DNA from: Gammaproteobacteria bacterium
GTDB taxonomy: Bacteria; Pseudomonadota; Gammaproteobacteria; Eutrophobiales; Eutrophobiaceae
Direction: 5' to 3'
Length of the DNA: 64,000 bases
Assembly: GCA_965116495.1 (NCBI GenBank)
Contig: OZ220696.1
Coordinates: forward strand, 768,001-832,000
In this document: in pieces, positions 1 through 64,000 of the stretch
Numbering within the stretch: position 1 is the first letter of the stretch
Layout of the letters: the number at the start of each line of letters is the position of its first letter
Made by a program: the position numbers and the translations under genes
The notes under the pieces: generated by a model
Databases searched by the model: none
The model's input: only the letters and a program-made list of their open reading frames with translations
What the model was told of the DNA's origin: nothing

Positions 1-2
1 TA

Positions 3-404
3 GCCAGACAAATCAATGACAGGTTTGCCGAACTGGATTACCTGCATGATATCGGAGATTTCCAGATAAAGATGTCCGGTTGCATGAACGCCTGCGGGCA
101 TCATCATGTGGGACATATCGGCATTCTCGGCGTAGATAAAAAAGGCAAGGAGTTCTATCAACTGACACTGGGCGGCGCAGCGGGAAATAACGCCAGGCTT
201 GGAGATCGCCTGGGACCGGCAATCGCAAAGGAAAATGTAGCGGAGACGATAGATGAAATACTGCAGGTCTATCTTGACCGGCGTGAAGATGGTGAACAGT
301 TCCTGGAAACCTACCTGCGCGTGGGTATGGAACCGTTCAAGGAAAAAGTCTATGCGGCAGAGATGGAAGAAATGCCGGAGATGAAAGCCGTTGCGGGTTA
401 TTAA
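3..404 (+). CDS. Sulfite/nitrite reductase hemoprotein, C-terminal part (truncated at window edge)
   Basis: Frame is open from position 3 (ARQINDRFAELDYLHDIGDFQIKMSGCMNACGHHH). SGCxNxC is the siroheme/[4Fe-4S] motif. The DUF934 gene follows, as is typical for CysI-like reductases. Confidence 0.9.
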   Translation, partial: ARQINDRFAELDYLHDIGDFQIKMSGCMNACGHHHVGHIGILGVDKKGKEFYQLTLGGAAGNNARLGDRLGPAIAKENVAETIDEILQVYLDRREDGEQFLETYLRVGMEPFKEKVYAAEMEEMPEMKAVAGY

Positions 405-897
405 GTCAGGCCAGGTCCTGGAGGACGGCTGGCAAAGGCTCACTGCCCTGGAACAACAGCAGTCCTTGCCTGACGGGGACTGGATTATTCCCTTTGACTA
501 CTGGCGTGATTACCGGGAAATGCTGGCACGGCATAAAGGCAGGATTGCCGTATGCCTGAATGGTGATGACAGCCTGGAGGACTTCTCCGACTCACTGGGA
601 TCGTTTGAGCTCATCGCCCTGGAATTTCCAAAATTCACGGATGGGCGGAGTTATTCCCATGCCCGATTACTGCGTGACCGCTTCGGTTTCAAGGGTGAGA
701 TACGTGCTGTGGGAGATGTGCTCAGGGATCAGCTGTATTTCATGCAGCGTTGTGGTATTGATTCATTCCAACTCCGGGAAGACAAGAATCCGGAAGATGC
801 TTTGAAAGGATTGTCGGATTATACCGTAAAATACCAGACGGCAGCAGACGGGGCGCCGCCTGTCTATAAGCATAGACAGGCGGGGGGTCTGGAATAG
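391..897 (+). CDS. DUF934 family protein (sulfite-reductase associated)
   Basis: FPKFTDGRSYSHARLLR...RAVGDVLRDQLYFMQRCG motif; overlaps the reductase stop. Confidence 0.9.
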   Translation: MRVIKSGQVLEDGWQRLTALEQQQSLPDGDWIIPFDYWRDYREMLARHKGRIAVCLNGDDSLEDFSDSLGSFELIALEFPKFTDGRSYSHARLLRDRFGFKGEIRAVGDVLRDQLYFMQRCGIDSFQLREDKNPEDALKGLSDYTVKYQTAADGAPPVYKHRQAGGLE

Positions 898-903
898 ATT
901 TAT

Positions 904-1245
904 CTAAGCGTTGAGTGCGTCGATACCCTTTTCCAGATCATCATGGATGCTGAACAGGTTCACAAGACCACTAATTTCAAATATCTTCAAAATATTTTCA
1001 TTCAGCGAACAAACTGCAAATGATCCAGAGTTCTTGGCGAAACTCTTCGTTGCAAAAATCAGTACGCGCAAGCCAGCACTGGAGATGTAATTGACTTCCG
1101 AGAAATTAATGATCATCTTGTTGCAACCACTTTTTATTTCGTCCATGACCTTATCGTGAACCTGTCCTGAGTTGGTTGCATCAACCCGCCCCTTCAAGTT
1201 TAGGATAACTATACCGTCCTGATTTATCGTCTGAATCTCGCTCAT
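904..1245 (-). CDS. STAS-domain anti-sigma factor antagonist (RsbV/SpoIIAA-like)
   Basis: 113 aa; GRVD and YISSAGLRVL (phosphoacceptor Ser) motifs. Confidence 0.92.
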   Translation of the reverse strand: MSEIQTINQDGIVILNLKGRVDATNSGQVHDKVMDEIKSGCNKMIINFSEVNYISSAGLRVLIFATKSFAKNSGSFAVCSLNENILKIFEISGLVNLFSIHDDLEKGIDALNA

Positions 1246-1371
1246 TATTTTTCTCTTGCTTTAATAAGAAGTTGCCAGCCCTGCCATATCCTACATTGTA
1301 ACTATTATTGCATTTGGCTGTCCAGTCATTAATAACTGCTGTTAAATCTACAGTGCATTATAGAATACTGA

Positions 1372-1400
1372 GTGACAAATATATACCCGATTGGTATAAT
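1372..1400 (+). promoter_or_regulatory. Candidate sigma70 promoter for the RsbW-like gene
   Basis: GTGACA (1372-1377), 17-nt spacer, TATAAT (1395-1400) with extended -10 TGn. Confidence 0.6.
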
Positions 1401-1450
1401 ACGCCAGAAAATACAGATAGCAAATCATTCCTTTTCCATGAGGGACGGAT

Positions 1451-1939
1451 ATGAGAAAAAAAGAAAATTGTTTCAAATGGGTGTTATCTGAACTGTCTGA
1501 GTTGCCCGCGTTTTCGGATGAATTCAGGTCGTATTGCGAAGCAAAGAACCTGGACGACGGCAAGATCTTTGAACTGGAACTTTCCCTGGAAGAACTGATT
1601 GTTAACTCCTTTACCCATGGTTACCAGGAAGGGGAGGAAGGAACCGTAGTTGTGGAAGTTGAAGACATTGGTCCCGACATTAAGATCAGTTTGCAGGATC
1701 AGGCCCCGCCTTTTGATTTATTCAGGGATGCGCCGGCGCCCCGTCTTGGAGGAGAAGACCCTGAACCTGATACTGGATTACAACCGGACCTTGTGCCGGT
1801 GCCGGGAATTGAACTTGAACCAAAACAGGAGAAAGAGGGAGGATTGGGGATCCACCTGGTAAAAAGCCTTAATGATCGCGTCGAATACTATGGTTCAAAA
1901 GATGGAAACATAGTGGTCATTATCAAGTCAAAACAGTAA
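1451..1939 (+). CDS. Anti-sigma regulatory Ser/Thr kinase (RsbW-like HATPase)
   Basis: LEELIVNSFTHGY N-box, D..PPFD and GGLGIHLV G-box; Pro/acidic insertion in the lid region. Confidence 0.88.
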   Translation: MRKKENCFKWVLSELSELPAFSDEFRSYCEAKNLDDGKIFELELSLEELIVNSFTHGYQEGEEGTVVVEVEDIGPDIKISLQDQAPPFDLFRDAPAPRLGGEDPEPDTGLQPDLVPVPGIELEPKQEKEGGLGIHLVKSLNDRVEYYGSKDGNIVVIIKSKQ

Positions 1940-1985
1940 CTACACCACTCCGATATTACAGCACGACGGGTATTAGCTTTTACGC

Positions 1986-2082
1986 GCATACGGGGTCAGG
2001 TCGCACAATGCACATGTGAAGGCGCGGCCCCCCAATAACCACACTGAAGTGTTTGTGCATTGTGCGACCTGACCCCGTATGC
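1986..2082. repeat. Perfect 29-bp inverted repeat (REP-doublet/MITE-like) between convergent genes
   Basis: GCATACGGGGTCAGGTCGCACAATGCACA (1986-2014) and its exact reverse complement (2054-2082), with a 39-nt spacer. Confidence 0.9.
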
Positions 2083-2087
2083 ACTGA

Positions 2088-4907
2088 CTACAGGCCGGTA
2101 TACTGAAAAGACAAGATGGTGATGTCATCAAACTGGTCAGCCCGCCCGATGAACCGCAGAACACTTCTGAAGACCGTATTTGTCATCTCGCTGGCATGTT
2201 TAAACTCATTTTCTTTCAACAAATCCTCCAGCCGTTCATCTTCATAGAACTGATCCCGTATATTCTGGGCCTCGGTTACGCCATCGGTGTAGAGCAGCAC
2301 CATATCACCCTTGTCCATTTCAATGATTTTCTGTTCAAATTCTATGCCTTCAAAGGTACCCACCAGCGGCCCCTGGATCTCATCGAGACATACCAGTTCT
2401 CCGGACTGCTTTTTAATAAACGGCAGGTTATGTCCTGCGTTGGTGATGAGCAATTTCCCTGTATTCAAATCCATAATCCCAATGATCAGGGTTACAAACA
2501 TATTGCTGTCATTATTTAGGGATAATTCCCGATTGACTCGGGTGATGATGTCTTTGGTCTGGTCTGTCTGGTCCAGTATTTTATTCAGCAGGGACTTGGT
2601 GACAGACATGAAAAGCGATGCCGGTATACCCTTGCCGGAAACATCTCCCACACAGAAATACACTTTTGTCCCATGCAGTATTGAAAAGTCATAAAAATCC
2701 CCTGAAACACTTTGTGCCGGTTTCAAAAATGCCTCCAGGTTAAAACCCTTACCCTCTATAGGATCAGGCAACATATCCATCTGTACCTTCTGACCAATCC
2801 TGAGATCCTGAGCAAGCTTGTCATTGTGTGACTTGATCACTTTGAAGGCGCCCTTCAGATTCTCGTTGGCCCTGGCAACCTTGGTTCGGCCCCAGATGGA
2901 CATCAGGGTGAGGGTCAGGACTAATGCGGCAGTGAACAAACTGCCTACCAGAGCCTGATTTTTATAGGCCCTGAATGTTGCAAAGGCATCCTGACTGTTG
3001 TATTCATTGATAATGCCGAAACCATAGGTATTGTTCCAGCGCCAGTATCCTACTACCTCCTCTCCCAGATAATTTTCATATTCATCCAGTACTCCGGCGC
3101 TATTACCTGTTATGACGCGCCCGACAGAGAGGGGGAGAACTGACTCTCCGCTGACGTTTCCATGTCGGCTGACACTCATTCCTACGACAGAAGTCGTGTC
3201 GGCGCTTACCCAGCCCTTGTCTAACAGTTCCTCTCTCCAGCGCGGTTCGCTGATAAACCGGCCTTCGGCATCGACCATGTAAATCTCACCGTAATTACCG
3301 GAATAACCCCGTCTCAGAATTTTGGATAACATTCGTTGCGGGGATGCCATGATGAATACGGCGCCTTTGTTGTCATCGATCATGGAACCGAAAACAATAT
3401 TCCTGGACAGCAGGTTATCGGTTGCCCGCCTGTCAGGAAATTCGACAATTGTTTTTTGAATTGCCATTCGTTCCATGGTGCCTTCAGGCAGATCAAACAA
3501 CTTCCCTATCCGGTCCGCCCGATTGCTGGAAATTACAACGCCTTTACGGTCGATGATCATATAGTTTTCGAACAGTTCCGGATCGGCAATGCTCGAATCT
3601 ACCGCAAACAGTTCCAGTTCCTTCTCGACAGAGATGGTTTCCATGTTCTCCGGATCTGCAATCAACGAAGCTGCAAATTCCCGGTGCAGTACATGTTCGG
3701 GTTGATTTTTTATCAGCTCCAGGGTTTCATGGGATACTTGGCGGCTGACCGCCTCGGCAAAGTTGGAAGCATCCCGGCTGGTTTGATATAACCAGTCCAG
3801 TACGGCGCTGTGGGTGGCATCCAGGGTAAACTTCAACTCATCCCTGACCTTTGTATATGATTGAATTCTATTCTCACTTACAAACCACCATGACAGGCCA
3901 AGGGTAAAAAAGGTAATAACGACAGCCGCCACAATAATTGGCCAGTTATTCCAGAAGTTCCTGGCAAAAAATAGCAGGGGGGTGTCTCCTGTGCCGGATT
4001 CCTGGCCTTCCTTGGCGTCGGACTGGGAAGAACCGGACGCCAGACGCCTGGCCAACATGTCGCGCGCCGATGGCTTGCTGCCGGAAGCAGGGGAGGGGTA
4101 TCCGCTGGCGGCCAGACGTTGCGCCAACCTTGACTTCCCTGTGTCTGCACCTTTCTTTCTCAGGGACAGCGCTCCCAGTATCAGGGAAATCAGGGCGAGG
4201 CAGGCAGACAGGCCCAGGGTAATCATTAAAACAAGATTCACCCGGCGTTGTTTATCACGGTAAACTGTAATCTCCCCCGACGTTCTATGATCAATGGCTT
4301 CGAAAAACTTCTCCAGGGGATTCATTATTTTTTCCTTTGCCTTATGATACTCGTCACCGTGCAACAGGTTGCGCGCCAGTTCCTTATCCGGCACTCCCTT
4401 GTTGTAACGTCCCGTTCCGTCTTCAAAGACACCCGCCATGGCATTCATGGCCCGGTTTTCCAGGTTTACAAGTTCGTTGGATTCATTTTCTGTTTCCTGT
4501 AACAAAGCAAATTCTGTTTCCGTAAAATCTGCTTCTTTCATTAGCTGTTTCAATGAGTTGGCAGGTGTATCCACGCGGGGGGACGTGCCTGTCGCGGCGA
4601 CGAAATCCCAGTAGATGTTGTGATAATCCACTGGGCGCGGCGCATCTCCGTCCCTTATGGCCAGAATTCTTTCGAAGTACTCCTTGTATTTTTGATCACC
4701 CGTCACGGTATAGGTCCTTGCCATGCGGGTAAGGTCATCGGAGCTTTGCCGTAATTCATCAGCCAGCAGGTATGAGTTGTACCTTTTTGCAGCCGAATCA
4801 AGGATCTTCTCTTCATTTTCAAGTACTTTCATATAGAGAAACAGCGAGACCAGCATGAGCGTCACGATAGACGCAAAAATCAAAATGAAGTTTTTTTGTA
4901 GGTCCAT
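2088..4907 (-). CDS. Membrane-bound PP2C/SpoIIE (RsbU-like) phosphatase with two extracytoplasmic sensor regions
   Basis: C-terminal VSGDFYD, GDVSGKG, NAGH, YTDGVTEA and DDIT motifs; four hydrophobic segments; N-terminal SYLLADELRQSSDDLTRMARTY sensor motif. Confidence 0.9.
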   Translation of the reverse strand: MDLQKNFILIFASIVTLMLVSLFLYMKVLENEEKILDSAAKRYNSYLLADELRQSSDDLTRMARTYTVTGDQKYKEYFERILAIRDGDAPRPVDYHNIYWDFVAATGTSPRVDTPANSLKQLMKEADFTETEFALLQETENESNELVNLENRAMNAMAGVFEDGTGRYNKGVPDKELARNLLHGDEYHKAKEKIMNPLEKFFEAIDHRTSGEITVYRDKQRRVNLVLMITLGLSACLALISLILGALSLRKKGADTGKSRLAQRLAASGYPSPASGSKPSARDMLARRLASGSSQSDAKEGQESGTGDTPLLFFARNFWNNWPIIVAAVVITFFTLGLSWWFVSENRIQSYTKVRDELKFTLDATHSAVLDWLYQTSRDASNFAEAVSRQVSHETLELIKNQPEHVLHREFAASLIADPENMETISVEKELELFAVDSSIADPELFENYMIIDRKGVVISSNRADRIGKLFDLPEGTMERMAIQKTIVEFPDRRATDNLLSRNIVFGSMIDDNKGAVFIMASPQRMLSKILRRGYSGNYGEIYMVDAEGRFISEPRWREELLDKGWVSADTTSVVGMSVSRHGNVSGESVLPLSVGRVITGNSAGVLDEYENYLGEEVVGYWRWNNTYGFGIINEYNSQDAFATFRAYKNQALVGSLFTAALVLTLTLMSIWGRTKVARANENLKGAFKVIKSHNDKLAQDLRIGQKVQMDMLPDPIEGKGFNLEAFLKPAQSVSGDFYDFSILHGTKVYFCVGDVSGKGIPASLFMSVTKSLLNKILDQTDQTKDIITRVNRELSLNNDSNMFVTLIIGIMDLNTGKLLITNAGHNLPFIKKQSGELVCLDEIQGPLVGTFEGIEFEQKIIEMDKGDMVLLYTDGVTEAQNIRDQFYEDERLEDLLKENEFKHASEMTNTVFRSVLRFIGRADQFDDITILSFQYTGL

Positions 4908-4989
4908 AGCTATCGCAGCCCGTCAGGGGTTATTACTCTCTGTTTGGATACCTGGTATTGCGCAGAAACCGACGCTGGGGATAGCACAA

Positions 4990-5454
4990 TTAAAACGGAA
5001 TATCGTCATCAACAAACTCACCGCCGTTGCCGGGACTGTTCTCCTGCTGTGCAGGAGTGTTTGTGGCGGCCTGTTTGCGCACCGGTGCGGAAGACCCGAC
5101 AAATTCTTCAGTAGCGCCCCTGCTATCCAGCATCTGCATTTCATTGGCCACGATTTCAGTCGTGTACCGATCATTTCCATCGCGGTCCTGCCATTTCCGT
5201 GTTTGCAACCGTCCTTCCACGTAGACCTTTGAGCCTTTACGGAGATATTCAGACACTATCTCCGCTAACCGGCTGAAAAAGACAACCCGGTGCCATTCCG
5301 TGCGTTCCTGCATATCACCCGTTTCCTTATCCCGCCATGCTTCAGAGGTTGCCAGACTGACGTTGGCAATAGGCGAGCCGCCGGACGTATACCTTACATC
5401 CGGATCGTTTCCCAGGTTTCCAATTAGGATGACTTTGTTAATTCCTCTGGCCAT
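4990..5454 (-). CDS. ssb: Single-stranded DNA-binding protein
   Basis: [18 protein letters not shown] and C-terminal DDIPF; divergent from uvrA. Confidence 0.98.
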
Positions 5455-5607
5455 AATTCCACTCCTTTCTGATTGTATTTACTTGACAAAAACAATGGCG
5501 CTTGTCCTGTTGTTTTCTCATCCGGGGATAAAACCCGGTTGGACTAATGCAAGTCATCCCTTATATTAGCAGGTTAAGAAAAATTCAGCCAAACTAATAC
5601 AGTTATC

Positions 5608-8487
5608 GTGGATACCATACGAATCAGGGGCGCCAGGACCCACAACCTGAAGAACATCAACCTGGATTTTCCCAGGGACCGAATGATTGTGATCACAGGT
5701 TTGTCGGGGTCGGGCAAGTCATCCCTGGCGTTTGATACCATCTATGCCGACGGCCAGCGCCGCTACGTGGAGTCCCTTTCCGCCTATGCCAGGCAGTTCC
5801 TGTCCATGATGGAAAAGCCGGACGTGGATCACATAGAAGGACTGTCGCCGGCCATCAGCATAGAACAGAAGTCGACATCTCATAACCCGCGTTCGACCGT
5901 GGGCACTATTACCGAGATCTATGATTACCTGCGCCTGTTATTTGCGCGGGTGGGGGAACCGCGCTGTCCAGAACACCAGATGCCCCTGGCAGCCCAGACC
6001 ATCAGCCAGATGGTGGACCAGATTACCGAACAACCCCATGGTCGTCGGTTAATGTTGCTGGCGCCCGTGGTACAAGGCAGAAAGGGTGAACATATACAGC
6101 ATATTGAGAGAATCAGGGCTGAAGGTTTCGTACGTGCCCGTATCGACGGTAAAGTGGTTGAACTGGATAGTGTCCCGGCATTGGACCTGCGCAGAAAACA
6201 TACAATCGAAGTTGTAGTAGACCGCTTTCGGGTACGTCCCGATATCGGTTTACGGCTGGCCGAATCCCTCGAAACCGCTGTGCGCCTCTCGGACGGACTG
6301 GCGATTGTGGCGTCCATTGAGGACCCCGCTGCGGATGAGATGGTGTTCTCAACCCGGTTTGCCTGTTCGTTATGCGGTTACAGCCTGAGTGAACTGGAAC
6401 CCAGGTTATTTTCCTTTAATAATCCTGTCGGCGCGTGCCCCCGTTGCGACGGTCTTGGCGTCATTCAGTTTTTTGATGCCGGCAAGATCATCCAGGACCG
6501 TTCCCTGAGCTTGCCCGAAGGCGCCATACGCGGTTGGGACAGGCGCAATGCTTATTATTTTCAATTAATCAAATCGCTCGCCAGGCACTACGGGTTTGCA
6601 ATTGATACGCCGTTTGCCGAACTGGGTGAACAAATCCGGCAGGTGATTCTGCACGGCAGCGGTGGTGAGGAAATCGAATTTGAATACCTGCACAGCAAAC
6701 GCGGCGTCGTCCGACGTACACATAGCTTTGAGGGCGTCATCCCTAATATGCAGCGCCGCTATCGGGAGACCGAATCGGTCATGATCAGGGAAGACCTGAA
6801 CAAATACCAGAGCAGCCAGCCTTGTCCGTCCTGTAGCGGCCAGCGCCTTAACGAAGCTGCCCGGCATGTGTTTGTAAGTAATACCAACCTGCCGACAATC
6901 ACTGCTTTGCCCGTCATGCAGGCGCAGGCTTTTTTTCAGCGTCTGGTAATCCCCGGACAACGCGGGGAAATTGCTGCGCGCATACTGAAAGAGGTGGAGG
7001 ACCGGTTGCGCTTTCTTGTCAATGTAGGCCTGGATTACCTGACCCTTGACAGGAGTGCGGAAACCCTGTCAGGCGGCGAGGCCCAGCGCATCCGTCTGGC
7101 GAGCCAGATAGGGGCTGGTCTGGTCGGCGTCATGTACGTCCTGGATGAACCTTCGATAGGCCTGCATCAACGGGATAATAAACGGCTGCTGGCAACTTTA
7201 CAGCAATTGAGGGACCTGGGTAATACGGTTATCGTTGTTGAGCATGATGAAGAGGCAATCAATGCGGCTGACCACGTCATCGATATGGGTCCCGGCGCCG
7301 GAGTTCACGGCGGCAGAGTGGTTGTGCAGGGTATCCCGCAGGACATCGCCCAATGCGAGGATTCGTTGACCGGCGCATACCTGGCGGGGCGGGAGCGTAT
7401 AGCTATCCCGCCAGCGCGTGTCAAGCCTGACCCTGAGCATGTGGTAGTACTGACCGGCGCTACGGGAAACAACCTGAAATCCATACAACTGGAACTGCCG
7501 CTTGGCCTGATGACCTGTGTTACCGGAGTTTCAGGCTCGGGCAAGTCAACCCTGATCAACGATACGTTATACCGTATCGCTGCGGGCGAACTGAATCACG
7601 CAGGAACCAGGCCGGCGCCTTACCATTCCATATCCGGTCTGGACTATATCGATAAGGTGGTGGATATCAATCAAAGCCCTATCGGTCGCACGCCGCGTTC
7701 GAATCCGGCTACGTATACCGGTTTGTTTACACCAATCCGGGAACTGTTCGCAGCCACCCAGGAAGCGCGTTCCAGGGGATATAAACCCGGCCGCTTCAGT
7801 TTCAATGTCAAGGGAGGACGTTGTGAATCCTGCCAGGGAGACGGACTCATCAAGGTCGAAATGCACTTTTTGCCGGATATCTACGTAATGTGCGATGTCT
7901 GTAAGGGCAAGCGCTATAACAGGGAGACCCTGCAGGTCAGGTACAAGGGTAAAAACATCCATGAAATACTGGAAATGACGGTGGAAGATGCACGAGAGTT
8001 TTTCTCTGCAGTTCCCGTCATCGCCCGCAAACTGCAAACCCTGGTGGACGTCGGACTGGCCTACATCCGTCTCGGTCAAAATGCGACGACGCTGTCCGGG
8101 GGTGAAGCGCAACGGGTGAAACTGTCCAGAGAGTTGTCCAAACGGGATACCGGTAAGACCCTGTATATACTGGATGAACCGACTACCGGCCTGCATTTCC
8201 ATGATGTAAAACAGCTTCTCGGCGTCTTGCACAGATTACGCGATCATGGCAATACCGTGGTCGTGATCGAGCATAACCTGGATGTAATTAAAACTGCGGA
8301 CTGGATTATAGACCTGGGACCTGAAGGCGGGGACGGCGGGGGCCAAATCATCGCAACCGGCACACCGGAAGACCTGACAAAGCAGGTGCGCTCTTATACC
8401 GGCCGCTACCTGGCGTCAATTATCAGGAAACACAGAACCGTTAAACCTGAAAAGATCGTAAGACAGGCAAGGTTATTATCGAATTAA
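5608..8487 (+). CDS. uvrA: Excinuclease ABC subunit A
   Basis: Two Walker A motifs ([16 protein letters not shown]), two LSGGEAQR signatures, zinc fingers. Confidence 0.99.
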
Positions 8488-8601
8488 GGACATGCGCACA
8501 GCCTTGGATGTATAATAGAGTTGCCAGGCAGGCCGAAATTACACTGAAATCAAGCGCCCGGCTCGTTCTATTACTCCCGTTATTAATATAATACCAATTT
8601 T

Positions 8602-9537
8602 ATGACTGCACTCATCTGCGGCTCTTTTGCCTATGACCACATCATGGTGTTTCCCGGGCGTTTCAAGGAACACATACTGCCGGATAAAATTCACCTGCTG
8701 AACGTTTGCTTCGTGGTGCCCGATATGCAGCGCGAGTTTGGCGGTTGCGGCGGCAATATAATCTATAACACGAGGTTGTTGAATACCGATTGTGTGCCTA
8801 TGGGTACGGTAGGGATTGACTTTGCCGCATACAGGGAATGGCTGCAGAAAAACGGGATAGACCAGCGGCACCTGCGAGTGATAGGCGATACTTATACCGC
8901 GCAATGTTTTATCACTACGGACCTGGATAATAACCAGATCACGACGTTTCAGACCGGCGCCATGGCTCAGTCCCATGAAAACAAGGTGTCCATGGCGGAG
9001 GGTATCAGTATCGGCATCGTTGCCCCGGACGGCAAGGAAGGAATGCTGCAGCATGCCCGGCAATTTGCCGAGGCCGGGATACCGTTTATCTTCGACCCTG
9101 GCCAGAACGTTACCGTACTTTCCCGTGATGAACTGTTGAGCAGTTTCGAATTTGCGACGTGGCTGGTTTTCAATGATTATGAATGGCAACTGGTCGAAGA
9201 CAAGACGGGCTTGACTACAACCAGTGTCATGGACCTGGTGGAAACGCTGGTTGTTACACAGGGTGCATCAGGTTCCATCATTTATACCCGCGGGAAGCAC
9301 CTCGATATCCCGCCAGCCAGGGCTGTCCGCCTGGTTGATCCGACCGGTTGCGGCGATGCTTACCGAGCCGGGTTGTTATACGGCCTGATGCAGGATATGG
9401 ATTGGGATACGACCGGCAGGATTGCCTCACTGATGGGAAAAATAAAGATCGAAATGCGAGGTACGCAGAATCACACATTCGCCCGGCAGGAATTTGAGGA
9501 TTCATTCAAACATTACTTCGGTTATTCTTTTTGCTGA
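8602..9537 (+). CDS. PfkB-family carbohydrate/nucleoside kinase (adenosine kinase-like)
   Basis: GSFAYD, GGCGGN and DPTGCGDAYRAG signatures. Confidence 0.9.
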   Translation: MTALICGSFAYDHIMVFPGRFKEHILPDKIHLLNVCFVVPDMQREFGGCGGNIIYNTRLLNTDCVPMGTVGIDFAAYREWLQKNGIDQRHLRVIGDTYTAQCFITTDLDNNQITTFQTGAMAQSHENKVSMAEGISIGIVAPDGKEGMLQHARQFAEAGIPFIFDPGQNVTVLSRDELLSSFEFATWLVFNDYEWQLVEDKTGLTTTSVMDLVETLVVTQGASGSIIYTRGKHLDIPPARAVRLVDPTGCGDAYRAGLLYGLMQDMDWDTTGRIASLMGKIKIEMRGTQNHTFARQEFEDSFKHYFGYSFC

Positions 9538-9606
9538 ACAGCAATGAATACCAATGGGGACCGATTTACGTCCGTTCCCGGTCGCCCCTGTTTCAATGGG
9601 ATGAAT

Positions 9607-9635
9607 TTGCAACTTCACTGTCTATACACTATACT
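9607..9635 (+). promoter_or_regulatory. Sigma70 promoter of the rpsF operon
   Basis: TTGCAA, 17 nt, TATACT, followed by a GC-rich discriminator (GCGCCC). Confidence 0.75.
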
Positions 9636-9644
9636 GCGCCCTCG

Positions 9645-9690
9645 ATCCTTGCCTCACCGCATTGACGGGAGGCTGAACCCATGAGGACAT
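9645..9690 (+). promoter_or_regulatory. rpsF leader (S6:S18 autoregulatory RNA element)
   Basis: CCTTGCCTC...GGGAGGCTGAACCC-ATGAGGA: a GCCTC/GAGGC stem followed by CC(R) next to the RBS, as recalled for gammaproteobacterial rpsF leaders. Confidence 0.7.
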
Positions 9691-9694
9691 GACA

Positions 9695-10162
9695 ATGAGA
9701 CATTATGAAATCGTGTTTCTGGTCCACCCGGACCAGAGCGAACAGGTCCCTGCCATGATTGACCGGTACCGTTCCATGATCGAGTCTAACCAGGGTGTAA
9801 TCCATCGCCTGGAAGACTGGGGACGGCGGCAACTGGCTTATCCCATCAACAAGATTCATAAGGCACATTACGTGTTAATGAACATAGAGTGTGACCAGGT
9901 CACCCTGGACCAGTTGAATAACGCTTTCAGGTTCAATGACGCGGTTATTCGCGATCTTGTTTTCCGCAGGGAAAGTGCTGTCATAGATCCTTCGCCACTG
10001 GTAAAAGCCACAGAGCAGGACCAGGAAGAAGAGTTTGGCGGCAGTATGGACCAGGTTGTTCCTCCGAATACAGACAAGGACTACACTGGAGATAAGGAGG
10101 ATGAGCAACAAACCGGTTCAGTTCAGGAAGAGGATGAGCCTGAAGTTAAAGAAAGCGCTTGA
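9695..10162 (+). CDS. rpsF: 30S ribosomal protein S6 with long acidic tail
   Basis: [18 protein letters not shown]...[12 protein letters not shown]; the second ATG (9695) is the likely start. Confidence 0.98.
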
Positions 10163-10255
10163 TCTGACCTTGCGGAGCACACTCATGGCGCCGGTGTGAA
10201 ACGCGGGTCGATAATGACACAACACAGACAGTCGAACAACCACCTCAGGTGACAC

Positions 10256-10480
10256 ATGGCGAGATATTTTAGAAGAAAGCGGTTTTGCAAGTTTTCTGCT
10301 GAAGGTATTGATGAAATTGATTATAAAGATATCAATACGTTAAAAGCATATATTACTGAAACAGGCAAAATTGTGCCCAGCAGGATATCCGGCACTAAAG
10401 CTAAATACCAGCGGCAGCTGGCTACAGCAATCAAGCGCGCGAGATACCTGTCGTTGCTGCCCTACAGCGACGCCCATTAG
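10256..10480 (+). CDS. rpsR: 30S ribosomal protein S18
   Basis: IDYKD...[11 protein letters not shown]...[13 protein letters not shown]. Confidence 0.99.
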
Positions 10481-10495
10481 AAGATTACCTGGCTG

Positions 10496-11404
10496 GTGGA
10501 GGGGCTTGGCAACTACCTGTTGAAAACTCGCATTCATGCGATTTTGACCGTCAGTGCATTGACCATATTGTCGGTATTCATATCACCCTTATCCTATTTT
10601 ATCAGTGGCGCACCGATGGGACTGGTGGCTCTGCGCAAAGGCTACCTTACCGGTTTGCAGGTTGCTGCAGGCTGCTTGTTACTGATTGCGCTGATGGCAA
10701 TGGCACTCAGCGTACAACCGCGAATTCCGGTTGCCTACATGGTATCTGTCTGGCTGCCTGTAATCCTGTGCGCCGGCATACTGAGAAGAACGCATTCCCA
10801 GGGCTTGATGGTTCTGGGCGCCGGCATGACAGGCATGTTGTTTACTGCTTATATACATTTTGTACTGGAAGATATCCGGGGCTGGTGGCAGGAGTGGTTT
10901 GACAGCTGGAAACAATATGCGACATCTGACCAGGCCGCGCAACAGCTTGAACAGGTATACCAGTTTATCAGTCCGCTGCTTTCGGTATTTATCGCGTCAG
11001 GCTTTGTTATCAGTCTTATTACCACCTTGCTGCTGGCGCGTTGGTGGCAGTCGCGGTTGTTTAATCCCGGCGGTTTCAGGAAAGAGTTTTACTCATTGAG
11101 ACTGCCTCGTATCCTGGTGTTTCCCACACTGCTGGGCCTGTTTGCACTGATGCTTGCGCCTGATAATGCGTCCATAGCGCTCCGGGACGGGGTGATACTG
11201 ATGCTGGTTCTTTACCTGTACCAGGGGCTGTCAGTCATACACGGATTTTTATATCACAGGGCCTTTTCCAGGTTCTGGTTGACCGGTATGTATGCGGGGT
11301 TTTTCCTTTTGCCCCATGCCATTCTGTTGTTTGTGAGTTGTGCCGGGATCGTAAACGCCTGCCTGGGAAAAGAGCAGTCACAGATCACGGATAAGAACGT
11401 ATGA
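10496..11404 (+). CDS. DUF2232/YybS-like membrane protein
   Basis: Multi-pass membrane protein with LARWWQSRLFNPGGFRKEF motif; conserved position between rpsR and rplI. Confidence 0.85.
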   Translation: MEGLGNYLLKTRIHAILTVSALTILSVFISPLSYFISGAPMGLVALRKGYLTGLQVAAGCLLLIALMAMALSVQPRIPVAYMVSVWLPVILCAGILRRTHSQGLMVLGAGMTGMLFTAYIHFVLEDIRGWWQEWFDSWKQYATSDQAAQQLEQVYQFISPLLSVFIASGFVISLITTLLLARWWQSRLFNPGGFRKEFYSLRLPRILVFPTLLGLFALMLAPDNASIALRDGVILMLVLYLYQGLSVIHGFLYHRAFSRFWLTGMYAGFFLLPHAILLFVSCAGIVNACLGKEQSQITDKNV

Positions 11405-11440
11405 TTATGCTATGATTAACTGTAAATTCGGAGTGGAGCA

Positions 11441-11905
11441 ATGCAGGTAATATTACTGGAAAAGATCGCGAAACTGGGTGAACTTGGACAGCAGGTCCAC
11501 GTTAAGCCTGGATATGGAAGAAACTTCCTTATCCCCAGTGGAAAGGCGGTACCGGCTACACCGGGGAATATAGAAAAATTCGAGGCACAAAGGGCCGAAC
11601 TGGAAAATGCGCAGGAACAGGTTCTGGCCGCTGCGCAAACCAGGGCTGAAAAACTCAATGCTCTGGAGGTCACCCTGCTTAGAAAAACCGTATCAGAAGA
11701 CAGGTTATACGGTTCGGTAGGCGCAAGCGATATCGTAGCTGCTGTTGTCGAGGCCGGCCTGGAAGTCACCAAGCATGAAATCAGGTTGCCTGACGGGCCG
11801 TTCAGGACTTTGGGGGAATATGAGGTTGAACTGCATTTACATGCGGACGTTAATGTGCACATAAAGCTGAACATAGCCGCAGAACAAGCCGCAGCCGAGG
11901 ATTGA
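11441..11905 (+). CDS. rplI: 50S ribosomal protein L9
   Basis: MQVILLE...VKPGYGRNFLIP; LYGSV. Confidence 0.98.
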   Translation: MQVILLEKIAKLGELGQQVHVKPGYGRNFLIPSGKAVPATPGNIEKFEAQRAELENAQEQVLAAAQTRAEKLNALEVTLLRKTVSEDRLYGSVGASDIVAAVVEAGLEVTKHEIRLPDGPFRTLGEYEVELHLHADVNVHIKLNIAAEQAAAED

Positions 11906-12021
11906 TCCGGATCCACATCCCCCGGGGGATAATGAACCTGTAACAGGTTCAGACAATAAAATTGAACCGGCTCACCGGATATCGCTGGTGCCGGATGCAA
12001 CGGGAATAATTCCTGACCGAG

Positions 12022-13416
12022 ATGATAGAACCCGCATATACCATGGCAGATCCGGAAACTAGGGCGCTGAAGATTCCGCCGCACTCCATTGAAGCCGAAC
12101 AGTCAGTCCTGGGCGGACTTTTTTTGGATAAGGATGCATTGCTGAAGGTCGTTGAACGGGTGCGGGCAGATGACTTTTACCGTCAGGATCACAGGATCAT
12201 ATTTAATGCCGTCATTGCCCTGGATGACAATGGAAAACCGTTTGATCTCGTAACGGTTGCCGAATGGCTGGAATCCCACCAGCAACTGGATGACGCCGGC
12301 GGTTTATCCTATCTGGCCGAACTGGCCGAGAATACCCCCAGCGCCAGCAACGTTGGCGTTTATGCGGATATCGTACGTAAACGTTCTGTACTCAGGCAAC
12401 TGATTTCCGCCACCGTAAATATCAATGAAACCGTTTTTAATCCCAAGGGGCTGAGCAGTGAGCAGGTCCTTGATTTTGCCGAACAGGCTGTATTTGAAAT
12501 AGCCGAACAGGAAAACAGGGGGAGACGAGCGTATCAAAACATTAAGGACTTGCTGGTCGGCGCCCTGGACAGGGTGGATGAGCTGTACCGTAAAAAAACC
12601 CCCATTACCGGTATTGCAACCGGGTTTGACGATTTCGATGAGCGGACTGCCGGATTGCAGAAATCCGACCTGATTATCGTTGCCGGCAGGCCCTCAATGG
12701 GGAAAACGGCATTTGCCATCAATATAGCCGAGCACGCCGCTATAAAGGAAGAGTTGTCGGTAGCTGTCTTCAGCATGGAAATGCCGGGCGAACAACTGGC
12801 CATGCGGATGATGTCGTCGCTGGGCCGGGTGGACCAGCACAAGGTTCGCACAGGGAAATTGCAGGATGAGGACTGGCCGCGCCTTACCTCCGCAGTGACG
12901 CTGTTGAAAGATAAAACCCTGTTTGTCGATGATACGCCGGCCTTGACGCCGGCAGAACTGCGGGCAAGATGCCGGCGCATTGCCAGGGAATATAAACTGG
13001 ACCTGATCATTATAGATTACCTGCAGTTAATGCAGATTCCGAACACATCCGAGAACCGGGCCACTGAAATTTCCGAGATATCCCGCTCCCTGAAAGCCAT
13101 GGCCAAGGAACTCAACGTACCTGTCGTTGCCTTATCCCAGTTGAACCGCAGTCTTGAGCAGCGCCCCAATAAACGGCCGGTCATGTCCGATCTGCGTGAA
13201 TCCGGCGCTATCGAACAGGATGCCGATGTCATCGTATTTATCTACCGGGATGAAGTCTATAATGAGGACACTATGGACAAGGGCGTTGCGGAAATTATCA
13301 TAGGTAAACAACGCAACGGTCCCATCGGCACGGTGAAACTGGCATTCCTCGGCCAGTACACCCGCTTCGAAGACTACATAGAAGAAACCTCGTACATGTC
13401 GGGCAGAGGTGAATGA
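12022..13416 (+). CDS. dnaB: Replicative DNA helicase
   Basis: PPHSIEAEQSVLG, GRPSMGKT, DYLQL and SDLRESGAIEQDAD; no intein. Confidence 0.99.
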   Translation: MIEPAYTMADPETRALKIPPHSIEAEQSVLGGLFLDKDALLKVVERVRADDFYRQDHRIIFNAVIALDDNGKPFDLVTVAEWLESHQQLDDAGGLSYLAELAENTPSASNVGVYADIVRKRSVLRQLISATVNINETVFNPKGLSSEQVLDFAEQAVFEIAEQENRGRRAYQNIKDLLVGALDRVDELYRKKTPITGIATGFDDFDERTAGLQKSDLIIVAGRPSMGKTAFAINIAEHAAIKEELSVAVFSMEMPGEQLAMRMMSSLGRVDQHKVRTGKLQDEDWPRLTSAVTLLKDKTLFVDDTPALTPAELRARCRRIAREYKLDLIIIDYLQLMQIPNTSENRATEISEISRSLKAMAKELNVPVVALSQLNRSLEQRPNKRPVMSDLRESGAIEQDADVIVFIYRDEVYNEDTMDKGVAEIIIGKQRNGPIGTVKLAFLGQYTRFEDYIEETSYMSGRGE

Positions 13417-14501
13417 CCCGGCCTGCCAGGGTAATCATTGACCTTGATGCGTTACGCCATAACTTGTCGAGAGTCAGGCATTATGCCCCTAACAGCAAAA
13501 TCATGGCTATCGTCAAAGCTGATGCCTATGGACACGGCATTACCCGGGTAGCCCGGGTACTGGCGGGTGCCGACAGCTTTGGTGTTGCCTGCCTGGAAGA
13601 GGCCCGGCAGCTGAGGGAAGCGGGAATCGAGAAAAAAATCCTGTTGCTTGAAGGGCCCTACGCCGAAGCAGAGATAGCAGATATTCAACATTTCCGCCTT
13701 GATATGGTTATTCATGACTGGCACCAGGTCGGCCTGCTGGATACTGCAACCATCACTTCTCCCGTCAATGTCTGGTTAAAGATTGACAGCGGCATGCACC
13801 GCCTGGGCTTTGCTCCGTCAGAAGTCGGCGAGGTCTGGGGAATACTGCGTCAGCATAAAAGGGTGACTGGGAATGTCCGCTTTATCACACACCTGGCTTG
13901 CGCGAATGAAAAGGACAATGCCATGACCCGGCAGCAGACCGATGTTTTTTTAACCGCAACAAGGCCATACCCGGCCGAGAGATCCCTGGCTAATTCGGCG
14001 GCGGTTATTACCTCGCAGGAGTATTGTCTGGATTGGGTAAGACCCGGTTTGATGCTATACGGAGTATCGCCGATTGACGGACAGGCCGGATCTGAGTTTG
14101 AACTTAATCCAGTGATGACACTGGAATCCGCCCTTATATCCGTTAAACACCTTAAACGCGGTGAGCCGGTCGGTTACGGAGCAAGCTGGCGCTGCCCCGA
14201 AGACATGCCCGTAGGTGTAGTCGCCGCAGGCTATGGGGACGGATACCCGCGCAACGCAAGAACCGGCACACCGATACTGGTGAAGGGGAAGCCGTGCGCC
14301 CTGATCGGCAAACCGTCCATGGATATGATCACCCTTGACCTGCGTGGTTGTCCGGAAGCCAGGACGGGCGATACCGTTTTATTGTGGGGCAAGGGTCTGC
14401 CCATTGAAGAAACCGCTGCCCACGCGGATACGGTCCCATATGAATTGCTGTGCGGGGTACACAAACGCCTGGAGTTTATTGCTCATGGCCGGCAAGGTTA
14501 A
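13413..14501 (+). CDS. alr: Alanine racemase
   Basis: VKADAYGHG PLP-lysine motif, DSGMHRLG, GYGDG. Confidence 0.97.
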   Translation: MTRPARVIIDLDALRHNLSRVRHYAPNSKIMAIVKADAYGHGITRVARVLAGADSFGVACLEEARQLREAGIEKKILLLEGPYAEAEIADIQHFRLDMVIHDWHQVGLLDTATITSPVNVWLKIDSGMHRLGFAPSEVGEVWGILRQHKRVTGNVRFITHLACANEKDNAMTRQQTDVFLTATRPYPAERSLANSAAVITSQEYCLDWVRPGLMLYGVSPIDGQAGSEFELNPVMTLESALISVKHLKRGEPVGYGASWRCPEDMPVGVVAAGYGDGYPRNARTGTPILVKGKPCALIGKPSMDMITLDLRGCPEARTGDTVLLWGKGLPIEETAAHADTVPYELLCGVHKRLEFIAHGRQG

Positions 14502-14553
14502 CCCGCATATCTCACCAATTCGCTTGGGGGAAGACTGGAACTGATGGTGAAAT

Positions 14554-15927
14554 ATGCGGGTCAAAACACGGTACCAGTGTAACGAATGTGGCGCCGTCAC
14601 GCCCAAATGGACCGGACAATGCGCTGATTGCAGTGCCTGGAACACATTAAGCGAGGTTACGGTTGAAACAAAGACCCCGGTTAATGAACGGTTTCAATCC
14701 CATGGTGTGACCCAGGCAGAAGTCCGCAAGCTGGACGAGGTAGACCTGGTGAAACAGGCGCGCACGACAACCGGGTCGGCAGAATTCGATCGCGCACTGG
14801 GCGGTGGACTGGTCGGCGGTTCCGTAATCCTGCTGGGTGGCGATCCGGGCATAGGTAAATCCACCCTGCTGCTCCAGGTGCTCTCGGCCCTGGCCGAAAA
14901 TGAGAGGCTCGATACCTTGTACGTAAGCGGAGAAGAGTCCATGGAACAGATAAGCCTGCGCGCGGACAGGCTGGGTCTGCCGGCAACCGGATTGTTCGTC
15001 CTGGCTGAAAACCAGTTGGAAAATATCTTTGCTGCTGCAAGCAATCACAAGCCAAAGGTACTGGTGGTTGATTCTATCCAGACCGTATTTTCAGAGGCAC
15101 TGCAATCTGCTCCCGGATCTGTTGCTCAAGTACGCGAGTGTGCAGCCAGGCTTGTGCGATTTGCCAAACAGACGCAAACGACAGTTTTCCTGGTCGGGCA
15201 TGTAACGAAGGAGGGTTCCCTGGCGGGACCCCGGGTACTGGAGCATGTAGTCGATACGGTGTTGTATTTCGAGGGAGACAGCAACAGCCGTTACCGGATG
15301 ATCCGATCAGTCAAGAACCGTTACGGGGCCGTCAATGAGCTTGGCGTTTTTGCCATGACCGATAAAGGACTGCGCGAGGTCAATAACCCGTCGGCCATTT
15401 TCCTTACAACCCAGGGTGAACCTGCGCCTGGGACTGCCATACTTGTAACCCGCGAGGGGAGTCGTCCATTGCTGGTTGAAGTTCAGGCACTTGTAGACCC
15501 ATCCTACGGCAATCAACCGCGCCGGGTAACCGTGGGCCTGGAACAAAACCGGCTGTCCATGTTGCTGGCGGTATTACACAGACATGCGGGTATTGTCACC
15601 TATGATCAGGACGTTTTCGTTAATGTTGTCGGTGGCGTTAAACTTACGGAAACTGCCGCGGACCTGGCTATCCTGACGGCGGTTCTGTCCAGCCTGCGGG
15701 ACCAACCTCTGGCTGATAACCTGATTATTTTCGGAGAAGTCGGCCTCACAGGTGAAATAAGACCTGTACAAGAGGGTCAGGAACGATTGAAGGAAGCAAA
15801 AAAACACGGGTTTACCAGGGCCATCGTCCCCGTTGCCAACGCGCCGAAGAAAAAGAGCGGTCAAATTGAAATATACCCGGTCAGGCGCCTTAGTCAGGCG
15901 ATCGAAGCGCTTAAATCGATAGAGTAG
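14554..15927 (+). CDS. radA: DNA repair protein RadA/Sms
   Basis: N-terminal C4 zinc finger, GDPGIGKS, KNRYG motif, Lon-like C-terminus. Confidence 0.98.
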   Translation: MRVKTRYQCNECGAVTPKWTGQCADCSAWNTLSEVTVETKTPVNERFQSHGVTQAEVRKLDEVDLVKQARTTTGSAEFDRALGGGLVGGSVILLGGDPGIGKSTLLLQVLSALAENERLDTLYVSGEESMEQISLRADRLGLPATGLFVLAENQLENIFAAASNHKPKVLVVDSIQTVFSEALQSAPGSVAQVRECAARLVRFAKQTQTTVFLVGHVTKEGSLAGPRVLEHVVDTVLYFEGDSNSRYRMIRSVKNRYGAVNELGVFAMTDKGLREVNNPSAIFLTTQGEPAPGTAILVTREGSRPLLVEVQALVDPSYGNQPRRVTVGLEQNRLSMLLAVLHRHAGIVTYDQDVFVNVVGGVKLTETAADLAILTAVLSSLRDQPLADNLIIFGEVGLTGEIRPVQEGQERLKEAKKHGFTRAIVPVANAPKKKSGQIEIYPVRRLSQAIEALKSIE

Positions 15928-16025
15928 GATTTGTGGGGCTGAGTAAAAATACCTGATAGTACAGCAACACAATCTGCCGGATTGGTCGTATTTTACTCTG
16001 ACCCCGGGTATCCGGCAGGAGAGGA

Positions 16026-17507
16026 TCATTCAGTTTCCGCGACCAGGTGGGCTTGTATCTCCGTTGTTATTTCCCGGGACTGTCGGATCTCCTCACCCGA
16101 TAGTTCCTGCAGTAAGAAATCCCGCCGGTGGATATCCATCCGGTTGCCGGTCTCAGCCAGTAGATTGTACCAGGCAAGTGCCAGAGGCTTGTTTTGTTCG
16201 ATACTTTCCTGGCCATCCAGATATATTACTGCCAGGCTGCGTTGTGCGATGGTATGACCCTGCCTGGCTGATTTTTCATACCATTCAACAGCCTTGGTTA
16301 AATCTTTACCGGTCCCGTTACCGTTGGCATAAGCCACGCCCAGGCGATACTGGGCCGGGGCATAACCCTGTTGTGCTGACCTGGTAAAATGGTCAAAGGC
16401 TTTTAATATATCCTGCTCGAGGGTATCGCCTGTGGCGTAAGCCATACCCAGTTCGTAATTGGACACGGCGCTTGAGCCACCCAAGGGGGCAGGGCGTTGT
16501 GTTGTTGTCGAATCTGCGCTTTCCACCGTATCGGGTTTATCGCCGCCTGTCCCAGTCTGCTCCACAGCGGCAGCGGGTTTCTCTTCTTCCACATCATCCT
16601 TGCTGAACAGTCGAGAGAAAAAACCTTTTTTACTGCCTTTGGAGGCGGATGAACCGGCTTCCTCCTGATCCTTGACCAAAGCGATTTTCGTCTCGCTGCG
16701 TTCAGCCGGCGGTTGTGGAGCAGGTATGTCTTCCGGTGCCTGCGGTTCCTGTTCAGACCTGACAGGCTGCGCCGCGGTTTTATCGCCCCTGTTGAATATG
16801 CGTTTGAAGAAACCGCGTTTTTCTTTCTTTCCCCCGGCAGCAGTTCTGTCCGGCGCCTTGAGGGGTGGCAGAGAGGCTGCCTCGCGCTCCAGTACCTCGC
16901 TGGTCTTTGCCGTACTGATGCGCTGCAGGCTGGACAGGTTGCTTCTTGCATCCCCATGGCCTTGCTGTGCGGCTTTTTCATACCAGTGCGCAGCTTCGCT
17001 GTCACTCTGTCGCACACCTTCTCCCATCAGGTACATATTGCCAAGGCGATATTGAGCTTCAGCATATCCTAGTTCGGCCGCGCGGGCATACCAGCGCGAT
17101 GCCCGTATCACATCAGCTTCAACGCCTGCGCCACGATGATACAGTGCGCCCAGCTCATACTGGGCATGCGCATGGTCCTGTAAGGCAAGAGAGTAAAACA
17201 GGTCATAGGCGATATCGAACTCCTGGTTTTGCAATGCAGTGTTGGCTGCGGTCATTGTCTCGGCATCCATACCGGTTTGATCGGGATCCATAACTGCGCC
17301 GATATTTTCATCAGTTGCGGTTGCTTCAGGGATTTTCTCGTCATCCGGCTCCGCAGTGATTGTTTCCCCATCTTCATCCTCCTCCAGCAGCAGATCAGGG
17401 TCGATGATTTCATAGTCGCTATCGTCAGCGCCATTGGCAGGATTGACTCCGAGGGCAAGGATAATGAGAAAACAGATGGCGGGTGAATATCGGATCATGA
17501 GTGACAC
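16026..17507 (-). CDS. Secreted Sel1-repeat protein with two repeat blocks and a disordered linker
   Basis: Signal peptide; several AQYxLGxxYxxGxGV...AxxWYxKAAxQG repeats. Confidence 0.88.
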   Translation of the reverse strand: MSLMIRYSPAICFLIILALGVNPANGADDSDYEIIDPDLLLEEDEDGETITAEPDDEKIPEATATDENIGAVMDPDQTGMDAETMTAANTALQNQEFDIAYDLFYSLALQDHAHAQYELGALYHRGAGVEADVIRASRWYARAAELGYAEAQYRLGNMYLMGEGVRQSDSEAAHWYEKAAQQGHGDARSNLSSLQRISTAKTSEVLEREAASLPPLKAPDRTAAGGKKEKRGFFKRIFNRGDKTAAQPVRSEQEPQAPEDIPAPQPPAERSETKIALVKDQEEAGSSASKGSKKGFFSRLFSKDDVEEEKPAAAVEQTGTGGDKPDTVESADSTTTQRPAPLGGSSAVSNYELGMAYATGDTLEQDILKAFDHFTRSAQQGYAPAQYRLGVAYANGNGTGKDLTKAVEWYEKSARQGHTIAQRSLAVIYLDGQESIEQNKPLALAWYNLLAETGNRMDIHRRDFLLQELSGEEIRQSREITTEIQAHLVAETE

Positions 17508-17556
17508 ATATGTACTATTTTAATATGCTGCATATTGTAGTAAAAAACTCCATAAA

Positions 17557-18645
17557 ATGACACAGGGTCTCATGGATAATCGCAAGATCATTCATATAGA
17601 TATGGATGCATATTATGCCTCGGTCGAACAGCGGGACAACCCCGGGTACCGGGGCAGACCGGTAATTGTAGGGGGCGCCCCGGAACGCCGCGGGGTTGTG
17701 GCTGCGTGCAGTTACGAGGCAAGAAAATTCGGCATTCACTCGGCCATGCCTTCGGCCAGGGCGGTGAAACTGTGTCCACGGGCAATATTCATTAAACCGA
17801 GATTTGATGTCTATCGCCGTATCTCGGAGCAAATCAGGGCAATATTTCGTGAATATACAGACCTTGTTGAACCCCTGTCCCTGGATGAGGCCTACCTGGA
17901 TGTAAGCGATTGTAAATTATACCAGGGTTCTGCGACGCGTATTGCCCGGGAACTCAAAGCGAAAATCAAGGCTGCAACGGGCCTGACCGCGTCGGCAGGC
18001 GTATCCTACAATAAATTCCTGGCCAAAATTTCATCAGACATGGATAAACCTGACGGTCTTTACGTGGTGACCCCGGACGCAGGTGAAGCCTTCGTCGAGA
18101 GTCTTCCCATAGGCCGGTTTTTTGGAGTCGGCAAGGCAACGGAAGCCAGGATGAAGAAACTGAATATTAGCACTGGCGCTGATCTCAAGTTGCTCAATCA
18201 AGAACAATTGCGTCGGCATTTTGGAAAGACCGGTGATTTTTATTACCACATTGCCCGGGGCATAGACATGCGTCCGGTAAGCAACAGGCGGGAACGCAAG
18301 TCCATCAGCAGTGAGACGACATTCATGGAAGACTTGAGCGACAGGCAGGAGATGCTGAAGAGCCTGGATGCGCTTGCAGATGGCACGATACAAACCCTGA
18401 CAGAAAAACAGTTATCGGCAAGAACACTGACCATCAAGGTCAAATATGCAGACTTTCAACAGGTAACACGCAGCAAAACCCTCCCGGAACCTTTTGCCGC
18501 GGCTGTTCCAATCAGACCGGTTCTGGCTGAATTGCTGGCAAAGACCGACGCCGGTAAACGCCGGGTCAGGTTACTGGGGGTGGGGGTATCAAACCTGCAA
18601 CCACTGTCGGCCATGCAGACACAGCAACAGACCAACCTGCTGTAA
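17557..18645 (+). CDS. dinB: DNA polymerase IV
   Basis: HIDMDAYYASVE, SYEARKFG and SLDEAYLD; start may be the later ATG (MDNRK). Confidence 0.97.
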   Translation: MTQGLMDNRKIIHIDMDAYYASVEQRDNPGYRGRPVIVGGAPERRGVVAACSYEARKFGIHSAMPSARAVKLCPRAIFIKPRFDVYRRISEQIRAIFREYTDLVEPLSLDEAYLDVSDCKLYQGSATRIARELKAKIKAATGLTASAGVSYNKFLAKISSDMDKPDGLYVVTPDAGEAFVESLPIGRFFGVGKATEARMKKLNISTGADLKLLNQEQLRRHFGKTGDFYYHIARGIDMRPVSNRRERKSISSETTFMEDLSDRQEMLKSLDALADGTIQTLTEKQLSARTLTIKVKYADFQQVTRSKTLPEPFAAAVPIRPVLAELLAKTDAGKRRVRLLGVGVSNLQPLSAMQTQQQTNLL

Positions 18646-18837
18646 ACAGGGAGCCAGGCAATTTTGACGGGCCGTCCGAGGGTCGTTCGCTATCCACATG
18701 GCAGGTCGAATTCGCAGAAAACGTGATCTGCCCCCCCATGCATGATACTGTAATCATATCTCCGCTATTTTCAAACTGAAGGCGACCATGACGGTAAGCC
18801 CGCATTTCTCACCAGTTGATGCGATTATCGCGCCGGA

Positions 18838-19146
18838 TTTTTGCCGCCAGCGGGTGCCTGCGACCGAGAGCATAGCCGTAGTTGATGCGCCCCATCCTTG
18901 GGTCGCACTCTGCGAGCAACCTTCGGTCGTCCAAATCTGCTCCGGGCAGATTTGTCTGGTTGAGGGACAAATCGTCAGGATAGACGATTTGCACGGCGAC
19001 AGCCGCCCGAAGGGTAGCGCCCAGGAATGGGCGCAATGAGCACGTGCCCGCTGGCGGCAAAAAGACAAGCGAGACAAATCGGCAGGACAGCCGATTTGCA
19101 CAGCGACAGCTGCCCGAAGGGTTGCGTACAGGGATGGACGCAATGA
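18838..19146. mobile_element. Composite structured repeat: 17-bp terminal inverted repeats enclosing two oppositely oriented 74-bp multi-hairpin units, plus a third unit outside
   Basis: TTTTTGCCGCCAGCGGG (18838-18854) / CCCGCTGGCGGCAAAAA (19047-19063); units at 18883-18956 (-), 18966-19039 (+) and 19073-19146 (+). Confidence 0.75.
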
Positions 19147-19246
19147 ACGCATCAAGCGCAATCTGTTATGTTAATATGATGAGCGGATTGTCATAACGTA
19201 TTGACAGCAAATAACTATCCGATGACGACAAGCGAACTGGTGAGAA

Positions 19247-20650
19247 ATGCGGGCTAAGACACTCTATGACAAATTATGGGATGAACACCTGGTAAAGGAC
19301 TACGGTAATGGCGCCTGCCTGCTTTACATAGACCGACAGTTGGTGCATGAGGTGACATCACCCCAGGCATTTGAAGGACTGAGGCTGGCAGGACGCAAAC
19401 CCTGGCGCCGGTCAGCGAGTCTTGCCGTCCCTGATCACAACGTGCCCACACGGGACAGAGGCAGTATTAATGACCCCGTTTCAAGGAAACAACTGGATGC
19501 CCTGGACAGTAACGTCAGGGAATGGCGCATACCTTATTTTGAATTATTTGATGAGCGGCAGGGAATTGTACATGTTATCGGTCCCGAGCAGGGTGCTTCC
19601 CTGCCGGGTATGACTGTTGTCTGCGGGGATTCCCACACCACCACCAACGGTGCGCTGGCCGCCCTGGCGATCGGTATCGGCACATCCGAGGTGGAACATG
19701 TGCTGGCCACCCAGACCCTGGTAGCCAGAAAATCGAAAAACCTGCTCGTTAATGTTGTAAACAGGCTGGCTTCGGGTGTCACTGCCAAAGACCTGGTCCT
19801 GCATATCATCGGCAGGATCGGCACTGCGGGCGGCGTTGGGTTTGCAATTGAATTTGCCGGTGAAGGTGTTGCAACCCTGTCCATGGAGGGACGGATGACC
19901 TTGTGTAATATGGCCATTGAAGCCGGCGCCCGTACCGGACTTGTGGCCGCTGATGATACTACCGTCGACTATGTGAGGGGGCGTCCATACGCCCCGTCAG
20001 GAAGTGACTGGGACAACGCCGTGGCAGTCTGGAAGGACCTGCATAGCGATCCGGATGCCGTGTTTGACCGAAGCATCGAGATCGATGCCGAACAGGTGCA
20101 GCCCTGTGTAACCTGGGGTACTTCACCGGAGATGGTGGCGTCAATCGAAGATGAGGTCCCGGACCCGGCCGGCGAAGCTGATCCGGTAAAACGGGAAGGC
20201 ATGCAGAACGCCCTGGCATATATGGACCTGGTTCCGGGTACGCCCATACGTGAAATCAGGCCGGATAAGGTATTTATCGGTTCCTGTACAAATTCACGTA
20301 TTGAGGACCTTAGAGAAGCCGCCCGTGTGGTCGCCGGCAAGCAGGTCGCGGGCAGTGTTAAACAGGCCCTGGTCGTCCCGGGTTCCGGGCTGGTTAAGCG
20401 TCAGGCGGAGACGGAGGGACTGGATGTGATTTTCACGGATGCCGGCTTTGAATGGCGCGAACCGGGTTGTTCCATGTGCCTGGGGATGAATGAAGACAGG
20501 TTGAGCGCAGGGGAACGCTGCGCATCCACCTCAAATCGTAATTTCGAGGGGCGCCAGGGCGCGGGGGGACGTACGCACCTCGTCAGCCCCGCCATGGCAG
20601 CTGCTGCGGGCATAGCAGGTCATTTTATCGACGTGCGCGACCTGCATTAA
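19247..20650 (+). CDS. leuC: 3-isopropylmalate dehydratase large subunit
   Basis: [44 protein letters not shown]. Confidence 0.98.
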
Positions 20651-20677
20651 TCACAATAATCCGTACATAATATAACC

Positions 20678-21325
20678 ATGCAAGCATTCACGACAATCGA
20701 TGGCCTGGTCGCACCCCTGGACCGATCCAACGTCGATACTGACGCAATGATTCCCAAGCAATTCCTGAAATCCATTCACCGAACCGGGTTTGGTCCAAAC
20801 CTGTTTGATGCCTGGCGCTATCTTGACGTGGGAGAACCGGAACAGGATAACAGCCAACGCCCGTTACGGAAGGATTTTATACTTAATATGCCGCGTTACC
20901 AGGGCGCGGAAATACTCCTGGCCCGGGAAAATTTCGGCTGTGGTTCATCCAGGGAACACGCTGTCTGGGCTTTATATGAATATGGTTTCCGTTGTGTTAT
21001 GGCGCCGAGTTTCGGTGACATCTTTTTCACTAATGCCGGCAAGAATGGTTTACTGACCATCATCCTTGCAGCACAACAGATCGATCGGCTGTTCAAGGAG
21101 GTCGCAGCCACTGAAGGATATCGACTTGAGGTTGACTTGCGCATGCAGGCGATTACAACTCCATCCGGCGAGAAACTGACATTTGATATCGAGCAGTCGC
21201 TCAAGCAGAGGCTGTTAATGGGCCTGGATGATATCGCTGTCACCTTGGAGAACAGTGATTTGATTCGGGATTATGAACGGCAACGGGCAAAAACAAGGCC
21301 ATGGCTGTTCCCGGACCTGAGCTGA
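20678..21325 (+). CDS. leuD: 3-isopropylmalate dehydratase small subunit
   Basis: [13 protein letters not shown]; [11 protein letters not shown]. Confidence 0.98.
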
Positions 21326-21388
21326 GATATACAGGGGACGGACTTGAGCAGAGCTTCCTTTACCAATCAAAATTATTGAAGCGCTACC

Positions 21389-22573
21389 ATGAAAGAAGCT
21401 GTAATCGTTGCGGCAGCACGTACGCCTATCGGCAGGGCCTGGCGCGGCGCGTTCAACAATACCAAGGCGCCGACCCTGGGTGGTCACGTTATCCGCACAG
21501 CCGTGCGGCGCGCCGGCATAGAGGCAGACGAGGTTGATGACGTCATAATGGGTTGTGCCATGCAAATCGGAACAACCGGCTGGAATATAGGCAGAACGAG
21601 TGCCTTTGCCGCGGGCCTCCCGGCGACAACGAGTGGTATGTCCGTGGACCGGCAATGTGCCTCAGGGATGATTGCAATCGCAAACGCGGCAAAACAAATC
21701 ATACTGGATAACACGCCCGTGGTAGTGGCGGCAGGTCTTGACAGCATCAGCCTGGTCCAGAACGAAGCTTTTGAACTGATGAGCAGGAACACAGATGAGT
21801 CCGTAACCCGGCTCAGTGCTCATGCATATATGCCCATGTTGCAGACCGCGGAAATAGTAGCCCGTCGTTACCGGATCAGCCGCGAAACCCAGGATGAATA
21901 TGCCTTGCAGAGCCAGCAACGGACAGCTACTGCCCAACAAGCGGGAAAATTTGACGAGGAACTGGCGCCCCTGGCCTCAACCAAGGCCATAGTCAACAAA
22001 GAAACCAAGGAAATAAGCTACCAGGAAGTTGTATTGAAACAGGATGAAGGCAACCGTCCCGAAACAACCCTGGAAGGCCTGCAGGGGCTGGCGCCGGTGA
22101 TTGAAGGGGGTTGTATTACAGCAGGAAATGCCAGTCAACTGTCTGATGGAGCATCTGCCTGTGTGTTGATGGACCGGCGCCTGGCAGAAACAAAAAACCT
22201 GGAGCCGCTGGGCGTTTACCGCGGGCTTGCCGTTAGCGGTCTGGAACCCGATGAGATGGGTATCGGGCCGGTTTATGCCGTACCTAAATTGCTGAAACAA
22301 AATGGTTTGACTATGGATGACGTTGACCTGTGGGAACTCAATGAGGCCTTTGCCGTGCAAGTGGTCTATTGTCGCGACAAGCTGGGTATTCCTAACGATT
22401 TACTCAACGTAAACGGAGGGGCTATTTCCATCGGCCACCCATATGGCATGTCCGGGAATCGCATGGTGGCACACGCCCTGGTAGAAGGTAAACGGCGCGC
22501 AGCAAAATATGTAGTCTGCACAATGTGTGTCGGCGGCGGTATGGGCGCCGCAGGTTTGTTCGAAGTAACCTGA
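21389..22573 (+). CDS. Acetyl-CoA C-acyltransferase (thiolase, PimB-like)
   Basis: DRQCASG catalytic Cys, NEAF, GHPYG and CVGGGMG motifs. Confidence 0.92.
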
Positions 22574-22620
22574 CCGCTTCACAAAAACTGTTCCAGTCAC
22601 ACCCCCAAGTGACAGGTACG

Positions 22621-22671
22621 TTGACATTTTTTTTACAGCATATACGATATAAGATACATTAACATGTACAT
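22621..22671 (+). promoter_or_regulatory. Toxin-antitoxin promoter with candidate TGTACA operator palindrome
   Basis: TTGACA (22621-22626), 16 nt, TACGAT (22643-22648); ATGTACAT at 22664-22671, matching the core known for YefM-type operators. Confidence 0.55.
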
Positions 22672-22683
22672 AATGGTCGGGTT

Positions 22684-22965
22684 GTGACAGAAACATATTC
22701 AATCGCCGATGCACGCTATAATTTTCCGAAACTGGTCCATGAGGCAGAACACGGCAAAGTAGTGGGATTAACCCGGCGGGGTGAGCTGGTGGCCATGCTT
22801 ATTGGCCGGCGTCACTTTGAGCAACTTTCCTCCAACTATCGCGGCTTTGCTGAAACATACCGCAGTTTTGTAGTAAATGTTGACCTGGAAAACCTTGATA
22901 TTGATCCCGACAGGCTGTTCTCAATATCACGTAAAGATAAACAGGAACGCAAGGTTGACCTCTGA
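22684..22965 (+). CDS. Phd/YefM family antitoxin
   Basis: SIADARYNFPKLVHEAEHG..V.LTRRG..VA pattern; TGATG coupling to the PIN gene. Confidence 0.88.
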   Translation: MTETYSIADARYNFPKLVHEAEHGKVVGLTRRGELVAMLIGRRHFEQLSSNYRGFAETYRSFVVNVDLENLDIDPDRLFSISRKDKQERKVDL

Positions 22966-23378
22966 TGGTAAAGTACTTGCTTGATACCGGTGTAATATCG
23001 GAGCCACTGAAATCGCGGCCGTCCGAGGGTATCTTGCGCAGGCTGCGCGAACATGAAGAGGAAGTAGCCATTCCGGCGCTGGTCTGGCATGAGTTACGTT
23101 TCGGAAGTTCGCGTCTTACGCATTTACGCCACAGGGAAGTGATAGCACGTTATATCGAAGATGTGATATTGGCAAGTTTTCCTGTTCTTGATTATGATCA
23201 AAGAGCTGCGGACTGGCACGCCCGCGAACGTGCGAGATTAACGGGCATAGGTCAGGCCCCGTCATTCGTTGTAGGACAGATTGCGGCGATAGCTTATGTC
23301 AACAAGATGACTCTCGTTACATCAAACCCCACCGAGTTCCGCGCGTTTAAAGGATTACAGGTTAGAAACTGGTCGTAA
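22965..23378 (+). CDS. VapC/PIN-domain toxin (active site appears degenerate)
   Basis: YLLDT.VISE, HELRFG, GQIAAIA, LVTSN..F and C-terminal NWS. Confidence 0.88.
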   Translation: MVKYLLDTGVISEPLKSRPSEGILRRLREHEEEVAIPALVWHELRFGSSRLTHLRHREVIARYIEDVILASFPVLDYDQRAADWHARERARLTGIGQAPSFVVGQIAAIAYVNKMTLVTSNPTEFRAFKGLQVRNWS

Positions 23379-23415
23379 CACGCACAATCCTCACTTTCAG
23401 AAGCGGAGCCACAGT

Positions 23416-25203
23416 TTGAGTAAAACAGACCGGAGCGGACAACCCGATTTAAATTCGGATGAAGCGGCTGAGACCATGGCCGATATTACCGGGCAATATC
23501 ATGATCTGTTGGAAGGTCTCATGTTCCGGCAGGGACAGTCCATACCTGTGAATACCGACCCGATGGGAGCAGGGCAGGCATTCCTTGAACTATCTGCGTC
23601 CCTGATGAAAAATCCCGAAAAACTGGTCGAAGCCCAGGCGAAAGCCTGGACTGCCTATTCGGATCTCTGGTTCAACACCACTAAAACATTTCTGGGCGAG
23701 GCAGCCGGCGAGGTTAGAAAGCCGGAAAAAGGCGACCGTCGTTTCAAACACTCAGCCTGGGATGAAAATCCATTCTTCAATTTTATCAGGCAGTCGTACC
23801 TGCTGACGGCAGACACCATTCACTCTGTTGTCGATGGCGTGGATGGCCTGGATGAAAATACTGCGAGAAAGGCCCGATTTTATACCAGGCAGTTTATCGA
23901 TGCTATGTCGCCGACGAACTTCCTCCTGACCAATCCGGAGGTATTGGAAGCTACCCTGGAGTCGAAGGGGGAAAACCTGCTTAAGGGGATGCGGAATTTT
24001 ATCGATGATTTTGATACTGAAGCAGGCCGGTTACGGATCAAAATGACTGATGACCGGGCGTTTGAACCGGGCAGAAACGTCGCCGTTACTCCGGGTAAAG
24101 TGGTTTTTCAAAACGACCTGCTCCAGTTGCTTCAATACAATGCGACGACCGAACAGAACTTCCGGCAGCCCCTGCTGATCATTCCGCCCTGGATCAATAA
24201 ATATTACGTGCTTGATCTACAACCGCAAAATTCCCTGATTAAGTGGCTGGTCGACCAGGGGCATACGGTATTTGTCGTTTCCTGGGTGAATCCGGACGAG
24301 AAACTGGGGCATATGGATTTTGAAAACTATGTAACGGAAGGGGCCATTGCGGCCATTGACGCGGTGGAAAAGGCTACGGGTGAATCCGGTATCAACCTGG
24401 TCGGCTATTGTATCGGCGGAACACTGCTGGCAGCGACCCTGGCTTATATGCAGGCAAAAGACGACAGGCGAGCGGCTTCAGCTACGTTTTTTGTTTCGCT
24501 CATCGATTTTTCCATTCCCGGAGACCTGGGTGTATTCATTGATGAGCAACAGCTGGAGAACCTGGAAAATGCCATGAATGAGAGAGGCTACCATGACGGC
24601 AAGGAAATGGCTGCCACGTTCAACATGTTGCGCTCCAACGACCTGATCTGGTCATTCTACGTGCATAATTACCTGCTGGGTAAAGAACCGTTTCCGTTTG
24701 ATCTGCTTTACTGGAATGACGATTCGACCCGCCTCCCGGCCAAAATGCACAGCACTTACCTGCGCACCATGTACCTGAAAAACGCATTCAGGGAGCCCGG
24801 AGGGCTGAGCGTCGCCGGTTGCCCCATTGACGTGAGCACCATCCGGACACCGGCGTATTTCATCTCGACGGAAGACGACCATATCGCGCCGTGGGAGGGA
24901 ACCTACCTGGGCGCGCAACTGCTGTCCGGGCCGGTCAAGTTCGTCCTGGGCAAGTCCGGGCATATTGCGGGTATCATCAATCCCCCTGCTGCAAACAAAT
25001 ACGGTTATTATACCGGGGCGACGGTCAAGCTCCCATCCGGTGAATGGCATGACCAGGCCGAACTCCATCCCGGTTCCTGGTGGCCGGACTGGCAGGCGTG
25101 GCTGGAACATTACGCCGGCGACAGGCTCCCGGCGCGCTATCCCGGCAACGCCGATCTAAGTGTTATCGAGGAGGCCCCGGGTAGTTACGTCAAGCAACCT
25201 TGA
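23416..25203 (+). CDS. phaC: Class I poly(3-hydroxyalkanoate) synthase
   Basis: DRRF, PPWINKYY, GYCIGG lipase-like box, DHIAPW, SGHIAG, GSWW; start codon uncertain (TTG). Confidence 0.96.
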   Translation: MSKTDRSGQPDLNSDEAAETMADITGQYHDLLEGLMFRQGQSIPVNTDPMGAGQAFLELSASLMKNPEKLVEAQAKAWTAYSDLWFNTTKTFLGEAAGEVRKPEKGDRRFKHSAWDENPFFNFIRQSYLLTADTIHSVVDGVDGLDENTARKARFYTRQFIDAMSPTNFLLTNPEVLEATLESKGENLLKGMRNFIDDFDTEAGRLRIKMTDDRAFEPGRNVAVTPGKVVFQNDLLQLLQYNATTEQNFRQPLLIIPPWINKYYVLDLQPQNSLIKWLVDQGHTVFVVSWVNPDEKLGHMDFENYVTEGAIAAIDAVEKATGESGINLVGYCIGGTLLAATLAYMQAKDDRRAASATFFVSLIDFSIPGDLGVFIDEQQLENLENAMNERGYHDGKEMAATFNMLRSNDLIWSFYVHNYLLGKEPFPFDLLYWNDDSTRLPAKMHSTYLRTMYLKNAFREPGGLSVAGCPIDVSTIRTPAYFISTEDDHIAPWEGTYLGAQLLSGPVKFVLGKSGHIAGIINPPAANKYGYYTGATVKLPSGEWHDQAELHPGSWWPDWQAWLEHYAGDRLPARYPGNADLSVIEEAPGSYVKQP

Positions 25204-25209
25204 TTTTCG

Positions 25210-25257
25210 TAAACGGGGACGTACATCATAAACGGGGACGGACTTAAGTCCGTCCCC
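25210..25257. repeat. REP-like perfect 24-bp palindrome preceded by a partial direct copy
   Basis: GGGGACGGACTTAAGTCCGTCCCC (25234-25257); TAAACGGGGACG occurs twice (25210, 25229). Confidence 0.85.
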
Positions 25258-25264
25258 ATAGACG

Positions 25265-25969
25265 TTAACAGCGCACCGGCAGGTTTTTGACAATCCTGAT
25301 TTCATCCGGTGAAACACGGGCCTGCCAGGCAATAGCTTCAACACCATTATCAAGGACCTGCCTCAATGTTGCACCATATTTACTGTCTATCGAGTCGGCA
25401 GGTCTGACTTCATATACGTCTTTCCGTTGCACACAAAAACAGATGATCCCGCGCTTTCCTCCAGCCACGACCTCGGCCAGCTCGCGCAGGTGTTTACTGG
25501 CGCGCGCGCTGACAGCATCCGGAAAATAGCCGATGCCGTCACGGGCCAGGGTCACGTTTTTCACTTCGACGTAACAGGATGGTCTCCCGGGGTCTTCCAG
25601 CAGCAGGTCGATACGGCTTTTTTCCTTACCGTAACGTATCTCCTGACGGATACCGGCGTACCCCTGCAGTTGATTTATGGTGCCGTCCCGTATTCCTTCA
25701 AGCACCAGCCTGTTAGGTAAGCCGGTGTTGATACCGACCAGTACACCCGGTGCGGTTTCCACCAGTTCCCAACTCAGGGGGTACTTGCGCTCCGGGTTAC
25801 CTGAATCAGACAACCAGACCCCCGCACCGGGTTCACAGCAACCCAGCATGGAACCGGTATTGGGTGTATGCGCGGTAACAGTCCGGCCGTCATCCAGCGT
25901 TACGTCGGCGAGGAAACGCTTATACCGTTTAATCAACGTGCCGGGGATCAAAGGCTGTCTGAATTTCAT
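25265..25969 (-). CDS. sfsA: DNA/RNA nuclease SfsA
   Basis: KRYKRFLADV, NTGSMLG, SRID, YVEVKNVT, FPDAVSARASKHLREL. Confidence 0.96.
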   Translation of the reverse strand: MKFRQPLIPGTLIKRYKRFLADVTLDDGRTVTAHTPNTGSMLGCCEPGAGVWLSDSGNPERKYPLSWELVETAPGVLVGINTGLPNRLVLEGIRDGTINQLQGYAGIRQEIRYGKEKSRIDLLLEDPGRPSCYVEVKNVTLARDGIGYFPDAVSARASKHLRELAEVVAGGKRGIICFCVQRKDVYEVRPADSIDSKYGATLRQVLDNGVEAIAWQARVSPDEIRIVKNLPVRC

Positions 25970-26070
25970 CTGATAACGGAACCCTTGCGGATAAATCCTC
26001 TGTTTAATATCCTGTGTGAATAGATGCCTTATCCGGCTTGTCCTGTACGGCCATGTTCAATTAAAGTGAT

Positions 26071-26715
26071 ATGAAAGTAACCATTATACCAGTCACGCCA
26101 TTCCAGCAGAATTCGACTATCCTTCAATGTGAACGGACAAACCGGGCAGCCATTGTCGATCCGGGCGGCGACCTGGACCGGATCATGGCGCAAGTGGACG
26201 CACTTGGGGTGACGCTCGAAAAAATACTGGTCACTCATGCGCACATTGACCATGCAGGCGGTGTGGCAGAGTTATCAGTTGCTACGGGATTACCGGTTGA
26301 AGGACCGCAACGGGAAGATCAATTCTGGATTGACTTGCTGGAAGAGCAGGGCGCCATGTTCGATTTTCCGGCATCATCTTCGTTTACCCCGGACCGTTGG
26401 CTGGAAGACGGAGATATGGTCAGCCTGGGGGATATGCGGATGGAGGTGCGCCATTGTCCGGGACACACACCCGGGCATATCATTTTCTATGAGGCCTCCT
26501 CAAAGATCGCAATAGTAGGCGACGTGCTGTTCAACGGTTCCATCGGCCGCACTGATTTTCCTCGCGGCGATTATGCAACCCTGATTCATTCCATAAAAAA
26601 TCGCCTCTGGCCCCTGGGAGATGATGTACAATTCGTTCCCGGGCACGGTCCTGTTTCTACTTTCGGTCATGAAAGAAAAACCAATCCATTCGTGGGCGAT
26701 CGTGTAAAGTATTAA
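26071..26715 (+). CDS. MBL-fold hydrolase (glyoxalase II, YcbL/GloC-like)
   Basis: THAHIDH, PGHTPGH, GDVLF..SIGRTD, PGHG. Confidence 0.92.
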   Translation: MKVTIIPVTPFQQNSTILQCERTNRAAIVDPGGDLDRIMAQVDALGVTLEKILVTHAHIDHAGGVAELSVATGLPVEGPQREDQFWIDLLEEQGAMFDFPASSSFTPDRWLEDGDMVSLGDMRMEVRHCPGHTPGHIIFYEASSKIAIVGDVLFNGSIGRTDFPRGDYATLIHSIKNRLWPLGDDVQFVPGHGPVSTFGHERKTNPFVGDRVKY

Positions 26716-26743
26716 AGCTCAAATTACCAAGGAGATATTACAA

Positions 26744-27382
26744 ATGAAATTATATGTTTTCCCCCCATCCCCCAATTCATTACGTTGCCAGGCGGTGGCC
26801 AACCAACTGGGTATTGAACTGGAGTTAATTCCTGTAGATTTCGGTAACCCGGCACAGACTGAAGCTGGATTCAAGGAGTTATATGCAGCAAATCCCAACC
26901 ACAAGATCCCCACACTGGTTGACGGAGATTATGTACTTTGGGAATCCGGCGCCATCATGCTGTACCTGAGCCGGATACAACCTGACAATGATTTAGTGCC
27001 GGATAATTTACAGGACAGAGCCAGGATGGCTCAGTGGTCATACTGGAGCGCATCACACTGGGGAGTTACTTGCACCCTGTTTATATTTGAAAACGTGGTA
27101 AAGAAAATCATGAATATCGGTGCGCCGGACCCGGCGCAACTGGCAAAGGCCGAGGAGGAATTCAACCGTTTCGGCACGGTATTGAACGATCACCTTAAAG
27201 GTCGCGATACGCTGGTGGGCAACTCGGTAACCCTTGCCGACCACACTGTCGCGTCGTGGCTGGTACACACGGAGATGGCCGGTTTACCACTGGATGGTTT
27301 TACGGAAATCAAACGCTGGTCGGGGGGGATCCTCGGTTCGACAGCCTGGCAGAAAGCCCTGGCAACGATACCTGGAGCGTAG
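26744..27382 (+). CDS. Glutathione S-transferase
   Basis: SPN, NPNHKIPTL.DG, WESGAI and TLAD motifs. Confidence 0.92.
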   Translation: MKLYVFPPSPNSLRCQAVANQLGIELELIPVDFGNPAQTEAGFKELYAANPNHKIPTLVDGDYVLWESGAIMLYLSRIQPDNDLVPDNLQDRARMAQWSYWSASHWGVTCTLFIFENVVKKIMNIGAPDPAQLAKAEEEFNRFGTVLNDHLKGRDTLVGNSVTLADHTVASWLVHTEMAGLPLDGFTEIKRWSGGILGSTAWQKALATIPGA

Positions 27383-27436
27383 TTCGACGTCAGTATTATT
27401 TTAACGGTTGGGCAGGAGCAAGGGTCCGGAGAGAAA

Positions 27437-27482
27437 GGGGACAGGTTTGAAGCATGCCCCCGTATGTTGTACGCGGGGCATG
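27437..27482. repeat. GGGGAC-type REP-like element with adjacent hairpin
   Basis: GGGGACAGGTTTGAAGCATGCCCC (27437-27460) resembles the reverse complement of 56380-56402; CATGCCCC/GGGGCATG stem. Confidence 0.6.
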
Positions 27483-27539
27483 TACCCGGATCGGGTTCCC
27501 GCTCCTGTTTACGAAATGCAGGGGCAGCCGCCGCTATTC

Positions 27540-28916
27540 TCAGTTCGGCAAGCGGTTATCCGTCAGGCGTTCGTTCAGGAGGCGCCGGTATTCCTCTTCA
27601 TAAAAGAATTGTTTCTGCCCGAATGCCGGTTTCAGACCGTCCAGCCAGGTCGCGTTCTCATCAAACCTGGCGAAGAAAGGCTGTTGTGTCCAGTTTTCAT
27701 TACGGCCCTGCAGGAAGCGCAATAAAAATACCTTTTCATTGTTGATCTCTGTTACACCCTGAACCTGTACCTTGCCTGGAGAGGCACTCATTGACGGCCC
27801 GCGTACCGTACGGGCAAGACCGGATACGGACTGGTATGCCTGCTGATACACCTCCAGGGCCCGCGCCAGCGGTACTTCAAAATACCTTCGTGCGCCGGTG
27901 TCCCGTTCCACAAACATATAATAAGGTATCAAGCCTAATCGCACTTGTTCGCGCCACATTCTTGACCAGACAGCGGGGTCGTCATTGATCCTGGCCAGTA
28001 ACGGCCCCTGGCAGCGAATCTCCGCACCGGTATCGCGAATTCGTCGGATAGCGCGCCGGGTCATGTTTGATTCCATTTCCCTCCAGTGATTGAAATGGGC
28101 CATGAACGCTACGTGTTTACCCGCCCGCACCAGTCTCTCCAATAAGCGTAGCAGGTCATCAGCATCCGCGTCAGTGACAAAGCGATGCGGCCAGTAGGTC
28201 AGTGATTTGCTGCCTATACGCAAGGTCTGCACGTGTTGAACCGACCGGTCAAGCAGGGGTTCCAGGTAGTATTTCAGGTGGTGGGTCTTCATCACCATGG
28301 GATCACCGCCGGTGATGAGCAGGTCGGACACTTCCTTATGTTTTTTCAGATAACCGTAGAGACCATCTGCCTCGCTGGATGAAAAGCGCAACGATTTATC
28401 ACCGACAAACTGTGCCCAGCGAAAACAGAAAGTACAGTAGGAATGACAAACCTGGCCCTGGGAGGGAAAAAACAGGACGGTCTCATGATATTTATGTTGC
28501 ATGCCGGTCAACTGCTCGTCATCCAGAACCGGGACATTCAGTTCCATTTGCCCGGCAGGGTGAGGGTTGAGTTGAGCGCGAATCTGAGTCGCCAGTGCAT
28601 GGATGGATTTAGAGTCTGCCCCCCTTCTCATGAGCCGGGCCATCCGGTTGAATGACTCGGGTTCAAGCATTTCTCTCTGTGGAAAAGTGAGGAGAAATAT
28701 GGGGTCCGACTCAGCATGTTCCCAGTCGATAAGCTGGTCAAGCACGTACTGGTTGACCCGGAAAGGCAATATCTTGGCAACTACCCGGATATCATGCCTT
28801 AACCGTTTCGGAAGGGCATCCAGTTGACTTATCTGGTCCAGGTGCTTTTCTGTATAAACCTTAAACTTTGAACTCGGGACGAGTTCAGGCTGTGTTGCGA
28901 TAGCAGCATAATTCAA
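27540..28916 (-). CDS. KamA-family radical SAM aminomutase-like protein
   Basis: HKY, CHSYCTFCFR (CxxxCxxC), TGGDP, PYYMF, RGPSMSA.PGKV. Confidence 0.9.
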   Translation of the reverse strand: MNYAAIATQPELVPSSKFKVYTEKHLDQISQLDALPKRLRHDIRVVAKILPFRVNQYVLDQLIDWEHAESDPIFLLTFPQREMLEPESFNRMARLMRRGADSKSIHALATQIRAQLNPHPAGQMELNVPVLDDEQLTGMQHKYHETVLFFPSQGQVCHSYCTFCFRWAQFVGDKSLRFSSSEADGLYGYLKKHKEVSDLLITGGDPMVMKTHHLKYYLEPLLDRSVQHVQTLRIGSKSLTYWPHRFVTDADADDLLRLLERLVRAGKHVAFMAHFNHWREMESNMTRRAIRRIRDTGAEIRCQGPLLARINDDPAVWSRMWREQVRLGLIPYYMFVERDTGARRYFEVPLARALEVYQQAYQSVSGLARTVRGPSMSASPGKVQVQGVTEINNEKVFLLRFLQGRNENWTQQPFFARFDENATWLDGLKPAFGQKQFFYEEEYRRLLNERLTDNRLPN

Positions 28917-29128
28917 TGAAACTCTCCCTATGTCTTTTAGGGCCTTTATTTTGTATTTTATGGCCCAACGGGTTATTTCTTATTAACTTCTAGGCGTCAT
29001 CATAGCAGAATATGTCGACTATGAAAACTAAGTCGTGTCAATGGAACAGCCGACACTATCAATTTAACAATACGAATATTAAAATAGTCTTACAATCAAC
29101 AAATTAAATTTCCTCCCGGTATTTAACG

Positions 29129-29767
29129 ATGTTATTCGACACCAACAAGCTAAAAATGCCCGGTATGAGCGATGCCTTACCGGGTCGTACAACCTCACTT
29201 ACTGTGGCCAACGGACATTTTGTCAACGGCCGCCCGCTGATGCCGCCTTTCCCCGATGGGATGGTGCAGGCGGTGTTCGGTCTGGGGTGTTTCTGGGGTG
29301 CGGAACGGAAGTTCTGGCAACTGCCTGGAGTTTACACCACCGCGGTCGGCTATGCCGGAGGCTATACGCCAAATCCCACCTATCGCGAAGTATGCAGCGG
29401 TATGACCGGGCATAACGAGGTAACCTTGGCAGTCTATGAACCTGATATAATCACCTACCTGAAATTACTGCAGGTGTTCTGGGAGTCGCACGATCCAACC
29501 CAGGGGATGCGCCAGGGAAATGATGTAGGCACGCAATATCGTTCTGGTATCTACACGTTCACTGATGAACAGAAGAGGCTGGCTATCGAGTCAAGGGATA
29601 AATACCAGTCGAGTCTGAAGGAAAGAGGCTGTGGCAGGATCACCACGGAGATACTGGATGCACCGGTATTCTACTATGCGGAAGACTACCACCAGCAATA
29701 CCTGGCAAAAAACCCCGGTGGTTACTGCGGCCTGGGAGGAACCGGGATAAGCTTCCCGACAAGCTGA
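29129..29767 (+). CDS. msrA: Peptide methionine sulfoxide reductase A
   Basis: [33 protein letters not shown]. Confidence 0.98.
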
Positions 29768-29785
29768 AACGATGATCAGCGGAAT

Positions 29786-30298
29786 TTACAGTCCGGGTAC
29801 GGCGGCGGCATTCTTGCTGATCCACTCTTCTGCCGCTCCTTCCCGGTTAAGAATATAGGGTCCTTCGCGAAATTTCTTTTCCTTGATGTACGCCTCAATA
29901 TAGCAGGTTTGCTCCACAATCCGCGCCCGGCTGGCGTGCTCAGGGTGTCTTAACCACAAGCCTATCTCATAATAATCGTCCCGGTCCCGTACCATGACCA
30001 CCTTGCCGCGAATCGTTTCCGGTCTGTCATCCAATGAAATTGTGACTTCTATGTATGTTCCGGGTTTCAAATATTGACCTGATTCAAACAACAGGCCAAT
30101 ATTGCTTTGTTTGGTGCCGGTCTGTTCATCATCGCTATCGAACCAAAGACGTTTATAATGCAAGGGAATTCCACGTCGGTGGTGTATAAAACCCGTTTGG
30201 GTGTCAGTGACGGGCACATTGCCCAGGTCCTCGTGATATAGCCTGTGCTGATCCTTGAAACGTTTTTTATTAATGCTATTAAACTTTTGAAATAACAT
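29786..30298 (-). CDS. PilZ-like domain protein (degenerate N-terminal motif)
   Basis: GLLF...PGT.I.V.I...G.VV...YEIG and ARIVEQ.C.IE.Y...EAA.EWI pattern of a stand-alone PilZ subfamily. Confidence 0.65.
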   Translation of the reverse strand: MLFQKFNSINKKRFKDQHRLYHEDLGNVPVTDTQTGFIHHRRGIPLHYKRLWFDSDDEQTGTKQSNIGLLFESGQYLKPGTYIEVTISLDDRPETIRGKVVMVRDRDDYYEIGLWLRHPEHASRARIVEQTCYIEAYIKEKKFREGPYILNREGAAEEWISKNAAAVPGL

Positions 30299-30431
30299 CA
30301 GTTTTCACCATGATAGAGGGTATGGGTCGCATTTTATACCCTCACACAGGGAAAATCAAGCATATATTTCATAAAAACATACAGTTAAACGATCTATATG
30401 AGAGTTAACCTGAAAAAAGATATTATAGACT

Positions 30432-30929
30432 ATGCCATTCTCGAGTATGAATAGAAATATTATATTTATTGCACTTATCTTAATTGCAGCCGGAACGGGA
30501 TACCTGTTCCTCAGCCCGGACCGGACGCTGAAGACAGACCAGGCCGCACAGGTTGATGCAAAGTCACAGGAGGAGGCGCTACCCGTCGAACAGGCGCCTG
30601 AGCAGGATTTATCAGCGGATAAAAAACGCAGGGCAAGGATGCGGGCTGAATATGCTGAACTGGAACTGGCCCGTGATGGTATACGGCGCCAACTCGGAAA
30701 ACTCAGGTCCCGGCTATGGAAACTCCAGGTGCCCCCTGACCAGGCCCGGGCTATCACGGAACAGATGCAACGGGGTTACGCTGCCCTGAAAAATCCACCC
30801 ATGCTGGGTGCATTTTCCAGCGTGGGCGATATCAGCAAGGAGACAAACAGGATAAAGGAGATTGGCAACAAACTTACAGCCCTGGAAATTACCGTACAGG
30901 AGCACATCAAGGCTCAGGAGACGGACTAA
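30432..30929 (+). CDS. Hypothetical membrane-anchored coiled-coil protein
   Basis: N-terminal hydrophobic segment followed by a charged helical body; fills the gap on the + strand. Confidence 0.7.
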   Translation: MPFSSMNRNIIFIALILIAAGTGYLFLSPDRTLKTDQAAQVDAKSQEEALPVEQAPEQDLSADKKRRARMRAEYAELELARDGIRRQLGKLRSRLWKLQVPPDQARAITEQMQRGYAALKNPPMLGAFSSVGDISKETNRIKEIGNKLTALEITVQEHIKAQETD

Positions 30930-32220
30930 TTCCCTGATGCCTCTGCCAAGAGTATGCCAGCAGTTGCATCATAGTATTTTGCATGCGTCGGCATGATACT
31001 GTTGGCGCATGGGGAATCATTTGAAACAGGTATTGCGGTGCGCAGGTAATTCGGGGAATAGCCGAAGCGGACCTGTTGTTCATTGATTACATTTACGTCG
31101 TTTTCTACCAGTACGGGAAATGACCGGCCCACATGCCGCTGCATAAAGTCGTGTTTCAGTTGTTGCGCCAGTAAATGCAGTTGCCGCAACGATATTTTTT
31201 TATCTCTACCGGCACCTGTCCCGGTAACGTTGCAGCCCTGGTCCCGGCTCGCGGTGAATAGGGAAAGACATGGATATGTGGAAATCCGATTGTCCGGCAG
31301 TAATCCAGGGTTTGTTGCCACTCCGTGTCGGTTTCACCTGGAAATCCGGCGATAATATCCGTTGTTACATTTATATCAGGAACATATTCCCTTGCGGTTC
31401 GCACCAGGTCTGTAAACCCGCCGGTACTGCAGCGCCGGCCCATGCGCCGGAGCACGCTGTCACTGCCGCTTTGCAGGGGCAGATGCAGATGCGGCATAAA
31501 CCTGGAATTATCGAAAAGCATAAAAAAATCATTATCCAGATTCCAGGGTTCCAGCGAACCCAGTCGCAGCCTGGGCACGTCGGTTTCAGTGAGTATTGTA
31601 TTGATCAATGAAGGTAAATCCGTCCCAAGCTCATGTCCGTAACCGCCGATGTGCACACCGGTCAGGATGACCTCCAGGATTTGCCGTGAGTGTAATCCGT
31701 TGATCTCGTCGATGATATCCTTCATGGCACGGCTGCGTTCCGCCCCGCGCGCTACCGTGACTATACAAAAAGTGCATTTGTGCCGGCAACCATCCTGTAT
31801 TTTGATGAAAGCCCGGTTGCGTCCCCTGGTAAACAAGGCGGTTTCTCCCGGTTCAGTAGCCATTTCCGGCATGGCTTCAACCGAGAGCCTCTGATTTACG
31901 ATATCAACGAGCTGATCTTTTTCCGTATTACCGACCATCAGGTCGATGCCCGGCAGTTCATTATAAATACCGGGTTGCAGGCTTGCATAACAACCGCTGA
32001 CTACCAGTTTGGCATTTGCGTTGCGGCGCCGGGTACGCCGTATCAATTGCCTGGATTTTTTTACCGCTTCCCCGGTAACGGCGCAGGTATTGACGACTAC
32101 CAGGTCGGCATCGTCGACCGAGTTGCTTAACCGGTACCCGGCCGCCTGGAAACCGGTTGCCCAGTGTTCCAGTTCGGCCTCGTTCAGGCGGCACCCCAGG
32201 GACTTCAGTGCTACTTGCAT
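30926..32220 (-). pseudogene. mtaB: tRNA methylthiotransferase MtaB interrupted by a 1-nt frameshift near 31185-31201
   Basis: LGCRLN, NTCAVT, KIQDGCRHKCTFC, HLPLQSG and FPYSPRAGT lie in 31156-32220. The expected C-terminus (RQLHLLAQQLK...VLVE...GYSPNY) continues in another frame to 30926. Confidence 0.85.
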
Positions 32221-32229
32221 GATGATAAC

Positions 32230-32399
32230 AATTAAAAATTAGGAATTAAGAATTAATGTGCCGCCTGTGGCGGCGGTTTTTCAATGCATCTTATCCCTTC
32301 CGCAAGTTGGATCAAAGCACACGGTTACGTAACATTTGTAATTCCTAATTCCTAATTCCTAATTCCTAATTCGTAATTCCTAATTCGTAATTCCTAATT
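32230..32399. repeat. Heptamer tandem repeats in inverted arrangement
   Basis: Eight TAATTC(C/G) units plus a partial unit at 32339-32399; four degenerate complementary AATTAnn units at 32230-32257; GCCGCC...GGCGGC hairpin between them. Confidence 0.9.
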
Positions 32400-33541
32400 G
32401 TCTCTTTCGCTATGATCAGTTTTTGTATCTCGGAAGCGCCCTCGTAGATGCGCAACGCGCGGATTTCCCGGTAGAGTTCTTCAACCTTTTCACCCCGGGT
32501 TACCCCGCGTCCCCCGAATATCTGAACAGCCTGGTCGATAACCTCCTGGGCCGATTCGGTCGCATACAATTTAGCTATTGCCGCTTCCCGCGTCACGCGC
32601 TCAGCGCCGCTGTCCTTGGCCCAGGCGGCACGGTAAACCAGCAGGGCGCTTGCATCAATCGCTACGGCCATATCGGCGATCTTGCCCTGGATCATCTGCA
32701 TATCGGCAAGTGTCTTGCCGAACAGTCGCCTGGCGCCGGCATGCTTCACTGTTTCATCCAGCGCGCGCCGGGCGAATCCCAGCGCAGCCGCTCCGACCGT
32801 CGGACGAAACACATCCAGCGTGGCCATGGCAATTTTGAAACCCTCACCCGGCCGGGCCAGCAGGTTTGTTTTCGGCACCCTGCAGTCCTCGAACACCAGG
32901 CGCGCCAGTGGGTGGGGAGCGATAGTATCGATCCTTTCGGCCACTACCAGCCCGGGGGCATCAGCATCCACAATGAGGACACTCAGACCCCGCCCCCCCG
33001 TTTCCTCTCCGGTCCTGACAAACACGGTATAATAGTCCGCGATACCACCGTTTGAGATCCAGGTTTTCTCGCCATTGATTACGTAATCCGGACCGTCGGT
33101 TACGGCGGAAGTAGTCAGGGAAGCAACATCCGAGCCGGCGCCGGCTTCAGATAATGCAAAAGCGGCAATTTTAGCGCCACTGCGAACCGCCGGCAGGTAA
33201 TCATTCCTTTGTGCCTGATTGCCGAACAGGGCAATGGCTCCGCTGCCCAGTCCCTGCATGGCGAAGACAAAATCCGCCAGGCCGGAATGGCTCGCCAGGA
33301 TCTCCCGAACAAGACATATTGACCTTACATCCACCGGCTTGACGGAAGCCGGCGCGGGCGCGGCATGGATAAGCCACCCGGCATCAGCTATTTGTTTCAA
33401 TAATACCCTGCAGGCATCATCGATATTATCAGGATATTGCCGGGGCAGGTGCCGGCCTGACCATTCTGCAAGTTCAGCGGCAAGGCGCCTGTGGTCCGCC
33501 AGAAAAAAAGGCCAGTCAAGATAGCTGCGGTCAACCATCAA
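32366..33541 (-). CDS. Acyl-CoA dehydrogenase (abm-cluster type)
   Basis: [40 protein letters not shown]. Confidence 0.92.
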
Positions 33542-34347
33542 TCACCTTCGAATTCAGGTGTTTTCTTATTGATAAAGGCAGTGTAAGCGCGTTGGAAATC
33601 CGCTGTCTGCATACAGATTGCCTGGGCCTGGGCTTCAGCCTCTATTGCCTGTTCCAGCCCCATATTCCATTCCTGACGCAGCATGGTTTTGGTGATACCG
33701 TGGGCGAACGCGGGTCCCCGGAGCAACCGTCCGGCCAACTTTTTCGCTTCATCCAGTAATGTATCCGCTGATACCAGAGAGTTATAAAATCCCCAGCGAT
33801 GACCTTCATCCGCACTCATGGACCGACCGGTGTACAGTAATTCCGCCGCACGGCCCTGGCCTATAATCCGGGGCAGTATGGCACAAGCGCCCATATCACA
33901 ACCGGCCAGACCGACACGGGTAAACAGGAAAGCCGTTTTTGCTTCCGGTGTCGCTATACGCATATCGCTCGCCATGGCGATTGCGGCGCCGGCGCCCACA
34001 CAGATACCGTCCACCGCAGCGATGACAGGTTGCGGGCAGTGGATCATGGCCTTGATGAGATCGCCGGTCATGCGGGTGAATTCCAGCAGTTCTTTCATGT
34101 TCTTTTGAGTCAGGGGGCCTATGATATCGTGTACGTCACCGCCGGAGCAGAAGTTGCCTTCAGCACCGGTAATAATCACGACCCTGACGTCATCTGCAGC
34201 GGCCAGGTGGCGAAAGGTATCGCGCATTTCCGCATAGGAAGAAAAGGTGAGCGGGTTCTTTCTTTCCGGCCGGTTCAGGGTCAGCGTCGCTACACCATCG
34301 GAACAGGACCAGTCAAAATGCTGCGGGATATATCCGGACATGCTCAT
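33538..34347 (-). CDS. Enoyl-CoA hydratase family protein (abm-cluster type)
   Basis: [44 protein letters not shown]. Confidence 0.92.
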
Positions 34348-34389
34348 TGATAATTTCCGTGTATGTCAGTGATAAGGCGATTATGGGTA

Positions 34390-35154
34390 TCACATTACTT
34401 CGCCACCGGCTATCGGGATGGACTGGCCGGTGACGGATTCGCTGCCTGGCAGGCATAACCAGGCTACCGCGGTGGCTACTTCTTCCGGTTCGATAAACCG
34501 GTGTTGCGGGTTAGCCGATTTGAGGCGCGCTTCAGCATCCTCCCGCGCCATGCCCGTCTTGTCCATAATCCTGGTTATTGCCTCCGTAATCAAGTCAGTA
34601 TTGGTATAGCCCGGGCAGATTGCATTGACGGTTATACCGGTCCCTGCCAGTTCCAGCGCCAGGGAACGGGTAAGGCCGATGACGCCATGTTTGGCCGCGC
34701 AATAAGCCGCCACATAAGCATAGCCGGTAAGCCCGGCAGTACTGGCTATATTGATGATACGGCCCCAGTCTGCTTCAAGCATCCCGTCCAGCACCTGGCT
34801 GCTGCAATAAAATACACCATCCAGGTTAACGGCAATCGACTGTTTCCAACTGTTATTGTCGATGCGCGCGAATGGACTGCTGCCGGCCATGCCGGCGTTA
34901 TTTACCAGGATGTCAACAGGACCAAACCGGGCTACAGCTTCTGCAAACCCTGCCACTACGGTTTCTTCATCAGCTACGTCCAGCTGTACAGCGGATGCGC
35001 GACCTAACTGCTCCGCCCTGGAATGTAAAGAACTTTCCGTCCGGCCCATCAGGGTAATCCTGGCCCCCAGCCGGTCCATTTCCGCTGCGATCGCTGCGCC
35101 TATACCCTTGCCACCGCCGGTAACCACCACATGTTTATCGTTGAGAGCATTCAT
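34390..35154 (-). CDS. SDR oxidoreductase (abm-cluster type, 3-hydroxyacyl-CoA dehydrogenase-like)
   Basis: TGGGKGIG, NNAG, YVAAYCAAKHG, C-terminal AGGEVM. Confidence 0.92.
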   Translation of the reverse strand: MNALNDKHVVVTGGGKGIGAAIAAEMDRLGARITLMGRTESSLHSRAEQLGRASAVQLDVADEETVVAGFAEAVARFGPVDILVNNAGMAGSSPFARIDNNSWKQSIAVNLDGVFYCSSQVLDGMLEADWGRIINIASTAGLTGYAYVAAYCAAKHGVIGLTRSLALELAGTGITVNAICPGYTNTDLITEAITRIMDKTGMAREDAEARLKSANPQHRFIEPEEVATAVAWLCLPGSESVTGQSIPIAGGEVM

Positions 35155-35272
35155 ATGACACGGCTATATTACCATAGCCTGATTCCGCTCAGCCCGCCGG
35201 TATTTTTCTATTCAAAAATACATTCACTAATGCTACACTTGCCCAGTTAAATTTGAATACCTGCAAAAAGCC

Positions 35273-37720
35273 ATGGGGAAAGACCTGATTGTTGTAGGCA
35301 ATGGAATGGCGCCCAGCCGCGCTTTGGAAAAACTCAACGAACAGGATCCTGATGCCTACAATGTCACAATTTTCAACGCCGAACCGCGCGTCAGCTATAA
35401 CCGCGTCATGTTATCTCCGGTCCTGTCCGGTGAGGAAGATTTTGAGAAAACCATTATTCACGGGGATGACTGGTATTTTAAGCACGGCTTTATTCTCTAC
35501 CGGGGTTGCCCGGTCACTGAAATAGATCGGGAAGCCAGGACAGTCAAGGCCATTAATGGAATTGCCGAGCCTTATGACAAACTGCTGATTGCAACGGGGT
35601 CATCTCCGGTCAAACTTTCCATTCCTGGAAACGACAAGGAAGGGGTGCTTTCGTACAGAGACCTGGACGATGTGAAAGCCATGCTGAGCGCTGCTGAAAC
35701 CAAGCGGCAGGCGGTGGTGATTGGTGGCGGACTGCTCGGACTCGAGGCGGCTGCAGGACTGCGCAACCGGGGTATGGAAGTGACGGTAGTGCACCGCAAC
35801 CCTACACTAATGGACCGCCAGTTGGATGAGACTGCCGGCCACCTGTTACAGCGCGCAATCGAGTCACTCGGCATCCGGGTGTTGACCGGGAGACATACAA
35901 AAGCAATCACCGGCGACGAGCATGTAAAGGGGGTACTGTTTAAGGACGGTAGTAGTATACAAGCGGATATCGTGATCATGGCGGTGGGGATTCGTCCGAG
36001 TGTATGGTTGGCGGATAACGCCGGGTTGAATGTCAACCGGGGAATCGTTGTCGACGAACATATGCGCACCTCTGATCCCGACATCCTCGCAATCGGCGAG
36101 TGCGCTGAATTCGAAGGGAATGTTTACGGTCTGCTTGCACCACTATACGAAATGGCGAACGTCGCTGCCGCCACTTTACTCGGAGATGAGGAGCAACAAT
36201 TCGAAAATCGGGTGACTGCGGCACAACTAAAGGTAACGGGGATTGATCTCTATTCTGCCGGTGACTTTGCCGACAGCGATAATCGGGAAGAGATTGTTTT
36301 GCGGGACCCGAACCAAGGCGTATACAGACGGCTTGTCCTCGAAGACAACCGTTTGGTTGGGACAGTTCTTTACGGTGATACCTCGTCCATGGGATGGTAC
36401 TTCCAGATGATCAAGGACAGCACGGATATCTCCGGTATCCGTGATTACATGATATTCGGGCCCGGTTTTGCAGAAGGCGCGGCCCAAGACCCGACGGCAG
36501 CTGTTGCGTCCCTGCCGGATGATGCGGAGATCTGCGGATGTAACGGTGTAACAAAAGGCGAGATCAAGCAAGCTGTTGACGCTAACAACCTGACTACGCT
36601 GGAAGAGGTGCGCGCCTGCACCAAGGCATCCGCCTCTTGCGGGTCATGTACCGGTCTGGTGGAACAACTGCTGCTCCTGAGACTTGGCGATTCGTACCAA
36701 CCCGCTGAGGTAAAACCCATATGCGGCTGTACCGATCTGAGTCATTCCGATGTGCGCCGGCTTATCAGCGCGCGCAATATCAAAACCATACCCGATTTGA
36801 TGCAGGAACTGGAATGGAAGAGTTCCGGCGGTTGCGCCAAGTGCAAGCCTGCGCTGAATTACTACCTGCTGGCGACCTGGCCGGGTGAATACGTCGATGA
36901 TAAACAATCCCGTTTCATCAATGAGCGGGTACATGCCAACATTCAGAAGGACGGCACTTATTCCGTCGTACCGCGAATGTGGGGAGGATCTACGTCTTCC
37001 AGCGAATTGCGCGCTATTGCGGACGTGGTTGACAAATTCCATATACCGACAGTCAAGGTAACCGGTGGTCAGCGCATCGATATGCTCGGTATCAAAAAAG
37101 AAGACCTGCCTGCAGTCTGGGCGGACCTGAATAAAGCCGGCCTGGTTTCGGGACATGCCTACGGCAAAGCGGTTCGTACGGTAAAAACCTGTGTCGGCAA
37201 GGAATGGTGCCGCTTTGGCACCCAGGATTCCACCGGGCTGGGTATCCGGCTGGAAAAATTCCTGTGGGGTTCATGGACGCCTGCCAAGGTAAAGATGGCG
37301 GTCTCGGGATGTCCGAGAAACTGTGCTGAAGCCACTTGTAAGGATGTGGGCATCGTTTGCGTGGAATCCGGGTATGATGTCCACTTCGCCGGCGCTGCCG
37401 GCATGGATGTCAGGGAGACCGAATTGCTGGGCCATGTCGACAACGAAGATGACGCCATAGAAATAGTGGCTGCCGTTATACAGCTATACCGGGAGCAGGG
37501 ACATTATCTTGAAAGGATCTACAAGTGGGCCAGGCGTGTCGGCGTAGATTCGATCCGGGATGCGGTTGTGGATGATGCAGCCAATCGCAAATCACTGTGC
37601 GCAAGGTTTGTCCACTCACAGAAATTTCATCAGATCGATCCTTGGGAAGAACGGGTAAAAGGCCATGATCAGCATGAATTCGCCCCGATCAAGGAACTCA
37701 GCACTCTGGAGTTGGCTTGA
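35273..37720 (+). CDS. nirB: NAD(P)H nitrite reductase large subunit
   Basis: GNGMA, GGGLLGLEAA, two BFD-like Cys clusters, ANIQKDGTYSVVPR, KTCVG..WC, SGCPRNC. Confidence 0.96.
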   Translation: MGKDLIVVGNGMAPSRALEKLNEQDPDAYNVTIFNAEPRVSYNRVMLSPVLSGEEDFEKTIIHGDDWYFKHGFILYRGCPVTEIDREARTVKAINGIAEPYDKLLIATGSSPVKLSIPGNDKEGVLSYRDLDDVKAMLSAAETKRQAVVIGGGLLGLEAAAGLRNRGMEVTVVHRNPTLMDRQLDETAGHLLQRAIESLGIRVLTGRHTKAITGDEHVKGVLFKDGSSIQADIVIMAVGIRPSVWLADNAGLNVNRGIVVDEHMRTSDPDILAIGECAEFEGNVYGLLAPLYEMANVAAATLLGDEEQQFENRVTAAQLKVTGIDLYSAGDFADSDNREEIVLRDPNQGVYRRLVLEDNRLVGTVLYGDTSSMGWYFQMIKDSTDISGIRDYMIFGPGFAEGAAQDPTAAVASLPDDAEICGCNGVTKGEIKQAVDANNLTTLEEVRACTKASASCGSCTGLVEQLLLLRLGDSYQPAEVKPICGCTDLSHSDVRRLISARNIKTIPDLMQELEWKSSGGCAKCKPALNYYLLATWPGEYVDDKQSRFINERVHANIQKDGTYSVVPRMWGGSTSSSELRAIADVVDKFHIPTVKVTGGQRIDMLGIKKEDLPAVWADLNKAGLVSGHAYGKAVRTVKTCVGKEWCRFGTQDSTGLGIRLEKFLWGSWTPAKVKMAVSGCPRNCAEATCKDVGIVCVESGYDVHFAGAAGMDVRETELLGHVDNEDDAIEIVAAVIQLYREQGHYLERIYKWARRVGVDSIRDAVVDDAANRKSLCARFVHSQKFHQIDPWEERVKGHDQHEFAPIKELSTLELA

Positions 37721-38073
37721 TGTCATCTGATTGCTGGACAACTATAGGAAATGTGGATGATATACCGGTTGCGGGCGCGCGGGTGGTCATCTCCCCCGGC
37801 TGCAGGATAGCGGTATTTCGAACCGAGGACAATCAAGTCTTCGCGCTGGAAGATCGATGCCCGCATCGCAAAGGTCCTATCAGCCAGGGGATCGTCCACG
37901 GCAAGAAGGTAACATGTCCCCTGCACAACCTGGTTATTGACCTGGACAGTGGAAATACGCAGGAATCCGGCATCGTACCGGTATGCACCATATCCACCCG
38001 GGTCGGAGAGAACGGAGAAGTGCTGCTGAATATGGATGACATCCGGGCCAGACTGGAGTCCGGGACCAGATAA
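37720..38073 (+). CDS. nirD: Nitrite reductase small subunit (Rieske type)
   Basis: IAVFRT, CPH.KGP.SQGIVHG..VTCPLH; TGATG coupling to nirB. Confidence 0.93.
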   Translation: MSSDCWTTIGNVDDIPVAGARVVISPGCRIAVFRTEDNQVFALEDRCPHRKGPISQGIVHGKKVTCPLHNLVIDLDSGNTQESGIVPVCTISTRVGENGEVLLNMDDIRARLESGTR

Positions 38074-38108
38074 CACGCATAGAACGTCCGCCTGGTGCAG
38101 TGGTTGAA

Positions 38109-39266
38109 TCAGCGGTTGGGCGTATGACCGCAAACCATGCCGGCGATGATCATCTTCTGTATGTTCGAGGTCCCTTCGACTATTTGCAGGGACTTGGCGT
38201 CGCGATAGAACCGTTCGGCCGGGTATTCCGTGGAATAACCGTAGGACCCGAAGATTTTCATACACTCGTTTGCCGCGTGCACCGCTGCTTCGGACGCAGC
38301 AAGTTTGGCCATGGAGGTTTCATACTGGTTGGGCCTGCCCTGATCCTTTAACCAAGCGGCCTTGTATACCAGCAGTTGCGCAGCCTGGTGTTCCACCGCC
38401 ATGTCGGCAATCTGGGACTGTATCATCTGGTGGCGTGAAATGGGTTTGCCGAATTGCTTACGCTCGTTTGCATAGTCAACGGCCAGTTGTAGTGCGCCAC
38501 CGGCCACACCCAGGGCGCCGGCGGCACAACCGATGCGGGTATTGTTCAACTGCCACATGCACATCTTGAAGCCGTTGTTAAGTTCGCCGAGCAGGGCGTT
38601 TTTGGGAACACGTGCGCCTGCAAAGATAAATTCACCGGTCGGGGAGCAATGCAGACCCAGCTTGGTGTCGATGGGCCGGGCAGTACAGCCTTCCAGGTTC
38701 TTGGGTTCGATGATAAAGCAACTGATGCCCTTGTTGCCCTTGTCCCGGTCCGTATAGGCGTACAACAGGCCGGCGTCGCCTATATGGGCGTTGGAGATCC
38801 ATATCTTGCTGCCATGCAGTTCATAATGGTCGCCCCTGTCGATGGCGTGGGTCTTCATGTTGGCAACATCGGAACCGGTATCCGGCTCAGTCATGGCAAA
38901 GAACCCTATTCGGGCGCCATTGATCCAGCCGGGAATGTATTTCTCCTGTTGTTCCTGTGTGCCGAATTCAGCTACTGACAGGGGAGCGCCGAGGTTCTGC
39001 ATGTTGAAGGGCAGTCGCCATGAGGCCGATACCTGGCTAATCTGCTCCGCCATGAGCACGGATTCCAGGAAGCCCATCCCGTTTCCGTTCAATTCTTCCG
39101 GCAACACACATGAAAAAAAACCGAGTTCGCCCATTTCTGCCACGCGTTCCAGCTTGAATTCATGGTTTTTTTCTTCCTGTTCGAGTGTCGGCGCAATTTC
39201 TTCCAGGGCAAATCGCCGGGCCGTATCCTGTACCAGACGCTGCTCTTCGGTTAATTCAAAAAACAT
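38109..39266 (-). CDS. Glutaryl-CoA dehydrogenase, non-decarboxylating type
   Basis: ACAD fold with RxxxN (WRLPFN) carboxylate-binding motif, YAYTD, YGYSTEYP, and Val rather than Tyr before the catalytic Glu (IVEGT); last gene of the decarboxylase operon. Confidence 0.85.
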   Translation of the reverse strand: MFFELTEEQRLVQDTARRFALEEIAPTLEQEEKNHEFKLERVAEMGELGFFSCVLPEELNGNGMGFLESVLMAEQISQVSASWRLPFNMQNLGAPLSVAEFGTQEQQEKYIPGWINGARIGFFAMTEPDTGSDVANMKTHAIDRGDHYELHGSKIWISNAHIGDAGLLYAYTDRDKGNKGISCFIIEPKNLEGCTARPIDTKLGLHCSPTGEFIFAGARVPKNALLGELNNGFKMCMWQLNNTRIGCAAGALGVAGGALQLAVDYANERKQFGKPISRHQMIQSQIADMAVEHQAAQLLVYKAAWLKDQGRPNQYETSMAKLAASEAAVHAANECMKIFGSYGYSTEYPAERFYRDAKSLQIVEGTSNIQKMIIAGMVCGHTPNR

Positions 39267-39279
39267 GGTTGATTCTCTC

Positions 39280-39501
39280 TTATGCAGACTCGATAGACAT
39301 GAGTGGCTGATCCTCCTCCACTTCGTCGCCTTCCTTGACCAGGATTTGTTTCACCTTGCCGTCACAGGGAGCATAGACCGGCGTTTCCATTTTCAAAGCC
39401 TCGATGATAAGCACTTCGTCATCCTCTTCGAGGACTTCGTTCAGTGTTGCCGTAATTTTCCAGATTGTTCCCGACAGGGGCGCCAATACCTCTTCCGCCA
39501 T
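39280..39501 (-). CDS. Stand-alone biotin carboxyl carrier subunit (GcdC-like)
   Basis: 73 aa; APLSG, EALKME biotinyl-lysine motif, VKEGDEV. Confidence 0.92.
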   Translation of the reverse strand: MAEEVLAPLSGTIWKITATLNEVLEEDDEVLIIEALKMETPVYAPCDGKVKQILVKEGDEVEEDQPLMSIESA

Positions 39502-39517
39502 GACTTTTCTCCGAGAT

Positions 39518-40621
39518 TTATTGCAAGATTGTTAGAAATATACCGGCAGCAATGACGGTACCGATTACACCGGCGATATTGGGGCCCATGGCAACCATGA
39601 GCAGGTAATTCTTTTTATCCGCCTCAGCCCCAATTTTCTGAACCACCCGGGCCGCCATCGGCACGGCAGAGACCCCGGCCGCGCCGACCAGGGGATTGAT
39701 CTTGTCCGGGATAAAAATATTCAGCAGTTTGGCCAGCAGTATGCCGCTTGCCGTACTGATCATGAATGCGAACATGCCGAGGAAGAAAATCAGTATGACG
39801 TCACTACGTAAAAAACTGTCTGCGCTCATGGTTGCGCCTATACTGACGCCAAGGAATATGGTTGCTATATTCATCAGGGAATTCTGGGCGGCATCAGTCA
39901 AACGATCGACCACCTTGGATTCCCGGAACAGGTTGCCCAGCATGAACATGGACACCAGGGGCGCAGAAGCAGGTACCATCAGGATAATCACCATGGCGGC
40001 TATTATGGGAAACAGCAGCTTCTCCCTCGGACTGATCTTACGGCCTTTGCGCATGCGGATTTTTCGCTCATTTTCCGTCGTCAACAAACGCATGATAGGG
40101 GGCTGGATGATAGGCACCAGCGCCATGTAGGAATAGGCGGCAACCGCGCAGGCACCGAGCAGGTGCGGCGCCAGTTTCGCCGCCAGAAAGATAGTCGTGG
40201 GTCCGTCCGCCCCGCCAATAATGCTGATGGTGGCGGCATCTTCCAGGCTGAAACCCATCCAGCAAGCCAGAAAAAACGTAAGGTAAACACCCACCTGCGC
40301 GCCTGCGCCCAGAAAGATGAGTAATGGTTGCGAGAGTAACGGGCCGAAATCGGTCAGCGCGCCAAGACCCAGGAAGATCAGGGGGGGAATGATGCGCCAT
40401 TCGATCCCGTGGTGATAGAAGCGCCAGAGCAATCCGTCTCCGGGCTCCATCAGCCCGGTCAACGGCAGGTTGGCAAGGAGAATGCCGAAACCTATGGGCA
40501 GCAGCAACAATGGTTCATACTGCCTGGTGACAGCCAGGTAGAGCAGGGTCAGTCCAATCAGCCACATCAGCAACATTTCGGGCGTGACGGAAAAAATCCC
40601 CATGTTTTCTATAAACGCCAT
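39518..40621 (-). CDS. Na+-translocating decarboxylase beta subunit (GcdB/OadB)
   Basis: EPLLLLPIGFG, GALTDFGP, IIGGADGPT, AYSYMALVP, GVSAVPMAARV, MGPNIAGVIG. Confidence 0.97.
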   Translation of the reverse strand: MAFIENMGIFSVTPEMLLMWLIGLTLLYLAVTRQYEPLLLLPIGFGILLANLPLTGLMEPGDGLLWRFYHHGIEWRIIPPLIFLGLGALTDFGPLLSQPLLIFLGAGAQVGVYLTFFLACWMGFSLEDAATISIIGGADGPTTIFLAAKLAPHLLGACAVAAYSYMALVPIIQPPIMRLLTTENERKIRMRKGRKISPREKLLFPIIAAMVIILMVPASAPLVSMFMLGNLFRESKVVDRLTDAAQNSLMNIATIFLGVSIGATMSADSFLRSDVILIFFLGMFAFMISTASGILLAKLLNIFIPDKINPLVGAAGVSAVPMAARVVQKIGAEADKKNYLLMVAMGPNIAGVIGTVIAAGIFLTILQ

Positions 40622-40749
40622 TATTCTTCTTTATTCTCCGGCTTCCTGTTTACCACCAGCGCGAGCACCTTGACGGCGAAATACAACATTGCCATTCCGG
40701 CGAATACACCGCCGATACCGTTAAGGAATATTTCCAGTGCCTGTTCCAT
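40621..40749 (-). CDS. 42-aa OadG/GcdD-like membrane subunit (absent from the ORF track)
   Basis: MEQALEIFLNGIGGVFAGMAMLYFAVKVLALVVNRKPENKEE; one TM helix with GxxxVF; its stop overlaps the beta-subunit ATG (TAATG). Confidence 0.85.
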   Translation of the reverse strand: MEQALEIFLNGIGGVFAGMAMLYFAVKVLALVVNRKPENKEE

Positions 40750-40772
40750 GAACCTGGTTTTGCCGATAGTGA

Positions 40773-42506
40773 TCAGTTCTTTATAATTCTGGGCAGCATC
40801 ATCTGGTGCCTGGGGCAGATGGAACGCGGGTTCTGGTAAGCTGCTCCTGCAAAAGCCGTAAGATAATTCCTTAATTGCGTCAGGTCCACCACCTCATCGA
40901 CCAGGCCATAACGCGCACAATACTCCGGACTTGAATTTTGCCGGTATTGTTCCGCCAGGGCATTCATCTTGTCGGCAACCTCATCCAGCGGCCTGCCGGC
41001 GTCTTTTTCCTTGACCGCACGCCTCGAGTACATGGCAACGGCTGCGGTCTCACCGTGCATGACAGCTATCTCCGTAGCCGGCGTGCCCAGCGTAAACGCA
41101 TTATGCCGGTTTGCCGTCGGGCCGCCCATCAGGTAGTGAGCCGCGGCCGTCCCCTTGCGCAGAACTACCAGCATCATCGGCAAGTCGGTCTGCTGTATGG
41201 AATAGATCAGGGATTGGCCCAACCCCAGCAGTTCGGCTTTTTCAGCCAGGTCTCCGACGTCGATACCCGAGGTGTCCTGAAACCAGATAACGGGGATACG
41301 GTCACGCCCGCAGTGGGTGACGAATTCGTTCATTTTGATCAGACCCTGGCGATACAGTTTCCCTCCAATACCGGGGTAATCGCCGTATTCCGGATAACCT
41401 TTACCCAGGTAACCGGATCGATTTCCTATACATCCAATTGCAAAACCGTCAAACCTGCATAAGCCCGTGTAGACCTCGGGCCCGTAGTCCGGACGGAATT
41501 CCATGTGTTCGCCGGCGTCCACCAGGCGGGCAAGTATATCGTCAAAGGAATACACCTCTTTCTGGTTAAAAGGCAACAGGTAGTAGAGGTCGTCGGCGGG
41601 ATAGGCCGGCGCGGTGGGTTCGGCAACCTGGAAAAAATGGGGTTTGTACGCAGGCATCGCCTCCATGTATTCCCTGATACCGTCCAGCACTTCCGTCTCT
41701 TCTTCATAGACTTCCGTAAAAAATCCGGTTTCGTCATAATGGGTCTCGGCCCGGCCGGGTGGTTTGGCGCTGAAAGAGCGGGTTTTTTCCACCAGTTCCT
41801 CAAGCATCCCGGCGCTGAATCCCCCTCTTGGCGCCATGCCGGAGACGATACCGACACCGCCTACGGCCATGTTGGCGTCCTTGTGGGCGAGCAGGATAGT
41901 AGGGCTGATGCCGTGATAACCCCCACCGGCGGGGTTTGTGCCGTAAATACCGGCGAGGACCGGCACCCCCAGTTGATTCAATTCTGCATGGCGAAAAAAC
42001 GTCGTGCCTGAACCGCGCCGGTTGGCATAGAACTTTTCCTGCTCATCCAGTTTTACTCCGCTGCAGTTGACCAGCCAGATCAGCGGAATATGGAGTCGTT
42101 TGGCCAGGTCGGTAACACGCAGAATATTCTCGGACTGGCCGGGCAACCAGGCGCCGGCCAACACCTTGTTGTCAAACCCGATCACAACCGCCCAGCGGCC
42201 GGCGACCCTGGCCAGGCCGTCAACCACGTTGGTTGCCCCGGTTGCGTTGTCCATCGGGTTGTAGAGACTGTGCAACGGTCGCCAGGTGCCCGGATCGATC
42301 AGGTATTCCAGGCGTTGCCGGACTGTCATGGCGCCGCGCTTGTTGATTTGTTCCGTGGTGAAACCCGCGTTCTCGACGTCTTTCCTGTGCTGATCAATTT
42401 CCGCCTCAACCTGTTTCAACTGTTCCATGCTTGCGGACGCACGCTTGATCCGGCCTTGCTTCAGTTCCTTGCCGAATCGCTGCATGTTCTCAAAATAAGG
42501 CTTCAT
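40773..42506 (-). CDS. gcdA: Glutaconyl-CoA decarboxylase alpha (carboxyltransferase) subunit
   Basis: MKPYFENM, DNKVLAGAW.PGQ, NCSGVK..EQEK.Y.NRRG.GT.FFR, GTNPAGGGY, GTAAAHY.MGGP, YQNP.SICP.HQM.LPR, as recalled for GcdA. Confidence 0.92.
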   Translation of the reverse strand: MKPYFENMQRFGKELKQGRIKRASASMEQLKQVEAEIDQHRKDVENAGFTTEQINKRGAMTVRQRLEYLIDPGTWRPLHSLYNPMDNATGATNVVDGLARVAGRWAVVIGFDNKVLAGAWLPGQSENILRVTDLAKRLHIPLIWLVNCSGVKLDEQEKFYANRRGSGTTFFRHAELNQLGVPVLAGIYGTNPAGGGYHGISPTILLAHKDANMAVGGVGIVSGMAPRGGFSAGMLEELVEKTRSFSAKPPGRAETHYDETGFFTEVYEEETEVLDGIREYMEAMPAYKPHFFQVAEPTAPAYPADDLYYLLPFNQKEVYSFDDILARLVDAGEHMEFRPDYGPEVYTGLCRFDGFAIGCIGNRSGYLGKGYPEYGDYPGIGGKLYRQGLIKMNEFVTHCGRDRIPVIWFQDTSGIDVGDLAEKAELLGLGQSLIYSIQQTDLPMMLVVLRKGTAAAHYLMGGPTANRHNAFTLGTPATEIAVMHGETAAVAMYSRRAVKEKDAGRPLDEVADKMNALAEQYRQNSSPEYCARYGLVDEVVDLTQLRNYLTAFAGAAYQNPRSICPRHQMMLPRIIKN

Positions 42507-42612
42507 CAGGCTTATTTCCTCAAAAAGAATCGAATGATGTCAAAACATAAGTGCCGGGTGAAGGCTTCACCCTTGCGGGTTGAATAGTGCAACACACTAT
42601 ACCACATCACAC

Positions 42613-42785
42613 AATTTGGGACACCCATAAATTGTGCGCTATCTGTAACGCAATCTGGGACACTCGCAAATTTATGTTGTCCTGATTTTCTAATTTATGG
42701 ATGTCCCAAATTAAGAAATATTCTAATTTATGGATGTCCCAAACTAAGAAATATTCTAATTTATGGGTGTCCCAAATTAAGAAAT
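42613..42785. repeat. Three tandem 33-bp palindromic units facing two inverted 21-bp cores
   Basis: TTCTAATTTATGG(A/G)TGTCCCAAA(T/C)TAAGAAAT(A) at 42688, 42721 and 42754; AATTTGGGACACCCATAAATT (42613-42633) is the exact reverse complement of the third core; a degenerate copy lies at 42652-42672. Confidence 0.92.
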
Positions 42786-42899
42786 CGAACGAGGCTGATG
42801 TCATTGATTCCAATTGGTGGTTTAATCTGTGCAATAGCGGCTATAATGTACTGGCAGTCCTGTGGCTGCCATAATAATCAATCAGATGGGATATCGTTC

Positions 42900-43298
42900 A
42901 TGCAAATTGTACTACCGTCCGGCTGGCCCCGTCCTCAAGGCTATTCCAACGGGGTTGCCGCGCGCGGCAAGCTGATCTTTGTCGCAGGACAGATTGGCTG
43001 GGATAGAGATAATATCTTAATCAGCGATAACCTGGCTGAACAGGTGCGCCAGACACTGAAAAATACAATTGCCGTACTGGCCGAGGCAGGTGCGGGACCT
43101 GAACATGTAACCAGGATGACCTGGTATATCCTGGACAAACAGGAGTATCGGGCTTGCTTAAAGGAAATAGGGGAAGCCTACCGGGAAGTCATGGGCAGGA
43201 ACTACCCGGCTATGGCCATGGTGCAGGTCACTGCATTGATTGAGGACCGGGCCCGGGTGGAAATTGAAACGACTGCAGTTCTACCCGATCAATCCTGA
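42900..43298 (+). CDS. RidA/YjgF family enamine/imine deaminase (abm-cluster type)
   Basis: LPSGWPRPQGYSNG, VAGQIGW, RMTWY, VEIETTAV; ATG 42900 preferred over the longer ORF start. Confidence 0.92.
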   Translation: MQIVLPSGWPRPQGYSNGVAARGKLIFVAGQIGWDRDNILISDNLAEQVRQTLKNTIAVLAEAGAGPEHVTRMTWYILDKQEYRACLKEIGEAYREVMGRNYPAMAMVQVTALIEDRARVEIETTAVLPDQS

Positions 43299-43753
43299 TG
43301 AAATCCGGCAACGAATCCAAGCATTCGTTGAGGGCCTGGCTTTACCTGATCAAGTGCTCGAAAAAACTCGACCAGATCATGTCGACCCGGCTGCGTCTTT
43401 ACCATCAGAGTTCCCTGACAAGATTTGACGTACTGGCACACCTGGACCTGGCAGGTGATGCAGGTTTGAGCACTTCGGTACTGGCCGGCAAGCTGCTGGC
43501 ATCAAAGGGGAATATTACCCGCTTGCTCGACAGGATGGAGCAGGACGAACTTATCGTCAGGCACCAGCATTCCGAAGACAAGCGTATCCACAGAATTTGC
43601 TTGTCCGAAAAAGGCGCCGAGGCGTTCAACCGGATGGCGCCGGACCATGAGCGCTGGACCCATGAAATACTGAGCGTGCTTGATTCCCGTGAACAGGCCG
43701 AACTGGTCCGGTTATTGAAAACAGTCAGGTCGCGACTGGAAGATGTCCTGTAA
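43298..43753 (+). CDS. MarR family regulator
   Basis: LRAWL, SLTRFDVLAHL, SKGNITRLLDRME, DKR wing motif. Confidence 0.92.
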   Translation: MKSGNESKHSLRAWLYLIKCSKKLDQIMSTRLRLYHQSSLTRFDVLAHLDLAGDAGLSTSVLAGKLLASKGNITRLLDRMEQDELIVRHQHSEDKRIHRICLSEKGAEAFNRMAPDHERWTHEILSVLDSREQAELVRLLKTVRSRLEDVL

Positions 43754-43779
43754 GGGATTGTGTCAGCGTAGTGTTGTAC

Positions 43780-43965
43780 TTAGCTGAATAACATACGTAA
43801 GTCAAGCAACAGCAGGGCTATGACCAGTCCCAACGTCAGTCTGCTCGTTATTTTCAACTCCGCCAGTGTAACCACTATCTCAGAATTGTCATTAGCTGCT
43901 TCTTTTGCCACTTGCTCATCCGCTCCGGCTGAAATTAACGCTCGATACAAGTTTGTTCCGTTCAT
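43780..43965 (-). CDS. Small head/coiled-coil/C-terminal membrane-anchor protein
   Basis: MNGTNLYRALISAGADEQVAKEAA...LTLGLVIALLLL; GGAG RBS before ATG 43965. Confidence 0.65.
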   Translation of the reverse strand: MNGTNLYRALISAGADEQVAKEAANDNSEIVVTLAELKITSRLTLGLVIALLLLDLRMLFS

Positions 43966-44138
43966 ATTTGACTCTCCGTAGAACATATCAAGTTTCCATT
44001 TTGTGTGTTTCTCAGGCCTGCATTGGAATCTAGTATTGAGTGGTCAGCATTGTCAAGTACTATGAAAAAAATATCAAAATGAGTGAAGTTTACATGTAAG
44101 ATAATCCCATTTACACTCCGGTAATTGGAACTGGTTAC

Positions 44139-46523
44139 ATGAACGATTTGAAGATAGTCTGTCTCGGCGGGGGACCGGCGTCACTGTATTTCTCCCTCCT
44201 GATGAAAAAAGCGCACTCCGGGCATGATATCACCGTGCTCGAACGCGGCCCCCGTGATGCTACCTGGGGCTTCGGCGTGGTTTTTTCCGACGATACGCTG
44301 CGCGGCTTCATGGAGGCGGATGCGCCCAGCTACAAACGTATCGTCGAGCAATTCGCCTACTGGGACAAGATTGAGACCCGCATGCACGGGACTAAAGTCG
44401 TCAGCGGCGGTCACGGGTTTTGCGGCATGTCGAGACTGAAGTTGCTTAATGCCCTGCATGACCGTTGTGTTGAACTGGGCGTGCTACTGAAGTTCAACAC
44501 CGATATCACCGATCTGGCGCAACTGGATATTGACAAATACGACCTGGTAGTTGCCGGAGACGGCATCACCTCCATGCTGCGTACTGCGTACGCGACGGAA
44601 TTCGGTACCAGGATGGACTGGCGCCCAAATCGCTTCTGCTGGCTGGCAACGACTTTGCCGTTGGACAGTTTCACCTTTATTTTTCGCGAAAACGAACACG
44701 GTTGGTGGTGGGTGCATGGCTATCGTTATGAAGAGGGGATGTCCACCTGGATCGTGGAATGCAGCCAGAAAACCTGGATCAACGCCGGCATGGATTCGTT
44801 CTCCGAGGATGATACCCGAACCTATATTGAAGAAGTGTTCAGGGAAGACCTGCAGGGGCATCCCATTATAACCAACCGGTCGCTATGGCGCGAATTCCCC
44901 GTGGTGACTAACGCCAGGCTGTATTACAAAAATATTGTCCTGCTCGGGGATGCCGGGCGTTCGGCCCACTTTTCCATCGGTTCCGGCACCAAGCTGGCCA
45001 TGGAAGACGCAATTACCCTGGCAGATTTTTTTCGACAGCAGGACTACCGGGTCAACGCCACCCTGGCTGCTTACCAGGAAGTGCGAAAACCTGAGGCAGA
45101 CCGGCTGCAACGCACCGCGGTGACCAGCCTGCGCTGGTTTGAGAACATTGATCACTACGCGCAGCAGGATGTGGAGCAATTCACCTTCAACATGATGGTG
45201 CGTTCCAAACGCGTCACTTACGAGAACCTCAGGCTGCGCGATCCCGCGTTTATTCAATCCATAGACAAGTGGTTTGCCGGATATACCCATACGCTGACGG
45301 GGTTTGACGATATCGATACGGACAACCCCGCGGCGCCGATGTTCCAGCCTTTCAGGATCGGCCGTATGCGCGTCGAAAACCGGGTCCAGCTTTCCGCCAT
45401 GTGCCAATATTGTGCGACGGACGGCCTTCCCGGCGAGTGGCACTTCGTCCATTACGGCGCCAGGGGAATAGGCGGCGCGGGCCTGGTCAGTACGGAAATG
45501 CTGTGCACATCGGCAGACGGGCGGATTACCCCCGGTTGTGCCGGGATATGGAACGATGAACAAACGGAACAATGGCGCCGTATTACCGCGTTCATCCATG
45601 CCCATAGCGAGGCGAAAGTATGCGGGCAAATCGGCCATGCCGGCCGTAAGGGAGCGACCTGTATTCCCTGGCGGGGCGGGATCGATCAGCCGCTCCCGGA
45701 CAACGCCTGGGAGACTATCGCACCGTCACCTCTGCCGTACCTGGAACACAGCCGCCTGCCGCGGGAAATGTCAAGGGAGGACATGGAAGGGGTGGAAGCG
45801 GATTTCGTGAATGCGACCGGGAATGCCGCAGATGCCGGGTTCGATATGCTGGAAGTGCACATGGCGCACGGCTATTTATTGTCTTCCTTTATCAGCCCTT
45901 ACACCAACCGGCGTACTGATGAATATGGCGGGGATATCGGCAACCGCGCCCGGTTTCCGTTGCGTATCCTGCGTGCGGTACGCCAGGCATGGCCGTCGGA
46001 ACGGCCCTTATCGGTGAGAATTTCGGCAACCGACTGGATCAGCGACGGCTTGTCCGGGGAGGATTTGTCCAAACTGGTTTTACTGCTGCAGGAAAACGGC
46101 GCCGACATCATCAATGTATCGACAGGACAGGTCGTCAGCCATGAGGAACCCGTCTACGGACGTATGTACCAGGCGCCATTTGCCGATCGGATCCGCAATG
46201 AACTGGGAATTTCGACCATGGTTGCCGGCAATATCAGCAGTGCAGACCAGGTCAACACCCTGGTCGCCGCAGGGCGGACCGACCTGGTTGCCCTGGCGCG
46301 CCCGATTATGAACGAGCCTCAATTCGTATTGAATGCTGCTGCCCGTTACGGTTACCGGGAGCAGCACTGGCCAGTGCAATACGAGGCGGGAAAATTCGCG
46401 GCGGAACTGAATGCCGCCAGGGAAAACCTGGAACAGGATGAACTGAGAAGCAACGCCAAACCACCGAATCCGCAGGAAATGCTGGCCATTGCCATAGCCC
46501 GCGGTGAGGTGTTATTGGATTGA
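44139..46523 (+). CDS. Bifunctional anthraniloyl-CoA monooxygenase/reductase (AbmA / salicylyl-CoA 5-hydroxylase family)
   Basis: N-terminal FAD monooxygenase (GGGPA, WGFGVVFSD, AHFSIGSGTKLAMED, RVTYENLRLRD) fused to an OYE-like domain (MCQY, HAGRKG, HMAHGYLLSSFISP). Confidence 0.92.
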   Translation: MNDLKIVCLGGGPASLYFSLLMKKAHSGHDITVLERGPRDATWGFGVVFSDDTLRGFMEADAPSYKRIVEQFAYWDKIETRMHGTKVVSGGHGFCGMSRLKLLNALHDRCVELGVLLKFNTDITDLAQLDIDKYDLVVAGDGITSMLRTAYATEFGTRMDWRPNRFCWLATTLPLDSFTFIFRENEHGWWWVHGYRYEEGMSTWIVECSQKTWINAGMDSFSEDDTRTYIEEVFREDLQGHPIITNRSLWREFPVVTNARLYYKNIVLLGDAGRSAHFSIGSGTKLAMEDAITLADFFRQQDYRVNATLAAYQEVRKPEADRLQRTAVTSLRWFENIDHYAQQDVEQFTFNMMVRSKRVTYENLRLRDPAFIQSIDKWFAGYTHTLTGFDDIDTDNPAAPMFQPFRIGRMRVENRVQLSAMCQYCATDGLPGEWHFVHYGARGIGGAGLVSTEMLCTSADGRITPGCAGIWNDEQTEQWRRITAFIHAHSEAKVCGQIGHAGRKGATCIPWRGGIDQPLPDNAWETIAPSPLPYLEHSRLPREMSREDMEGVEADFVNATGNAADAGFDMLEVHMAHGYLLSSFISPYTNRRTDEYGGDIGNRARFPLRILRAVRQAWPSERPLSVRISATDWISDGLSGEDLSKLVLLLQENGADIINVSTGQVVSHEEPVYGRMYQAPFADRIRNELGISTMVAGNISSADQVNTLVAAGRTDLVALARPIMNEPQFVLNAAARYGYREQHWPVQYEAGKFAAELNAARENLEQDELRSNAKPPNPQEMLAIAIARGEVLLD

Positions 46524-46583
46524 ACATGCGTTATAATTTACCGGGCATGTAACGACATGAAGGACAGGGTGGGAGAATCTAAG

Positions 46584-47906
46584 ATGACAAAATACACCGA
46601 TGAACAACTGGCCGGTTTGATCAGAAAAGATTGCGTCCATAGAAACGTCTATACCGATCCTGAAATCTTTGATCTTGAGATGGAACGCATCTGGACCAAA
46701 GCCTGGATCTACGTGGGCCATGACAGTCAGGTAAAACAGCCGGGCGACTATTTCGCCACCAGTATCGGCAGGCAGCCTGTCATCATGACCCGGCACAGCG
46801 ACGGAAAGGTTTACGTTCTGTTCAACCGCTGCAGCCACAAGGGCGCCCAGGTGGTAGGTGAGAGTTGCGGCCACATGCAGCAGTTACGCTGCAGCTACCA
46901 TGGTTACGTATTCGACACCGACGGCACCTTGATACATATCCCCCGGGAAGAAGCCTACGACGGCGCCGGGTTCGGCAAAGGCAAGGCGGAATCCAATATG
47001 CAGCGGGTACCGCGGGTGGACAGTTACCACGGCCTGGTATTCGCCAGCCTGTCTGCACAAGGTCCTGATCTGAAAACCTGGTTAAGTGGCGCCGCGGCAT
47101 CCATTGATAACCTGGTGGAACGCTCACCGGAAGGGCGTATTGAAATTGCCGGGGGCTGTTTCCGTTACCTGCATGATTCCAACTGGAAGATGTTTGTGGA
47201 AAACCTGAATGACGCCATGCACCCGATGGTCGTTCACCAGTCGTCCAGCGGTACTGCCAAACGGGTATTTGATGAACGCCTGAAAGAGGGGGACCCGGTA
47301 CCGTTCGAACTTGAGATGCTGGCGCCGTTCACCAACAACTACGAGTTCTTTGAAAAGATGGGGCTCACTGCCTGGGACAACGGTCACAGTGTCACCGGAG
47401 GCAAGTTCAGTATCCATTCAGCCTATTCACCCATTCCCGGCTACATGGATTCCCTGGTCGAAAAATATGGCGAGCAGAAGGCGCGGGAAATCCTAGCGGT
47501 AAACCGCCACAACACCGTGGTCTATCCCAGCTTTACCCTGAAGGGCGCAATCACCTCGATACGCGTGGTCAAACCTGTGGCCGTAGACAGAACCGTTATC
47601 GAATCCTGGGTGTTCAGACAGGTAGGAGCGCCGGAAGAACTGTTTCGACGTTCCATCACTTACTGCAACCTCATCAATTCCCATGCCAACCTGGTAGGCC
47701 CCGATGACTACGAAGCCTATCACCGCCTGCAATATGGCCTGCAGACACAGGATGATAACGAATGGGTAAGCCAGCACCGCTACCTGGACCAGGAAGAGCT
47801 GGAGGAAAATGGGACCAAGCATGCAGCAGGGACGTCCGATATGGTCTTTCGCCACCAGTATCAGACCTGGAAAAACTATATGGTCGACACCCGGCATGCA
47901 CAATGA
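46584..47906 (+). CDS. Rieske ring-hydroxylating oxygenase alpha subunit (IadD-like)
   Basis: NRCSH...CSYH Rieske motif; NWKMFVENLNDAMHPMVVH mononuclear Fe motif; GGGAG RBS before ATG 46584. Confidence 0.93.
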   Translation: MTKYTDEQLAGLIRKDCVHRNVYTDPEIFDLEMERIWTKAWIYVGHDSQVKQPGDYFATSIGRQPVIMTRHSDGKVYVLFNRCSHKGAQVVGESCGHMQQLRCSYHGYVFDTDGTLIHIPREEAYDGAGFGKGKAESNMQRVPRVDSYHGLVFASLSAQGPDLKTWLSGAAASIDNLVERSPEGRIEIAGGCFRYLHDSNWKMFVENLNDAMHPMVVHQSSSGTAKRVFDERLKEGDPVPFELEMLAPFTNNYEFFEKMGLTAWDNGHSVTGGKFSIHSAYSPIPGYMDSLVEKYGEQKAREILAVNRHNTVVYPSFTLKGAITSIRVVKPVAVDRTVIESWVFRQVGAPEELFRRSITYCNLINSHANLVGPDDYEAYHRLQYGLQTQDDNEWVSQHRYLDQEELEENGTKHAAGTSDMVFRHQYQTWKNYMVDTRHAQ

Positions 47907-48396
47907 ACAAACGGGCAACCCGCCCGACATCAAATCGATTGAGCAGTTCCTGTACCATGAAGCGCGCCTGCTGGATGAGCAACGCTGGGAAGAATGGAAC
48001 GCCCTGTACCTGGACGATGCCGAATACTGGGTACCGGCGGCACCGGACCAGCCGGATCCGCACAACCATGTCTCCCTGATCTATGAGACCGGGCTGCTCA
48101 GGGCTGTGCGTATCAAACGCTATAAACACCCGAATGCATTTTCCCTGCAGCCCAGGCCGCGCAGTGTGCACCTGATAAACAATATCATCCTGGACAAGTT
48201 TGATGCGGACAGCGGGGAGTGCAGCGTCAATTCTCGTTTTGTCATGCTGCAGTACCGCCGTGAAAAACAGGATGTATTCGCCGGGTCCTGCAATCACAGG
48301 CTGCGCATAGAGGGAGACGAATTCAGGATCGCGGGCAAGCGCGTAGACCTGCTCAACTGCGATGCGCCGCTGGAAAATATACTTATCTACCTGTAA
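47896..48396 (+). CDS. Ring-hydroxylating oxygenase beta subunit (IadE-like)
   Basis: QFLYHEARLLDEQRWEEW...YWVP...KRVDLLNCD. Confidence 0.93.
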   Translation: MHNEQTGNPPDIKSIEQFLYHEARLLDEQRWEEWNALYLDDAEYWVPAAPDQPDPHNHVSLIYETGLLRAVRIKRYKHPNAFSLQPRPRSVHLINNIILDKFDADSGECSVNSRFVMLQYRREKQDVFAGSCNHRLRIEGDEFRIAGKRVDLLNCDAPLENILIYL

Positions 48397-48696
48397 ATGC
48401 CGCCAGGACGTACTAAATCCATCACCTCCGCCGCCTATCTGAAATTCGGGCACACCCACAGCGGATTGTCGCGGCGGCTGCTCATTGTGCTGATCGCCCT
48501 GGTGCTGGGGTTTGATTTTCTCTGTGTTTACGCAGCTGAATTCATGGGTGCGCCCCTGTCAGAAGGCAGTGTCGTGTCAATCGGCATCGCTATTGCACTG
48601 CTCATTATCCTGTTCATTCTTACTGCTGCCCTGTACTACGTCCGGCGGATCAATACGGCATACCTCGAAATGCATAAATCCCCGGATGAAGACTGA
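48397..48696 (+). CDS. DUF485/YjcH-like small membrane partner of the symporter
   Basis: Two TM segments and C-terminal YYVRRIN; directly upstream of an ActP-like gene. Confidence 0.8.
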   Translation: MPPGRTKSITSAAYLKFGHTHSGLSRRLLIVLIALVLGFDFLCVYAAEFMGAPLSEGSVVSIGIAIALLIILFILTAALYYVRRINTAYLEMHKSPDED

Positions 48697-50335
48697 ATCA
48701 TACCGTATCCGACTCCTTGTCGTACCGGCGTTGTTGTTGCTGATGGCAACAGCTCCGGTCACGGCTGGGGCAGGGGAACAGGAACTTAACTACCCCGCCA
48801 TAACCTCATTCCTACTGTTCATCATAGCTACCCTGTTTGTTACCGCCTATGCGGCCCGCCGTACCCGCTCCAGGCAGGACTTCTATGTCGCGGCTAACAC
48901 GATAGGCGGTTTACAGAACGGCATTGCGATTTCCGGCGACTACATGTCAGCCGCCTCGTTCCTCGGCCTGGTCGGCCTGCTCTTCCTCGGTGGTTTCGAC
49001 ACCATCTATTTCATCGTCAACCTGATCCTGAGTTGGGCGGTTGTGCTGATGCTTATCGCCGAAAAACTGCGCAACCTGGGGTCTTATACCTTTGCGGACG
49101 CGGTCTCCGTCAGGTTGGCGTCCAGGCCAATCCGGGTGCTGGCGGCAACGGGAACCCTGGCCGTTGCCATACCCTACCTGCTGGCACAGATGGTTGCCGC
49201 CGGCACCCTGGTTGAATCCCTGTTTGGTCTCGATTATATCCAGGGCGTGCTGATCGTCGGTGTGTTGATGACGGTTTATGTGACGTTCGGCGGCATGATC
49301 GCAACAACCTGGGTCCAGATAATCAAGGCGGTACTGCTGGTCGGCGGCGGCACCATACTTGCCGTCGGCATATTGTTTACCTTTGATTTTAACGTCAACG
49401 AACTGGCCGGCCTGGCGGTAAACAAACACCCGGAGGGACTGGCCATCATGCAACCGGGCCTGCTTTACCCGGATATCGTCACCGTCATCTCCCTGAGCCT
49501 GGCGTTTATCGGCGGCACCGCCGGATTACCCCATGTCATGATGCGCTTTTTCACTGTACCGGACGGGGTGCAGGCAAGACGTTCCGCAGCCTGGGCCATG
49601 GGCATCATCAGTTATTTCCAGTTCGTAGTACTGATTATCGGTTTAGGCGCTATCGTGTTATTGACGGACAACCCGGAATTTACCAGTGGCGGACTCGAGG
49701 TTATCGGCGGCAGCAATATGGCGGCGATCCACCTGTCCCAGGTCGTCGGCGGTAATATTTTCATGGGTTTCATCTGTGCGGTTGCGTTCGCTACCATTCT
49801 CGCCGTCGTTTCCGGGCTGATGTTATCCGCCGCAACCACCATATCCCATGACCTGTATGCCGGGGTGATCCGCAAGGGGTCATGCACCGATGCGGAAGAA
49901 TTACGCGTTTCCAGACTGACAGTGGTCATGTTAAGTATCGTCGGCATCCTGCTGGCGGTCTTGTTCAAGGGACAGAATGTCGCGGTACTCGCCACCTTGC
50001 CCCTGGTGATCGCAGCCAGCGCCAATTTTCCGGTGCTACTCCTGTTCATGTACTGGAGAGGATTTACCACCCGGGGAGCATTATTCGGCGGTTATACCGG
50101 ATTGTTACTGGCCGTCTCCCTGATTATCCTGGGCCCGACCGTATGGGTAAACGTGCTGGGCCATGAGGCACCGGTATTCCCCTATGCGTATCCGACGCTG
50201 TTTTCCATGGGCGCGTGCTTCCTGTTTGCCTGGTTTTTCTCAATTACGGATAATAGTCCGCGAGCCGCTGCTGAAGCGGATGCTTTTGACGAGCAATTGC
50301 GGCGCTCGCAGATCGGAGAACTGTCCCATGGGTAA
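48686..50335 (+). CDS. Cation/solute symporter, ActP-like (SSS family)
   Basis: QNGIAISGDYMSAASFLG, GGMIATTWVQIIKA, GTAGLPHVMMRFFTVP, AVAFATILAVVSGL. Confidence 0.93.
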   Translation: MKTESYRIRLLVVPALLLLMATAPVTAGAGEQELNYPAITSFLLFIIATLFVTAYAARRTRSRQDFYVAANTIGGLQNGIAISGDYMSAASFLGLVGLLFLGGFDTIYFIVNLILSWAVVLMLIAEKLRNLGSYTFADAVSVRLASRPIRVLAATGTLAVAIPYLLAQMVAAGTLVESLFGLDYIQGVLIVGVLMTVYVTFGGMIATTWVQIIKAVLLVGGGTILAVGILFTFDFNVNELAGLAVNKHPEGLAIMQPGLLYPDIVTVISLSLAFIGGTAGLPHVMMRFFTVPDGVQARRSAAWAMGIISYFQFVVLIIGLGAIVLLTDNPEFTSGGLEVIGGSNMAAIHLSQVVGGNIFMGFICAVAFATILAVVSGLMLSAATTISHDLYAGVIRKGSCTDAEELRVSRLTVVMLSIVGILLAVLFKGQNVAVLATLPLVIAASANFPVLLLFMYWRGFTTRGALFGGYTGLLLAVSLIILGPTVWVNVLGHEAPVFPYAYPTLFSMGACFLFAWFFSITDNSPRAAAEADAFDEQLRRSQIGELSHG

Positions 50336-50371
50336 ACACAGGCTGCCCAGTCATACTGCCGGAAGAATTGT

Positions 50372-52015
50372 ATGGAAATGACTACCGTGTACGACAAATT
50401 TCTGGAAACCGGGCGGAACGTCCCGGCACAGGCCTTCCTGCACATCCCGCACCAGGCAGCCCGGGGGTACCATCAAGGCCCGGTTGACTATACCTACAAC
50501 CAGGCTCGCCAGGCCGCCGCTTCACTGAGCGAACGCTATGCTGCCGCAGGCTACGGGCACGGCCACAGAATTGCCGTCATGCTGGACAATCGCGCCGATT
50601 TTTTCCTGCACTTTCTGGCCCTGAACAAACTTGGAGTGAGCGTCGTGCCGGTCAATTCCGGCTTCCTTCCCGGTGAAATCAACTACGTCATCAGCCACAG
50701 TGATGCCTGTCTTGTCCTGTGCCTGCCCCAATATCGCGGGAAAGTGGAGGCCGCTTTGTCCGCTCAAGGTACAGCCACTCCAATCACGGACACCTCTGCA
50801 ACGACGGAATTACCACCTTGCAGGCAGGCAATTACGGACGGAACGCCCGACCGGCATTCTGAAGTAGCCGTACTGTATACCTCCGGCACAACGGGTAAAC
50901 CCAAAGGCTGTATGCTGAACAATGAATATTTTACCTGCATGGGCGAGTGGTACGCGAATATAGACGGCTATTGCCGGTTGACGTATGGAGAGGAGCGGAT
51001 GCTGACACCGCTGCCGCTGGTCCACATGAATGCATTATGCTCCATGATGGCCATGATCATGAGTGGCGGTTGCATAATCCAGCTGGACCGTTTCCATGCT
51101 TCCAACTGGTGGGATACGGTACGCTCCTCCGGGGCTACCTGTCTGCACTACCTGGGAGTAATCCCGGCAATTCTGCTGAACCAGCCGGAAACGGAACATG
51201 ACAACCTGGGGACACAGGTCAAGTTCGGTTTCGGCGCCGGGGTTGATCCGAAACACCTGCAACGATTTGAACGGCGTTTTGGTTTTCCCCTGGTGGAGGG
51301 TTGGGCCATGACGGAGACCGGCACTCACGTCTGTATCACCGCCAATAAGGAGCCGCGCCATATCGGGACACGCTGCATCGGCAGGGCGCCGGAGACCATC
51401 GAGTATCGCCTCGTGGATGAACAGGGGAAAGATGTCGGACCGGGTGAACCGGGAGAGTTGTTAATTCGCGCCAGTGGGGAAAACCCGCGCAAGGGTTTCT
51501 TTTCCGGCTACTATAAAAACCCTGAAGAAACTGCCAGGGTATGGGAAGGGGGCTATTTCCATACCGGCGATGTGGTGCGCATCAGCGAGGACGGTTCTTT
51601 TCATTTTGTCGACCGCCGTAAAAACATCATCCGGCGCAGTGGCGAAAATATCGCTGCCGTTGAAGTGGAGAACATCCTGTTCCAGCATCCGGTCATCGCC
51701 AATTGCGCGGTGACGCCTGTTTACGATGAACTACGCGGCGAAGAAGTAGGCGTTTGCATTATCCTGAGTGAAACCGTACGGGAACAGTATGCCGGCAATG
51801 ATGCCGTGGCAGATGCCTTGTTCGCTTTCTGCCTTGAACAGTTGATTTACTACAAGGTTCCGGCTTATTACCTGTTCGTAACCGAGTTGCCCATGACCGT
51901 GTCGCAGAAATTGCAACGCGGTGAAATCAAAACCCTTGCCAACAGGCTGGTGGAAGAGGGCAGATGTATCGACCTGAGAAAGCGCAAGCGCAGGAATAAA
52001 AATGCAGCCCTATAA
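50372..52015 (+). CDS. AMP-forming acyl-CoA ligase
   Basis: YTSGTTGKPKG, WAMTE, FHTGD, RRSGENI. Confidence 0.93.
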   Translation: MEMTTVYDKFLETGRNVPAQAFLHIPHQAARGYHQGPVDYTYNQARQAAASLSERYAAAGYGHGHRIAVMLDNRADFFLHFLALNKLGVSVVPVNSGFLPGEINYVISHSDACLVLCLPQYRGKVEAALSAQGTATPITDTSATTELPPCRQAITDGTPDRHSEVAVLYTSGTTGKPKGCMLNNEYFTCMGEWYANIDGYCRLTYGEERMLTPLPLVHMNALCSMMAMIMSGGCIIQLDRFHASNWWDTVRSSGATCLHYLGVIPAILLNQPETEHDNLGTQVKFGFGAGVDPKHLQRFERRFGFPLVEGWAMTETGTHVCITANKEPRHIGTRCIGRAPETIEYRLVDEQGKDVGPGEPGELLIRASGENPRKGFFSGYYKNPEETARVWEGGYFHTGDVVRISEDGSFHFVDRRKNIIRRSGENIAAVEVENILFQHPVIANCAVTPVYDELRGEEVGVCIILSETVREQYAGNDAVADALFAFCLEQLIYYKVPAYYLFVTELPMTVSQKLQRGEIKTLANRLVEEGRCIDLRKRKRRNKNAAL

Positions 52016-53165
52016 CGATGTTGCGCTGGTTGCCGCGACCAGTATTCCCTATGTGCGGCGCAGCGAGCGAAGCGCTGCCTGGTTTATAGGCACCGTCTTC
52101 GCAAGAATGATCGAGACCGCGGGATTAAACAGGAATGAGATTGACGGCCTGGCCATAGCCAGCTTTACCCTGGCGCCCGACAGCGTTGTCAGCATGACCG
52201 AATATCTCGATATCTCGCCCGGTTGGCTGGAACAGATCCCGATGGGCGGCGCCAGCGGACCCGTGGCCGTCCGGCGCGCGGCCCGTGCGGTACAAGCGGG
52301 CGATGCCGGGGTCGTGGCATGTATCGGCGCCGATACGGCTTCTGCCAGCACCTTTAGGGACCTGGTCAGCAATTTCAGTCGGTTCTCAACCGATGCCGTA
52401 TTCCCCTACGGCGCAGGCGGACCGAATACCGTGTTTGCCATGATTACCCGCCACTACATGGAGAAATACGGGGCGGAACGGGAAGATTTCGGCCGTGTCT
52501 GCATTGCCCAGAGGGAAAATGCGCTGGCCGCGGGCACTGCCGTCTTCAAAACACCGTTATCGATGGAGGACTACCTCGATGCACGTTCCATCAGCGAACC
52601 CCTGCACCTGTTCGATTGCGTCATGCCCGTCGCCGGGGCGGACGGTTTCCTGGTCATGACGGTTGCCCGGGCCCGGTCGCTGGGCCTGCCTTATGCCAGG
52701 ATACTGGCTGCGGGAGAGAAGCATAACGCCTGGTCCGGTGACGACGTTCACTTTCGCGGCGGCTGGAGCCTGTACCGTGACCGGATGTACGAGCAGGCTG
52801 ACCTCGGCCCCGGTGATATTGATTTTCTGCAGACATACGACGACTACCCGGTCATTTCCATGATCCAGATGGAAGACCTGGGCTTTTGTGAAAAGGGCGG
52901 GGCGGCCGAATTTGTCCGCACTCACCCGTTGACCTGGAACGGCGGAGGCCTGCCGCATAATACCTGCGGCGGTCAACTATCCGCGGGGCAGGCAGGCGCT
53001 GCCGGCGGTTTCCTGGGTACGGTCGAAGCGATCCGCCAGTTGACTGAAACCGGTTTGTCCAACCAGGTCGCCGGCGCAATGGCGGGTATGGCAAGCGGCT
53101 ATGGAATGGTCAATTACGATCACTGTTTATGCACCAGTGCCGTAATACTCGGGAGGGGAGAATGA
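52002..53165 (+). CDS. SCP-x-type thiolase family protein
   Basis: MGGASG, DCVMP, TYDDYP, HNTCGGQLSAGQAG; paired with an OB-fold gene. Confidence 0.9.
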   Translation: MQPYNDVALVAATSIPYVRRSERSAAWFIGTVFARMIETAGLNRNEIDGLAIASFTLAPDSVVSMTEYLDISPGWLEQIPMGGASGPVAVRRAARAVQAGDAGVVACIGADTASASTFRDLVSNFSRFSTDAVFPYGAGGPNTVFAMITRHYMEKYGAEREDFGRVCIAQRENALAAGTAVFKTPLSMEDYLDARSISEPLHLFDCVMPVAGADGFLVMTVARARSLGLPYARILAAGEKHNAWSGDDVHFRGGWSLYRDRMYEQADLGPGDIDFLQTYDDYPVISMIQMEDLGFCEKGGAAEFVRTHPLTWNGGGLPHNTCGGQLSAGQAGAAGGFLGTVEAIRQLTETGLSNQVAGAMAGMASGYGMVNYDHCLCTSAVILGRGE

Positions 53166-53617
53166 TGAGCGGCCAAGCGGGCCCACCCGTTGCACGCTCC
53201 GCCCTTTGGCAGCAAGTCAACCAGGCAGCAAAAGAGGAGGCTTTCAAGCTGCAGGTCTGCAGCAAGTGTGACAGGGTTCAGTATCCGCCCCGGGAATTCT
53301 GCAGTTATTGCCTGGTTGGCGAATTGTCATGGGAAACTGTCAGCCCGATGGGAAAAGTGCTGTCCTGGACCACAACCCATGCCAGCAGCAACCGGTTTTT
53401 CAAGGGTATACTACCTTTTCACGTCGGCATGATTAAACTGGATTGCGGCCCGGTTCTGATCGCATACCTGGCTACGGCATCATTACACACGGGGAGCCGG
53501 GTTCAGGTCACAGGCATGCCGGACAAGTCCGGCCAGGCCGTTTTCCTTGCCGGACCGCCGGGTACGGATCCGCGGGTTGAATTCAGTCACATACTGATTA
53601 AAAATGTTGATAAATAG
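53162..53617 (+). CDS. Zn-ribbon/OB-fold (DUF35-like) thiolase partner
   Basis: QVCSKC..VQYPPREFCSYC; ATGA overlap with the thiolase. Confidence 0.9.
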   Translation: MMSGQAGPPVARSALWQQVNQAAKEEAFKLQVCSKCDRVQYPPREFCSYCLVGELSWETVSPMGKVLSWTTTHASSNRFFKGILPFHVGMIKLDCGPVLIAYLATASLHTGSRVQVTGMPDKSGQAVFLAGPPGTDPRVEFSHILIKNVDK

Positions 53618-53619
53618 TA

Positions 53620-53646
53620 CTGGATTCCTGCCTCCGCAGGAATGAC
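53620..53646. repeat. REP-like palindrome (GGATTCC...GGAATGAC class)
   Basis: CTGGATTCCTGCCTCCGCAGGAATGAC; ATTCCTGC/GCAGGAAT stem. Confidence 0.75.
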
Positions 53647-53668
53647 GGATAATTCGATGAGGTGAGAC

Positions 53669-54400
53669 ATGGCGAAAAAAAATAAGGTGGTTGTAATAAC
53701 GGGCGGCAACAGGGGTATAGGCGCCGATATTACCCGGCGTTTTCTTGACAGCGGTTACCTGGTCGTCAATATCTCCCGGCAGACCCCTGAATTCTCCCAC
53801 GAGCGCCTGGTCAACTACACGGCGGACCTGGCAGATCCGCAGGCAACCATGGACGTCGGCATGGAGATAGCAGGTAACCATACGGTAACGGACTTCATTC
53901 ACAACGCCGGGGTGATCCGTCCGGATTTGCTGGAAGACGTGAAGCTGGAAGACCTGGACTACCTGACCCAGTTGCACCTGGGCAGCGCCATCACGCTTGC
54001 GCAACAGTTTATTCCCGCCATGCGCAGCGCGCAGTACGGCCGCATCATCCTCATATCATCCCGCGGCGTGCTGGGACTCGTAACCCGGACGAATTACGCC
54101 GCAACCAAAGCCGGTCAGATCGGTATCACGCGCACCTGGGCGCTGGAACTGGCAAAAGACGGGATCACTGTAAACTGCGTCGCGCCGGGTCCCATCGTGA
54201 CAGACATGTTCCATGAACTGGTCCCGGAAGACAGCGAGCAGAAGTCCAGGATTGCAGGGAGCGTCCCTGTCAAACGCCTGGGCACACCCGAAGACATCGG
54301 CCGTGTAGTCAAGTTTTTATGCGAGGAAGAGAGCGGTTTCATCACGGGACAGACCTGGTACATCTGCGGCGGCGCCAGCCTGGGATCTCTGGCTTTGTGA
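53669..54400 (+). CDS. SDR oxidoreductase
   Basis: TGGNRGIG, HNAGVIR, RTNYAATK, ICGGASLG. Confidence 0.92.
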   Translation: MAKKNKVVVITGGNRGIGADITRRFLDSGYLVVNISRQTPEFSHERLVNYTADLADPQATMDVGMEIAGNHTVTDFIHNAGVIRPDLLEDVKLEDLDYLTQLHLGSAITLAQQFIPAMRSAQYGRIILISSRGVLGLVTRTNYAATKAGQIGITRTWALELAKDGITVNCVAPGPIVTDMFHELVPEDSEQKSRIAGSVPVKRLGTPEDIGRVVKFLCEEESGFITGQTWYICGGASLGSLAL

Positions 54401-54513
54401 CCTGGGCGAGTGATTCCTGTGGCGGTTCTCCGGTATTCCTTCTTTCTTGACGAGAGAAAGATTCCCATAGTATTCTTCATACTGCATTTCAATAAAGAAA
54501 GAGGGAACAGACA

Positions 54514-54744
54514 ATGAGTGCTACTGACGTATCAACAGGAGATTACGGTGAAAGACTGACCAGGATCGAAGTCACGTTAGGGGGTCATGGAGAACGGCTG
54601 TCAAGAATAGAAGCCACTTTGTCGCACATGGCAACCTCAGAGGAACTGCAGAAGGTAATTACTGAAGTAAGCATCCTGAAGTGGCTGCTGGGGACTACCG
54701 CCGCGGCAGTCCTGTATGCGGCGGCAAAATATCTGTTAAGCTGA
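54514..54744 (+). CDS. Small coiled-coil protein with C-terminal membrane anchor
   Basis: GERLTRIEVTL/GERLSRIEATL duplication, MATSEEL, KW followed by a hydrophobic tail; GAGG RBS. Confidence 0.75.
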   Translation: MSATDVSTGDYGERLTRIEVTLGGHGERLSRIEATLSHMATSEELQKVITEVSILKWLLGTTAAAVLYAAAKYLLS

Positions 54745-54758
54745 GAGTGTGACGGCGG

Positions 54759-56309
54759 TCAAATGATTTGACTTTGCCGTCCCTGCCAGTAGGGCGCGCG
54801 CAGTCTGACCTTGTCGACCTTGCCGGTCGCCAGGCGCGGCAGTTCCTCCACGAAGTGGACTTGTTTCGGTTTCTTGTAGCCGGCGATTAATTTACGGCAG
54901 TGTTCCGTCAGCTCGGTATCGGTACATTCTCCGGACAGGACCACGAACGCGCAGACCGCTTCACCCCAACGCTCATCGGGAATGCCGATCACCGCACATT
55001 GTTTGACGGCCTCGTGCTGTTCCAGCGCGATTTCAACTTCCCTGGGATAGATATTTTCGCCACCCGAGATGATCATGTCCTTTTTCCGGTCAACGATAAA
55101 CAAAAAGTCTTCCTCATCAAGGTAACCGATATCTCCCATGTTCAACCAGCCGTCGCTTATCGACTCTGCTGTCGCTACCGGGTCATTCCAGTATTCCTGC
55201 ATGATGTCCGGATGACGGACGACGATCTCGCCCGGTTCGCCGGCGCTTGCTACAGTCCCGTCAGTTTTAACGATTTTTATCTCCACACCCGCACAGGCCT
55301 GACCGGCCGATAATAACCGGCGCTGTTGCGCGGCAGTCCCGTCCGGCCGGTGTTGCGATTTTGTCAGGTTTGCAATGGAACTACCTTCCGTTGATCCGTA
55401 CTGCTGGACAAAAACAGGGCCGAATACGCTCAATGCCTTTCTTAACAATGTCTCCCGTATCGGCGCCGTGGAGTAAAAAATGGTCTTCACCTGGGCCGGG
55501 TCGCGGAGCTCCGCGTATTCATCAGAAAGCAGCATTTCTATCATGGTCGGCACCAGTTGCAGGGTGGTAATCCGCTCTTTACGCAGGGTATCCCAGACCG
55601 CACGCGGGTTAAACTCCCTTTGAATGAAAATAGCCGCGCCTTGCAGGTGATGGGCGAGTTGCAGGAATTTAGCGCCGACATGAAACAGGGGTTGCACCAG
55701 CAGGAACCGGTCGTCGCGGGCAATCCCCGCTGTATCACTGATTACCTGTGCAGTCCCGTACTGTGCAGACTGGCCCAGTACAGCGCCCTTGGGATTGCCC
55801 GTGGTCCCGCTGGTGTGAACGATATAGACGGGATCCTCAGGCGCCGGTAGCTTGTCCGGTGTTGTCATCTTACCACCCTCGATGAATTCCACGTAGGGAA
55901 CAGCCCAGTCCGGTAATTCACCCTGGTCGATCTGCACATACAAAGTGCCGGCAGTCCGTATCCCGGCAACAACCGGGAGAAATTCTGTGCTATAGAACAA
56001 TACGGACGGAGTGGTGTTATCGACTATATAGTTTATCTCGGATGCAGTAAGACGATAGTTTACCGGTGCAGTAATAAATCCTCCCAGTTCGCAGGCGCCG
56101 TAAATTTCCAGGTATTCCGCACAGTTCCGGGACAGGATGGAAATCCTGTCCCGCCGCCGGCAACCGGCATTTAACAGTGCGCCGACCAGTTGCCGCACCC
56201 GGTTTGCATGTTGCAGAAATGTATAGTTCCTGCCCTGGTCAATGATGGCCGGGCTATCCGGTATCCTTACGGCATTATCGGCAATAATGTCTGCTACGAT
56301 TTTTTTCAT
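54759..56309 (-). CDS. AMP-forming acyl-CoA synthetase
   Basis: TSGTTGNPKG, YGSTE, DRKKDMIISGGENIYP, TGKV; ATG 56309 preferred because the longer ORF start runs through repeat DNA. Confidence 0.93.
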   Translation of the reverse strand: MKKIVADIIADNAVRIPDSPAIIDQGRNYTFLQHANRVRQLVGALLNAGCRRRDRISILSRNCAEYLEIYGACELGGFITAPVNYRLTASEINYIVDNTTPSVLFYSTEFLPVVAGIRTAGTLYVQIDQGELPDWAVPYVEFIEGGKMTTPDKLPAPEDPVYIVHTSGTTGNPKGAVLGQSAQYGTAQVISDTAGIARDDRFLLVQPLFHVGAKFLQLAHHLQGAAIFIQREFNPRAVWDTLRKERITTLQLVPTMIEMLLSDEYAELRDPAQVKTIFYSTAPIRETLLRKALSVFGPVFVQQYGSTEGSSIANLTKSQHRPDGTAAQQRRLLSAGQACAGVEIKIVKTDGTVASAGEPGEIVVRHPDIMQEYWNDPVATAESISDGWLNMGDIGYLDEEDFLFIVDRKKDMIISGGENIYPREVEIALEQHEAVKQCAVIGIPDERWGEAVCAFVVLSGECTDTELTEHCRKLIAGYKKPKQVHFVEELPRLATGKVDKVRLRAPYWQGRQSQII

Positions 56310-56379
56310 TATCCGGTCTGGCAGGGGAGGGGCAGACCCCCGCTTACAACCCTGCCTCGGGGGCCAGGGCAGGCATGCG

Positions 56380-56402
56380 GGGGCATGTTTAAATCTGTCC
56401 CC
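56380..56402. repeat. GGGGAC-type REP-like element
   Basis: Reverse complement GGGGACAGATTTAAACATGCCCC resembles 27437-27460. Confidence 0.6.
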
Positions 56403-56414
56403 CCCCATATTCTT

Positions 56415-57668
56415 TTATATGGTAAGCAGGTTCAGCACCGCGTAGAAAACCGCAAACAATGTCAACGCCCAGATGCAGGCCACGCTGTAACGGGTGAGGC
56501 CCGGCCCGGGTTTCATTGCAGCAGGCACGTCCTCCGAGTGCATGGCCCGGTGAATCAGCCAGGCCAGCACCGGTGCGGTGAGAAAGGCAAGTGTAGTAGC
56601 GATGTCGATCAGGGTTTTGAACGATTGAATGAAATACAGAATGACTGGCAGAGAAACCAGTACCATGGCCAGGATGGCAGCCAGATAGATCCTGAACCAC
56701 TGTCTTCCCTCCAGCTTCCTGTCGCGGAAACAGTCGACCAGGGCACAGACGGTACGCGGGTAGCCGTCATGAATTACCAGCACTGTTGAAAGCATGACAG
56801 CGAAAGCGGCGACAGCGATGATCGGCTGGGTCCACTGGCCGAGGAGTGAAGTATAGATACTGATCAGCTGGGCTGAAAACTCGGCTGAATTGGACGAGAA
56901 CTGCTGGCCTGACCCGTGCATGACGGCGGCCCCCAGCACCAGGAAACAGACTGCGGTCAACAGCGTTGAGAAATAACCGACGTGGTAATCTGTCTTTACC
57001 TCGGTTCTCGACAGGTTTTCCTGTTTGTCTTTCTCCAGCACCCATAACGATTGCCAGAGACAGGTCTCAAAAGGCGCCGGCATAAAGCCGATCAGGGCTG
57101 CGAGAAACAACAGTGACGACCTGTTCAATACATCAGGAGTGAGGATATCTGTCTGCTGCCATTCCACCAGAGGCACTGATAACATGGTTGCCATAAGTGT
57201 CGAGATTAACAGCAACAGCAGCAATACCTTGATGACACTGTCCATCCAGCGATATTGCCCTGCCACCAGGCAGGCGCCGGAAAAAATGCAGAGGCAGGCA
57301 GCGACCAGGCCGATAGGCAGGTCCAGGCCGAAACTGATAACTGCCAGACCGGACGTTACCAGCAGGACCGCTGCAAATCCGGTAAACATCATGCAGAATA
57401 TGATCACGCCGCACAGCAGTACCGCCCAGGTTCCCTGCCTGCGGAATCCGAGCAGCAAATGTTGCCCGGTCGCATGGGCGTACTCATGCCCGAAGCGGAA
57501 AGTCGGGTATTTCATGACAAAGGCAAGCAGGATAAACAGCAACAGATCCATCCCGTGCAGGGCGCCGGCGCGGGTGGCCTGCACCAGGTGGGATACCCCG
57601 ATAGACGCTGCAGCCATCAATAATCCGGGACCAAGTATAGTATATAGCCTGCGTTGCAGTTTCATCAC
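56415..57668 (-). CDS. NRAMP-superfamily-related permease
   Basis: LGPGLLMAAASIGVSHLVQATRAGA, KYP.FRFG, GFMPAP, AVMLST..DGYPR; multi-pass membrane protein. Confidence 0.85.
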   Translation of the reverse strand: MMKLQRRLYTILGPGLLMAAASIGVSHLVQATRAGALHGMDLLLFILLAFVMKYPTFRFGHEYAHATGQHLLLGFRRQGTWAVLLCGVIIFCMMFTGFAAVLLVTSGLAVISFGLDLPIGLVAACLCIFSGACLVAGQYRWMDSVIKVLLLLLLISTLMATMLSVPLVEWQQTDILTPDVLNRSSLLFLAALIGFMPAPFETCLWQSLWVLEKDKQENLSRTEVKTDYHVGYFSTLLTAVCFLVLGAAVMHGSGQQFSSNSAEFSAQLISIYTSLLGQWTQPIIAVAAFAVMLSTVLVIHDGYPRTVCALVDCFRDRKLEGRQWFRIYLAAILAMVLVSLPVILYFIQSFKTLIDIATTLAFLTAPVLAWLIHRAMHSEDVPAAMKPGPGLTRYSVACIWALTLFAVFYAVLNLLTI

Positions 57669-57754
57669 GTTATCGTAAACAATAGTTTTGCGTAAATCTT
57701 CGCAATCGGTGAGTGGGTATAACAGGATACATCCGCCCGTTATCCGCCTGTCCT

Positions 57755-58594
57755 TCAGCGAAGGAGATATTCGATTATTTCATGTGCGACAAGCGCAGGT
57801 TGCTCGTACAGCAGAAAATGTCCGCCTGCCAATACACAACTTTCCGAGTTGGGGATCATCTCCAGCATTTGCCCGAAGCCGACTCCACTTGCGCTGGGGT
57901 TTATCGGGTTCATTATATCCTCATCAGCACCGAGCAATAATGTTTCAGCTTTTATCCCTGGCAAGACGTTGCTTAAGTCCACTCCTTGCGATGTACCTTT
58001 GACATCCTTGCCGAAGTTATCGAGTGATCCGGGCTGAAAGGATCGTTCGAATGCTGCCACAACCTGGTTTTTATCATGACGATCCCAGAATGCTCGCGAA
58101 AAGCCCTGCAGCATAACCAACTCCATAAACGCTTCGGCGCCGCCATTGCGGGCGGCCGTTATCCATGTCTGCCGCATTACAAGTGCTGCGCGATCGAGAC
58201 ACGCGATTGCCAGTGAAATAATCAGACGTTGAATAAGAGCAGGGTGATCGGAGGCAAGCGCCAGCGCGATTCGTCCACCCATGGAGGTGCCGTGAACGTG
58301 AATTGGACCGCAATCAAGGGCTTCGATTGCCGCTGCCGTATCTGCCGCGTAACTACCCGGGTCGCGAGCATGTTCTGCCGCTGAACTATCTCCATAACCA
58401 GGCAGGTCGATATCCAAAACTTCGAAGTGTTTTGTCAGTAGCGGTGTCAGAAGATCGAAATTACGGTGTCCGGTGCCGACGCCGTGAACCTGCAGTAATC
58501 TCGGCCCACTACCTGCAACCCGTACGGCGATGGTCCCGCGCGAAGTATCGAGCAATCGCTGTTCCCCAATAGCCGCGACGCCTGCTTCGCTCAT
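57755..58594 (-). CDS. Alpha/beta hydrolase
   Basis: HG, DLPGYGDS, GTSMGG nucleophile elbow, late GH; ATGA overlap with the upstream gene. Confidence 0.9.
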   Translation of the reverse strand: MSEAGVAAIGEQRLLDTSRGTIAVRVAGSGPRLLQVHGVGTGHRNFDLLTPLLTKHFEVLDIDLPGYGDSSAAEHARDPGSYAADTAAAIEALDCGPIHVHGTSMGGRIALALASDHPALIQRLIISLAIACLDRAALVMRQTWITAARNGGAEAFMELVMLQGFSRAFWDRHDKNQVVAAFERSFQPGSLDNFGKDVKGTSQGVDLSNVLPGIKAETLLLGADEDIMNPINPSASGVGFGQMLEMIPNSESCVLAGGHFLLYEQPALVAHEIIEYLLR

Positions 58595-60864
58595 GCAGGT
58601 GAAAGCTCGATATCCCGTAAATGTGAATCGGACCCACGGGCAATTTCCGTCTCCAACAACGTGCCGCAACCGGGGCAGACAAATTGACGAAGTTCGATAT
58701 TGGCATCAACATAAAGGCCAGGGTCATTCATCATGGATCCGCCGGCAGATAGCGGAAGACAGCGCTGTGCCACGGCGTCCTTATAGTTTTCAGTAATGCC
58801 GCAGATGACGGTATCACACATTCGACAACTCATCTGGATGTCATCTTTATTTTCCCCGTTTGCTTCTGCCGCCGTCCTTAATACGAGGTACTCGGAAACC
58901 CTGAGCCCGTCGCTTTCCTCTATAGCTCTGGGCGGCGGTCTGCCGATCCTTTCTGTACGCATCCGTAAACGGCGGGCCTCCGTCTTTACACTATCCACCC
59001 TGGTATCGTTATCGATTACCACACCGTACATATCAGCTGCCGCCTCACGACTGACATAGCCTAACTCGACATCTTCCTGTACCCGCTCCGGTTCCCGTAG
59101 CAGCGGATCACCATAACCACCCCCGGCGCTGAGCCGGAACTCATGAACATCCGTTGGTCCCTGGCGCAGGTTATTCATCTTCGGTTGCACCGTCGTCAGG
59201 TCTCCATCCAGACTCTCCAGAGAATCGGGAATGACGCCATTCGCAAAGAAGTCGCGTACATTACTGTTGCGTTTTTCTACAATAAGGTTTGCGGCTCCGG
59301 GATAACCCCCAAACAGGCCTCCCGAGGTCGGTGTTGCAAATCCGCACGCCGACACATCGTGCCTGATTTCGTCAGCGCCGTGGGTAACCTGTGCTGCAAC
59401 AGGTCCGACACCCCGTGCCCACCGGCCCGCACCGCCGGAGTCCTGCAATTCTCTTCGATACAGGAACAGAATTGGACGATCCTGTTCTTCGGTTTCCGCG
59501 TCCGGCATACGCGTGCCGTAAGACCAGAGAGTTCCGCCTGTGGGAATGCCGTCATTAAGTGCGAAGCCACCCAGGGCGCCGGCAGGAATCTCCATGTGTA
59601 ACCCGCCCCATGGTTCTCCACGCTGATTGATGCCCGACATCCCGCTGATTGGCGCATTACTGGACCCGCCCGAGGCGCAAATACTTGCACGCTGGCCTGC
59701 ATCACTGATCATCATCTTGCCAAGCACTTGTGCCGCCAGCGAGACTGTCAGCATGATGACAAAATTGGTACTGTTGGCTACTGCTCCGGGAAACTCTGCC
59801 GTACACAGGGATCCGGGTGGCGCATCGAAGTGAATACAGCGTAGCGGTCCGCCCAGCGCGCATTGCAGATCATGCAGCAAGGCGTTGGTTACCGCGTTGA
59901 TTATGCCGGCGCGCCATCCGGCAAAGCTGGAGTTCAGACAGCCAATCTGCTCGTGTGTGCCTTCAGTTTCAAATACCAGGTCTGCGCCTTTCTTGCGCAT
60001 CGTCAGAACCAGCGGGTAGATGCCTCGATCGCCGGGTAACGCCTGTTCAAGGTAACCCCTGGCCCGCCAGGTACCGTCAGGAAGTTTCAACAGGCGGTTG
60101 ACGAATGTCTTCTCGGCATGCTCGATAATCCGACGCATGACGCCCTTGACTACCCCGGCGCCGTATCGGTCGACCAGCTCCAGTATCCGTTTCTGCGCCA
60201 CCAGGTTGCCTGAGACGGCAGCCCGCAGGTCAAGGCCGAGCATACCGGGCAGGCGGGATTGCCGGAGATACATTTCTTCGAGATCCTCGCGCAGACGACC
60301 CTGCTCGACTATCCGGATGGGTGATATACGCACCGGCTCGTGGAAGGAATCCCGCGCTTCCGGGCTCATCCCCCCCGGAGTCACACCGCCGACATCATTC
60401 TGGTGCATGGTATTCACGGTCCAGCAGAAAATCCTGCCGTCAACGAATACTGGAGCAATCAGGGTCACATCCATCTGATGGGTTGCGCCTATCCATGGAT
60501 CATTGGTGAGGAACATATCGCCTTCCCGAATTCCTGGATTCTCAGCCAGGTTTTTCATCACCCACTTGGTGGCCAGGTCGGCAGCAGAGGTAATTATCTG
60601 AACGTAAGGCCCGGCAAATACATATTCGACATCTTCGGTAAGGATGCAGGGGTTGAGATCGCGCCCGTGGGCGACAATCAACGACCCTGAAGTTCGAATC
60701 AACGTAGTGCCGTGTTCGATATTAGTGTTCCACAAATTATTTTTGATGACCTCAAAAGTGACAGGGTCGATCTTCTCCGCAGTCTCGGTATGAAGTTCCA
60801 ACTGATTCACTGGCGGACTGCTTTGCACGTTGTCCTGATCTCTGGTTTCCGAAGTGCTGGTCAT
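58591..60864 (-). CDS. Hydantoinase B/oxoprolinase family protein fused to an acetone-carboxylase-gamma-like Zn domain
   Basis: IDPVTFEVI, NDPW...HxxD, H..DVGG, DSGGAG, GGGYGDPLLREPE.V..DV..GYVS; C-terminal CRMC...CPGCGTLLETE. Confidence 0.9.
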   Translation of the reverse strand: MTSTSETRDQDNVQSSPPVNQLELHTETAEKIDPVTFEVIKNNLWNTNIEHGTTLIRTSGSLIVAHGRDLNPCILTEDVEYVFAGPYVQIITSAADLATKWVMKNLAENPGIREGDMFLTNDPWIGATHQMDVTLIAPVFVDGRIFCWTVNTMHQNDVGGVTPGGMSPEARDSFHEPVRISPIRIVEQGRLREDLEEMYLRQSRLPGMLGLDLRAAVSGNLVAQKRILELVDRYGAGVVKGVMRRIIEHAEKTFVNRLLKLPDGTWRARGYLEQALPGDRGIYPLVLTMRKKGADLVFETEGTHEQIGCLNSSFAGWRAGIINAVTNALLHDLQCALGGPLRCIHFDAPPGSLCTAEFPGAVANSTNFVIMLTVSLAAQVLGKMMISDAGQRASICASGGSSNAPISGMSGINQRGEPWGGLHMEIPAGALGGFALNDGIPTGGTLWSYGTRMPDAETEEQDRPILFLYRRELQDSGGAGRWARGVGPVAAQVTHGADEIRHDVSACGFATPTSGGLFGGYPGAANLIVEKRNSNVRDFFANGVIPDSLESLDGDLTTVQPKMNNLRQGPTDVHEFRLSAGGGYGDPLLREPERVQEDVELGYVSREAAADMYGVVIDNDTRVDSVKTEARRLRMRTERIGRPPPRAIEESDGLRVSEYLVLRTAAEANGENKDDIQMSCRMCDTVICGITENYKDAVAQRCLPLSAGGSMMNDPGLYVDANIELRQFVCPGCGTLLETEIARGSDSHLRDIELSPA

Positions 60865-60897
60865 TTCGCTTACCTTTGTTTTACGGATGCAAATAGT

Positions 60898-62991
60898 TCA
60901 AACGTGGATGTGCAAATCACCGGATGGAGTTACCTCAAGTGATTGTCCGGGGTGGACCGGTACCGTGGTAACGCCAAGTTCGAGAATCGCCGGTCCCTCG
61001 ATGCGATGTCCCGTTACCAGTCCTTGCCCGGGAAACACCGGCGTTTGTTCGAAGCCGCGAGTAACATTCCAGCACACCGCGCGCTTCGAGGTTCGGGAAT
61101 TCTCTGTTGCGGTGTCGCTGCTGACAGAACCGCGCAATGATTGTCCGGTATTAGTACCCGGCGCTACAGCCTGTACCCGCACGGCAGTGAGTTGCACACC
61201 TGCCTCCCGGTAGGCGGTGCCTGAGCCGAAGATTCGTTCATATATCTCACCGAAACTCAATGGAATTTTTTCTACCGCCTGTTCATTCAGTTCAGCTTCA
61301 AGAGGCACTTCCAGCACGTGGGCTTGCATACCATATTTCAGATCGGCGAAACGCTGACACGTAATACGGGATTCTGCCGCGCCGAATGTCACAAGTCGCC
61401 TGGTTGCCTGCTCTTCAAGCGCCCGCAGTTCGGTCTCAAATTCATCTGCAGGTATGGGCAGGTTCCTCATCAAGGAGCGCTCGACCACAACGGAAAGATC
61501 TGCCGTGGCAGCGCCATATGCAGACCATACCGCAGCCAGACTACCGCGCGGAATCACCACTCGGGATACACCCAGTTCACGTGCGAATGCCGGTGCATGC
61601 AACGGTCCCGCACCACCGTATGCGCAGACCACAAAGTCACGCGGGTCGTATCCGCGGCCTATGGTAACCTGGCGCACCAGGCCTGCCATCTGCGCGTCGA
61701 CTATTCTGACAGCGCCGCACGCAGCTTCTACTACGCTCATACCCAGTCTCGAAGCGACCTCCGCATCGAGTGCGGCTTGGGCGCGTTCAGGTTCCAGTTT
61801 CATCCTGCCGCCGAGGAATTGTTCGGGATCGAGAAATCCGGTAACAACATTGCAGTCTGTGACCGTCGGTTGCGTACCGCCCCTCCCGTAACAGGCGGGT
61901 CCGGGCTCAGCGCCGGCGCTGCTGGGCCCGACGCGTAACGATGTGCCGAGTTCATCTACCCAGACTATACTCCCCCCGCCACTGCCGATTGATTGAAGTT
62001 CTATGGTGGGAACGGAATATTCATATTGATGAATGACACTGATATTTGAACGCAAGGGGTTGCCCTCAACAATCAGCGACACGTCAAACGTCGTTCCGCC
62101 CATGTCGATGGCAATGACATTGTCGCCCAGCGCCGCGCTGGCGATTGTCCCGGCTACGGGTCCGGAACCAAGTAGCCGCACCGGGTTGCGTCCTGCCTCT
62201 TCAGTGGATACGGAACCTCCCGTGCTTTGCAGCACGCTCACCGTGCTTCGATATTTTGCAGCCGTTTCCCGCTCCAGCCTGGTAAAGTAATCCTGAACGG
62301 TGGGGCCGACGTAGGAATTGATCACGCTAGCAACCGTGCGGGCATATTCACCCGTGCGCGGGGCAATCTCGCAGGAAATGGAAATGTATGCGCCCGGGCA
62401 TTCCTCTTCAACGATCTTCCGCAACCTCCGTTCGTGCGATTCGTTGACAAATGACCAGAGCAGGCATATAGCGAACGAAGCAACGCCTGCAGAACCGAGT
62501 TTGCGTATGACCTCCCTGGCTCTTTCCTCGTTCAGTTTGACAACGATGGCGCCGTTGCAGTCAATGCGTTCATCGATCTCGCCGGTCATCTTCTTCGAGA
62601 CCAGGGGCGCGGGTTTCTTCAACAGATGTATATTGGTGATCTGATCCTCAGGCAGACCGGCAATATAGCCCCGGCCCTGCATGATGTGAATGGTGTCCCT
62701 GAATCCACGGGTGGTCAGCAACGCTACCGGCGCCCCCGCGCGTTGCACAACGAGATTTGTCGCAATAGTCGTGCCGTGAACGATTCTATCGATTGTCCGG
62801 TTGGCGTGTCCGTCGAGAGCGGCTTCTTTGAGGACTGCATCGATGCCGTTCAGGAAACAGTCTACCAGGTTCGCGGGTGTGGTCGGAACCTTGGCGCTCC
62901 ACATCCTGCCATTCCCGTCCGATGCAACAACATCGGTGAACGTGCCGCCAATATCAACACCGAGTTCTATTGCCATGTTTTTGATGAGCAC
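60898..62991 (-). CDS. Hydantoinase A/oxoprolinase family ATP-binding subunit
   Basis: GVDIGGTFTD, HGTT.ATN, SGP.AG, DMGGTTFD, SAGAEPGPACYG, GGAGPLH; start may be the ATG five codons downstream. Confidence 0.95.
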   Translation of the reverse strand: MLIKNMAIELGVDIGGTFTDVVASDGNGRMWSAKVPTTPANLVDCFLNGIDAVLKEAALDGHANRTIDRIVHGTTIATNLVVQRAGAPVALLTTRGFRDTIHIMQGRGYIAGLPEDQITNIHLLKKPAPLVSKKMTGEIDERIDCNGAIVVKLNEERAREVIRKLGSAGVASFAICLLWSFVNESHERRLRKIVEEECPGAYISISCEIAPRTGEYARTVASVINSYVGPTVQDYFTRLERETAAKYRSTVSVLQSTGGSVSTEEAGRNPVRLLGSGPVAGTIASAALGDNVIAIDMGGTTFDVSLIVEGNPLRSNISVIHQYEYSVPTIELQSIGSGGGSIVWVDELGTSLRVGPSSAGAEPGPACYGRGGTQPTVTDCNVVTGFLDPEQFLGGRMKLEPERAQAALDAEVASRLGMSVVEAACGAVRIVDAQMAGLVRQVTIGRGYDPRDFVVCAYGGAGPLHAPAFARELGVSRVVIPRGSLAAVWSAYGAATADLSVVVERSLMRNLPIPADEFETELRALEEQATRRLVTFGAAESRITCQRFADLKYGMQAHVLEVPLEAELNEQAVEKIPLSFGEIYERIFGSGTAYREAGVQLTAVRVQAVAPGTNTGQSLRGSVSSDTATENSRTSKRAVCWNVTRGFEQTPVFPGQGLVTGHRIEGPAILELGVTTVPVHPGQSLEVTPSGDLHIHV

Positions 62992-63025
62992 TTCGCCAAT
63001 GTGGACAGAGACATCTGTGCACTCC

Positions 63026-64000
63026 TCATGAGTGGAGCTTCGGTATTACTTCAGCGGCGAAAACCTGCATCGCTGCGCGCTGTATATCCTGGTTCATTCC
63101 AGGCCAGTATAAGCGAGCTATGTAATGGAACTCAATTCCAGCGGCCTCCTGGTATTTCCCTAGTTTTTCCACGACCTCATCCGGTGTGCCTGCCAACGAG
63201 CTGGCGCGCAGCGATTCAGTCCGCTGTGGAGAGGGTGGGGGCGCCTTATCCGGCGGGGCAATGCGCCCGCGTGCGTGCGCGATGTCCGCATACTTCCAGT
63301 AGGTGTAGTGCATATGTTCAGCCAACTGTTCCCAGGCGTTCTGGCGCTTCGACACGAAAGTCGGCAGGAACATGCTCGCGGTGAAACTGCCGGGCGGGCG
63401 ACCTGTGTCTTGCAGACCATCCTGAATCCAGGTCATTTGCCTGCGAAAATATTCAGGGGTAAACGCTTTGTCTAAACTCCCGCTTGAAATGAACCCGTCA
63501 GCGATCCTGCCCGCGCGGCGAACCGCCGGCTTCGCAGTGGCGCCAATCCAGATCGGCAAGCCCCCGGGCCGGGCCGGTTTTGGTCTAACGGAGACTCCCG
63601 GATAACTCAGCGCGTCACCACCGGTAACCACCCCGCCTGACCATGCCTGGCGCAGGATCGTTACCGTGTCCTCCAGCACGCGGGGTCGTTTGCTCAATGG
63701 GACGTGCAGCGCTTCAAATTCTTCCGGACGCCAGCCCTGGCCAAGACCGAGGATAAAGCGGCCGTTCGAGATCAGGTCGACTGTTGCACTGTCTTCCGCC
63801 AAGCGCAACGGTTCATACAGGGGCGCCAGGGCGACTGCCGTCCCGATTTCAATCCGGCTTGTTCGGGCTGCAATTGCCGCACACATAGGCAGTACCGATG
63901 GCAGATAACCATCGTCTACGAAATGGTGTTCCGACACCCATACGGAATCGAAACCGAGGGTTTCCGCTTCGACGGCAAGTTCAATCGCATCCCGGTAGCG
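63026..64000 (-). CDS. LLM-class flavin-dependent oxidoreductase (truncated at window edge)
   Basis: Frame is open to 64000 (AETLGFDSVWVSEHHF); PLRLAED.A.VD.IS.GR..LGLG.GW. Confidence 0.93.
   Translation of the reverse strand, partial: RYRDAIELAVEAETLGFDSVWVSEHHFVDDGYLPSVLPMCAAIAARTSRIEIGTAVALAPLYEPLRLAEDSATVDLISNGRFILGLGQGWRPEEFEALHVPLSKRPRVLEDTVTILRQAWSGGVVTGGDALSYPGVSVRPKPARPGGLPIWIGATAKPAVRRAGRIADGFISSGSLDKAFTPEYFRRQMTWIQDGLQDTGRPPGSFTASMFLPTFVSKRQNAWEQLAEHMHYTYWKYADIAHARGRIAPPDKAPPPSPQRTESLRASSLAGTPDEVVEKLGKYQEAAGIEFHYIARLYWPGMNQDIQRAAMQVFAAEVIPKLHS

What the first reader, a model, noticed from the sequence alone, without database searches (positions are those of the whole stretch)
32366..54400. 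Mosaic supercluster: abm gene set split around nirBD and a Na+-pumping glutaryl-CoA module
Seen: SDR-ECH-ACAD (-, 32.4-35.2 kb) and RidA-MarR-AbmA (+, 42.9-46.5 kb) point away from each other, with nirBD and the decarboxylase operon between them and repeats at two junctions. Known: such genes normally cluster together, as in the Azoarcus evansii aerobic 2-aminobenzoate genes, whose lower pathway is poorly resolved. Inference: indole compound to anthraniloyl-CoA, O2-dependent dearomatisation, beta-oxidation, and possibly glutaryl-CoA to crotonyl-CoA with Na+ export. I know of no described cluster combining these, but the linkage could be coincidental.
Basis: inference. Interest (0 to 1): 0.72.

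Follow-up and report, generated by a model that had tools for sequence, protein, structure and literature searches.

The report
Auxin-breakdown cluster with anaerobe-type sodium pump
An uncultured bacterium with oxygen-respiration genes keeps, back to back and in the same order as most of its relatives, genes predicted to break down indole-acetate-type compounds and a predicted sodium-pumping glutaryl-CoA module of the kind described for strict anaerobes, but the two are likely good neighbours rather than one continuous pathway.

Summary
The genes are there as described, the assembly is sound, and the layout is shared across the genus. Three corrections. (1) nirBD is a passenger: it sits at this spot in 2 of 22 congeners; in 12 the glutaryl-CoA dehydrogenase gene runs straight (10-132 bp) into SDR-ECH-ACAD. 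(2) The two repeats are genome-wide elements (46 and 58 sites), not junction scars. (3) The right arm is an iad-type indole-3-acetate cluster (iadD, E, F, G, J, part of H); its Rieske enzyme keeps all 10 IadD pocket and iron residues. The Gcd module is complete and is the only glutaryl-CoA route found: the usual decarboxylating GcdH is missing in 23 of 23 genus genomes, although this one encodes an aa3 oxidase and no class I benzoyl-CoA reductase. Against a single pathway: abmA is missing in 8 of 22 congeners that keep gcdA, neighbouring housekeeping genes are almost as syntenic, and the AbmA product would not give glutaryl-CoA by plain beta-oxidation. The scan has already noted this Gcd block in other aerobes. 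Verdict: a new combination of known modules; direct coupling about 25% likely.

The parts
32230..32413 (.). Heptamer-array hairpin (dispersed repeat); the ACAD stop codon lies inside it
   Evidence: 46 clusters in the genome; variable between congeners
32366..33541 (-). abm-type acyl-CoA dehydrogenase
   Evidence: 59% to the ACAD of an annotated abm cluster
33538..34347 (-). abm-type enoyl-CoA hydratase/hydrolase
   Evidence: PRK08258 485 bits, cut-off 330; 66-70% to abm ECHs
34390..35154 (-). abmB-type SDR
   Evidence: 54-55% to AbmB
35273..37720 (+). nirB, NADH nitrite reductase large subunit (passenger)
   Evidence: TIGR02374 923 bits, cut-off 578; found in 8 of 22 congeners, at this spot in 2
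37717..38073 (+). nirD small subunit (passenger)
   Evidence: TIGR02378 81 bits, cut-off 75
38109..39266 (-). Non-decarboxylating glutaryl-CoA dehydrogenase (predicted)
   Evidence: best PDB match 3mpi, E 1e-103; R84 and V363-E364 align with R87 and V366-E367, invariant in 44 of 44 homologues; NF045552 437 bits, under its cut-off 470
39280..39501 (-). gcdC biotin carrier
   Evidence: PF00364; EA(L/M)KME in 20 of 20 sequences
39518..40621 (-). gcdB Na+-translocating beta subunit
   Evidence: TIGR01109 487 bits, cut-off 191; single copy in the genome
40621..40749 (-). gcdD membrane anchor (42 aa)
   Evidence: PF04277 24.7 bits, under its cut-off 27; syntenic in 19 of 22 congeners
40773..42506 (-). 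gcdA glutaconyl-CoA carboxyltransferase
   Evidence: PDB 1pix E 1e-222, 3gf3 E 3e-214, next family 1e-40
42507..42899 (.). Divergent intergenic region; a TATAAT-type hexamer on each side recurs in congeners
   Evidence: read by eye; the consensus scan found no excess of promoters
42613..42785 (.). Inverted-arm element with three 33-bp copies (dispersed repeat, not seen at this site in congeners)
   Evidence: (58 clusters)
42900..43298 (+). RidA-family enamine/imine deaminase of abm type
   Evidence: 61% to abm RidA
43298..43753 (+). MarR regulator
   Evidence: 36% to abm MarR, and another gene of the genome is closer (45%); no match to the solved IadR structures at E 1e-8
44139..46523 (+). AbmA-type 2-aminobenzoyl-CoA monooxygenase/reductase
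   Evidence: PRK08255 1040 bits, under its cut-off 1078; 49% to an annotated anthraniloyl-CoA monooxygenase
46584..47906 (+). iadD-type Rieske oxygenase alpha subunit
   Evidence: PDB 7yls/9o71 E 2e-140, next 1e-43; 10 of 10 pocket and iron residues kept (residues from PMC10374108)
47896..48396 (+). iadE-type beta subunit
   Evidence: 39% to iad-cluster beta subunits
48397..50335 (+). DUF485 + Na+/solute symporter (ActP-like)
50372..52015 (+). iadF-type CoA ligase
   Evidence: 46-48% to iad-cluster ligases, 26% to the abm ligase
52002..53165 (+). iadG-type thiolase-fold protein, likely a retro-aldolase
   Evidence: 57% to an iad-cluster thiolase; best PDB matches are the aldolases Sal 9myr and Ltp2 6ok1; GGASG, YDDY, GGQLSxGQ motifs
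53162..53617 (+). DUF35 zinc-ribbon/OB protein = N-terminal part of IadH, without its SDR domain
   Evidence: 37-40% to residues 23-146 of the 415-418 aa protein
53669..54400 (+). iadJ-type SDR
   Evidence: 51-52% to the last SDR of iad clusters

Best explanation
The region holds two back-to-back gene runs: the rightward one likely takes an indole-3-acetate-type compound to anthraniloyl-CoA and dearomatises it with O2, and the leftward one likely oxidises glutaryl-CoA and pumps Na+ as the cell's general C5-dicarboxylate exit, mostly fed from other substrates. Shown: gene identities, order, conservation, absence of a decarboxylating GcdH. Inferred steps: the symporter imports the acid; IadDE oxygenates it and IadJ gives dioxindole-3-acetate (as measured in Variovorax); IadF makes the CoA ester; the thiolase-fold protein with its DUF35 partner would cleave it by retro-aldol to isatin + acetyl-CoA; a cyclase, a fused IorAB and an anthranilate-CoA ligase encoded elsewhere would lead on to anthraniloyl-CoA; AbmA hydroxylates and reduces the ring; RidA would release the nitrogen; ECH, SDR and ACAD would open and oxidise the ring to an unknown product. 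Separately the dehydrogenase would make glutaconyl-CoA, and GcdABCD would decarboxylate it to crotonyl-CoA with Na+ export; the gradient would serve symporters or the NhaA antiporter, since the ATP synthase c subunit looks H+-type and no NqrA was found. SDR-ECH-ACAD are likely read from the gcd promoter in most congeners; here nirBD interrupts that unit.
For: Identities. Pocket residues 10 of 10 in all 23 genus orthologues. Decarboxylating GcdH (control protein matches 3gnc) in 0 of 23 genus genomes, but in 9 of 18 other genomes searched, among them a sister genus that lacks gcdA. gcdA 22 of 22, iadD 22 of 22, ECH 17 of 22, anthranilate-type ligase 16 of 22, IorAB 15 of 22, abmA 14 of 22. G009, G011, G013 and G017 lack abmA, ECH and the ligase, yet keep gcdA and the dehydrogenase. 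G006 holds its abm genes as one block about 430 kb from gcd, and G005 holds SDR-ECH-ACAD away from gcd. After abmA loss (G001 v G019) dN/dS is 0.35 ECH, 0.23 SDR, 0.25 RidA, 0.12 ACAD against 0.05-0.09 for gcd genes (small counts). iad and abm genes are also adjacent, with no gcd among the annotated genes of the 21 kb shown, on an Azospirillum thermophilum plasmid. Aerobic signs: aa3 oxidase over cut-off, BoxB/BoxC, 27 Rieske alpha-like genes; HGD-D family in 0 of 23; no NarG over cut-off.
Against: The dehydrogenase-to-SDR gap of 10-132 bp in 12 congeners is what co-transcription of one pathway would look like, and three Ramlibacter-labelled loci also put RidA (two of them abmA too) next to gcdB/gcdA (L100, L101, L103). 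I did not identify the alternative glutaryl-CoA source: the 3-hydroxyanthranilate route (HAO in 20 of 23) has a complete decarboxylating meta-cleavage exit here. The iad set is incomplete: no close IadC reductase, no IadH SDR domain, IadI only at 33% elsewhere; 7 of 22 congeners lack IorAB, so the true substrate or exit may differ. The thiolase-fold protein has Asp where Sal needs Cys304 and Ltp2 has His. Dehydrogenase and AbmA fall slightly under their NCBIfam cut-offs. Anaerobic growth is not excluded (two TorA/BisC-like reductases). No expression data.
Confidence: 0.55

Rival explanations
1. One continuous pathway: indole compound to anthraniloyl-CoA, O2-dependent dearomatisation, beta-oxidation to glutaryl-CoA, then Na+-pumping decarboxylation.
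For: gcd genes and SDR-ECH-ACAD form one strand run with gaps of 10-132 bp in 12 congeners; intact abmA lies within 1.7 kb of gcdA in 10 of 22; a second juxtaposition in Ramlibacter-labelled loci whose GcdA sits on another branch; the product of the abm lower pathway is described only as 'beta-oxidation' (PMC4539516, passages), so it is open.
Against: abmA missing in 8 of 22 congeners that keep gcdA. By chemical reasoning (mine, untested) ring opening of the 2,5-dioxygenated C7 ester gives 4-oxo/4-hydroxypimelyl-CoA, whose C5 fragment would be 2-oxo- or 2-hydroxyglutaryl-CoA; the dehydratase family that could turn the latter into glutaconyl-CoA is in 0 of 23 genomes. Other abm clusters have no gcd gene in the stretches seen (L161, L163, L188). 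Of 59 non-genus gcdA loci mapped, 2 show abmA within reach (many loci are short).
Confidence: 0.25
2. The neighbourhood is inherited gene order with no functional or regulatory tie: gcd landed once between abm genes in the genus ancestor and stayed.
For: The housekeeping gene mtaB on the far side stays within 16.5 kb of gcdA in 16 of 22 congeners, against 18 of 22 for iadD; the module itself is broken up in G006 and G011; no conserved operator seen between the arms.
Against: gcdA stays beside iadDE in the four congeners that lost the mtaB link (G005, G010, G011, G013) and in three outside loci with other flanks (L085, L087, L111).
Confidence: 0.15
3. The Rieske arm acts on another substrate (anthranilate, a substituted indole or another heterocycle), so the 'IAA' label is wrong though the chemistry is similar.
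For: 27 Rieske alpha-like genes in the genome, two paralogues differing at only 1-2 pocket positions; IadC, IadI and the IadH SDR domain are not in the cluster; some congeners with iadD lack IorAB, the ligase and abmA.
Against: 10 of 10 residues match Variovorax IadD, one more than in the alphaproteobacterial iad clusters, and D, E, F, G, H-part and J are collinear with those clusters; anthranilate dioxygenase models score far under cut-off.
Confidence: 0.12
4. Chimeric assembly.
For: Repeats at two places; one single-base error in the nearby mtaB gene.
Against: Mismatch-free contigs bridge the joints; same order in many congeners.
Confidence: 0.01

Closest known systems
Non-decarboxylating glutaryl-CoA dehydrogenase of Desulfococcus multivorans (PDB 3mpi) with Na+-translocating glutaconyl-CoA decarboxylase (GcdA of Acidaminococcus fermentans, PDB 1pix; organism recalled)
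   Same: All four Gcd subunits and the dehydrogenase; Arg and Val-Glu active-site positions kept.
   Different: Host encodes aa3 oxidase and many oxygenases and no HGD-D-family reductase; the proteins belong to a Gamma/Betaproteobacteria branch (support 1.0, midpoint-rooted) apart from the Desulfobacterota sequences. PMC5852087 (passages) describes this pair as the obligate-anaerobe solution.
iad auxin-degradation operon of Variovorax paradoxus CL14 and iad-like clusters of Labrenzia and Sulfitobacter plasmids
   Same: iadD, E, F, G, J and the DUF35 part of iadH, collinear; pocket residues identical.
   Different: No iadC, iadI, IadH SDR domain or IadR in the cluster; Na+/solute symporter instead of ABC/TRAP; iorAB fused and elsewhere; abmA directly upstream.
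abm 2-aminobenzoyl-CoA cluster of Azoarcus evansii (Schuehle et al. 2001; seen only through PMC4539516) and annotated abm clusters (L161)
   Same: AbmA, SDR, ECH, ACAD, RidA orthologues at 49-66%.
   Different: Split over two divergent arms; ligase 2.7 Mb away; no thioesterase match; gcd genes lead the SDR-ECH-ACAD run.
iad + abm cluster on Azospirillum thermophilum plasmid NZ_CP029358.1 (L163)
   Same: iorAB/iadCDEFJ directly followed by abmA-SDR-ECH-ACAD-RidA: the same upper-to-lower coupling.
   Different: One strand, with IadC and IorAB, no thiolase-fold gene in the stretch and no gcd among the annotated genes.
Steroid side-chain retro-aldolases Sal (9myr) and Ltp2 (6ok1) with DUF35 partners
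   Same: Thiolase fold, no N-terminal catalytic Cys, catalytic Tyr and both Gln positions of Sal kept, adjacent DUF35 gene.
   Different: YDDY instead of YDCY or YDHF; substrate would be dioxindole-3-acetyl-CoA, untested.

Membership tests
Na+-translocating glutaconyl-CoA decarboxylase | GcdA-type carboxyltransferase | tested here: met
   1pix E 1e-222 against 1e-40 for other carboxyltransferases
Na+-translocating glutaconyl-CoA decarboxylase | Beta subunit, biotin carrier and anchor encoded with it | tested here: met
   anchor is slightly under the Pfam cut-off but syntenic in 19 of 22
Na+-translocating glutaconyl-CoA decarboxylase | Na+-dependent decarboxylation and transport | not testable with these tools
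   needs membranes or purified complex
Non-decarboxylating glutaryl-CoA dehydrogenase | Closest to 3mpi; Arg87 and Val366-Glu367 (role of these residues recalled from Wischgoll et al. 2010, not read) | tested here: met
   decarboxylating controls read Tyr-Glu at that place
Non-decarboxylating glutaryl-CoA dehydrogenase | NCBIfam NF045552 cut-off | tested here: not met
   437 of 470 bits: a sister clade, not a member of that model
iad operon | IadDE with IAA pocket residues | tested here: met
iad operon | Complete iadC-J set in one locus | tested here: not met
   iadC, iadI and the IadH SDR domain missing from the cluster
iad operon | iorAB (iadAB) marker genes in the locus | tested here: not met
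   fused orthologue (60%/49%) lies at C1:1349327-1353088, outside the locus
iad operon | IAA converted to anthranilate | not testable with these tools
   needs enzyme or culture assay
abm cluster | AbmA plus SDR, ECH, ACAD, RidA orthologues | tested here: met
   best matches in both directions against L161 and L163; AbmA 1040 of 1078 bits
abm cluster | 2-aminobenzoate-CoA ligase in the cluster | tested here: not met
   orthologue (53%) at C1:3538723-3540354; the cluster's ligase is IadF-type
Sal/Ltp2 retro-aldolases | Tyr base and DUF35 partner; Cys304 (Sal) or His + second Tyr (Ltp2) | tested here: inconclusive
   Tyr, Gln positions and partner present; the acid residue differs
Anaerobic benzoyl-CoA pathway as the glutaryl-CoA source | Benzoyl-CoA reductase | tested here: not met
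   PF06050 in 0 of 23; class II checked only with one recalled motif, no hit

The most novel reading that the evidence does not exclude
In this lineage the unresolved 2-aminobenzoyl-CoA lower pathway ends in glutaryl-/glutaconyl-CoA, so an O2-dependent route from auxin-type indoles is wired into an anaerobe-type Na+ pump: an aerobic aromatic pathway that conserves decarboxylation energy, and the first genetic pointer to the product of the abm SDR-ECH-ACAD enzymes.
Probability: 0.22. Interest if true: 0.72.

Novelty: new variant of a known kind. Interest (0 to 1): 0.43.

Why it matters
Two points stand even without direct coupling. A whole genus with aerobic respiratory genes has only the 'strict anaerobe' glutaryl-CoA route (GcdA in 23 of 23 here, in 1 of 399 other gammaproteobacterial genomes sampled), which loosens the use of this enzyme pair as an anaerobe marker and suggests energy thrift in an aerobe. 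And the iad + abm pairing gives a full candidate route from IAA to ring opening, with a cheap test: the IadG/DUF35 pair, annotated as a ketothiolase in the 2025 Variovorax preprint, looks like a retro-aldolase that would release isatin. If the coupling were real it would name the product of a pathway left open since 2001.

Tried and rejected
nirBD as part of the system, or NirD as ferredoxin for IadDE: nirB found in 8 of 22 congeners that all keep iadD; at this spot in G014 and G016, beside SDR but away from gcd in G005, elsewhere in G002, G020, G022, unplaced in G008 and G021. Whether this spot is ancestral or a repeated arrival is not settled by the trees. Repeats as junction scars: genome-wide. 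Recent transfer from sulfate reducers: GcdA and dehydrogenase group with uncultured Gamma/Betaproteobacteria (no outgroup, no clade test; L082, L088, L126 left out as duplicates, L062-L079 not mapped as they repeat genus members). 3-hydroxyanthranilate to 2-oxoadipate as the link: HAO and kynureninase are present but so is a full dmp exit. Promoter/terminator scan: counts equal to shuffles. Hairpin upstream of gcdA: z -1.2. Search for iadD in 151 genomes of the family of G046: nothing, threshold 1e-150 too strict, uninformative. No RNA holder listed. Habitat: one holder is labelled sponge metagenome but gave only short matched pieces, so no habitat claim. Motif searches used recalled patterns; misses there are weak. 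Literature: searches showed no paper on this combination; Schuehle 2001 and Wischgoll 2009 were not held. No complex or structure prediction was run.


Full report
Setting. The window is G000:C1:768001-832000 of a single-contig 4.34 Mb genome, 99.5% complete. The closest titled records are uncultured Gammaproteobacteria MAGs. Twenty-two congener genomes were available and all were searched.

Observation. The abm-type SDR, ECH, ACAD, RidA and AbmA match an annotated abm cluster at 49-66%. Between them lie nirBD and gcdA-gcdD-gcdB-gcdC plus an acyl-CoA dehydrogenase. Short-read contigs of runs X2 and X3 tile 32371-50900 without mismatch and bridge the joints (same study as the best holders), so the assembly is sound.

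Repeats and nirBD. The heptamer array at 32.2-32.4 kb has 46 clusters in the genome, the inverted-arm element at 42.6-42.8 kb has 58; both vary between congeners at these sites, and neither flanks nirBD. nirB was found in 8 of 22 congeners and between the dehydrogenase and the SDR in 2. In 12 congeners the dehydrogenase stop lies 10-132 bp before the SDR start on the same strand. The basic layout is therefore two divergent runs, gcdADBC-dehydrogenase-SDR-ECH-ACAD leftward and RidA-MarR-abmA-iad genes rightward, with nirBD as a passenger that interrupts the left run here. Co-transcription is inferred from spacing only.

The glutaryl-CoA module. GcdA matches 1pix and 3gf3 far better than other carboxyltransferases. 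The dehydrogenase's best solved relative is 3mpi; its Arg84 and Val363-Glu364 align with Arg87 and Val366-Glu367 and are invariant in 44 of 44 homologues, while decarboxylating controls read Tyr-Glu; the meaning of these residues is recalled. It scores 437 against a 470 cut-off. A verified decarboxylating GcdH found a match in 0 of 23 genus genomes and in 9 of 18 others, including a sister genus without gcdA. GcdA occurred in 1 of 399 other class-level genomes scored. The genome encodes an aa3 oxidase, BoxBC, catechol 2,3-dioxygenase and 27 Rieske alpha-like genes; no HGD-D-family protein was found in 23 genomes and no NarG over cut-off; two TorA/BisC-like reductases leave some anaerobic respiration open. 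PMC5852087 (passages) assigns this enzyme pair to obligate anaerobes. RnfC and NhaA are present, NqrA was not found, and the c subunit looks H+-type by a recalled signature. G017 and G044 keep gcdA, gcdC and the dehydrogenase but no beta subunit was found in them, like the pump-less case described in PMC2996986 (passages).

The right arm. The Rieske alpha subunit's best solved relatives are Variovorax IadD (7yls, 9o71); the 10 pocket and iron residues listed in PMC10374108 (passages) are kept in all 23 genus orthologues. The downstream ligase, thiolase-fold protein, DUF35 protein and SDR match iadF, iadG, the N-terminal part of iadH and iadJ of plasmid clusters from Labrenzia and Sulfitobacter; I named those clusters by gene order against Table 2 of PMC12852158 (passages). 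The Variovorax route to anthranilate is from bioRxiv 10.1101/2025.10.25.684584 (parts 1-2 of 9 and a term search) and PMC9613470 (passages). IadC, IadI and the IadH SDR domain are not in the cluster; a fused IorAB with an adjacent cyclase, and an abm-type ligase, lie elsewhere. The cyclase did not match a solved isatin hydrolase. The thiolase-fold protein lacks the N-terminal Cys, keeps Sal's Tyr and Gln positions and has a DUF35 neighbour (PMC12329534 passages), so retro-aldol release of isatin is my preferred, untested, reading; its acid residue differs from both Sal and Ltp2. An Azospirillum plasmid couples iad and abm genes on one strand, so that pairing is not unique.

Is it one pathway? 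For: the tight left run; intact abmA within 1.7 kb of gcdA in 10 of 22 congeners; gcdA beside iadD in 18 of 22 (the other four end at contig breaks), including the four that lost the housekeeping flank, and in L085, L087, L111; abm genes beside gcd in Ramlibacter-labelled loci. Against: abmA is found in 14 of 22, ECH in 17, the ligase in 16, while gcdA and iadD are in 22; G006 and G005 have moved abm genes away from gcd; mtaB is nearly as syntenic (16 of 22), so genus-level order proves little; constraint on ECH, SDR and RidA looks looser after abmA loss, on small counts and uneven dS; and the 2,5-dioxygenated ring would by my reasoning yield a C5 fragment oxidised at C2, with no dehydratase found to fix that. 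The abm lower pathway is described only as beta-oxidation (PMC4539516 and PMC3534580, passages). I did not find what feeds glutaryl-CoA in abm-free congeners; the 3-hydroxyanthranilate route has its own exit.

Novelty. Each module is known. Paper searches (open-access library only, supplements not read; Schuehle 2001 and Wischgoll 2009 not held) showed no description of the combination. Earlier notes of this scan already report the same Gcd block in an aerobic acidobacterium and in a betaproteobacterium, unchecked by me except that betaproteobacterial loci with both dehydrogenase types appear.

Verdict. Real, conserved, not chimeric; a new variant combining known modules. Best reading 0.55, single continuous pathway 0.25. 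Interest 0.43.

Noticed in passing
window:31185: mtaB (30926-32220, -) is frameshifted in the window; three runs show one extra base here and congeners are intact, so it is an assembly error.
   Followed up: yes
window:54759-63937 and L058:244-13478: Downstream block: second CoA ligase, NRAMP-like transporter, hydrolase, hydantoinase/oxoprolinase pair, LLM oxidoreductase, xanthine-oxidase-family Mo enzyme, TonB receptor, amine dehydrogenase heavy and light chains, an IadD paralogue (50%) and an OYE. It resembles by gene type (recalled) the O2-independent iaa route and tryptamine oxidation; patchy in congeners.
   Followed up: partly
L142:1520-4529: Complete Cu-membrane monooxygenase operon (amo/pmo-type C, A, B over NCBIfam cut-offs) a few kb from boxBC and an atypical heme-copper oxidase.
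   Followed up: no
G000 genome: About 23 hydantoinase/oxoprolinase alpha-like genes and 27 Rieske alpha-like genes: an unusual expansion; lactam openers could be a source of C5 acids.
   Followed up: no
window:42536-42554: Inverted repeat upstream of gcdA that is unique in this genome and recurs in five congeners (G001, G003 variant, G007, G014, G019); possible operator; folding not significant.
   Followed up: partly
window:43780-43986 and 54514-54744: Small orphan ORFs (68 and 76 aa) in intergenic gaps; the first is in 5 congeners and widens the MarR-abmA gap from about 100 to about 385 bp.
   Followed up: no
window:46525-46545: TGCGTTATAAT motif before iadD, also kept in G006 and G011 where the abm genes are gone from this site: iadD likely has its own promoter.
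   Followed up: partly
L049 (G017) and L111 (G044): gcdA-gcdC-dehydrogenase without beta subunit or anchor; no OAD_beta gene found in either genome: possible soluble, non-pumping derivative.
   Followed up: partly
L154:1328-5871: Fused IorAB directly behind a cyclase gene, the pair conserved in congeners that have IorAB: candidate isatinate to anthraniloyl-CoA step.
   Followed up: partly

Follow-up and report, generated by a model that had tools for sequence, protein, structure and literature searches.

A 2018 study (PMC5852087) assigns the handling of glutaryl-CoA to two routes, with facultative anaerobes using a decarboxylating glutaryl-CoA dehydrogenase (GcdH) and obligate anaerobes using a two-enzyme, Na+-pumping route. 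The closest described representatives of the latter are the non-decarboxylating enzyme by which Desulfococcus multivorans oxidises glutaryl-CoA (PDB 3MPI/3MPJ; family model NF045552), found together with a Na+-dependent glutaconyl-CoA decarboxylase (Gcd), and the clostridial Gcd, in which, according to PMC7145394, the biotin carrier GcdC is a 14-15 kDa protein with an anchor, an Ala/Pro linker and an MKM motif, and GcdD is of about 10 kDa. Two further systems bear on the locus described here, namely the abm (anthraniloyl-CoA monooxygenase) cluster of Azoarcus evansii, for which the relevant passage of a review (PMC4539516) describes further degradation only as β-oxidation, and the iad cluster of Variovorax.

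The window analysed here, a stretch of 64,000 nucleotides from a gammaproteobacterial genome (G000), carries on its minus strand five genes in the order gcdA-gcdD-gcdB-gcdC-dehydrogenase, encoding a 577-aa glutaconyl-CoA:biotin carboxyltransferase (40773-42506), a short gamma subunit of 42 aa (40621-40749), a 367-aa membrane carboxybiotin decarboxylase or Na+-translocating subunit (39518-40621), a bare biotinyl domain of 73 aa with the motif EALKM (39280-39501) and a 385-aa glutaryl-CoA dehydrogenase of the non-decarboxylating type, belonging to a proteobacterial sister subfamily (38109-39266). The intergenic distances of 23, -1, 16 and 13 bp and the recurrence of this order in relatives bear out the tight operon of the original prediction; insertions interrupt the module in several of these relatives. 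Contigs from three public runs (one study, possibly the source data) tile positions 32000-48500 with no variants listed, and this tiling, gcdA in all 22 other genomes of the genus and the gene order in relatives ruled out contamination or misassembly. The nitrite reductase genes nirBD (35273-38073, plus strand; TIGR02374 and TIGR02378 over cut-off) are an insert between the dehydrogenase gene and a short-chain dehydrogenase/reductase (SDR) gene. Of the 18 closest loci only 2 share this insert at that point, and it is not part of the module. A 21-bp repeat present in four copies upstream of gcdA (42613-42778, no strand) occurs 179 times in 84 clusters across the genome and is thus not specific to the gcd operon; a promoter and terminator scan gave chance-level results only.

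GcdA scored 744 bits against A. fermentans GcdA (1PIX) and 140 bits against the best other carboxyltransferase. Its top PDB matches were 1PIX (E 1e-222) and 3GF3, with other carboxyltransferases at E values of at least 9e-40, and it reached 129 bits on the mmdA model (cut-off 999). The 1PIX and mmdA scores exclude a methylmalonyl-CoA or methylcrotonyl-CoA enzyme, so that the carboxyltransferase type originally proposed holds against MmdA, MCC and PCC alike and GcdA is, by sequence, a clear Gcd orthologue. GcdB passed TIGR01109 (487 bits, cut-off 191) and could be aligned to Salmonella enterica OadB (6IVA), with E36, D139, R240, N247, S318 and N348 matching OadB Glu40, Asp203, Arg304, Asn311, Ser382 and Asn412, six residues named essential (PMC7274780), and Thr355 replacing Ser419. 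GcdC passed PF00364 and keeps, within ALKM, the Lys predicted to be biotinylated; it lacks the size, anchor and linker of the clostridial carrier and is closer in length to the carriers of Desulfobacterota-type loci, which as a rule have about 71 aa and the motif EAMKM. GcdD, found in 18 of 18 closest loci, is one hydrophobic helix with no linker or cytoplasmic domain, much smaller than its clostridial counterpart, and matched positions 1-40 of the 76 of PF04277 at 24.7 bits, under the cut-off of 27 (E 4e-05). The genome also holds a separate MCC-like gene, adjoining an isovaleryl-CoA dehydrogenase-like gene.

The dehydrogenase carries R84-x-x-x-N88 and V363-E364 (within IVEGT), as predicted. 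We take the Arg and Asn to be carboxylate-binding residues and the Val in place of Tyr before the catalytic Glu to be the mark of the non-decarboxylating type. The four residues correspond to R87, N91, V366 and E367 of 3MPI (positions counted by hand), and Val-Glu was kept in 120 of 120 closest homologues, whereas decarboxylating GcdH (PDB 3EOM, 1SIQ) has Glu, Ser and Tyr in place of Ser77, Leu85 and Val363. The D. multivorans enzyme was both the best sequence match (about 45% identity) and the best fold match (TM 0.97) of a structure model from a diverse alignment (pLDDT 93.5), with short-chain acyl-CoA dehydrogenases nearly as close in fold (TM 0.95-0.96). On NF045552 the protein scored 437.4 bits, under the cut-off of 470, and it falls in a large sister subfamily (46-48% identical). 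In a tree of 22 dehydrogenase rows and six outgroups, with 3MPI itself left out, its clade (100/100), on a long stem branch, was sister to the Desulfobacterota-type clade (100/100), joined at 100/99 and not nested in it. No etf genes lie beside the dehydrogenase gene. The enzyme assignments first made for the locus are thus upheld by sequence, fold and residues, with the dehydrogenase placed in a sister subfamily outside NF045552 that likely works in the same way.

The module appears to be a fixed trait of the genus, with GcdA in 22 of 22 other genomes and gcdB in 20 of them (83-92% identity, every Na+ ligand checked intact); the remaining two, G017 (94% complete) and G028 (97%), have gcdA, gcdC and the dehydrogenase gene and lack gcdB. 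A gcdH probe validated against PDB 3EOM/3D6B found no decarboxylating gcdH in the genome of the window (best match at most 35% identity) or in any of the 22 others, settling a check that had been proposed; gcdH was present in 3 of 14 other genomes of the family. BcrB/C-type reductases and HGD-D proteins were found in none of the 23 genus genomes, and the host differs from the clostridial system in having no 2-hydroxyglutarate pathway dehydratase, and from D. multivorans in having no HGD-D-type reductase, an aa3 oxidase and an oxygenase-based gene context. The two usual anaerobic sources of glutaryl-CoA need HGD-D proteins. Wide occurrence in Proteobacteria was rejected, with GcdA in 1 of 399 genomes of the class (one unscored; best three candidates per genome) and the Val-Glu dehydrogenase in none of 370 genomes of the phylum (best five candidates per genome). 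Metagenomic homologues numbered 2185 for GcdA and 1140 for the dehydrogenase, with no cultured isolate named among those listed, and a plasmid search for GcdA returned only a Fusobacterium protein. The nearest neighbours were other uncultured Gamma- and Betaproteobacteria and not the Desulfobacterota that had been expected. Horizontal capture was also part of the original prediction; a recent one from the latter is rejected in view of the sister position, in trees with no root to fix a donor, the genome-like GC3 of the operon (26th-61st percentile) and its fixation in the genus; any transfer would be old, given the last two.

The module lies within an abm cluster, flanked by its ridA gene on one side and its SDR gene on the other. 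A ridA-like deaminase gene (PF01042) and a MarR regulator gene (42798-43753, plus strand) diverge from gcdA, with ridA as the neighbour of gcdA at 15 of these 18 closest loci, and are followed by a gene for a 794-aa AbmA-like anthraniloyl-/salicylyl-CoA monooxygenase-reductase (44139-46523, plus strand; NF006101, 1040 bits, cut-off 1078). Downstream of the module, on the minus strand, lie the β-oxidation genes for the SDR (34390-35154), an enoyl-CoA hydratase passing NF006107 (33538-34347) and an acyl-CoA dehydrogenase (32366-33541), homologues of which adjoin abmA in 54 (SDR), 55 (hydratase) and 39 (dehydrogenase) of 88 abmA loci. The abm components shared with A. evansii (AbmA-like monooxygenase-reductase, SDR, hydratase, acyl-CoA dehydrogenase, RidA and MarR) are all present in the window. 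The anthranilate-CoA ligase was not found in the window's abm part; a candidate gene elsewhere in the genome (3538723-3540354) is 42-57% identical to the ligases that other abm clusters encode.

In the same family, a genome of the sister genus (G031, locus L110) has the order abmA-marR-ridA-gcdH, followed by the SDR, hydratase and dehydrogenase genes. Among the abmA genomes of the class sample, 3 of 16 had gcdH as the immediate neighbour of ridA. Of 80 abmA loci from metagenomes, 5 showed the same arrangement, and none did for three control genes. The gene occurred in 13 of 16 abmA genomes and in 50 of 383 genomes without abmA, counts in which kin are not independent; among the three abmA genomes with no standard gcdH, G156 has a divergent gcdH and G395 the gcd module. 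Clusters with no gcdH nearby are common, amounting to 75 of 80 in metagenomes (many of them short), 8 of 8 on plasmids and 12 of 16 in class genomes. In the window the gcd module stands in place of gcdH beside ridA in an abm cluster, an arrangement that is new; none of the papers listed in searches of non-subscription literature reported this module in aerobes or glutaryl-CoA as an abm product. That gcdH, which has the same net reaction, occurs in the module's slot speaks for glutaryl-CoA as the substrate and hints that the lower abm pathway leads to this compound. The original reading had missed this slot and erred on the Desulfobacterota neighbours, and was right on the enzymes, the absence of gcdH, the integrity of the contig and the O2-respiring host.

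Beyond abmA, an iad-like cluster (46557-54400, plus strand) encodes Rieske alpha and beta subunits, a DUF485 protein with an ActP-type symporter, a CoA ligase, a thiolase, an OB-fold protein and an SDR. The alpha subunit best matched 7YLS, from the Variovorax iad paper (E 5e-140, against 1.6e-43 for other Rieske enzymes), and the enzyme types match the iadD-H table, in that genes for a ligase, a thiolase and an SDR come after those for the IadD/E-like oxygenase. All 22 other genomes of the genus encode the alpha subunit, and the genus carries one to six IadD-like paralogues per genome. The AbmA-like monooxygenase and the IadD/E-like Rieske pair are O2-dependent enzymes flanking the module, in line with the oxygenases first claimed for the organism. 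Within the window's cluster, neither the IadC reductase nor the IadI cyclase was found, though the genome has four cyclase genes at other places. The locus differs from the known abm and iad clusters in its abm-type ligase, probably encoded elsewhere, and its embedded Gcd module, and from that of Variovorax in having an ActP-type symporter and not ABC-type binding proteins.

Each of the 23 genomes of the genus encodes an aa3 oxidase, in keeping with an O2-respiring host; the energy-limited or oxic/anoxic-interface lifestyle suggested at the outset may or may not apply to it. Judging by its c subunit, the ATP synthase is probably of the H+ type, no Nqr was found, and NhaA and seven SSF symporter genes are present; a Na+ gradient would accordingly be used by symport or NhaA and not by the ATP synthase. 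Neither NarG nor NapA was found among 12 molybdoenzymes; motif searches, used without positive controls and so weak as negatives, gave none of NarG, NapA, NirK, NirS, NosZ, cbb3, bd, Mrp or tryptophan dioxygenase. The genome also encodes a heme-copper enzyme with no active-site tyrosine.

Taken as a whole, these data are best explained by a two-enzyme, Na+-pumping route that would take over the glutaryl-CoA step (probability about 0.65). The dehydrogenase would release glutaconyl-CoA, GcdA would move its carboxyl group to GcdC, and GcdB and GcdD would release CO2 and export Na+, and the five proteins very probably act as such a set. We lean only slightly towards the proposed feed, in which anthranilate would arise through IadD/E and partners and be activated by a ligase from another part of the genome; AbmA and RidA would then remove its aromaticity and its amino group, and the C7 diacid would be β-oxidised to glutaryl-CoA. 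Na+/solute symporters could draw on the Na+ gradient, or NhaA could convert it. Against this explanation stand the score of the dehydrogenase below the NF045552 cut-off at about 45% identity to 3MPI, the failure to find abmA in 8 of 22 genus genomes, the many abm clusters with no nearby gcdH, the reductase, cyclase and anthranilate ligase genes missing from the window's cluster, the two genomes with no gcdB and a module beside boxBC and not abm (G395).

The module might instead serve amino acids and dicarboxylates in general, its place among abm and iad genes being mere catabolic clustering. The wider spread of gcdA (22 of 22 genus genomes) than of abmA (14 of 22) points this way, and since the remaining eight keep gcdA with no abmA found, abm cannot be the only feed; kynureninase and 3-hydroxyanthranilate dioxygenase in G000, modules beside boxBC (G395) and beside an Oah gene (L053), and the modules split by insertions agree with it. 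We nevertheless consider a general sink unlikely, since the position adjoining ridA is taken by three different dehydrogenase types in abm clusters that are unrelated (L110, L130, L131, L134, the window and five metagenome loci) and never by control genes. In two Ramlibacter-titled loci (L039, L042), too, the module adjoins abmA. An uncoupled system, with the dehydrogenase, GcdA and GcdC as the core and the membrane part just regenerating free biotin carrier, would suit the pump-less G017 and G028, the H+-type c subunit, a published pump-less case in Geobacter bemidjiensis (PMC2996986), and GcdC and GcdD without the linkers that PMC7145394 describes for clostridial Gcd; the conservation of gcdB with intact Na+ ligands in 20 genomes makes it improbable. 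That the substrate is a dicarboxyl-CoA with substituents or a longer chain, such as a substituted indole might yield, and is out of reach of the one-enzyme GcdH is very improbable: the distinct dehydrogenase subfamily with its long stem and the multiple IadD-like paralogues would fit, but R84, N88, V363 and E364 match 3MPI, GcdA is a clear Gcd orthologue and plain gcdH occupies the same slot in G031. Carboxylation of crotonyl-CoA for biosynthesis at the expense of the Na+ gradient as the main direction, a reverse use also reported for Syntrophus, or service in an anaerobic life phase as in strict anaerobes, to which the heme-copper enzyme lends a hint of NO exposure or low O2, is least credible given the O2-dependent catabolic neighbours and the lack of HGD-D proteins, of NarG or NapA among the molybdoenzymes and of adjacent etf genes.

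For the organism, the two-enzyme Na+-pumping reading carries a further, tentative extension, to which we give rather less than even odds. The lower half of abm would run via glutaryl-CoA, an O2-dependent indole-acetate/anthranilate funnel would feed a Na+ pump of the anaerobe type whose biotin carrier is minimal and untethered, and the pump would be a main source of a Na+ gradient in an Nqr-less respiring cell and could power the ActP-type uptake encoded in the same cluster. A whole genus with aa3 and only the two-enzyme route breaks the split between facultative and obligate anaerobes, so that finding the enzyme pair in a metagenome is no reliable sign that aromatics are degraded anaerobically. 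The exchange of gcdH and module beside ridA offers a cheap test of carbon fate after 2-aminobenzoyl-CoA monooxygenase, and the natural pump-less variants a comparison. The one-enzyme GcdH conserves no energy. Glutaconyl-CoA decarboxylation itself yields little, about -30 kJ/mol per reaction (PMC7145394), so that why an aerobe keeps the module becomes a bioenergetic question.

The five open reading frames of the operon lie on the minus strand at 38109..42506 in the order gcdA, gcdD, gcdB, gcdC and dehydrogenase gene, with gaps of 23, -1, 16 and 13 bp. They are contained in a single 4.34-Mb contig (genome G000, 99.5% complete and 1.1% contaminated), and three public runs, all belonging to the same study and possibly the source data, supplied overlapping contigs that tile positions 32000-48500, with no variant positions listed. 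The operon is real, with independent support from its relatives, since all five genes were found within the fetched stretch in 15 of the 18 closest loci. In relatives (loci L005, L008, L009, L103, L104 and L105) this operon has a hotspot for insertions between gcdB and gcdC, with foreign DNA of 0.5, 1.1, 5.5, ~7.6 and ~14 kb, and the two halves of the module lie ~390 kb apart in another compared genome, G011. Short AT-rich repeats of two families occur at 42613-42778 and 32230-32413, with 179 copies in 84 clusters (first family, densest near 3.55-3.76 Mb) and 118 in 52 clusters (second family) across G000. A MiaB/MtaB-like radical SAM gene (30938-32220), one ORF of ~450 aa in a relative, is broken into two reading frames near 31190 and is either a pseudogene or a sequencing error.

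The operon interrupts an aerobic 2-aminobenzoyl-CoA (abm) cluster, with ridA, marR and abmA on one side and genes for an SDR, a hydratase and an acyl-CoA dehydrogenase on the other. On the opposite strand, nirBD (35273-38073) lies between the dehydrogenase and SDR genes, a position it takes in just 2 of the 18 closest loci. A nitrate reductase was not identified in G000, none of whose 12 molybdoenzymes was NarG or NapA by score. An indole-3-acetate (iad)-like block follows the abm cluster, its Rieske alpha subunit best matching 7YLS, which originates from the Variovorax iad paper (PMC10374108); PMC12852158 and PMC10374108 describe the iad pathway as leading to anthranilate. G000 encodes three more IadD-like Rieske alpha subunits (842549, 956787 and 1707950; 39-50% identical), one read with an internal TGA, and genomes of the genus carry 1-6. 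A hydantoinase/oxoprolinase-type A/B pair (58591-62991) lies 4 kb past the iad-like block, and a second such pair (G000 3534213-3538396) adjoins the abm-type ligase gene.

Plain gcdH, the one-enzyme decarboxylating dehydrogenase gene, stands between ridA and the SDR gene in a genome of the same family (G031, locus L110), and this swap of gcdH for the Gcd module within the abm cluster is new here. The gene abmA was found in 16 of 399 genomes of the class, 13 of which carried gcdH, compared with 50 of the 383 others (Fisher p 5e-9, overstated because kinship and lifestyle are confounded). Direct adjacency of gcdH to ridA was seen in three of the 16 (G369, G351 and G156); in G318, gcdH lies ~20 kb off, where an iad-like cluster ends, and in 12 it was not found within the fetched stretches. 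Among 80 metagenomic abmA loci, gcdH was present in five, always adjoining ridA, and each of three control genes in none; eight plasmid abm loci from cultured strains had no gcdH. The gcdH-abm link is thus recurrent but a minority arrangement. Two alphaproteobacterial abm clusters (L137 and L140) have genes for a 3-hydroxyacyl-CoA dehydrogenase and a PcaF-like thiolase after ridA; in L213 the genes that follow ridA are gcdH and one for a PcaF-like thiolase. These are candidates for the missing abm beta-oxidation steps.

By sequence, the dehydrogenase was closest to the non-decarboxylating Desulfococcus multivorans enzyme 3MPI (351 bits, versus 193 bits for decarboxylating 3D6B), and its predicted fold was also nearest 3MPI (TM 0.97; short-chain enzymes, 0.95-0.96). 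It has R84, N88, V363 and E364, with S77 and L85 in place of the Glu and Ser of GcdH. Its NF045552 score (437) is under the cut-off of 470, so it was classed as a sister subfamily. GcdA matched Acidaminococcus fermentans 1PIX with 744 bits, the top non-Gcd carboxyltransferase reaching 140 bits. These similarities, together with V363-E364, bear out the predicted enzymology of a non-decarboxylating dehydrogenase paired with a Na+-translocating decarboxylase. GcdB scored above the TIGR01109 cut-off and keeps six residues named as essential in OadB by PMC7274780, with Thr at the Ser419 position. GcdC is a bare biotinyl domain of 73 aa with ALKM. The biotin carriers of Desulfobacterota-type loci are of similar length (~71 aa) and have AMKM, whereas linkers are present in GcdC and GcdD of clostridia (PMC7145394). 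GcdD is a single hydrophobic helix that matches PF04277 weakly, under the cut-off.

The enzyme pair itself is already known, and PMC5852087 assigns it to obligate anaerobes; among the papers listed in open-access searches, none dealt with it in aerobes, PMC13101534 concerning an anaerobe. Among the 22 other genomes of the genus, GcdA was found in all, GcdB in 20 and the dehydrogenase in 20, both misses of the last being fragmentary bins. The module is rare outside the genus: GcdA occurred in 1 of 14 other family genomes and 1 of 399 class genomes, and the dehydrogenase in none of 370 phylum genomes; these samples give no support to a common occurrence within Pseudomonadota. Metagenomes held many homologues, labelled Gammaproteobacteria, Xanthomonadales, Woeseia, Ramlibacter and Sterolibacterium MAGs, with no cultured organism among those listed. 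The GcdA tree, built on 49 of 78 rows after removal of 29 near-duplicates and with relatives sampled as the best 80 of 157 GcdA matches, had a branch with support of 100 that parted gamma- and betaproteobacterial sequences from Desulfobacterota-type rows. The proteobacterial dehydrogenases formed a clade sister to the Desulfobacterota-type clade (each 100/100; 46-48% identity between them). Gammaproteobacterial GcdB clustered with delta, Planctomycetota and unclassified rows (~75% identity) and most betaproteobacterial beta subunits formed their own long branch, so that the module is a mosaic. Both dehydrogenase types are adjacent in four betaproteobacterial loci with a Tyr-Glu gcdH beside the module (L039, L032, L037 and L045), three having a divergent beta subunit ~50% identical to GcdB of the window and L045 having none within the fetched stretch. 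With the sister clades and a module GC3 typical of G000, the original prediction of capture from Desulfobacterota-like anaerobes needs revision; since the distribution is patchy, an old transfer is likely.

G000 encodes an aa3 oxidase, boxBC, complex I and rnfCD; the CoxA cut-off was passed in all 23 genus genomes, and none contained proteins of the HGD-D family, which covers BcrB/C and HgdA/B. A gcdH probe checked against 3EOM/3D6B gave no match above 35% identity in G000, and none in the 22 other genus genomes; of 14 further genomes of the family, 3 gave clear matches. Next to boxBC, the minus strand encodes another protein of the heme-copper oxidase family (L085:8552-9991, G000 3468552-3469991), accompanied by a gene for subunit II. 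In this protein H-V-F-I-N replaces the H-x-x-x-Y of O2 reductases; PMC11214002 regards absence of this tyrosine as characteristic of NO reductase-like families. A named relative (L021), with 88% identical GcdA and the same ridA-marR-abmA neighbours, is a sponge-derived MAG according to the PMC8941161 supplement, which suggests sponges as a habitat of the lineage, with nothing certain for G000 itself.

On the AbmA product, a review (PMC4539516) says only that beta-oxidation enzymes degrade it further, and an ester of cyclohexanedione-carboxyl-CoA size was seen in Arthrobacter (PMC3534580). We infer that glutaryl-CoA would arise once the ring is opened to a C7 diacid and acetyl-CoA is lost. The abm pathway is unlikely to be the sole feed, as 8 of the 22 genus genomes retain gcdA but yielded no abmA, G000 has kynureninase and 3-hydroxyanthranilate dioxygenase, and the module adjoins boxBC in G395. 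Glutaryl-CoA would most likely be oxidized to glutaconyl-CoA by the dehydrogenase, with electrons passing to the ETF of the genome, encoded away from the module; GcdA would then most likely carboxylate GcdC, freeing crotonyl-CoA, and GcdB/D would most likely free CO2 and pump Na+ out. The pump may be dispensable: gcdB was found nowhere in G017 or G028, which keep the remaining catalytic genes, and Geobacter bemidjiensis is likewise pump-less (PMC2996986). In these variants gcdA, gcdC and the dehydrogenase gene are contiguous (L099:12383-15643 in G028; L101:705-3849 in G017). As to use of the ion in G000, NqrB was counted as not found because the sole PF03116 match is RnfD, and the ATP synthase c subunit carries an Asp in its ion site, without the Na+ signature. 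NhaA is above its cut-off, and G000 has seven genes for SSF symporters, of which one lies inside the window; with Na+ export by GcdB/D, the resulting gradient would supply these symporters or NhaA.

Follow-up and report, generated by a model that had tools for sequence, protein, structure and literature searches.

The 64,000-nucleotide stretch of DNA analysed here (the window) carries a run of genes resembling the iad genes, with which bacteria of plant roots degrade the auxin indole-3-acetate (IAA), directly behind abmA, which codes for a 2-aminobenzoyl-CoA monooxygenase/reductase. This arrangement raises the question of what the iad-like enzymes make from their substrate, and by which route the product could reach AbmA.

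Gene content of the operon

An ORF check of the window revealed nine intact genes, all on the + strand, from abmA to an SDR gene (44139-54400), which include every co-oriented gene listed in an earlier note on this DNA. The first, abmA (44139..46523), encodes 794 aa with FAD monooxygenase and OYE domains and is separated by 33-60 bp from the gene for an IadD-like Rieske oxygenase alpha subunit (46557..47906; likely start 46584). There follow an IadE-like beta subunit (47896..48396, alternative start 47809; PF00866), a DUF485 membrane protein, the partner of ActP (48397..48696; PF04341), which the earlier gene list lacked, an ActP-type sodium/monocarboxylate symporter (48686..50335; NF006903, 702 bits), the acyl-CoA ligase IadF (50372..52015), the thiolase-fold protein IadG, a predicted retro-aldolase (52002..53165), a stand-alone DUF35 protein with Zn ribbon and OB domains (53165..53617; PF12172/PF01796) and the SDR dehydrogenase IadJ (53669..54400), the intergenic spacing from alpha to SDR being -14 to +51 bp. 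The same module surrounds the alpha gene in unrelated genomes, and the grouping is thus not due to chance.

The window versions of IadD, IadF, IadG, the N-terminus of IadH and IadJ are best-hit orthologues of those in four reference iad operons (4/4). IadF is 46-47% identical to all four reference proteins and their best match in the genome (468-509 bits vs 218-229 for the next); IadJ, at 46-52%, is likewise the best genome match of all four, and the beta subunit that of three of the four IadE proteins. The DUF35 protein corresponds to the N-terminal domain of IadH, the alignment covering IadH residues 23-153 only. No orthologue of IadC was found in the genome (the best HMM match, 128 bits, falls on a MOSC fusion), nor of the SDR domain of IadH (best HMM score 50 vs 437-470 for self-matches), and iadI was found neither in the locus nor in the genome, where the best matches to IadI reach only 30-34%. 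A MarR gene in the window was considered as IadR and rejected, as it is not an IadR orthologue; a promoter and terminator scan of the window stayed near chance (13 vs 8.7, 19 vs 12.4). A paralogue of the symporter (51%) sits within the phenylacetate cluster of the genome, and the operon version likely imports an arylacetate substrate. Judged by these sequences, the locus is a shortened iad-type operon with an inserted ActP symporter, placed directly behind abmA; its iad-like character, proposed earlier, is borne out by this orthology as well as by the best PDB match and substrate pocket of the alpha subunit.

Hydantoinase and xanthine-dehydrogenase-type genes downstream of the operon resemble those of the anaerobic iaa pathway, a resemblance weakened by the more than 20 hydantoinase-like matches in the genome.

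The Rieske alpha subunit and the likely substrate

The best solved relative of the alpha subunit is Variovorax IadD (7YLS/9O71; 472 bits, E 2e-140), the next scoring 153 bits. The four motif blocks by which it had been recognised are present and align with Variovorax IadD, with one I/L difference in the first. Comparison at the nine IAA-pocket residues and the iron-binding Asp of IadD given by Ma et al. (N210, L211, H216, H221, F251, H311, K322, R329, Y362 and D377) shows that all ten are kept (NLHHFHKRYD); the four close paralogues in the genome each differ at 1-5 positions. In a tree where a near relative stands in for Variovorax IadD itself, the alpha subunit falls in a sister clade (UFBoot 98) to the classical IadD clade (UFBoot 100), the union of the two receiving only UFBoot 66, against 1.0 in a FastTree tree. 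Its best match is thus IadD, but it seems to group beside the classical clade, to which the earlier note had looked, rather than within it.

Genes of this iadD type occur in 16 of the 61 genomes of the marine family, where these counts are non-independent samples given the shared ancestry. A screen of marine MAGs with a 50% identity cut-off placed the iad system in only 2/304 (PMC11630574); the window alpha, being ~47% identical to Variovorax-type IadD, is likely to have been missed by it. A TTQ amine dehydrogenase is encoded 18 kb downstream of the operon, which suggests tryptamine as a feed. Such a gene also accompanies iad genes at 5 close loci and 3 distant ones, and of the 16 genomes with iadD, 12 have a close orthologue, which none of the others has. 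A near-identical block is present in a sponge metagenome; the bacterium therefore likely lives in a sponge, and the marine host that had been conjectured is probable. Brominated tryptamines are known from sponges.

It is possible, although we consider it unlikely, that the true substrate is not plain IAA but an indole-acetate that bears a substituent such as a halogen or hydroxyl group and stems from host tryptamines, a second alpha subunit broadening the range. This would accord with the sister-clade position, the amine dehydrogenase, the sponge origin and the second alpha (G000:842474-843856), which is encoded beside this amine dehydrogenase without a beta of its own and has the pocket NVHHFQKRYD. 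However, the pocket of the first alpha is that of Variovorax IadD, an IAA-selective enzyme that copes less well with 4-Cl-IAA, and the TTQ enzyme is equally close to two groups, the methylamine dehydrogenases and the aromatic amine dehydrogenases, with 175-176 bits for either.

IadG as a predicted retro-aldolase

Alignment of IadG with the thiolase 7YVY places Gly83 opposite the nucleophilic Cys. This glycine, the motif Y279-D-D-Y and Gln330 are retained in 54/54 IadG orthologues, R. pomeroyi included, and also in a near relative used in place of Variovorax IadG itself, taken from an iad locus with an alpha subunit that matches Variovorax IadD at 816 bits. The top fold matches of IadG are the aldolases Sal-Shy(DUF35) and Ltp2-ChsH2(DUF35), whose catalytic Tyr, Gly and Gln correspond to these residues (PMC12329534). 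Consistent with such a pairing, the complex model of IadG with the stand-alone DUF35 protein scored 0.91, the best control reaching 0.00. At the general-acid sites of Sal (Cys304) and Ltp2 (Tyr344), IadG has Asp281 and Gln330; Asp281 is invariant in 41/41 aligned IadG sequences and may act as the general acid.

Given that its closest folds are retro-aldolases, IadG likely splits its substrate into isatin and acetyl-CoA, not anthraniloyl-CoA. The earlier idea that thiolysis releases anthraniloyl-CoA thus fails: without the thiolase nucleophile and with retro-aldolase-like features, IadG would leave two further steps before that product. If IadG is indeed an aldolase, the accepted view of the iad auxin pathway would need revision; a recent study, by Jiang et al., still labels it a ketothiolase.

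Possible routes from isatin to AbmA

The markers iorA and iorB (Conway et al.) are present in trans, at 60%/49% to Azospirillum iadAB, as a fused IorAB gene just downstream of one for a divergent cyclase (G000:1353097-1353870 in the host genome). The annotated substrate of IorAB is indolepyruvate, and in Variovorax iadC-K2 without iorAB gave full anthranilate restoration, so that IorAB is dispensable there. The divergent cyclase retains HxGTHxDxPxH and a Gln in the GLQ-motif column of isatin hydrolase, but has IIQL rather than the GLQC/GLAS signature and no WxW pocket motif; it is only 26% identical to IadI, and the structures of isatin hydrolases match it with just 25 bits. In R. pomeroyi, IadI is orthologous to isatin hydrolase (361 bits). 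IorAB occurs in 8 of the 61 family genomes, of which three have true IadI and five the divergent cyclase, with a cyclase gene immediately upstream of iorA in 7/8; neither cyclase was found in the other 53. A second cyclase (G000:3038020-3038814, 30-34% to IadI) was rejected as IadI: the first metal His is missing, Glu occupies the signature position and its distribution does not follow iadD.

The abmA product scores 1040 bits against NF006101 (cut-off 1078) and, at 46%, is the best genome match of AbmA from the Comamonas abm cluster. Upstream of it lie ridA and an abm-type marR (42900..43753, +; RidA 63% to the Comamonas protein), and on the - strand the abm SDR, enoyl-CoA hydratase and acyl-CoA dehydrogenase genes (32366..35154; 54%, 66% and 60%, best genome matches) and those for a glutaryl-CoA dehydrogenase and for subunits of a glutaconyl-CoA decarboxylase that pumps Na+ (38109..42506; NF045552 437 bits, cut-off 470; TIGR01109, PF01039). 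The latter module is divergent from the abm and iad genes and adjacent to them in relatives too. A search with the Comamonas abm genes found no abm thioesterase in the genome.

The reported lack of a 2-aminobenzoate-CoA ligase is true of the window but not of the genome: none passed the TIGR02262 cut-off, yet the 313-bit match is an AbmG orthologue (54%; G000:3538723-3540354, 2.7 Mb from the abm cluster), and the conclusion that the genome has no such ligase was dropped. AbmG orthologues occur in 7 of the 9 abmA-positive genomes; in three distant genomes, whose operons combine iorAB, iad and abmA, nothing matched AbmG at more than 35%. With this ligase and further steps encoded elsewhere, the pathway is not self-contained, contrary to the compact CoA-channelled scheme first envisaged. 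The abmA-positive genomes all belong to the 16 with iadD, and abmA adjoins iad genes in 11/32 close loci and in two genera. In all five close relatives tested, picked because their loci had no abmA, the link is lost while the iad genes are kept, and abmA beside iad recurs in other Proteobacteria; thus the link is neither unique nor obligatory. One single-contig genome (G054, 96% complete) has iadD, abmA and AbmG, with IorAB and both cyclases absent.

That the module harvests only the acetyl unit, excreting isatin or dioxindole, with abm serving other anthranilate and the adjacency being historical, appears improbable. It would suit an operon without iadI or the IadH reductase domain, and the 6/16 iadD genomes (5 at 92-98% completeness) that have neither abmA nor IorAB and in which no IadI orthologue or divergent cyclase was found. 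Against it, an operon of cyclase and iorAB is present in the host genome, together with AbmG and most of the abm set, which is nearly complete, and abmA was found in iadD genomes only (9/9). That IadG is a thiolase handing anthraniloyl-CoA straight to AbmA in a self-contained, ligase-free pathway is very improbable: the closeness of abmA to the alpha gene, recurring in two genera, and the ketothiolase annotation speak for it, but the missing Cys already largely refutes it, and the aldolase fold matches, the AbmG orthologues and the relatives without abmA also oppose it.

Proposed pathway and its implications

In light of the above, we propose, as a fairly probable reading, that the operon takes up and oxidises IAA or a close ring-substituted analogue, cleaves it by a retro-aldol reaction to isatin and acetyl-CoA, and feeds isatin via anthraniloyl-CoA, formed in trans, into dearomatisation by abm. 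ActP would bring in the acid; by homology, IadDE would monooxygenate it using a reductase encoded elsewhere, candidate donors being an 87-aa ferredoxin (G000:1440961-1441224) and a MOSC-reductase (G000:1774587-1776314). From Variovorax genetics, IadJ would give dioxindole-3-acetate and IadF its CoA ester, a tertiary beta-hydroxyacyl-CoA that IadG and the DUF35 subunit, as their motifs and fold suggest, would cut. The divergent cyclase could then open isatin to isatinate and the fused IorAB convert this to anthraniloyl-CoA; alternatively, free anthranilate may be activated by the AbmG orthologue. AbmA and the neighbouring abm products would then dearomatise anthraniloyl-CoA. The TTQ amine dehydrogenase may provide the substrate from tryptamine.

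More tentatively, sponge-associated Gammaproteobacteria might convert host indole alkaloids from tryptamine through indoleacetate and isatin to anthraniloyl-CoA, IadG-DUF35 being a new YDDY class of retro-aldolases, DUF35 the essential part of IadH, and IadAB/IorAB an isatinate oxidoreductase making anthraniloyl-CoA. If so, the trimmed operon would reveal the actual chemistry of the entire iad pathway, and relatives without the lower steps would release isatin. The locus makes testable the aldolase activity of IadG with DUF35, the dispensability of the IadH SDR domain and the link of IorAB to anthraniloyl-CoA.

Comparison with known systems

In the iad systems of Variovorax paradoxus CL14 and Ruegeria pomeroyi DSS-3 (PMC9613470, PMC10374108, bioRxiv 10.1101/2025.10.25.684584), iadD, E, F, G, J and the portion of iadH that encodes DUF35 are ordered as in the window, the IAA pocket is the same and iorAB (iadAB) is likewise present in the genome. 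Unlike them, the window lacks iadC, the IadH SDR domain, iadI and iadR, has an ActP symporter in place of ABC/TRAP transporters and an alpha subunit of the sister clade, keeps iorAB in a separate operon with the divergent cyclase, and has abm genes joined to it. Sal-Shy(DUF35) (9MYR) and Ltp2-ChsH2(DUF35) (6OK1) have in common with IadG a Cys-less thiolase fold, the Tyr in YDxY/F, a DUF35 partner and the beta-hydroxyacyl-CoA substrate type, predicted in the case of IadG (PMC12329534); they differ in sequence (28-29% identity), in motif (YDCY/YDHF vs YDDY) and in substrate (steroid vs the predicted oxindole). With the Comamonas plasmid cluster the window and its genome share orthologues of abmA, SDR, hydratase, acyl-CoA dehydrogenase, RidA, MarR and the ligase, but here the set is interrupted by nirBD and the glutaconyl-CoA decarboxylase module. 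This type of cluster, for aerobic 2-aminobenzoyl-CoA degradation, is of the Azoarcus/Aromatoleum evansii kind. For the iorAB-iad-abm operons of the Azospirillum thermophilum plasmid and of Burkholderiales and other proteobacterial MAGs (L083, L039, L042, L074), no experimental characterisation was seen in the papers retrieved; like the window they carry co-oriented iad genes and abmA without a ligase in the cluster, but in them iorAB belongs to this run too, on its upstream side, and abmA follows downstream.

The iad-like operon and its oxygenase

Nine intact ORFs in a single orientation occupy positions 44139-54400 and belong to the families listed for this stretch in an earlier note (abmA, Rieske alpha and beta subunits, symporter, CoA ligase, thiolase, OB-fold protein and SDR), with a DUF485 gene in addition. 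The surrounding genome (G000, the host's own) is closed, 4.34 Mb in length and 99.5% complete, and its nearest relatives are Gammaproteobacteria MAGs. A run labelled as sponge metagenome contains one contig that spans 44139-50313 and shows 106 differences over 6175 bases. This label comes from one study, and the other 19 runs with the block carry coded or other labels, so a sponge habitat is probable rather than proven.

In a PDB search the alpha subunit (46557-47906, +) matched Variovorax IadD best (two structures, 472 bits), and no other Rieske oxygenase scored above 153 bits; it matches R. pomeroyi IadD at 539 bits, and its identity to Variovorax IadD is about 207/436 as counted from alignment match lines. 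Of the IadD residues defined in the available text of Ma et al. (PMC10374108), it retains the Asp that binds iron and all nine of the IAA pocket; each of its four closest paralogues in the genome deviates from this set. An IQ-TREE analysis of 40 alpha sequences (a subset of an 83-sequence set plus one extra) placed the alpha clade (UFBoot 98) as sister to classical IadD (UFBoot 100), the two being joined at only 66%. The alpha subunit is thus best read as a probable sister lineage of classical IadD that shares its pocket and gene neighbors.

The iad-like character of the locus was upheld in comparisons with four annotated iad operons: the window D, F, G and J proteins are the best genome matches for 4/4 each, as is the stand-alone Zn-ribbon/OB protein (DUF35; 53165-53617, +) for the N-terminal 150 residues of IadH, and the beta subunit (47896-48396, +) is the best match of IadE for 3/4. 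Across 48 iad-type loci (one non-iad paralogue excluded), DUF35 is a separate gene in 24 and a portion of a longer frame in the remaining 24; at L031:14846 and L063:14648 it is fused in frame with an IadJ-like SDR, not the IadH SDR. A search of the whole genome recovered no orthologues of IadC, the IadH SDR domain, IadI or IadR. Given that Variovorax tolerates loss of IadC in culture (available text of Jiang et al., bioRxiv 10.1101/2025.10.25.684584), and that the genome has 32 Rieske alpha-like frames and few reductases, none IadC-type, it is plausible that a shared electron donor serves the oxygenase. Candidates are a stand-alone 87-aa PDR-type ferredoxin (G000:1440961-1441224) and a MOSC-reductase fusion (G000:1774587-1776314).

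Linkage of abmA to iad genes

In counts that are descriptive only, because related genomes are not independent, abmA (44139-46523, +) is the gene immediately 5' of alpha at 11/32 close loci; at 3/48 distant loci, and on an Azospirillum plasmid, it lies downstream of iad genes. It is present in 9/61 family genomes, all belonging to the 16 with window-type iadD; six of these 16 have neither abmA nor IorAB. It is absent genome-wide from five close relatives, chosen because their locus is without it, of which three retain IorAB and the ligase. The coupling is real and recurrent, yet optional.

Genes at 38109-42506 (-) encode a non-decarboxylating glutaryl-CoA dehydrogenase and Na+-pumping glutaconyl-CoA decarboxylase subunits, a set typical of anaerobes. 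It is divergent next to iadD in most family loci, even abmA-less ones, and gcdA occurs in 13/61 family genomes (10 iadD-positive). The abm cluster is interrupted by nirBD-like nitrite reductase genes (35273-38073, +), in the same position as in loci L014 and L027. A 33-bp unit is repeated three times in the divergent gcdA/ridA promoter region (42688-42785), and a 7-bp unit 8.7 times where the abm acyl-CoA dehydrogenase gene ends (32339-32399).

IadG as a potential retro-aldolase

The available text of Jiang et al. (bioRxiv 10.1101/2025.10.25.684584) gives dioxindole-3-acetate as the product of IadCDE and IadJ and rests the roles of IadF, G and H on annotation, G being a ketothiolase; annotations are also given in PMC12852158. 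In the window IadG (52002-53165, +), aligned to thiolase 7YVY, Gly83 replaces the Cys and YDDY replaces HDAF. Gly83, YDDY and Gln330 are kept in 54/54 IadG orthologues, and are also found at a locus with an alpha near Variovorax IadD (816 bits). Sequence and fold searches alike returned as top matches the retro-aldolases Sal and Ltp2, both DUF35-partnered; according to the available part of PMC12329534, Gly in the nucleophile position excludes thiolysis, and the Tyr of the motif acts as the base. Thiolysis by this protein, which the earlier note suggested could hand anthraniloyl-CoA to AbmA, is therefore not borne out.

A model of the IadG-DUF35 complex scored 0.91 (best control pair 0.00; the mark was reached by 116/157 solved and 2/215 mismatched pairs), with 94% contact agreement between runs and partner pLDDT of 89-90. 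It supports binding of DUF35 by IadG, as a likeness to solved complexes only, because similar complexes have already been solved. Retro-aldol cleavage of dioxindole-3-acetyl-CoA, a tertiary beta-hydroxyacyl-CoA, would yield isatin and acetyl-CoA, in agreement with the isatin and isatinic acid reported from Variovorax (in the part of PMC9613470 available) and with the orthology of R. pomeroyi IadI to isatin hydrolase. Where Sal has Cys as general acid, IadG has Asp, a mismatch that counts against the aldolase reading.

Routes to anthraniloyl-CoA

Free anthranilate could be converted to anthraniloyl-CoA by a ligase encoded at G000:3538723-3540354. The premise of a missing 2-aminobenzoate-CoA ligase fails at the genome level, because this AbmG-like protein is 54% identical to the ligases within Comamonas and Ralstonia abm clusters, as their best genome match; its top structure match is anthranilate-CoA ligase. 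AbmG-like ligases occur in 7/9 abmA-positive family genomes and, at a threshold of at least 52%, are absent from the other 52 of 61. The grouping of the ligase with hydantoinase A/B, an isochorismatase-family hydrolase and a divergent amidase (G000:3533395-3542238; L099:6395-15238) suggests a second anthranilate-yielding route.

Alternatively, the fused IorAB encoded just downstream of a divergent cyclase gene (G000:1353097-1353870) would turn isatinate into anthraniloyl-CoA by oxidative decarboxylation, resembling the phenylglyoxylate oxidoreductase reaction. This IorAB is 60%/49% identical to Azospirillum iadAB. IorAB is present in 8/61 family genomes, three with true IadI and five with the divergent cyclase, neither of which was found in the 53 IorAB-negative genomes; in 7/8 the IadI or cyclase gene is directly upstream of iorA. 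Of the isatin-hydrolase features described in the available text of PMC6117287, the metal motif and Gln are conserved in the divergent cyclase, but the WxW pocket is missing. No AbmG match above 35% was seen in three distant, possibly incomplete genomes with iorAB-iad-abmA runs; of two others searched, one has AbmG. Against an IorAB route, iorAB is not needed for anthranilate in Variovorax, per the available text of bioRxiv 10.1101/2025.10.25.684584, and a family relative (G054) carries abmA without IorAB, IadI or the divergent cyclase.

Possible upstream feed and relation to known systems

The genome encodes three TTQ amine dehydrogenases. One heavy/light-chain pair adjoins a second IadD-like alpha without beta (G000:840682-843856), with pocket changes L211V and H311Q; an old-yellow-enzyme gene extends this group to G000:840682-845478 (L094:8682-13478). 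All 12 genomes that carry a close heavy-chain orthologue are iadD-positive, and TTQ genes adjoin iad genes in 8/80 loci. Aromatic amine dehydrogenase oxidises tryptamine; the PDB search did not separate the TTQ enzyme between aromatic amine and methylamine dehydrogenase. We hypothesize that tryptamine feeds the iad operon.

Beyond the operon, 54759-63937 (-) and G000:832244-835887 encode a CoA ligase, Nramp-like transporter, hydrolase, hydantoinase A/B, luciferase-like monooxygenase and xanthine-dehydrogenase-type molybdoenzyme, loosely like the anaerobic iaa set; the genome as a whole gives over 20 hydantoinase-like matches. A related Rieske clade with the pocket NLHHNHHRYD, against NLHHFHKRYD in IadD (L084:12001, L082:15001, L121, G000:956766-959337), adjoins genes for dienelactone hydrolase and isochorismatase-family proteins, one example being next to antABC on pCAR1, and probably serves a different indole-type pathway.

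In the literature searched (few subscription papers, main texts only), IadG as an aldolase, IorAB acting on isatinate, IAA degradation by sponge symbionts and a tryptamine-iad link are unstated. Already described are the iad pathway, iad loci of marine bacteria (R. pomeroyi) and abm, and the available text of PMC11630574 gives iad in 2/304 marine MAGs at >50% identity. The main value of the present locus is that it offers a correction to the late iad steps that can be tested.
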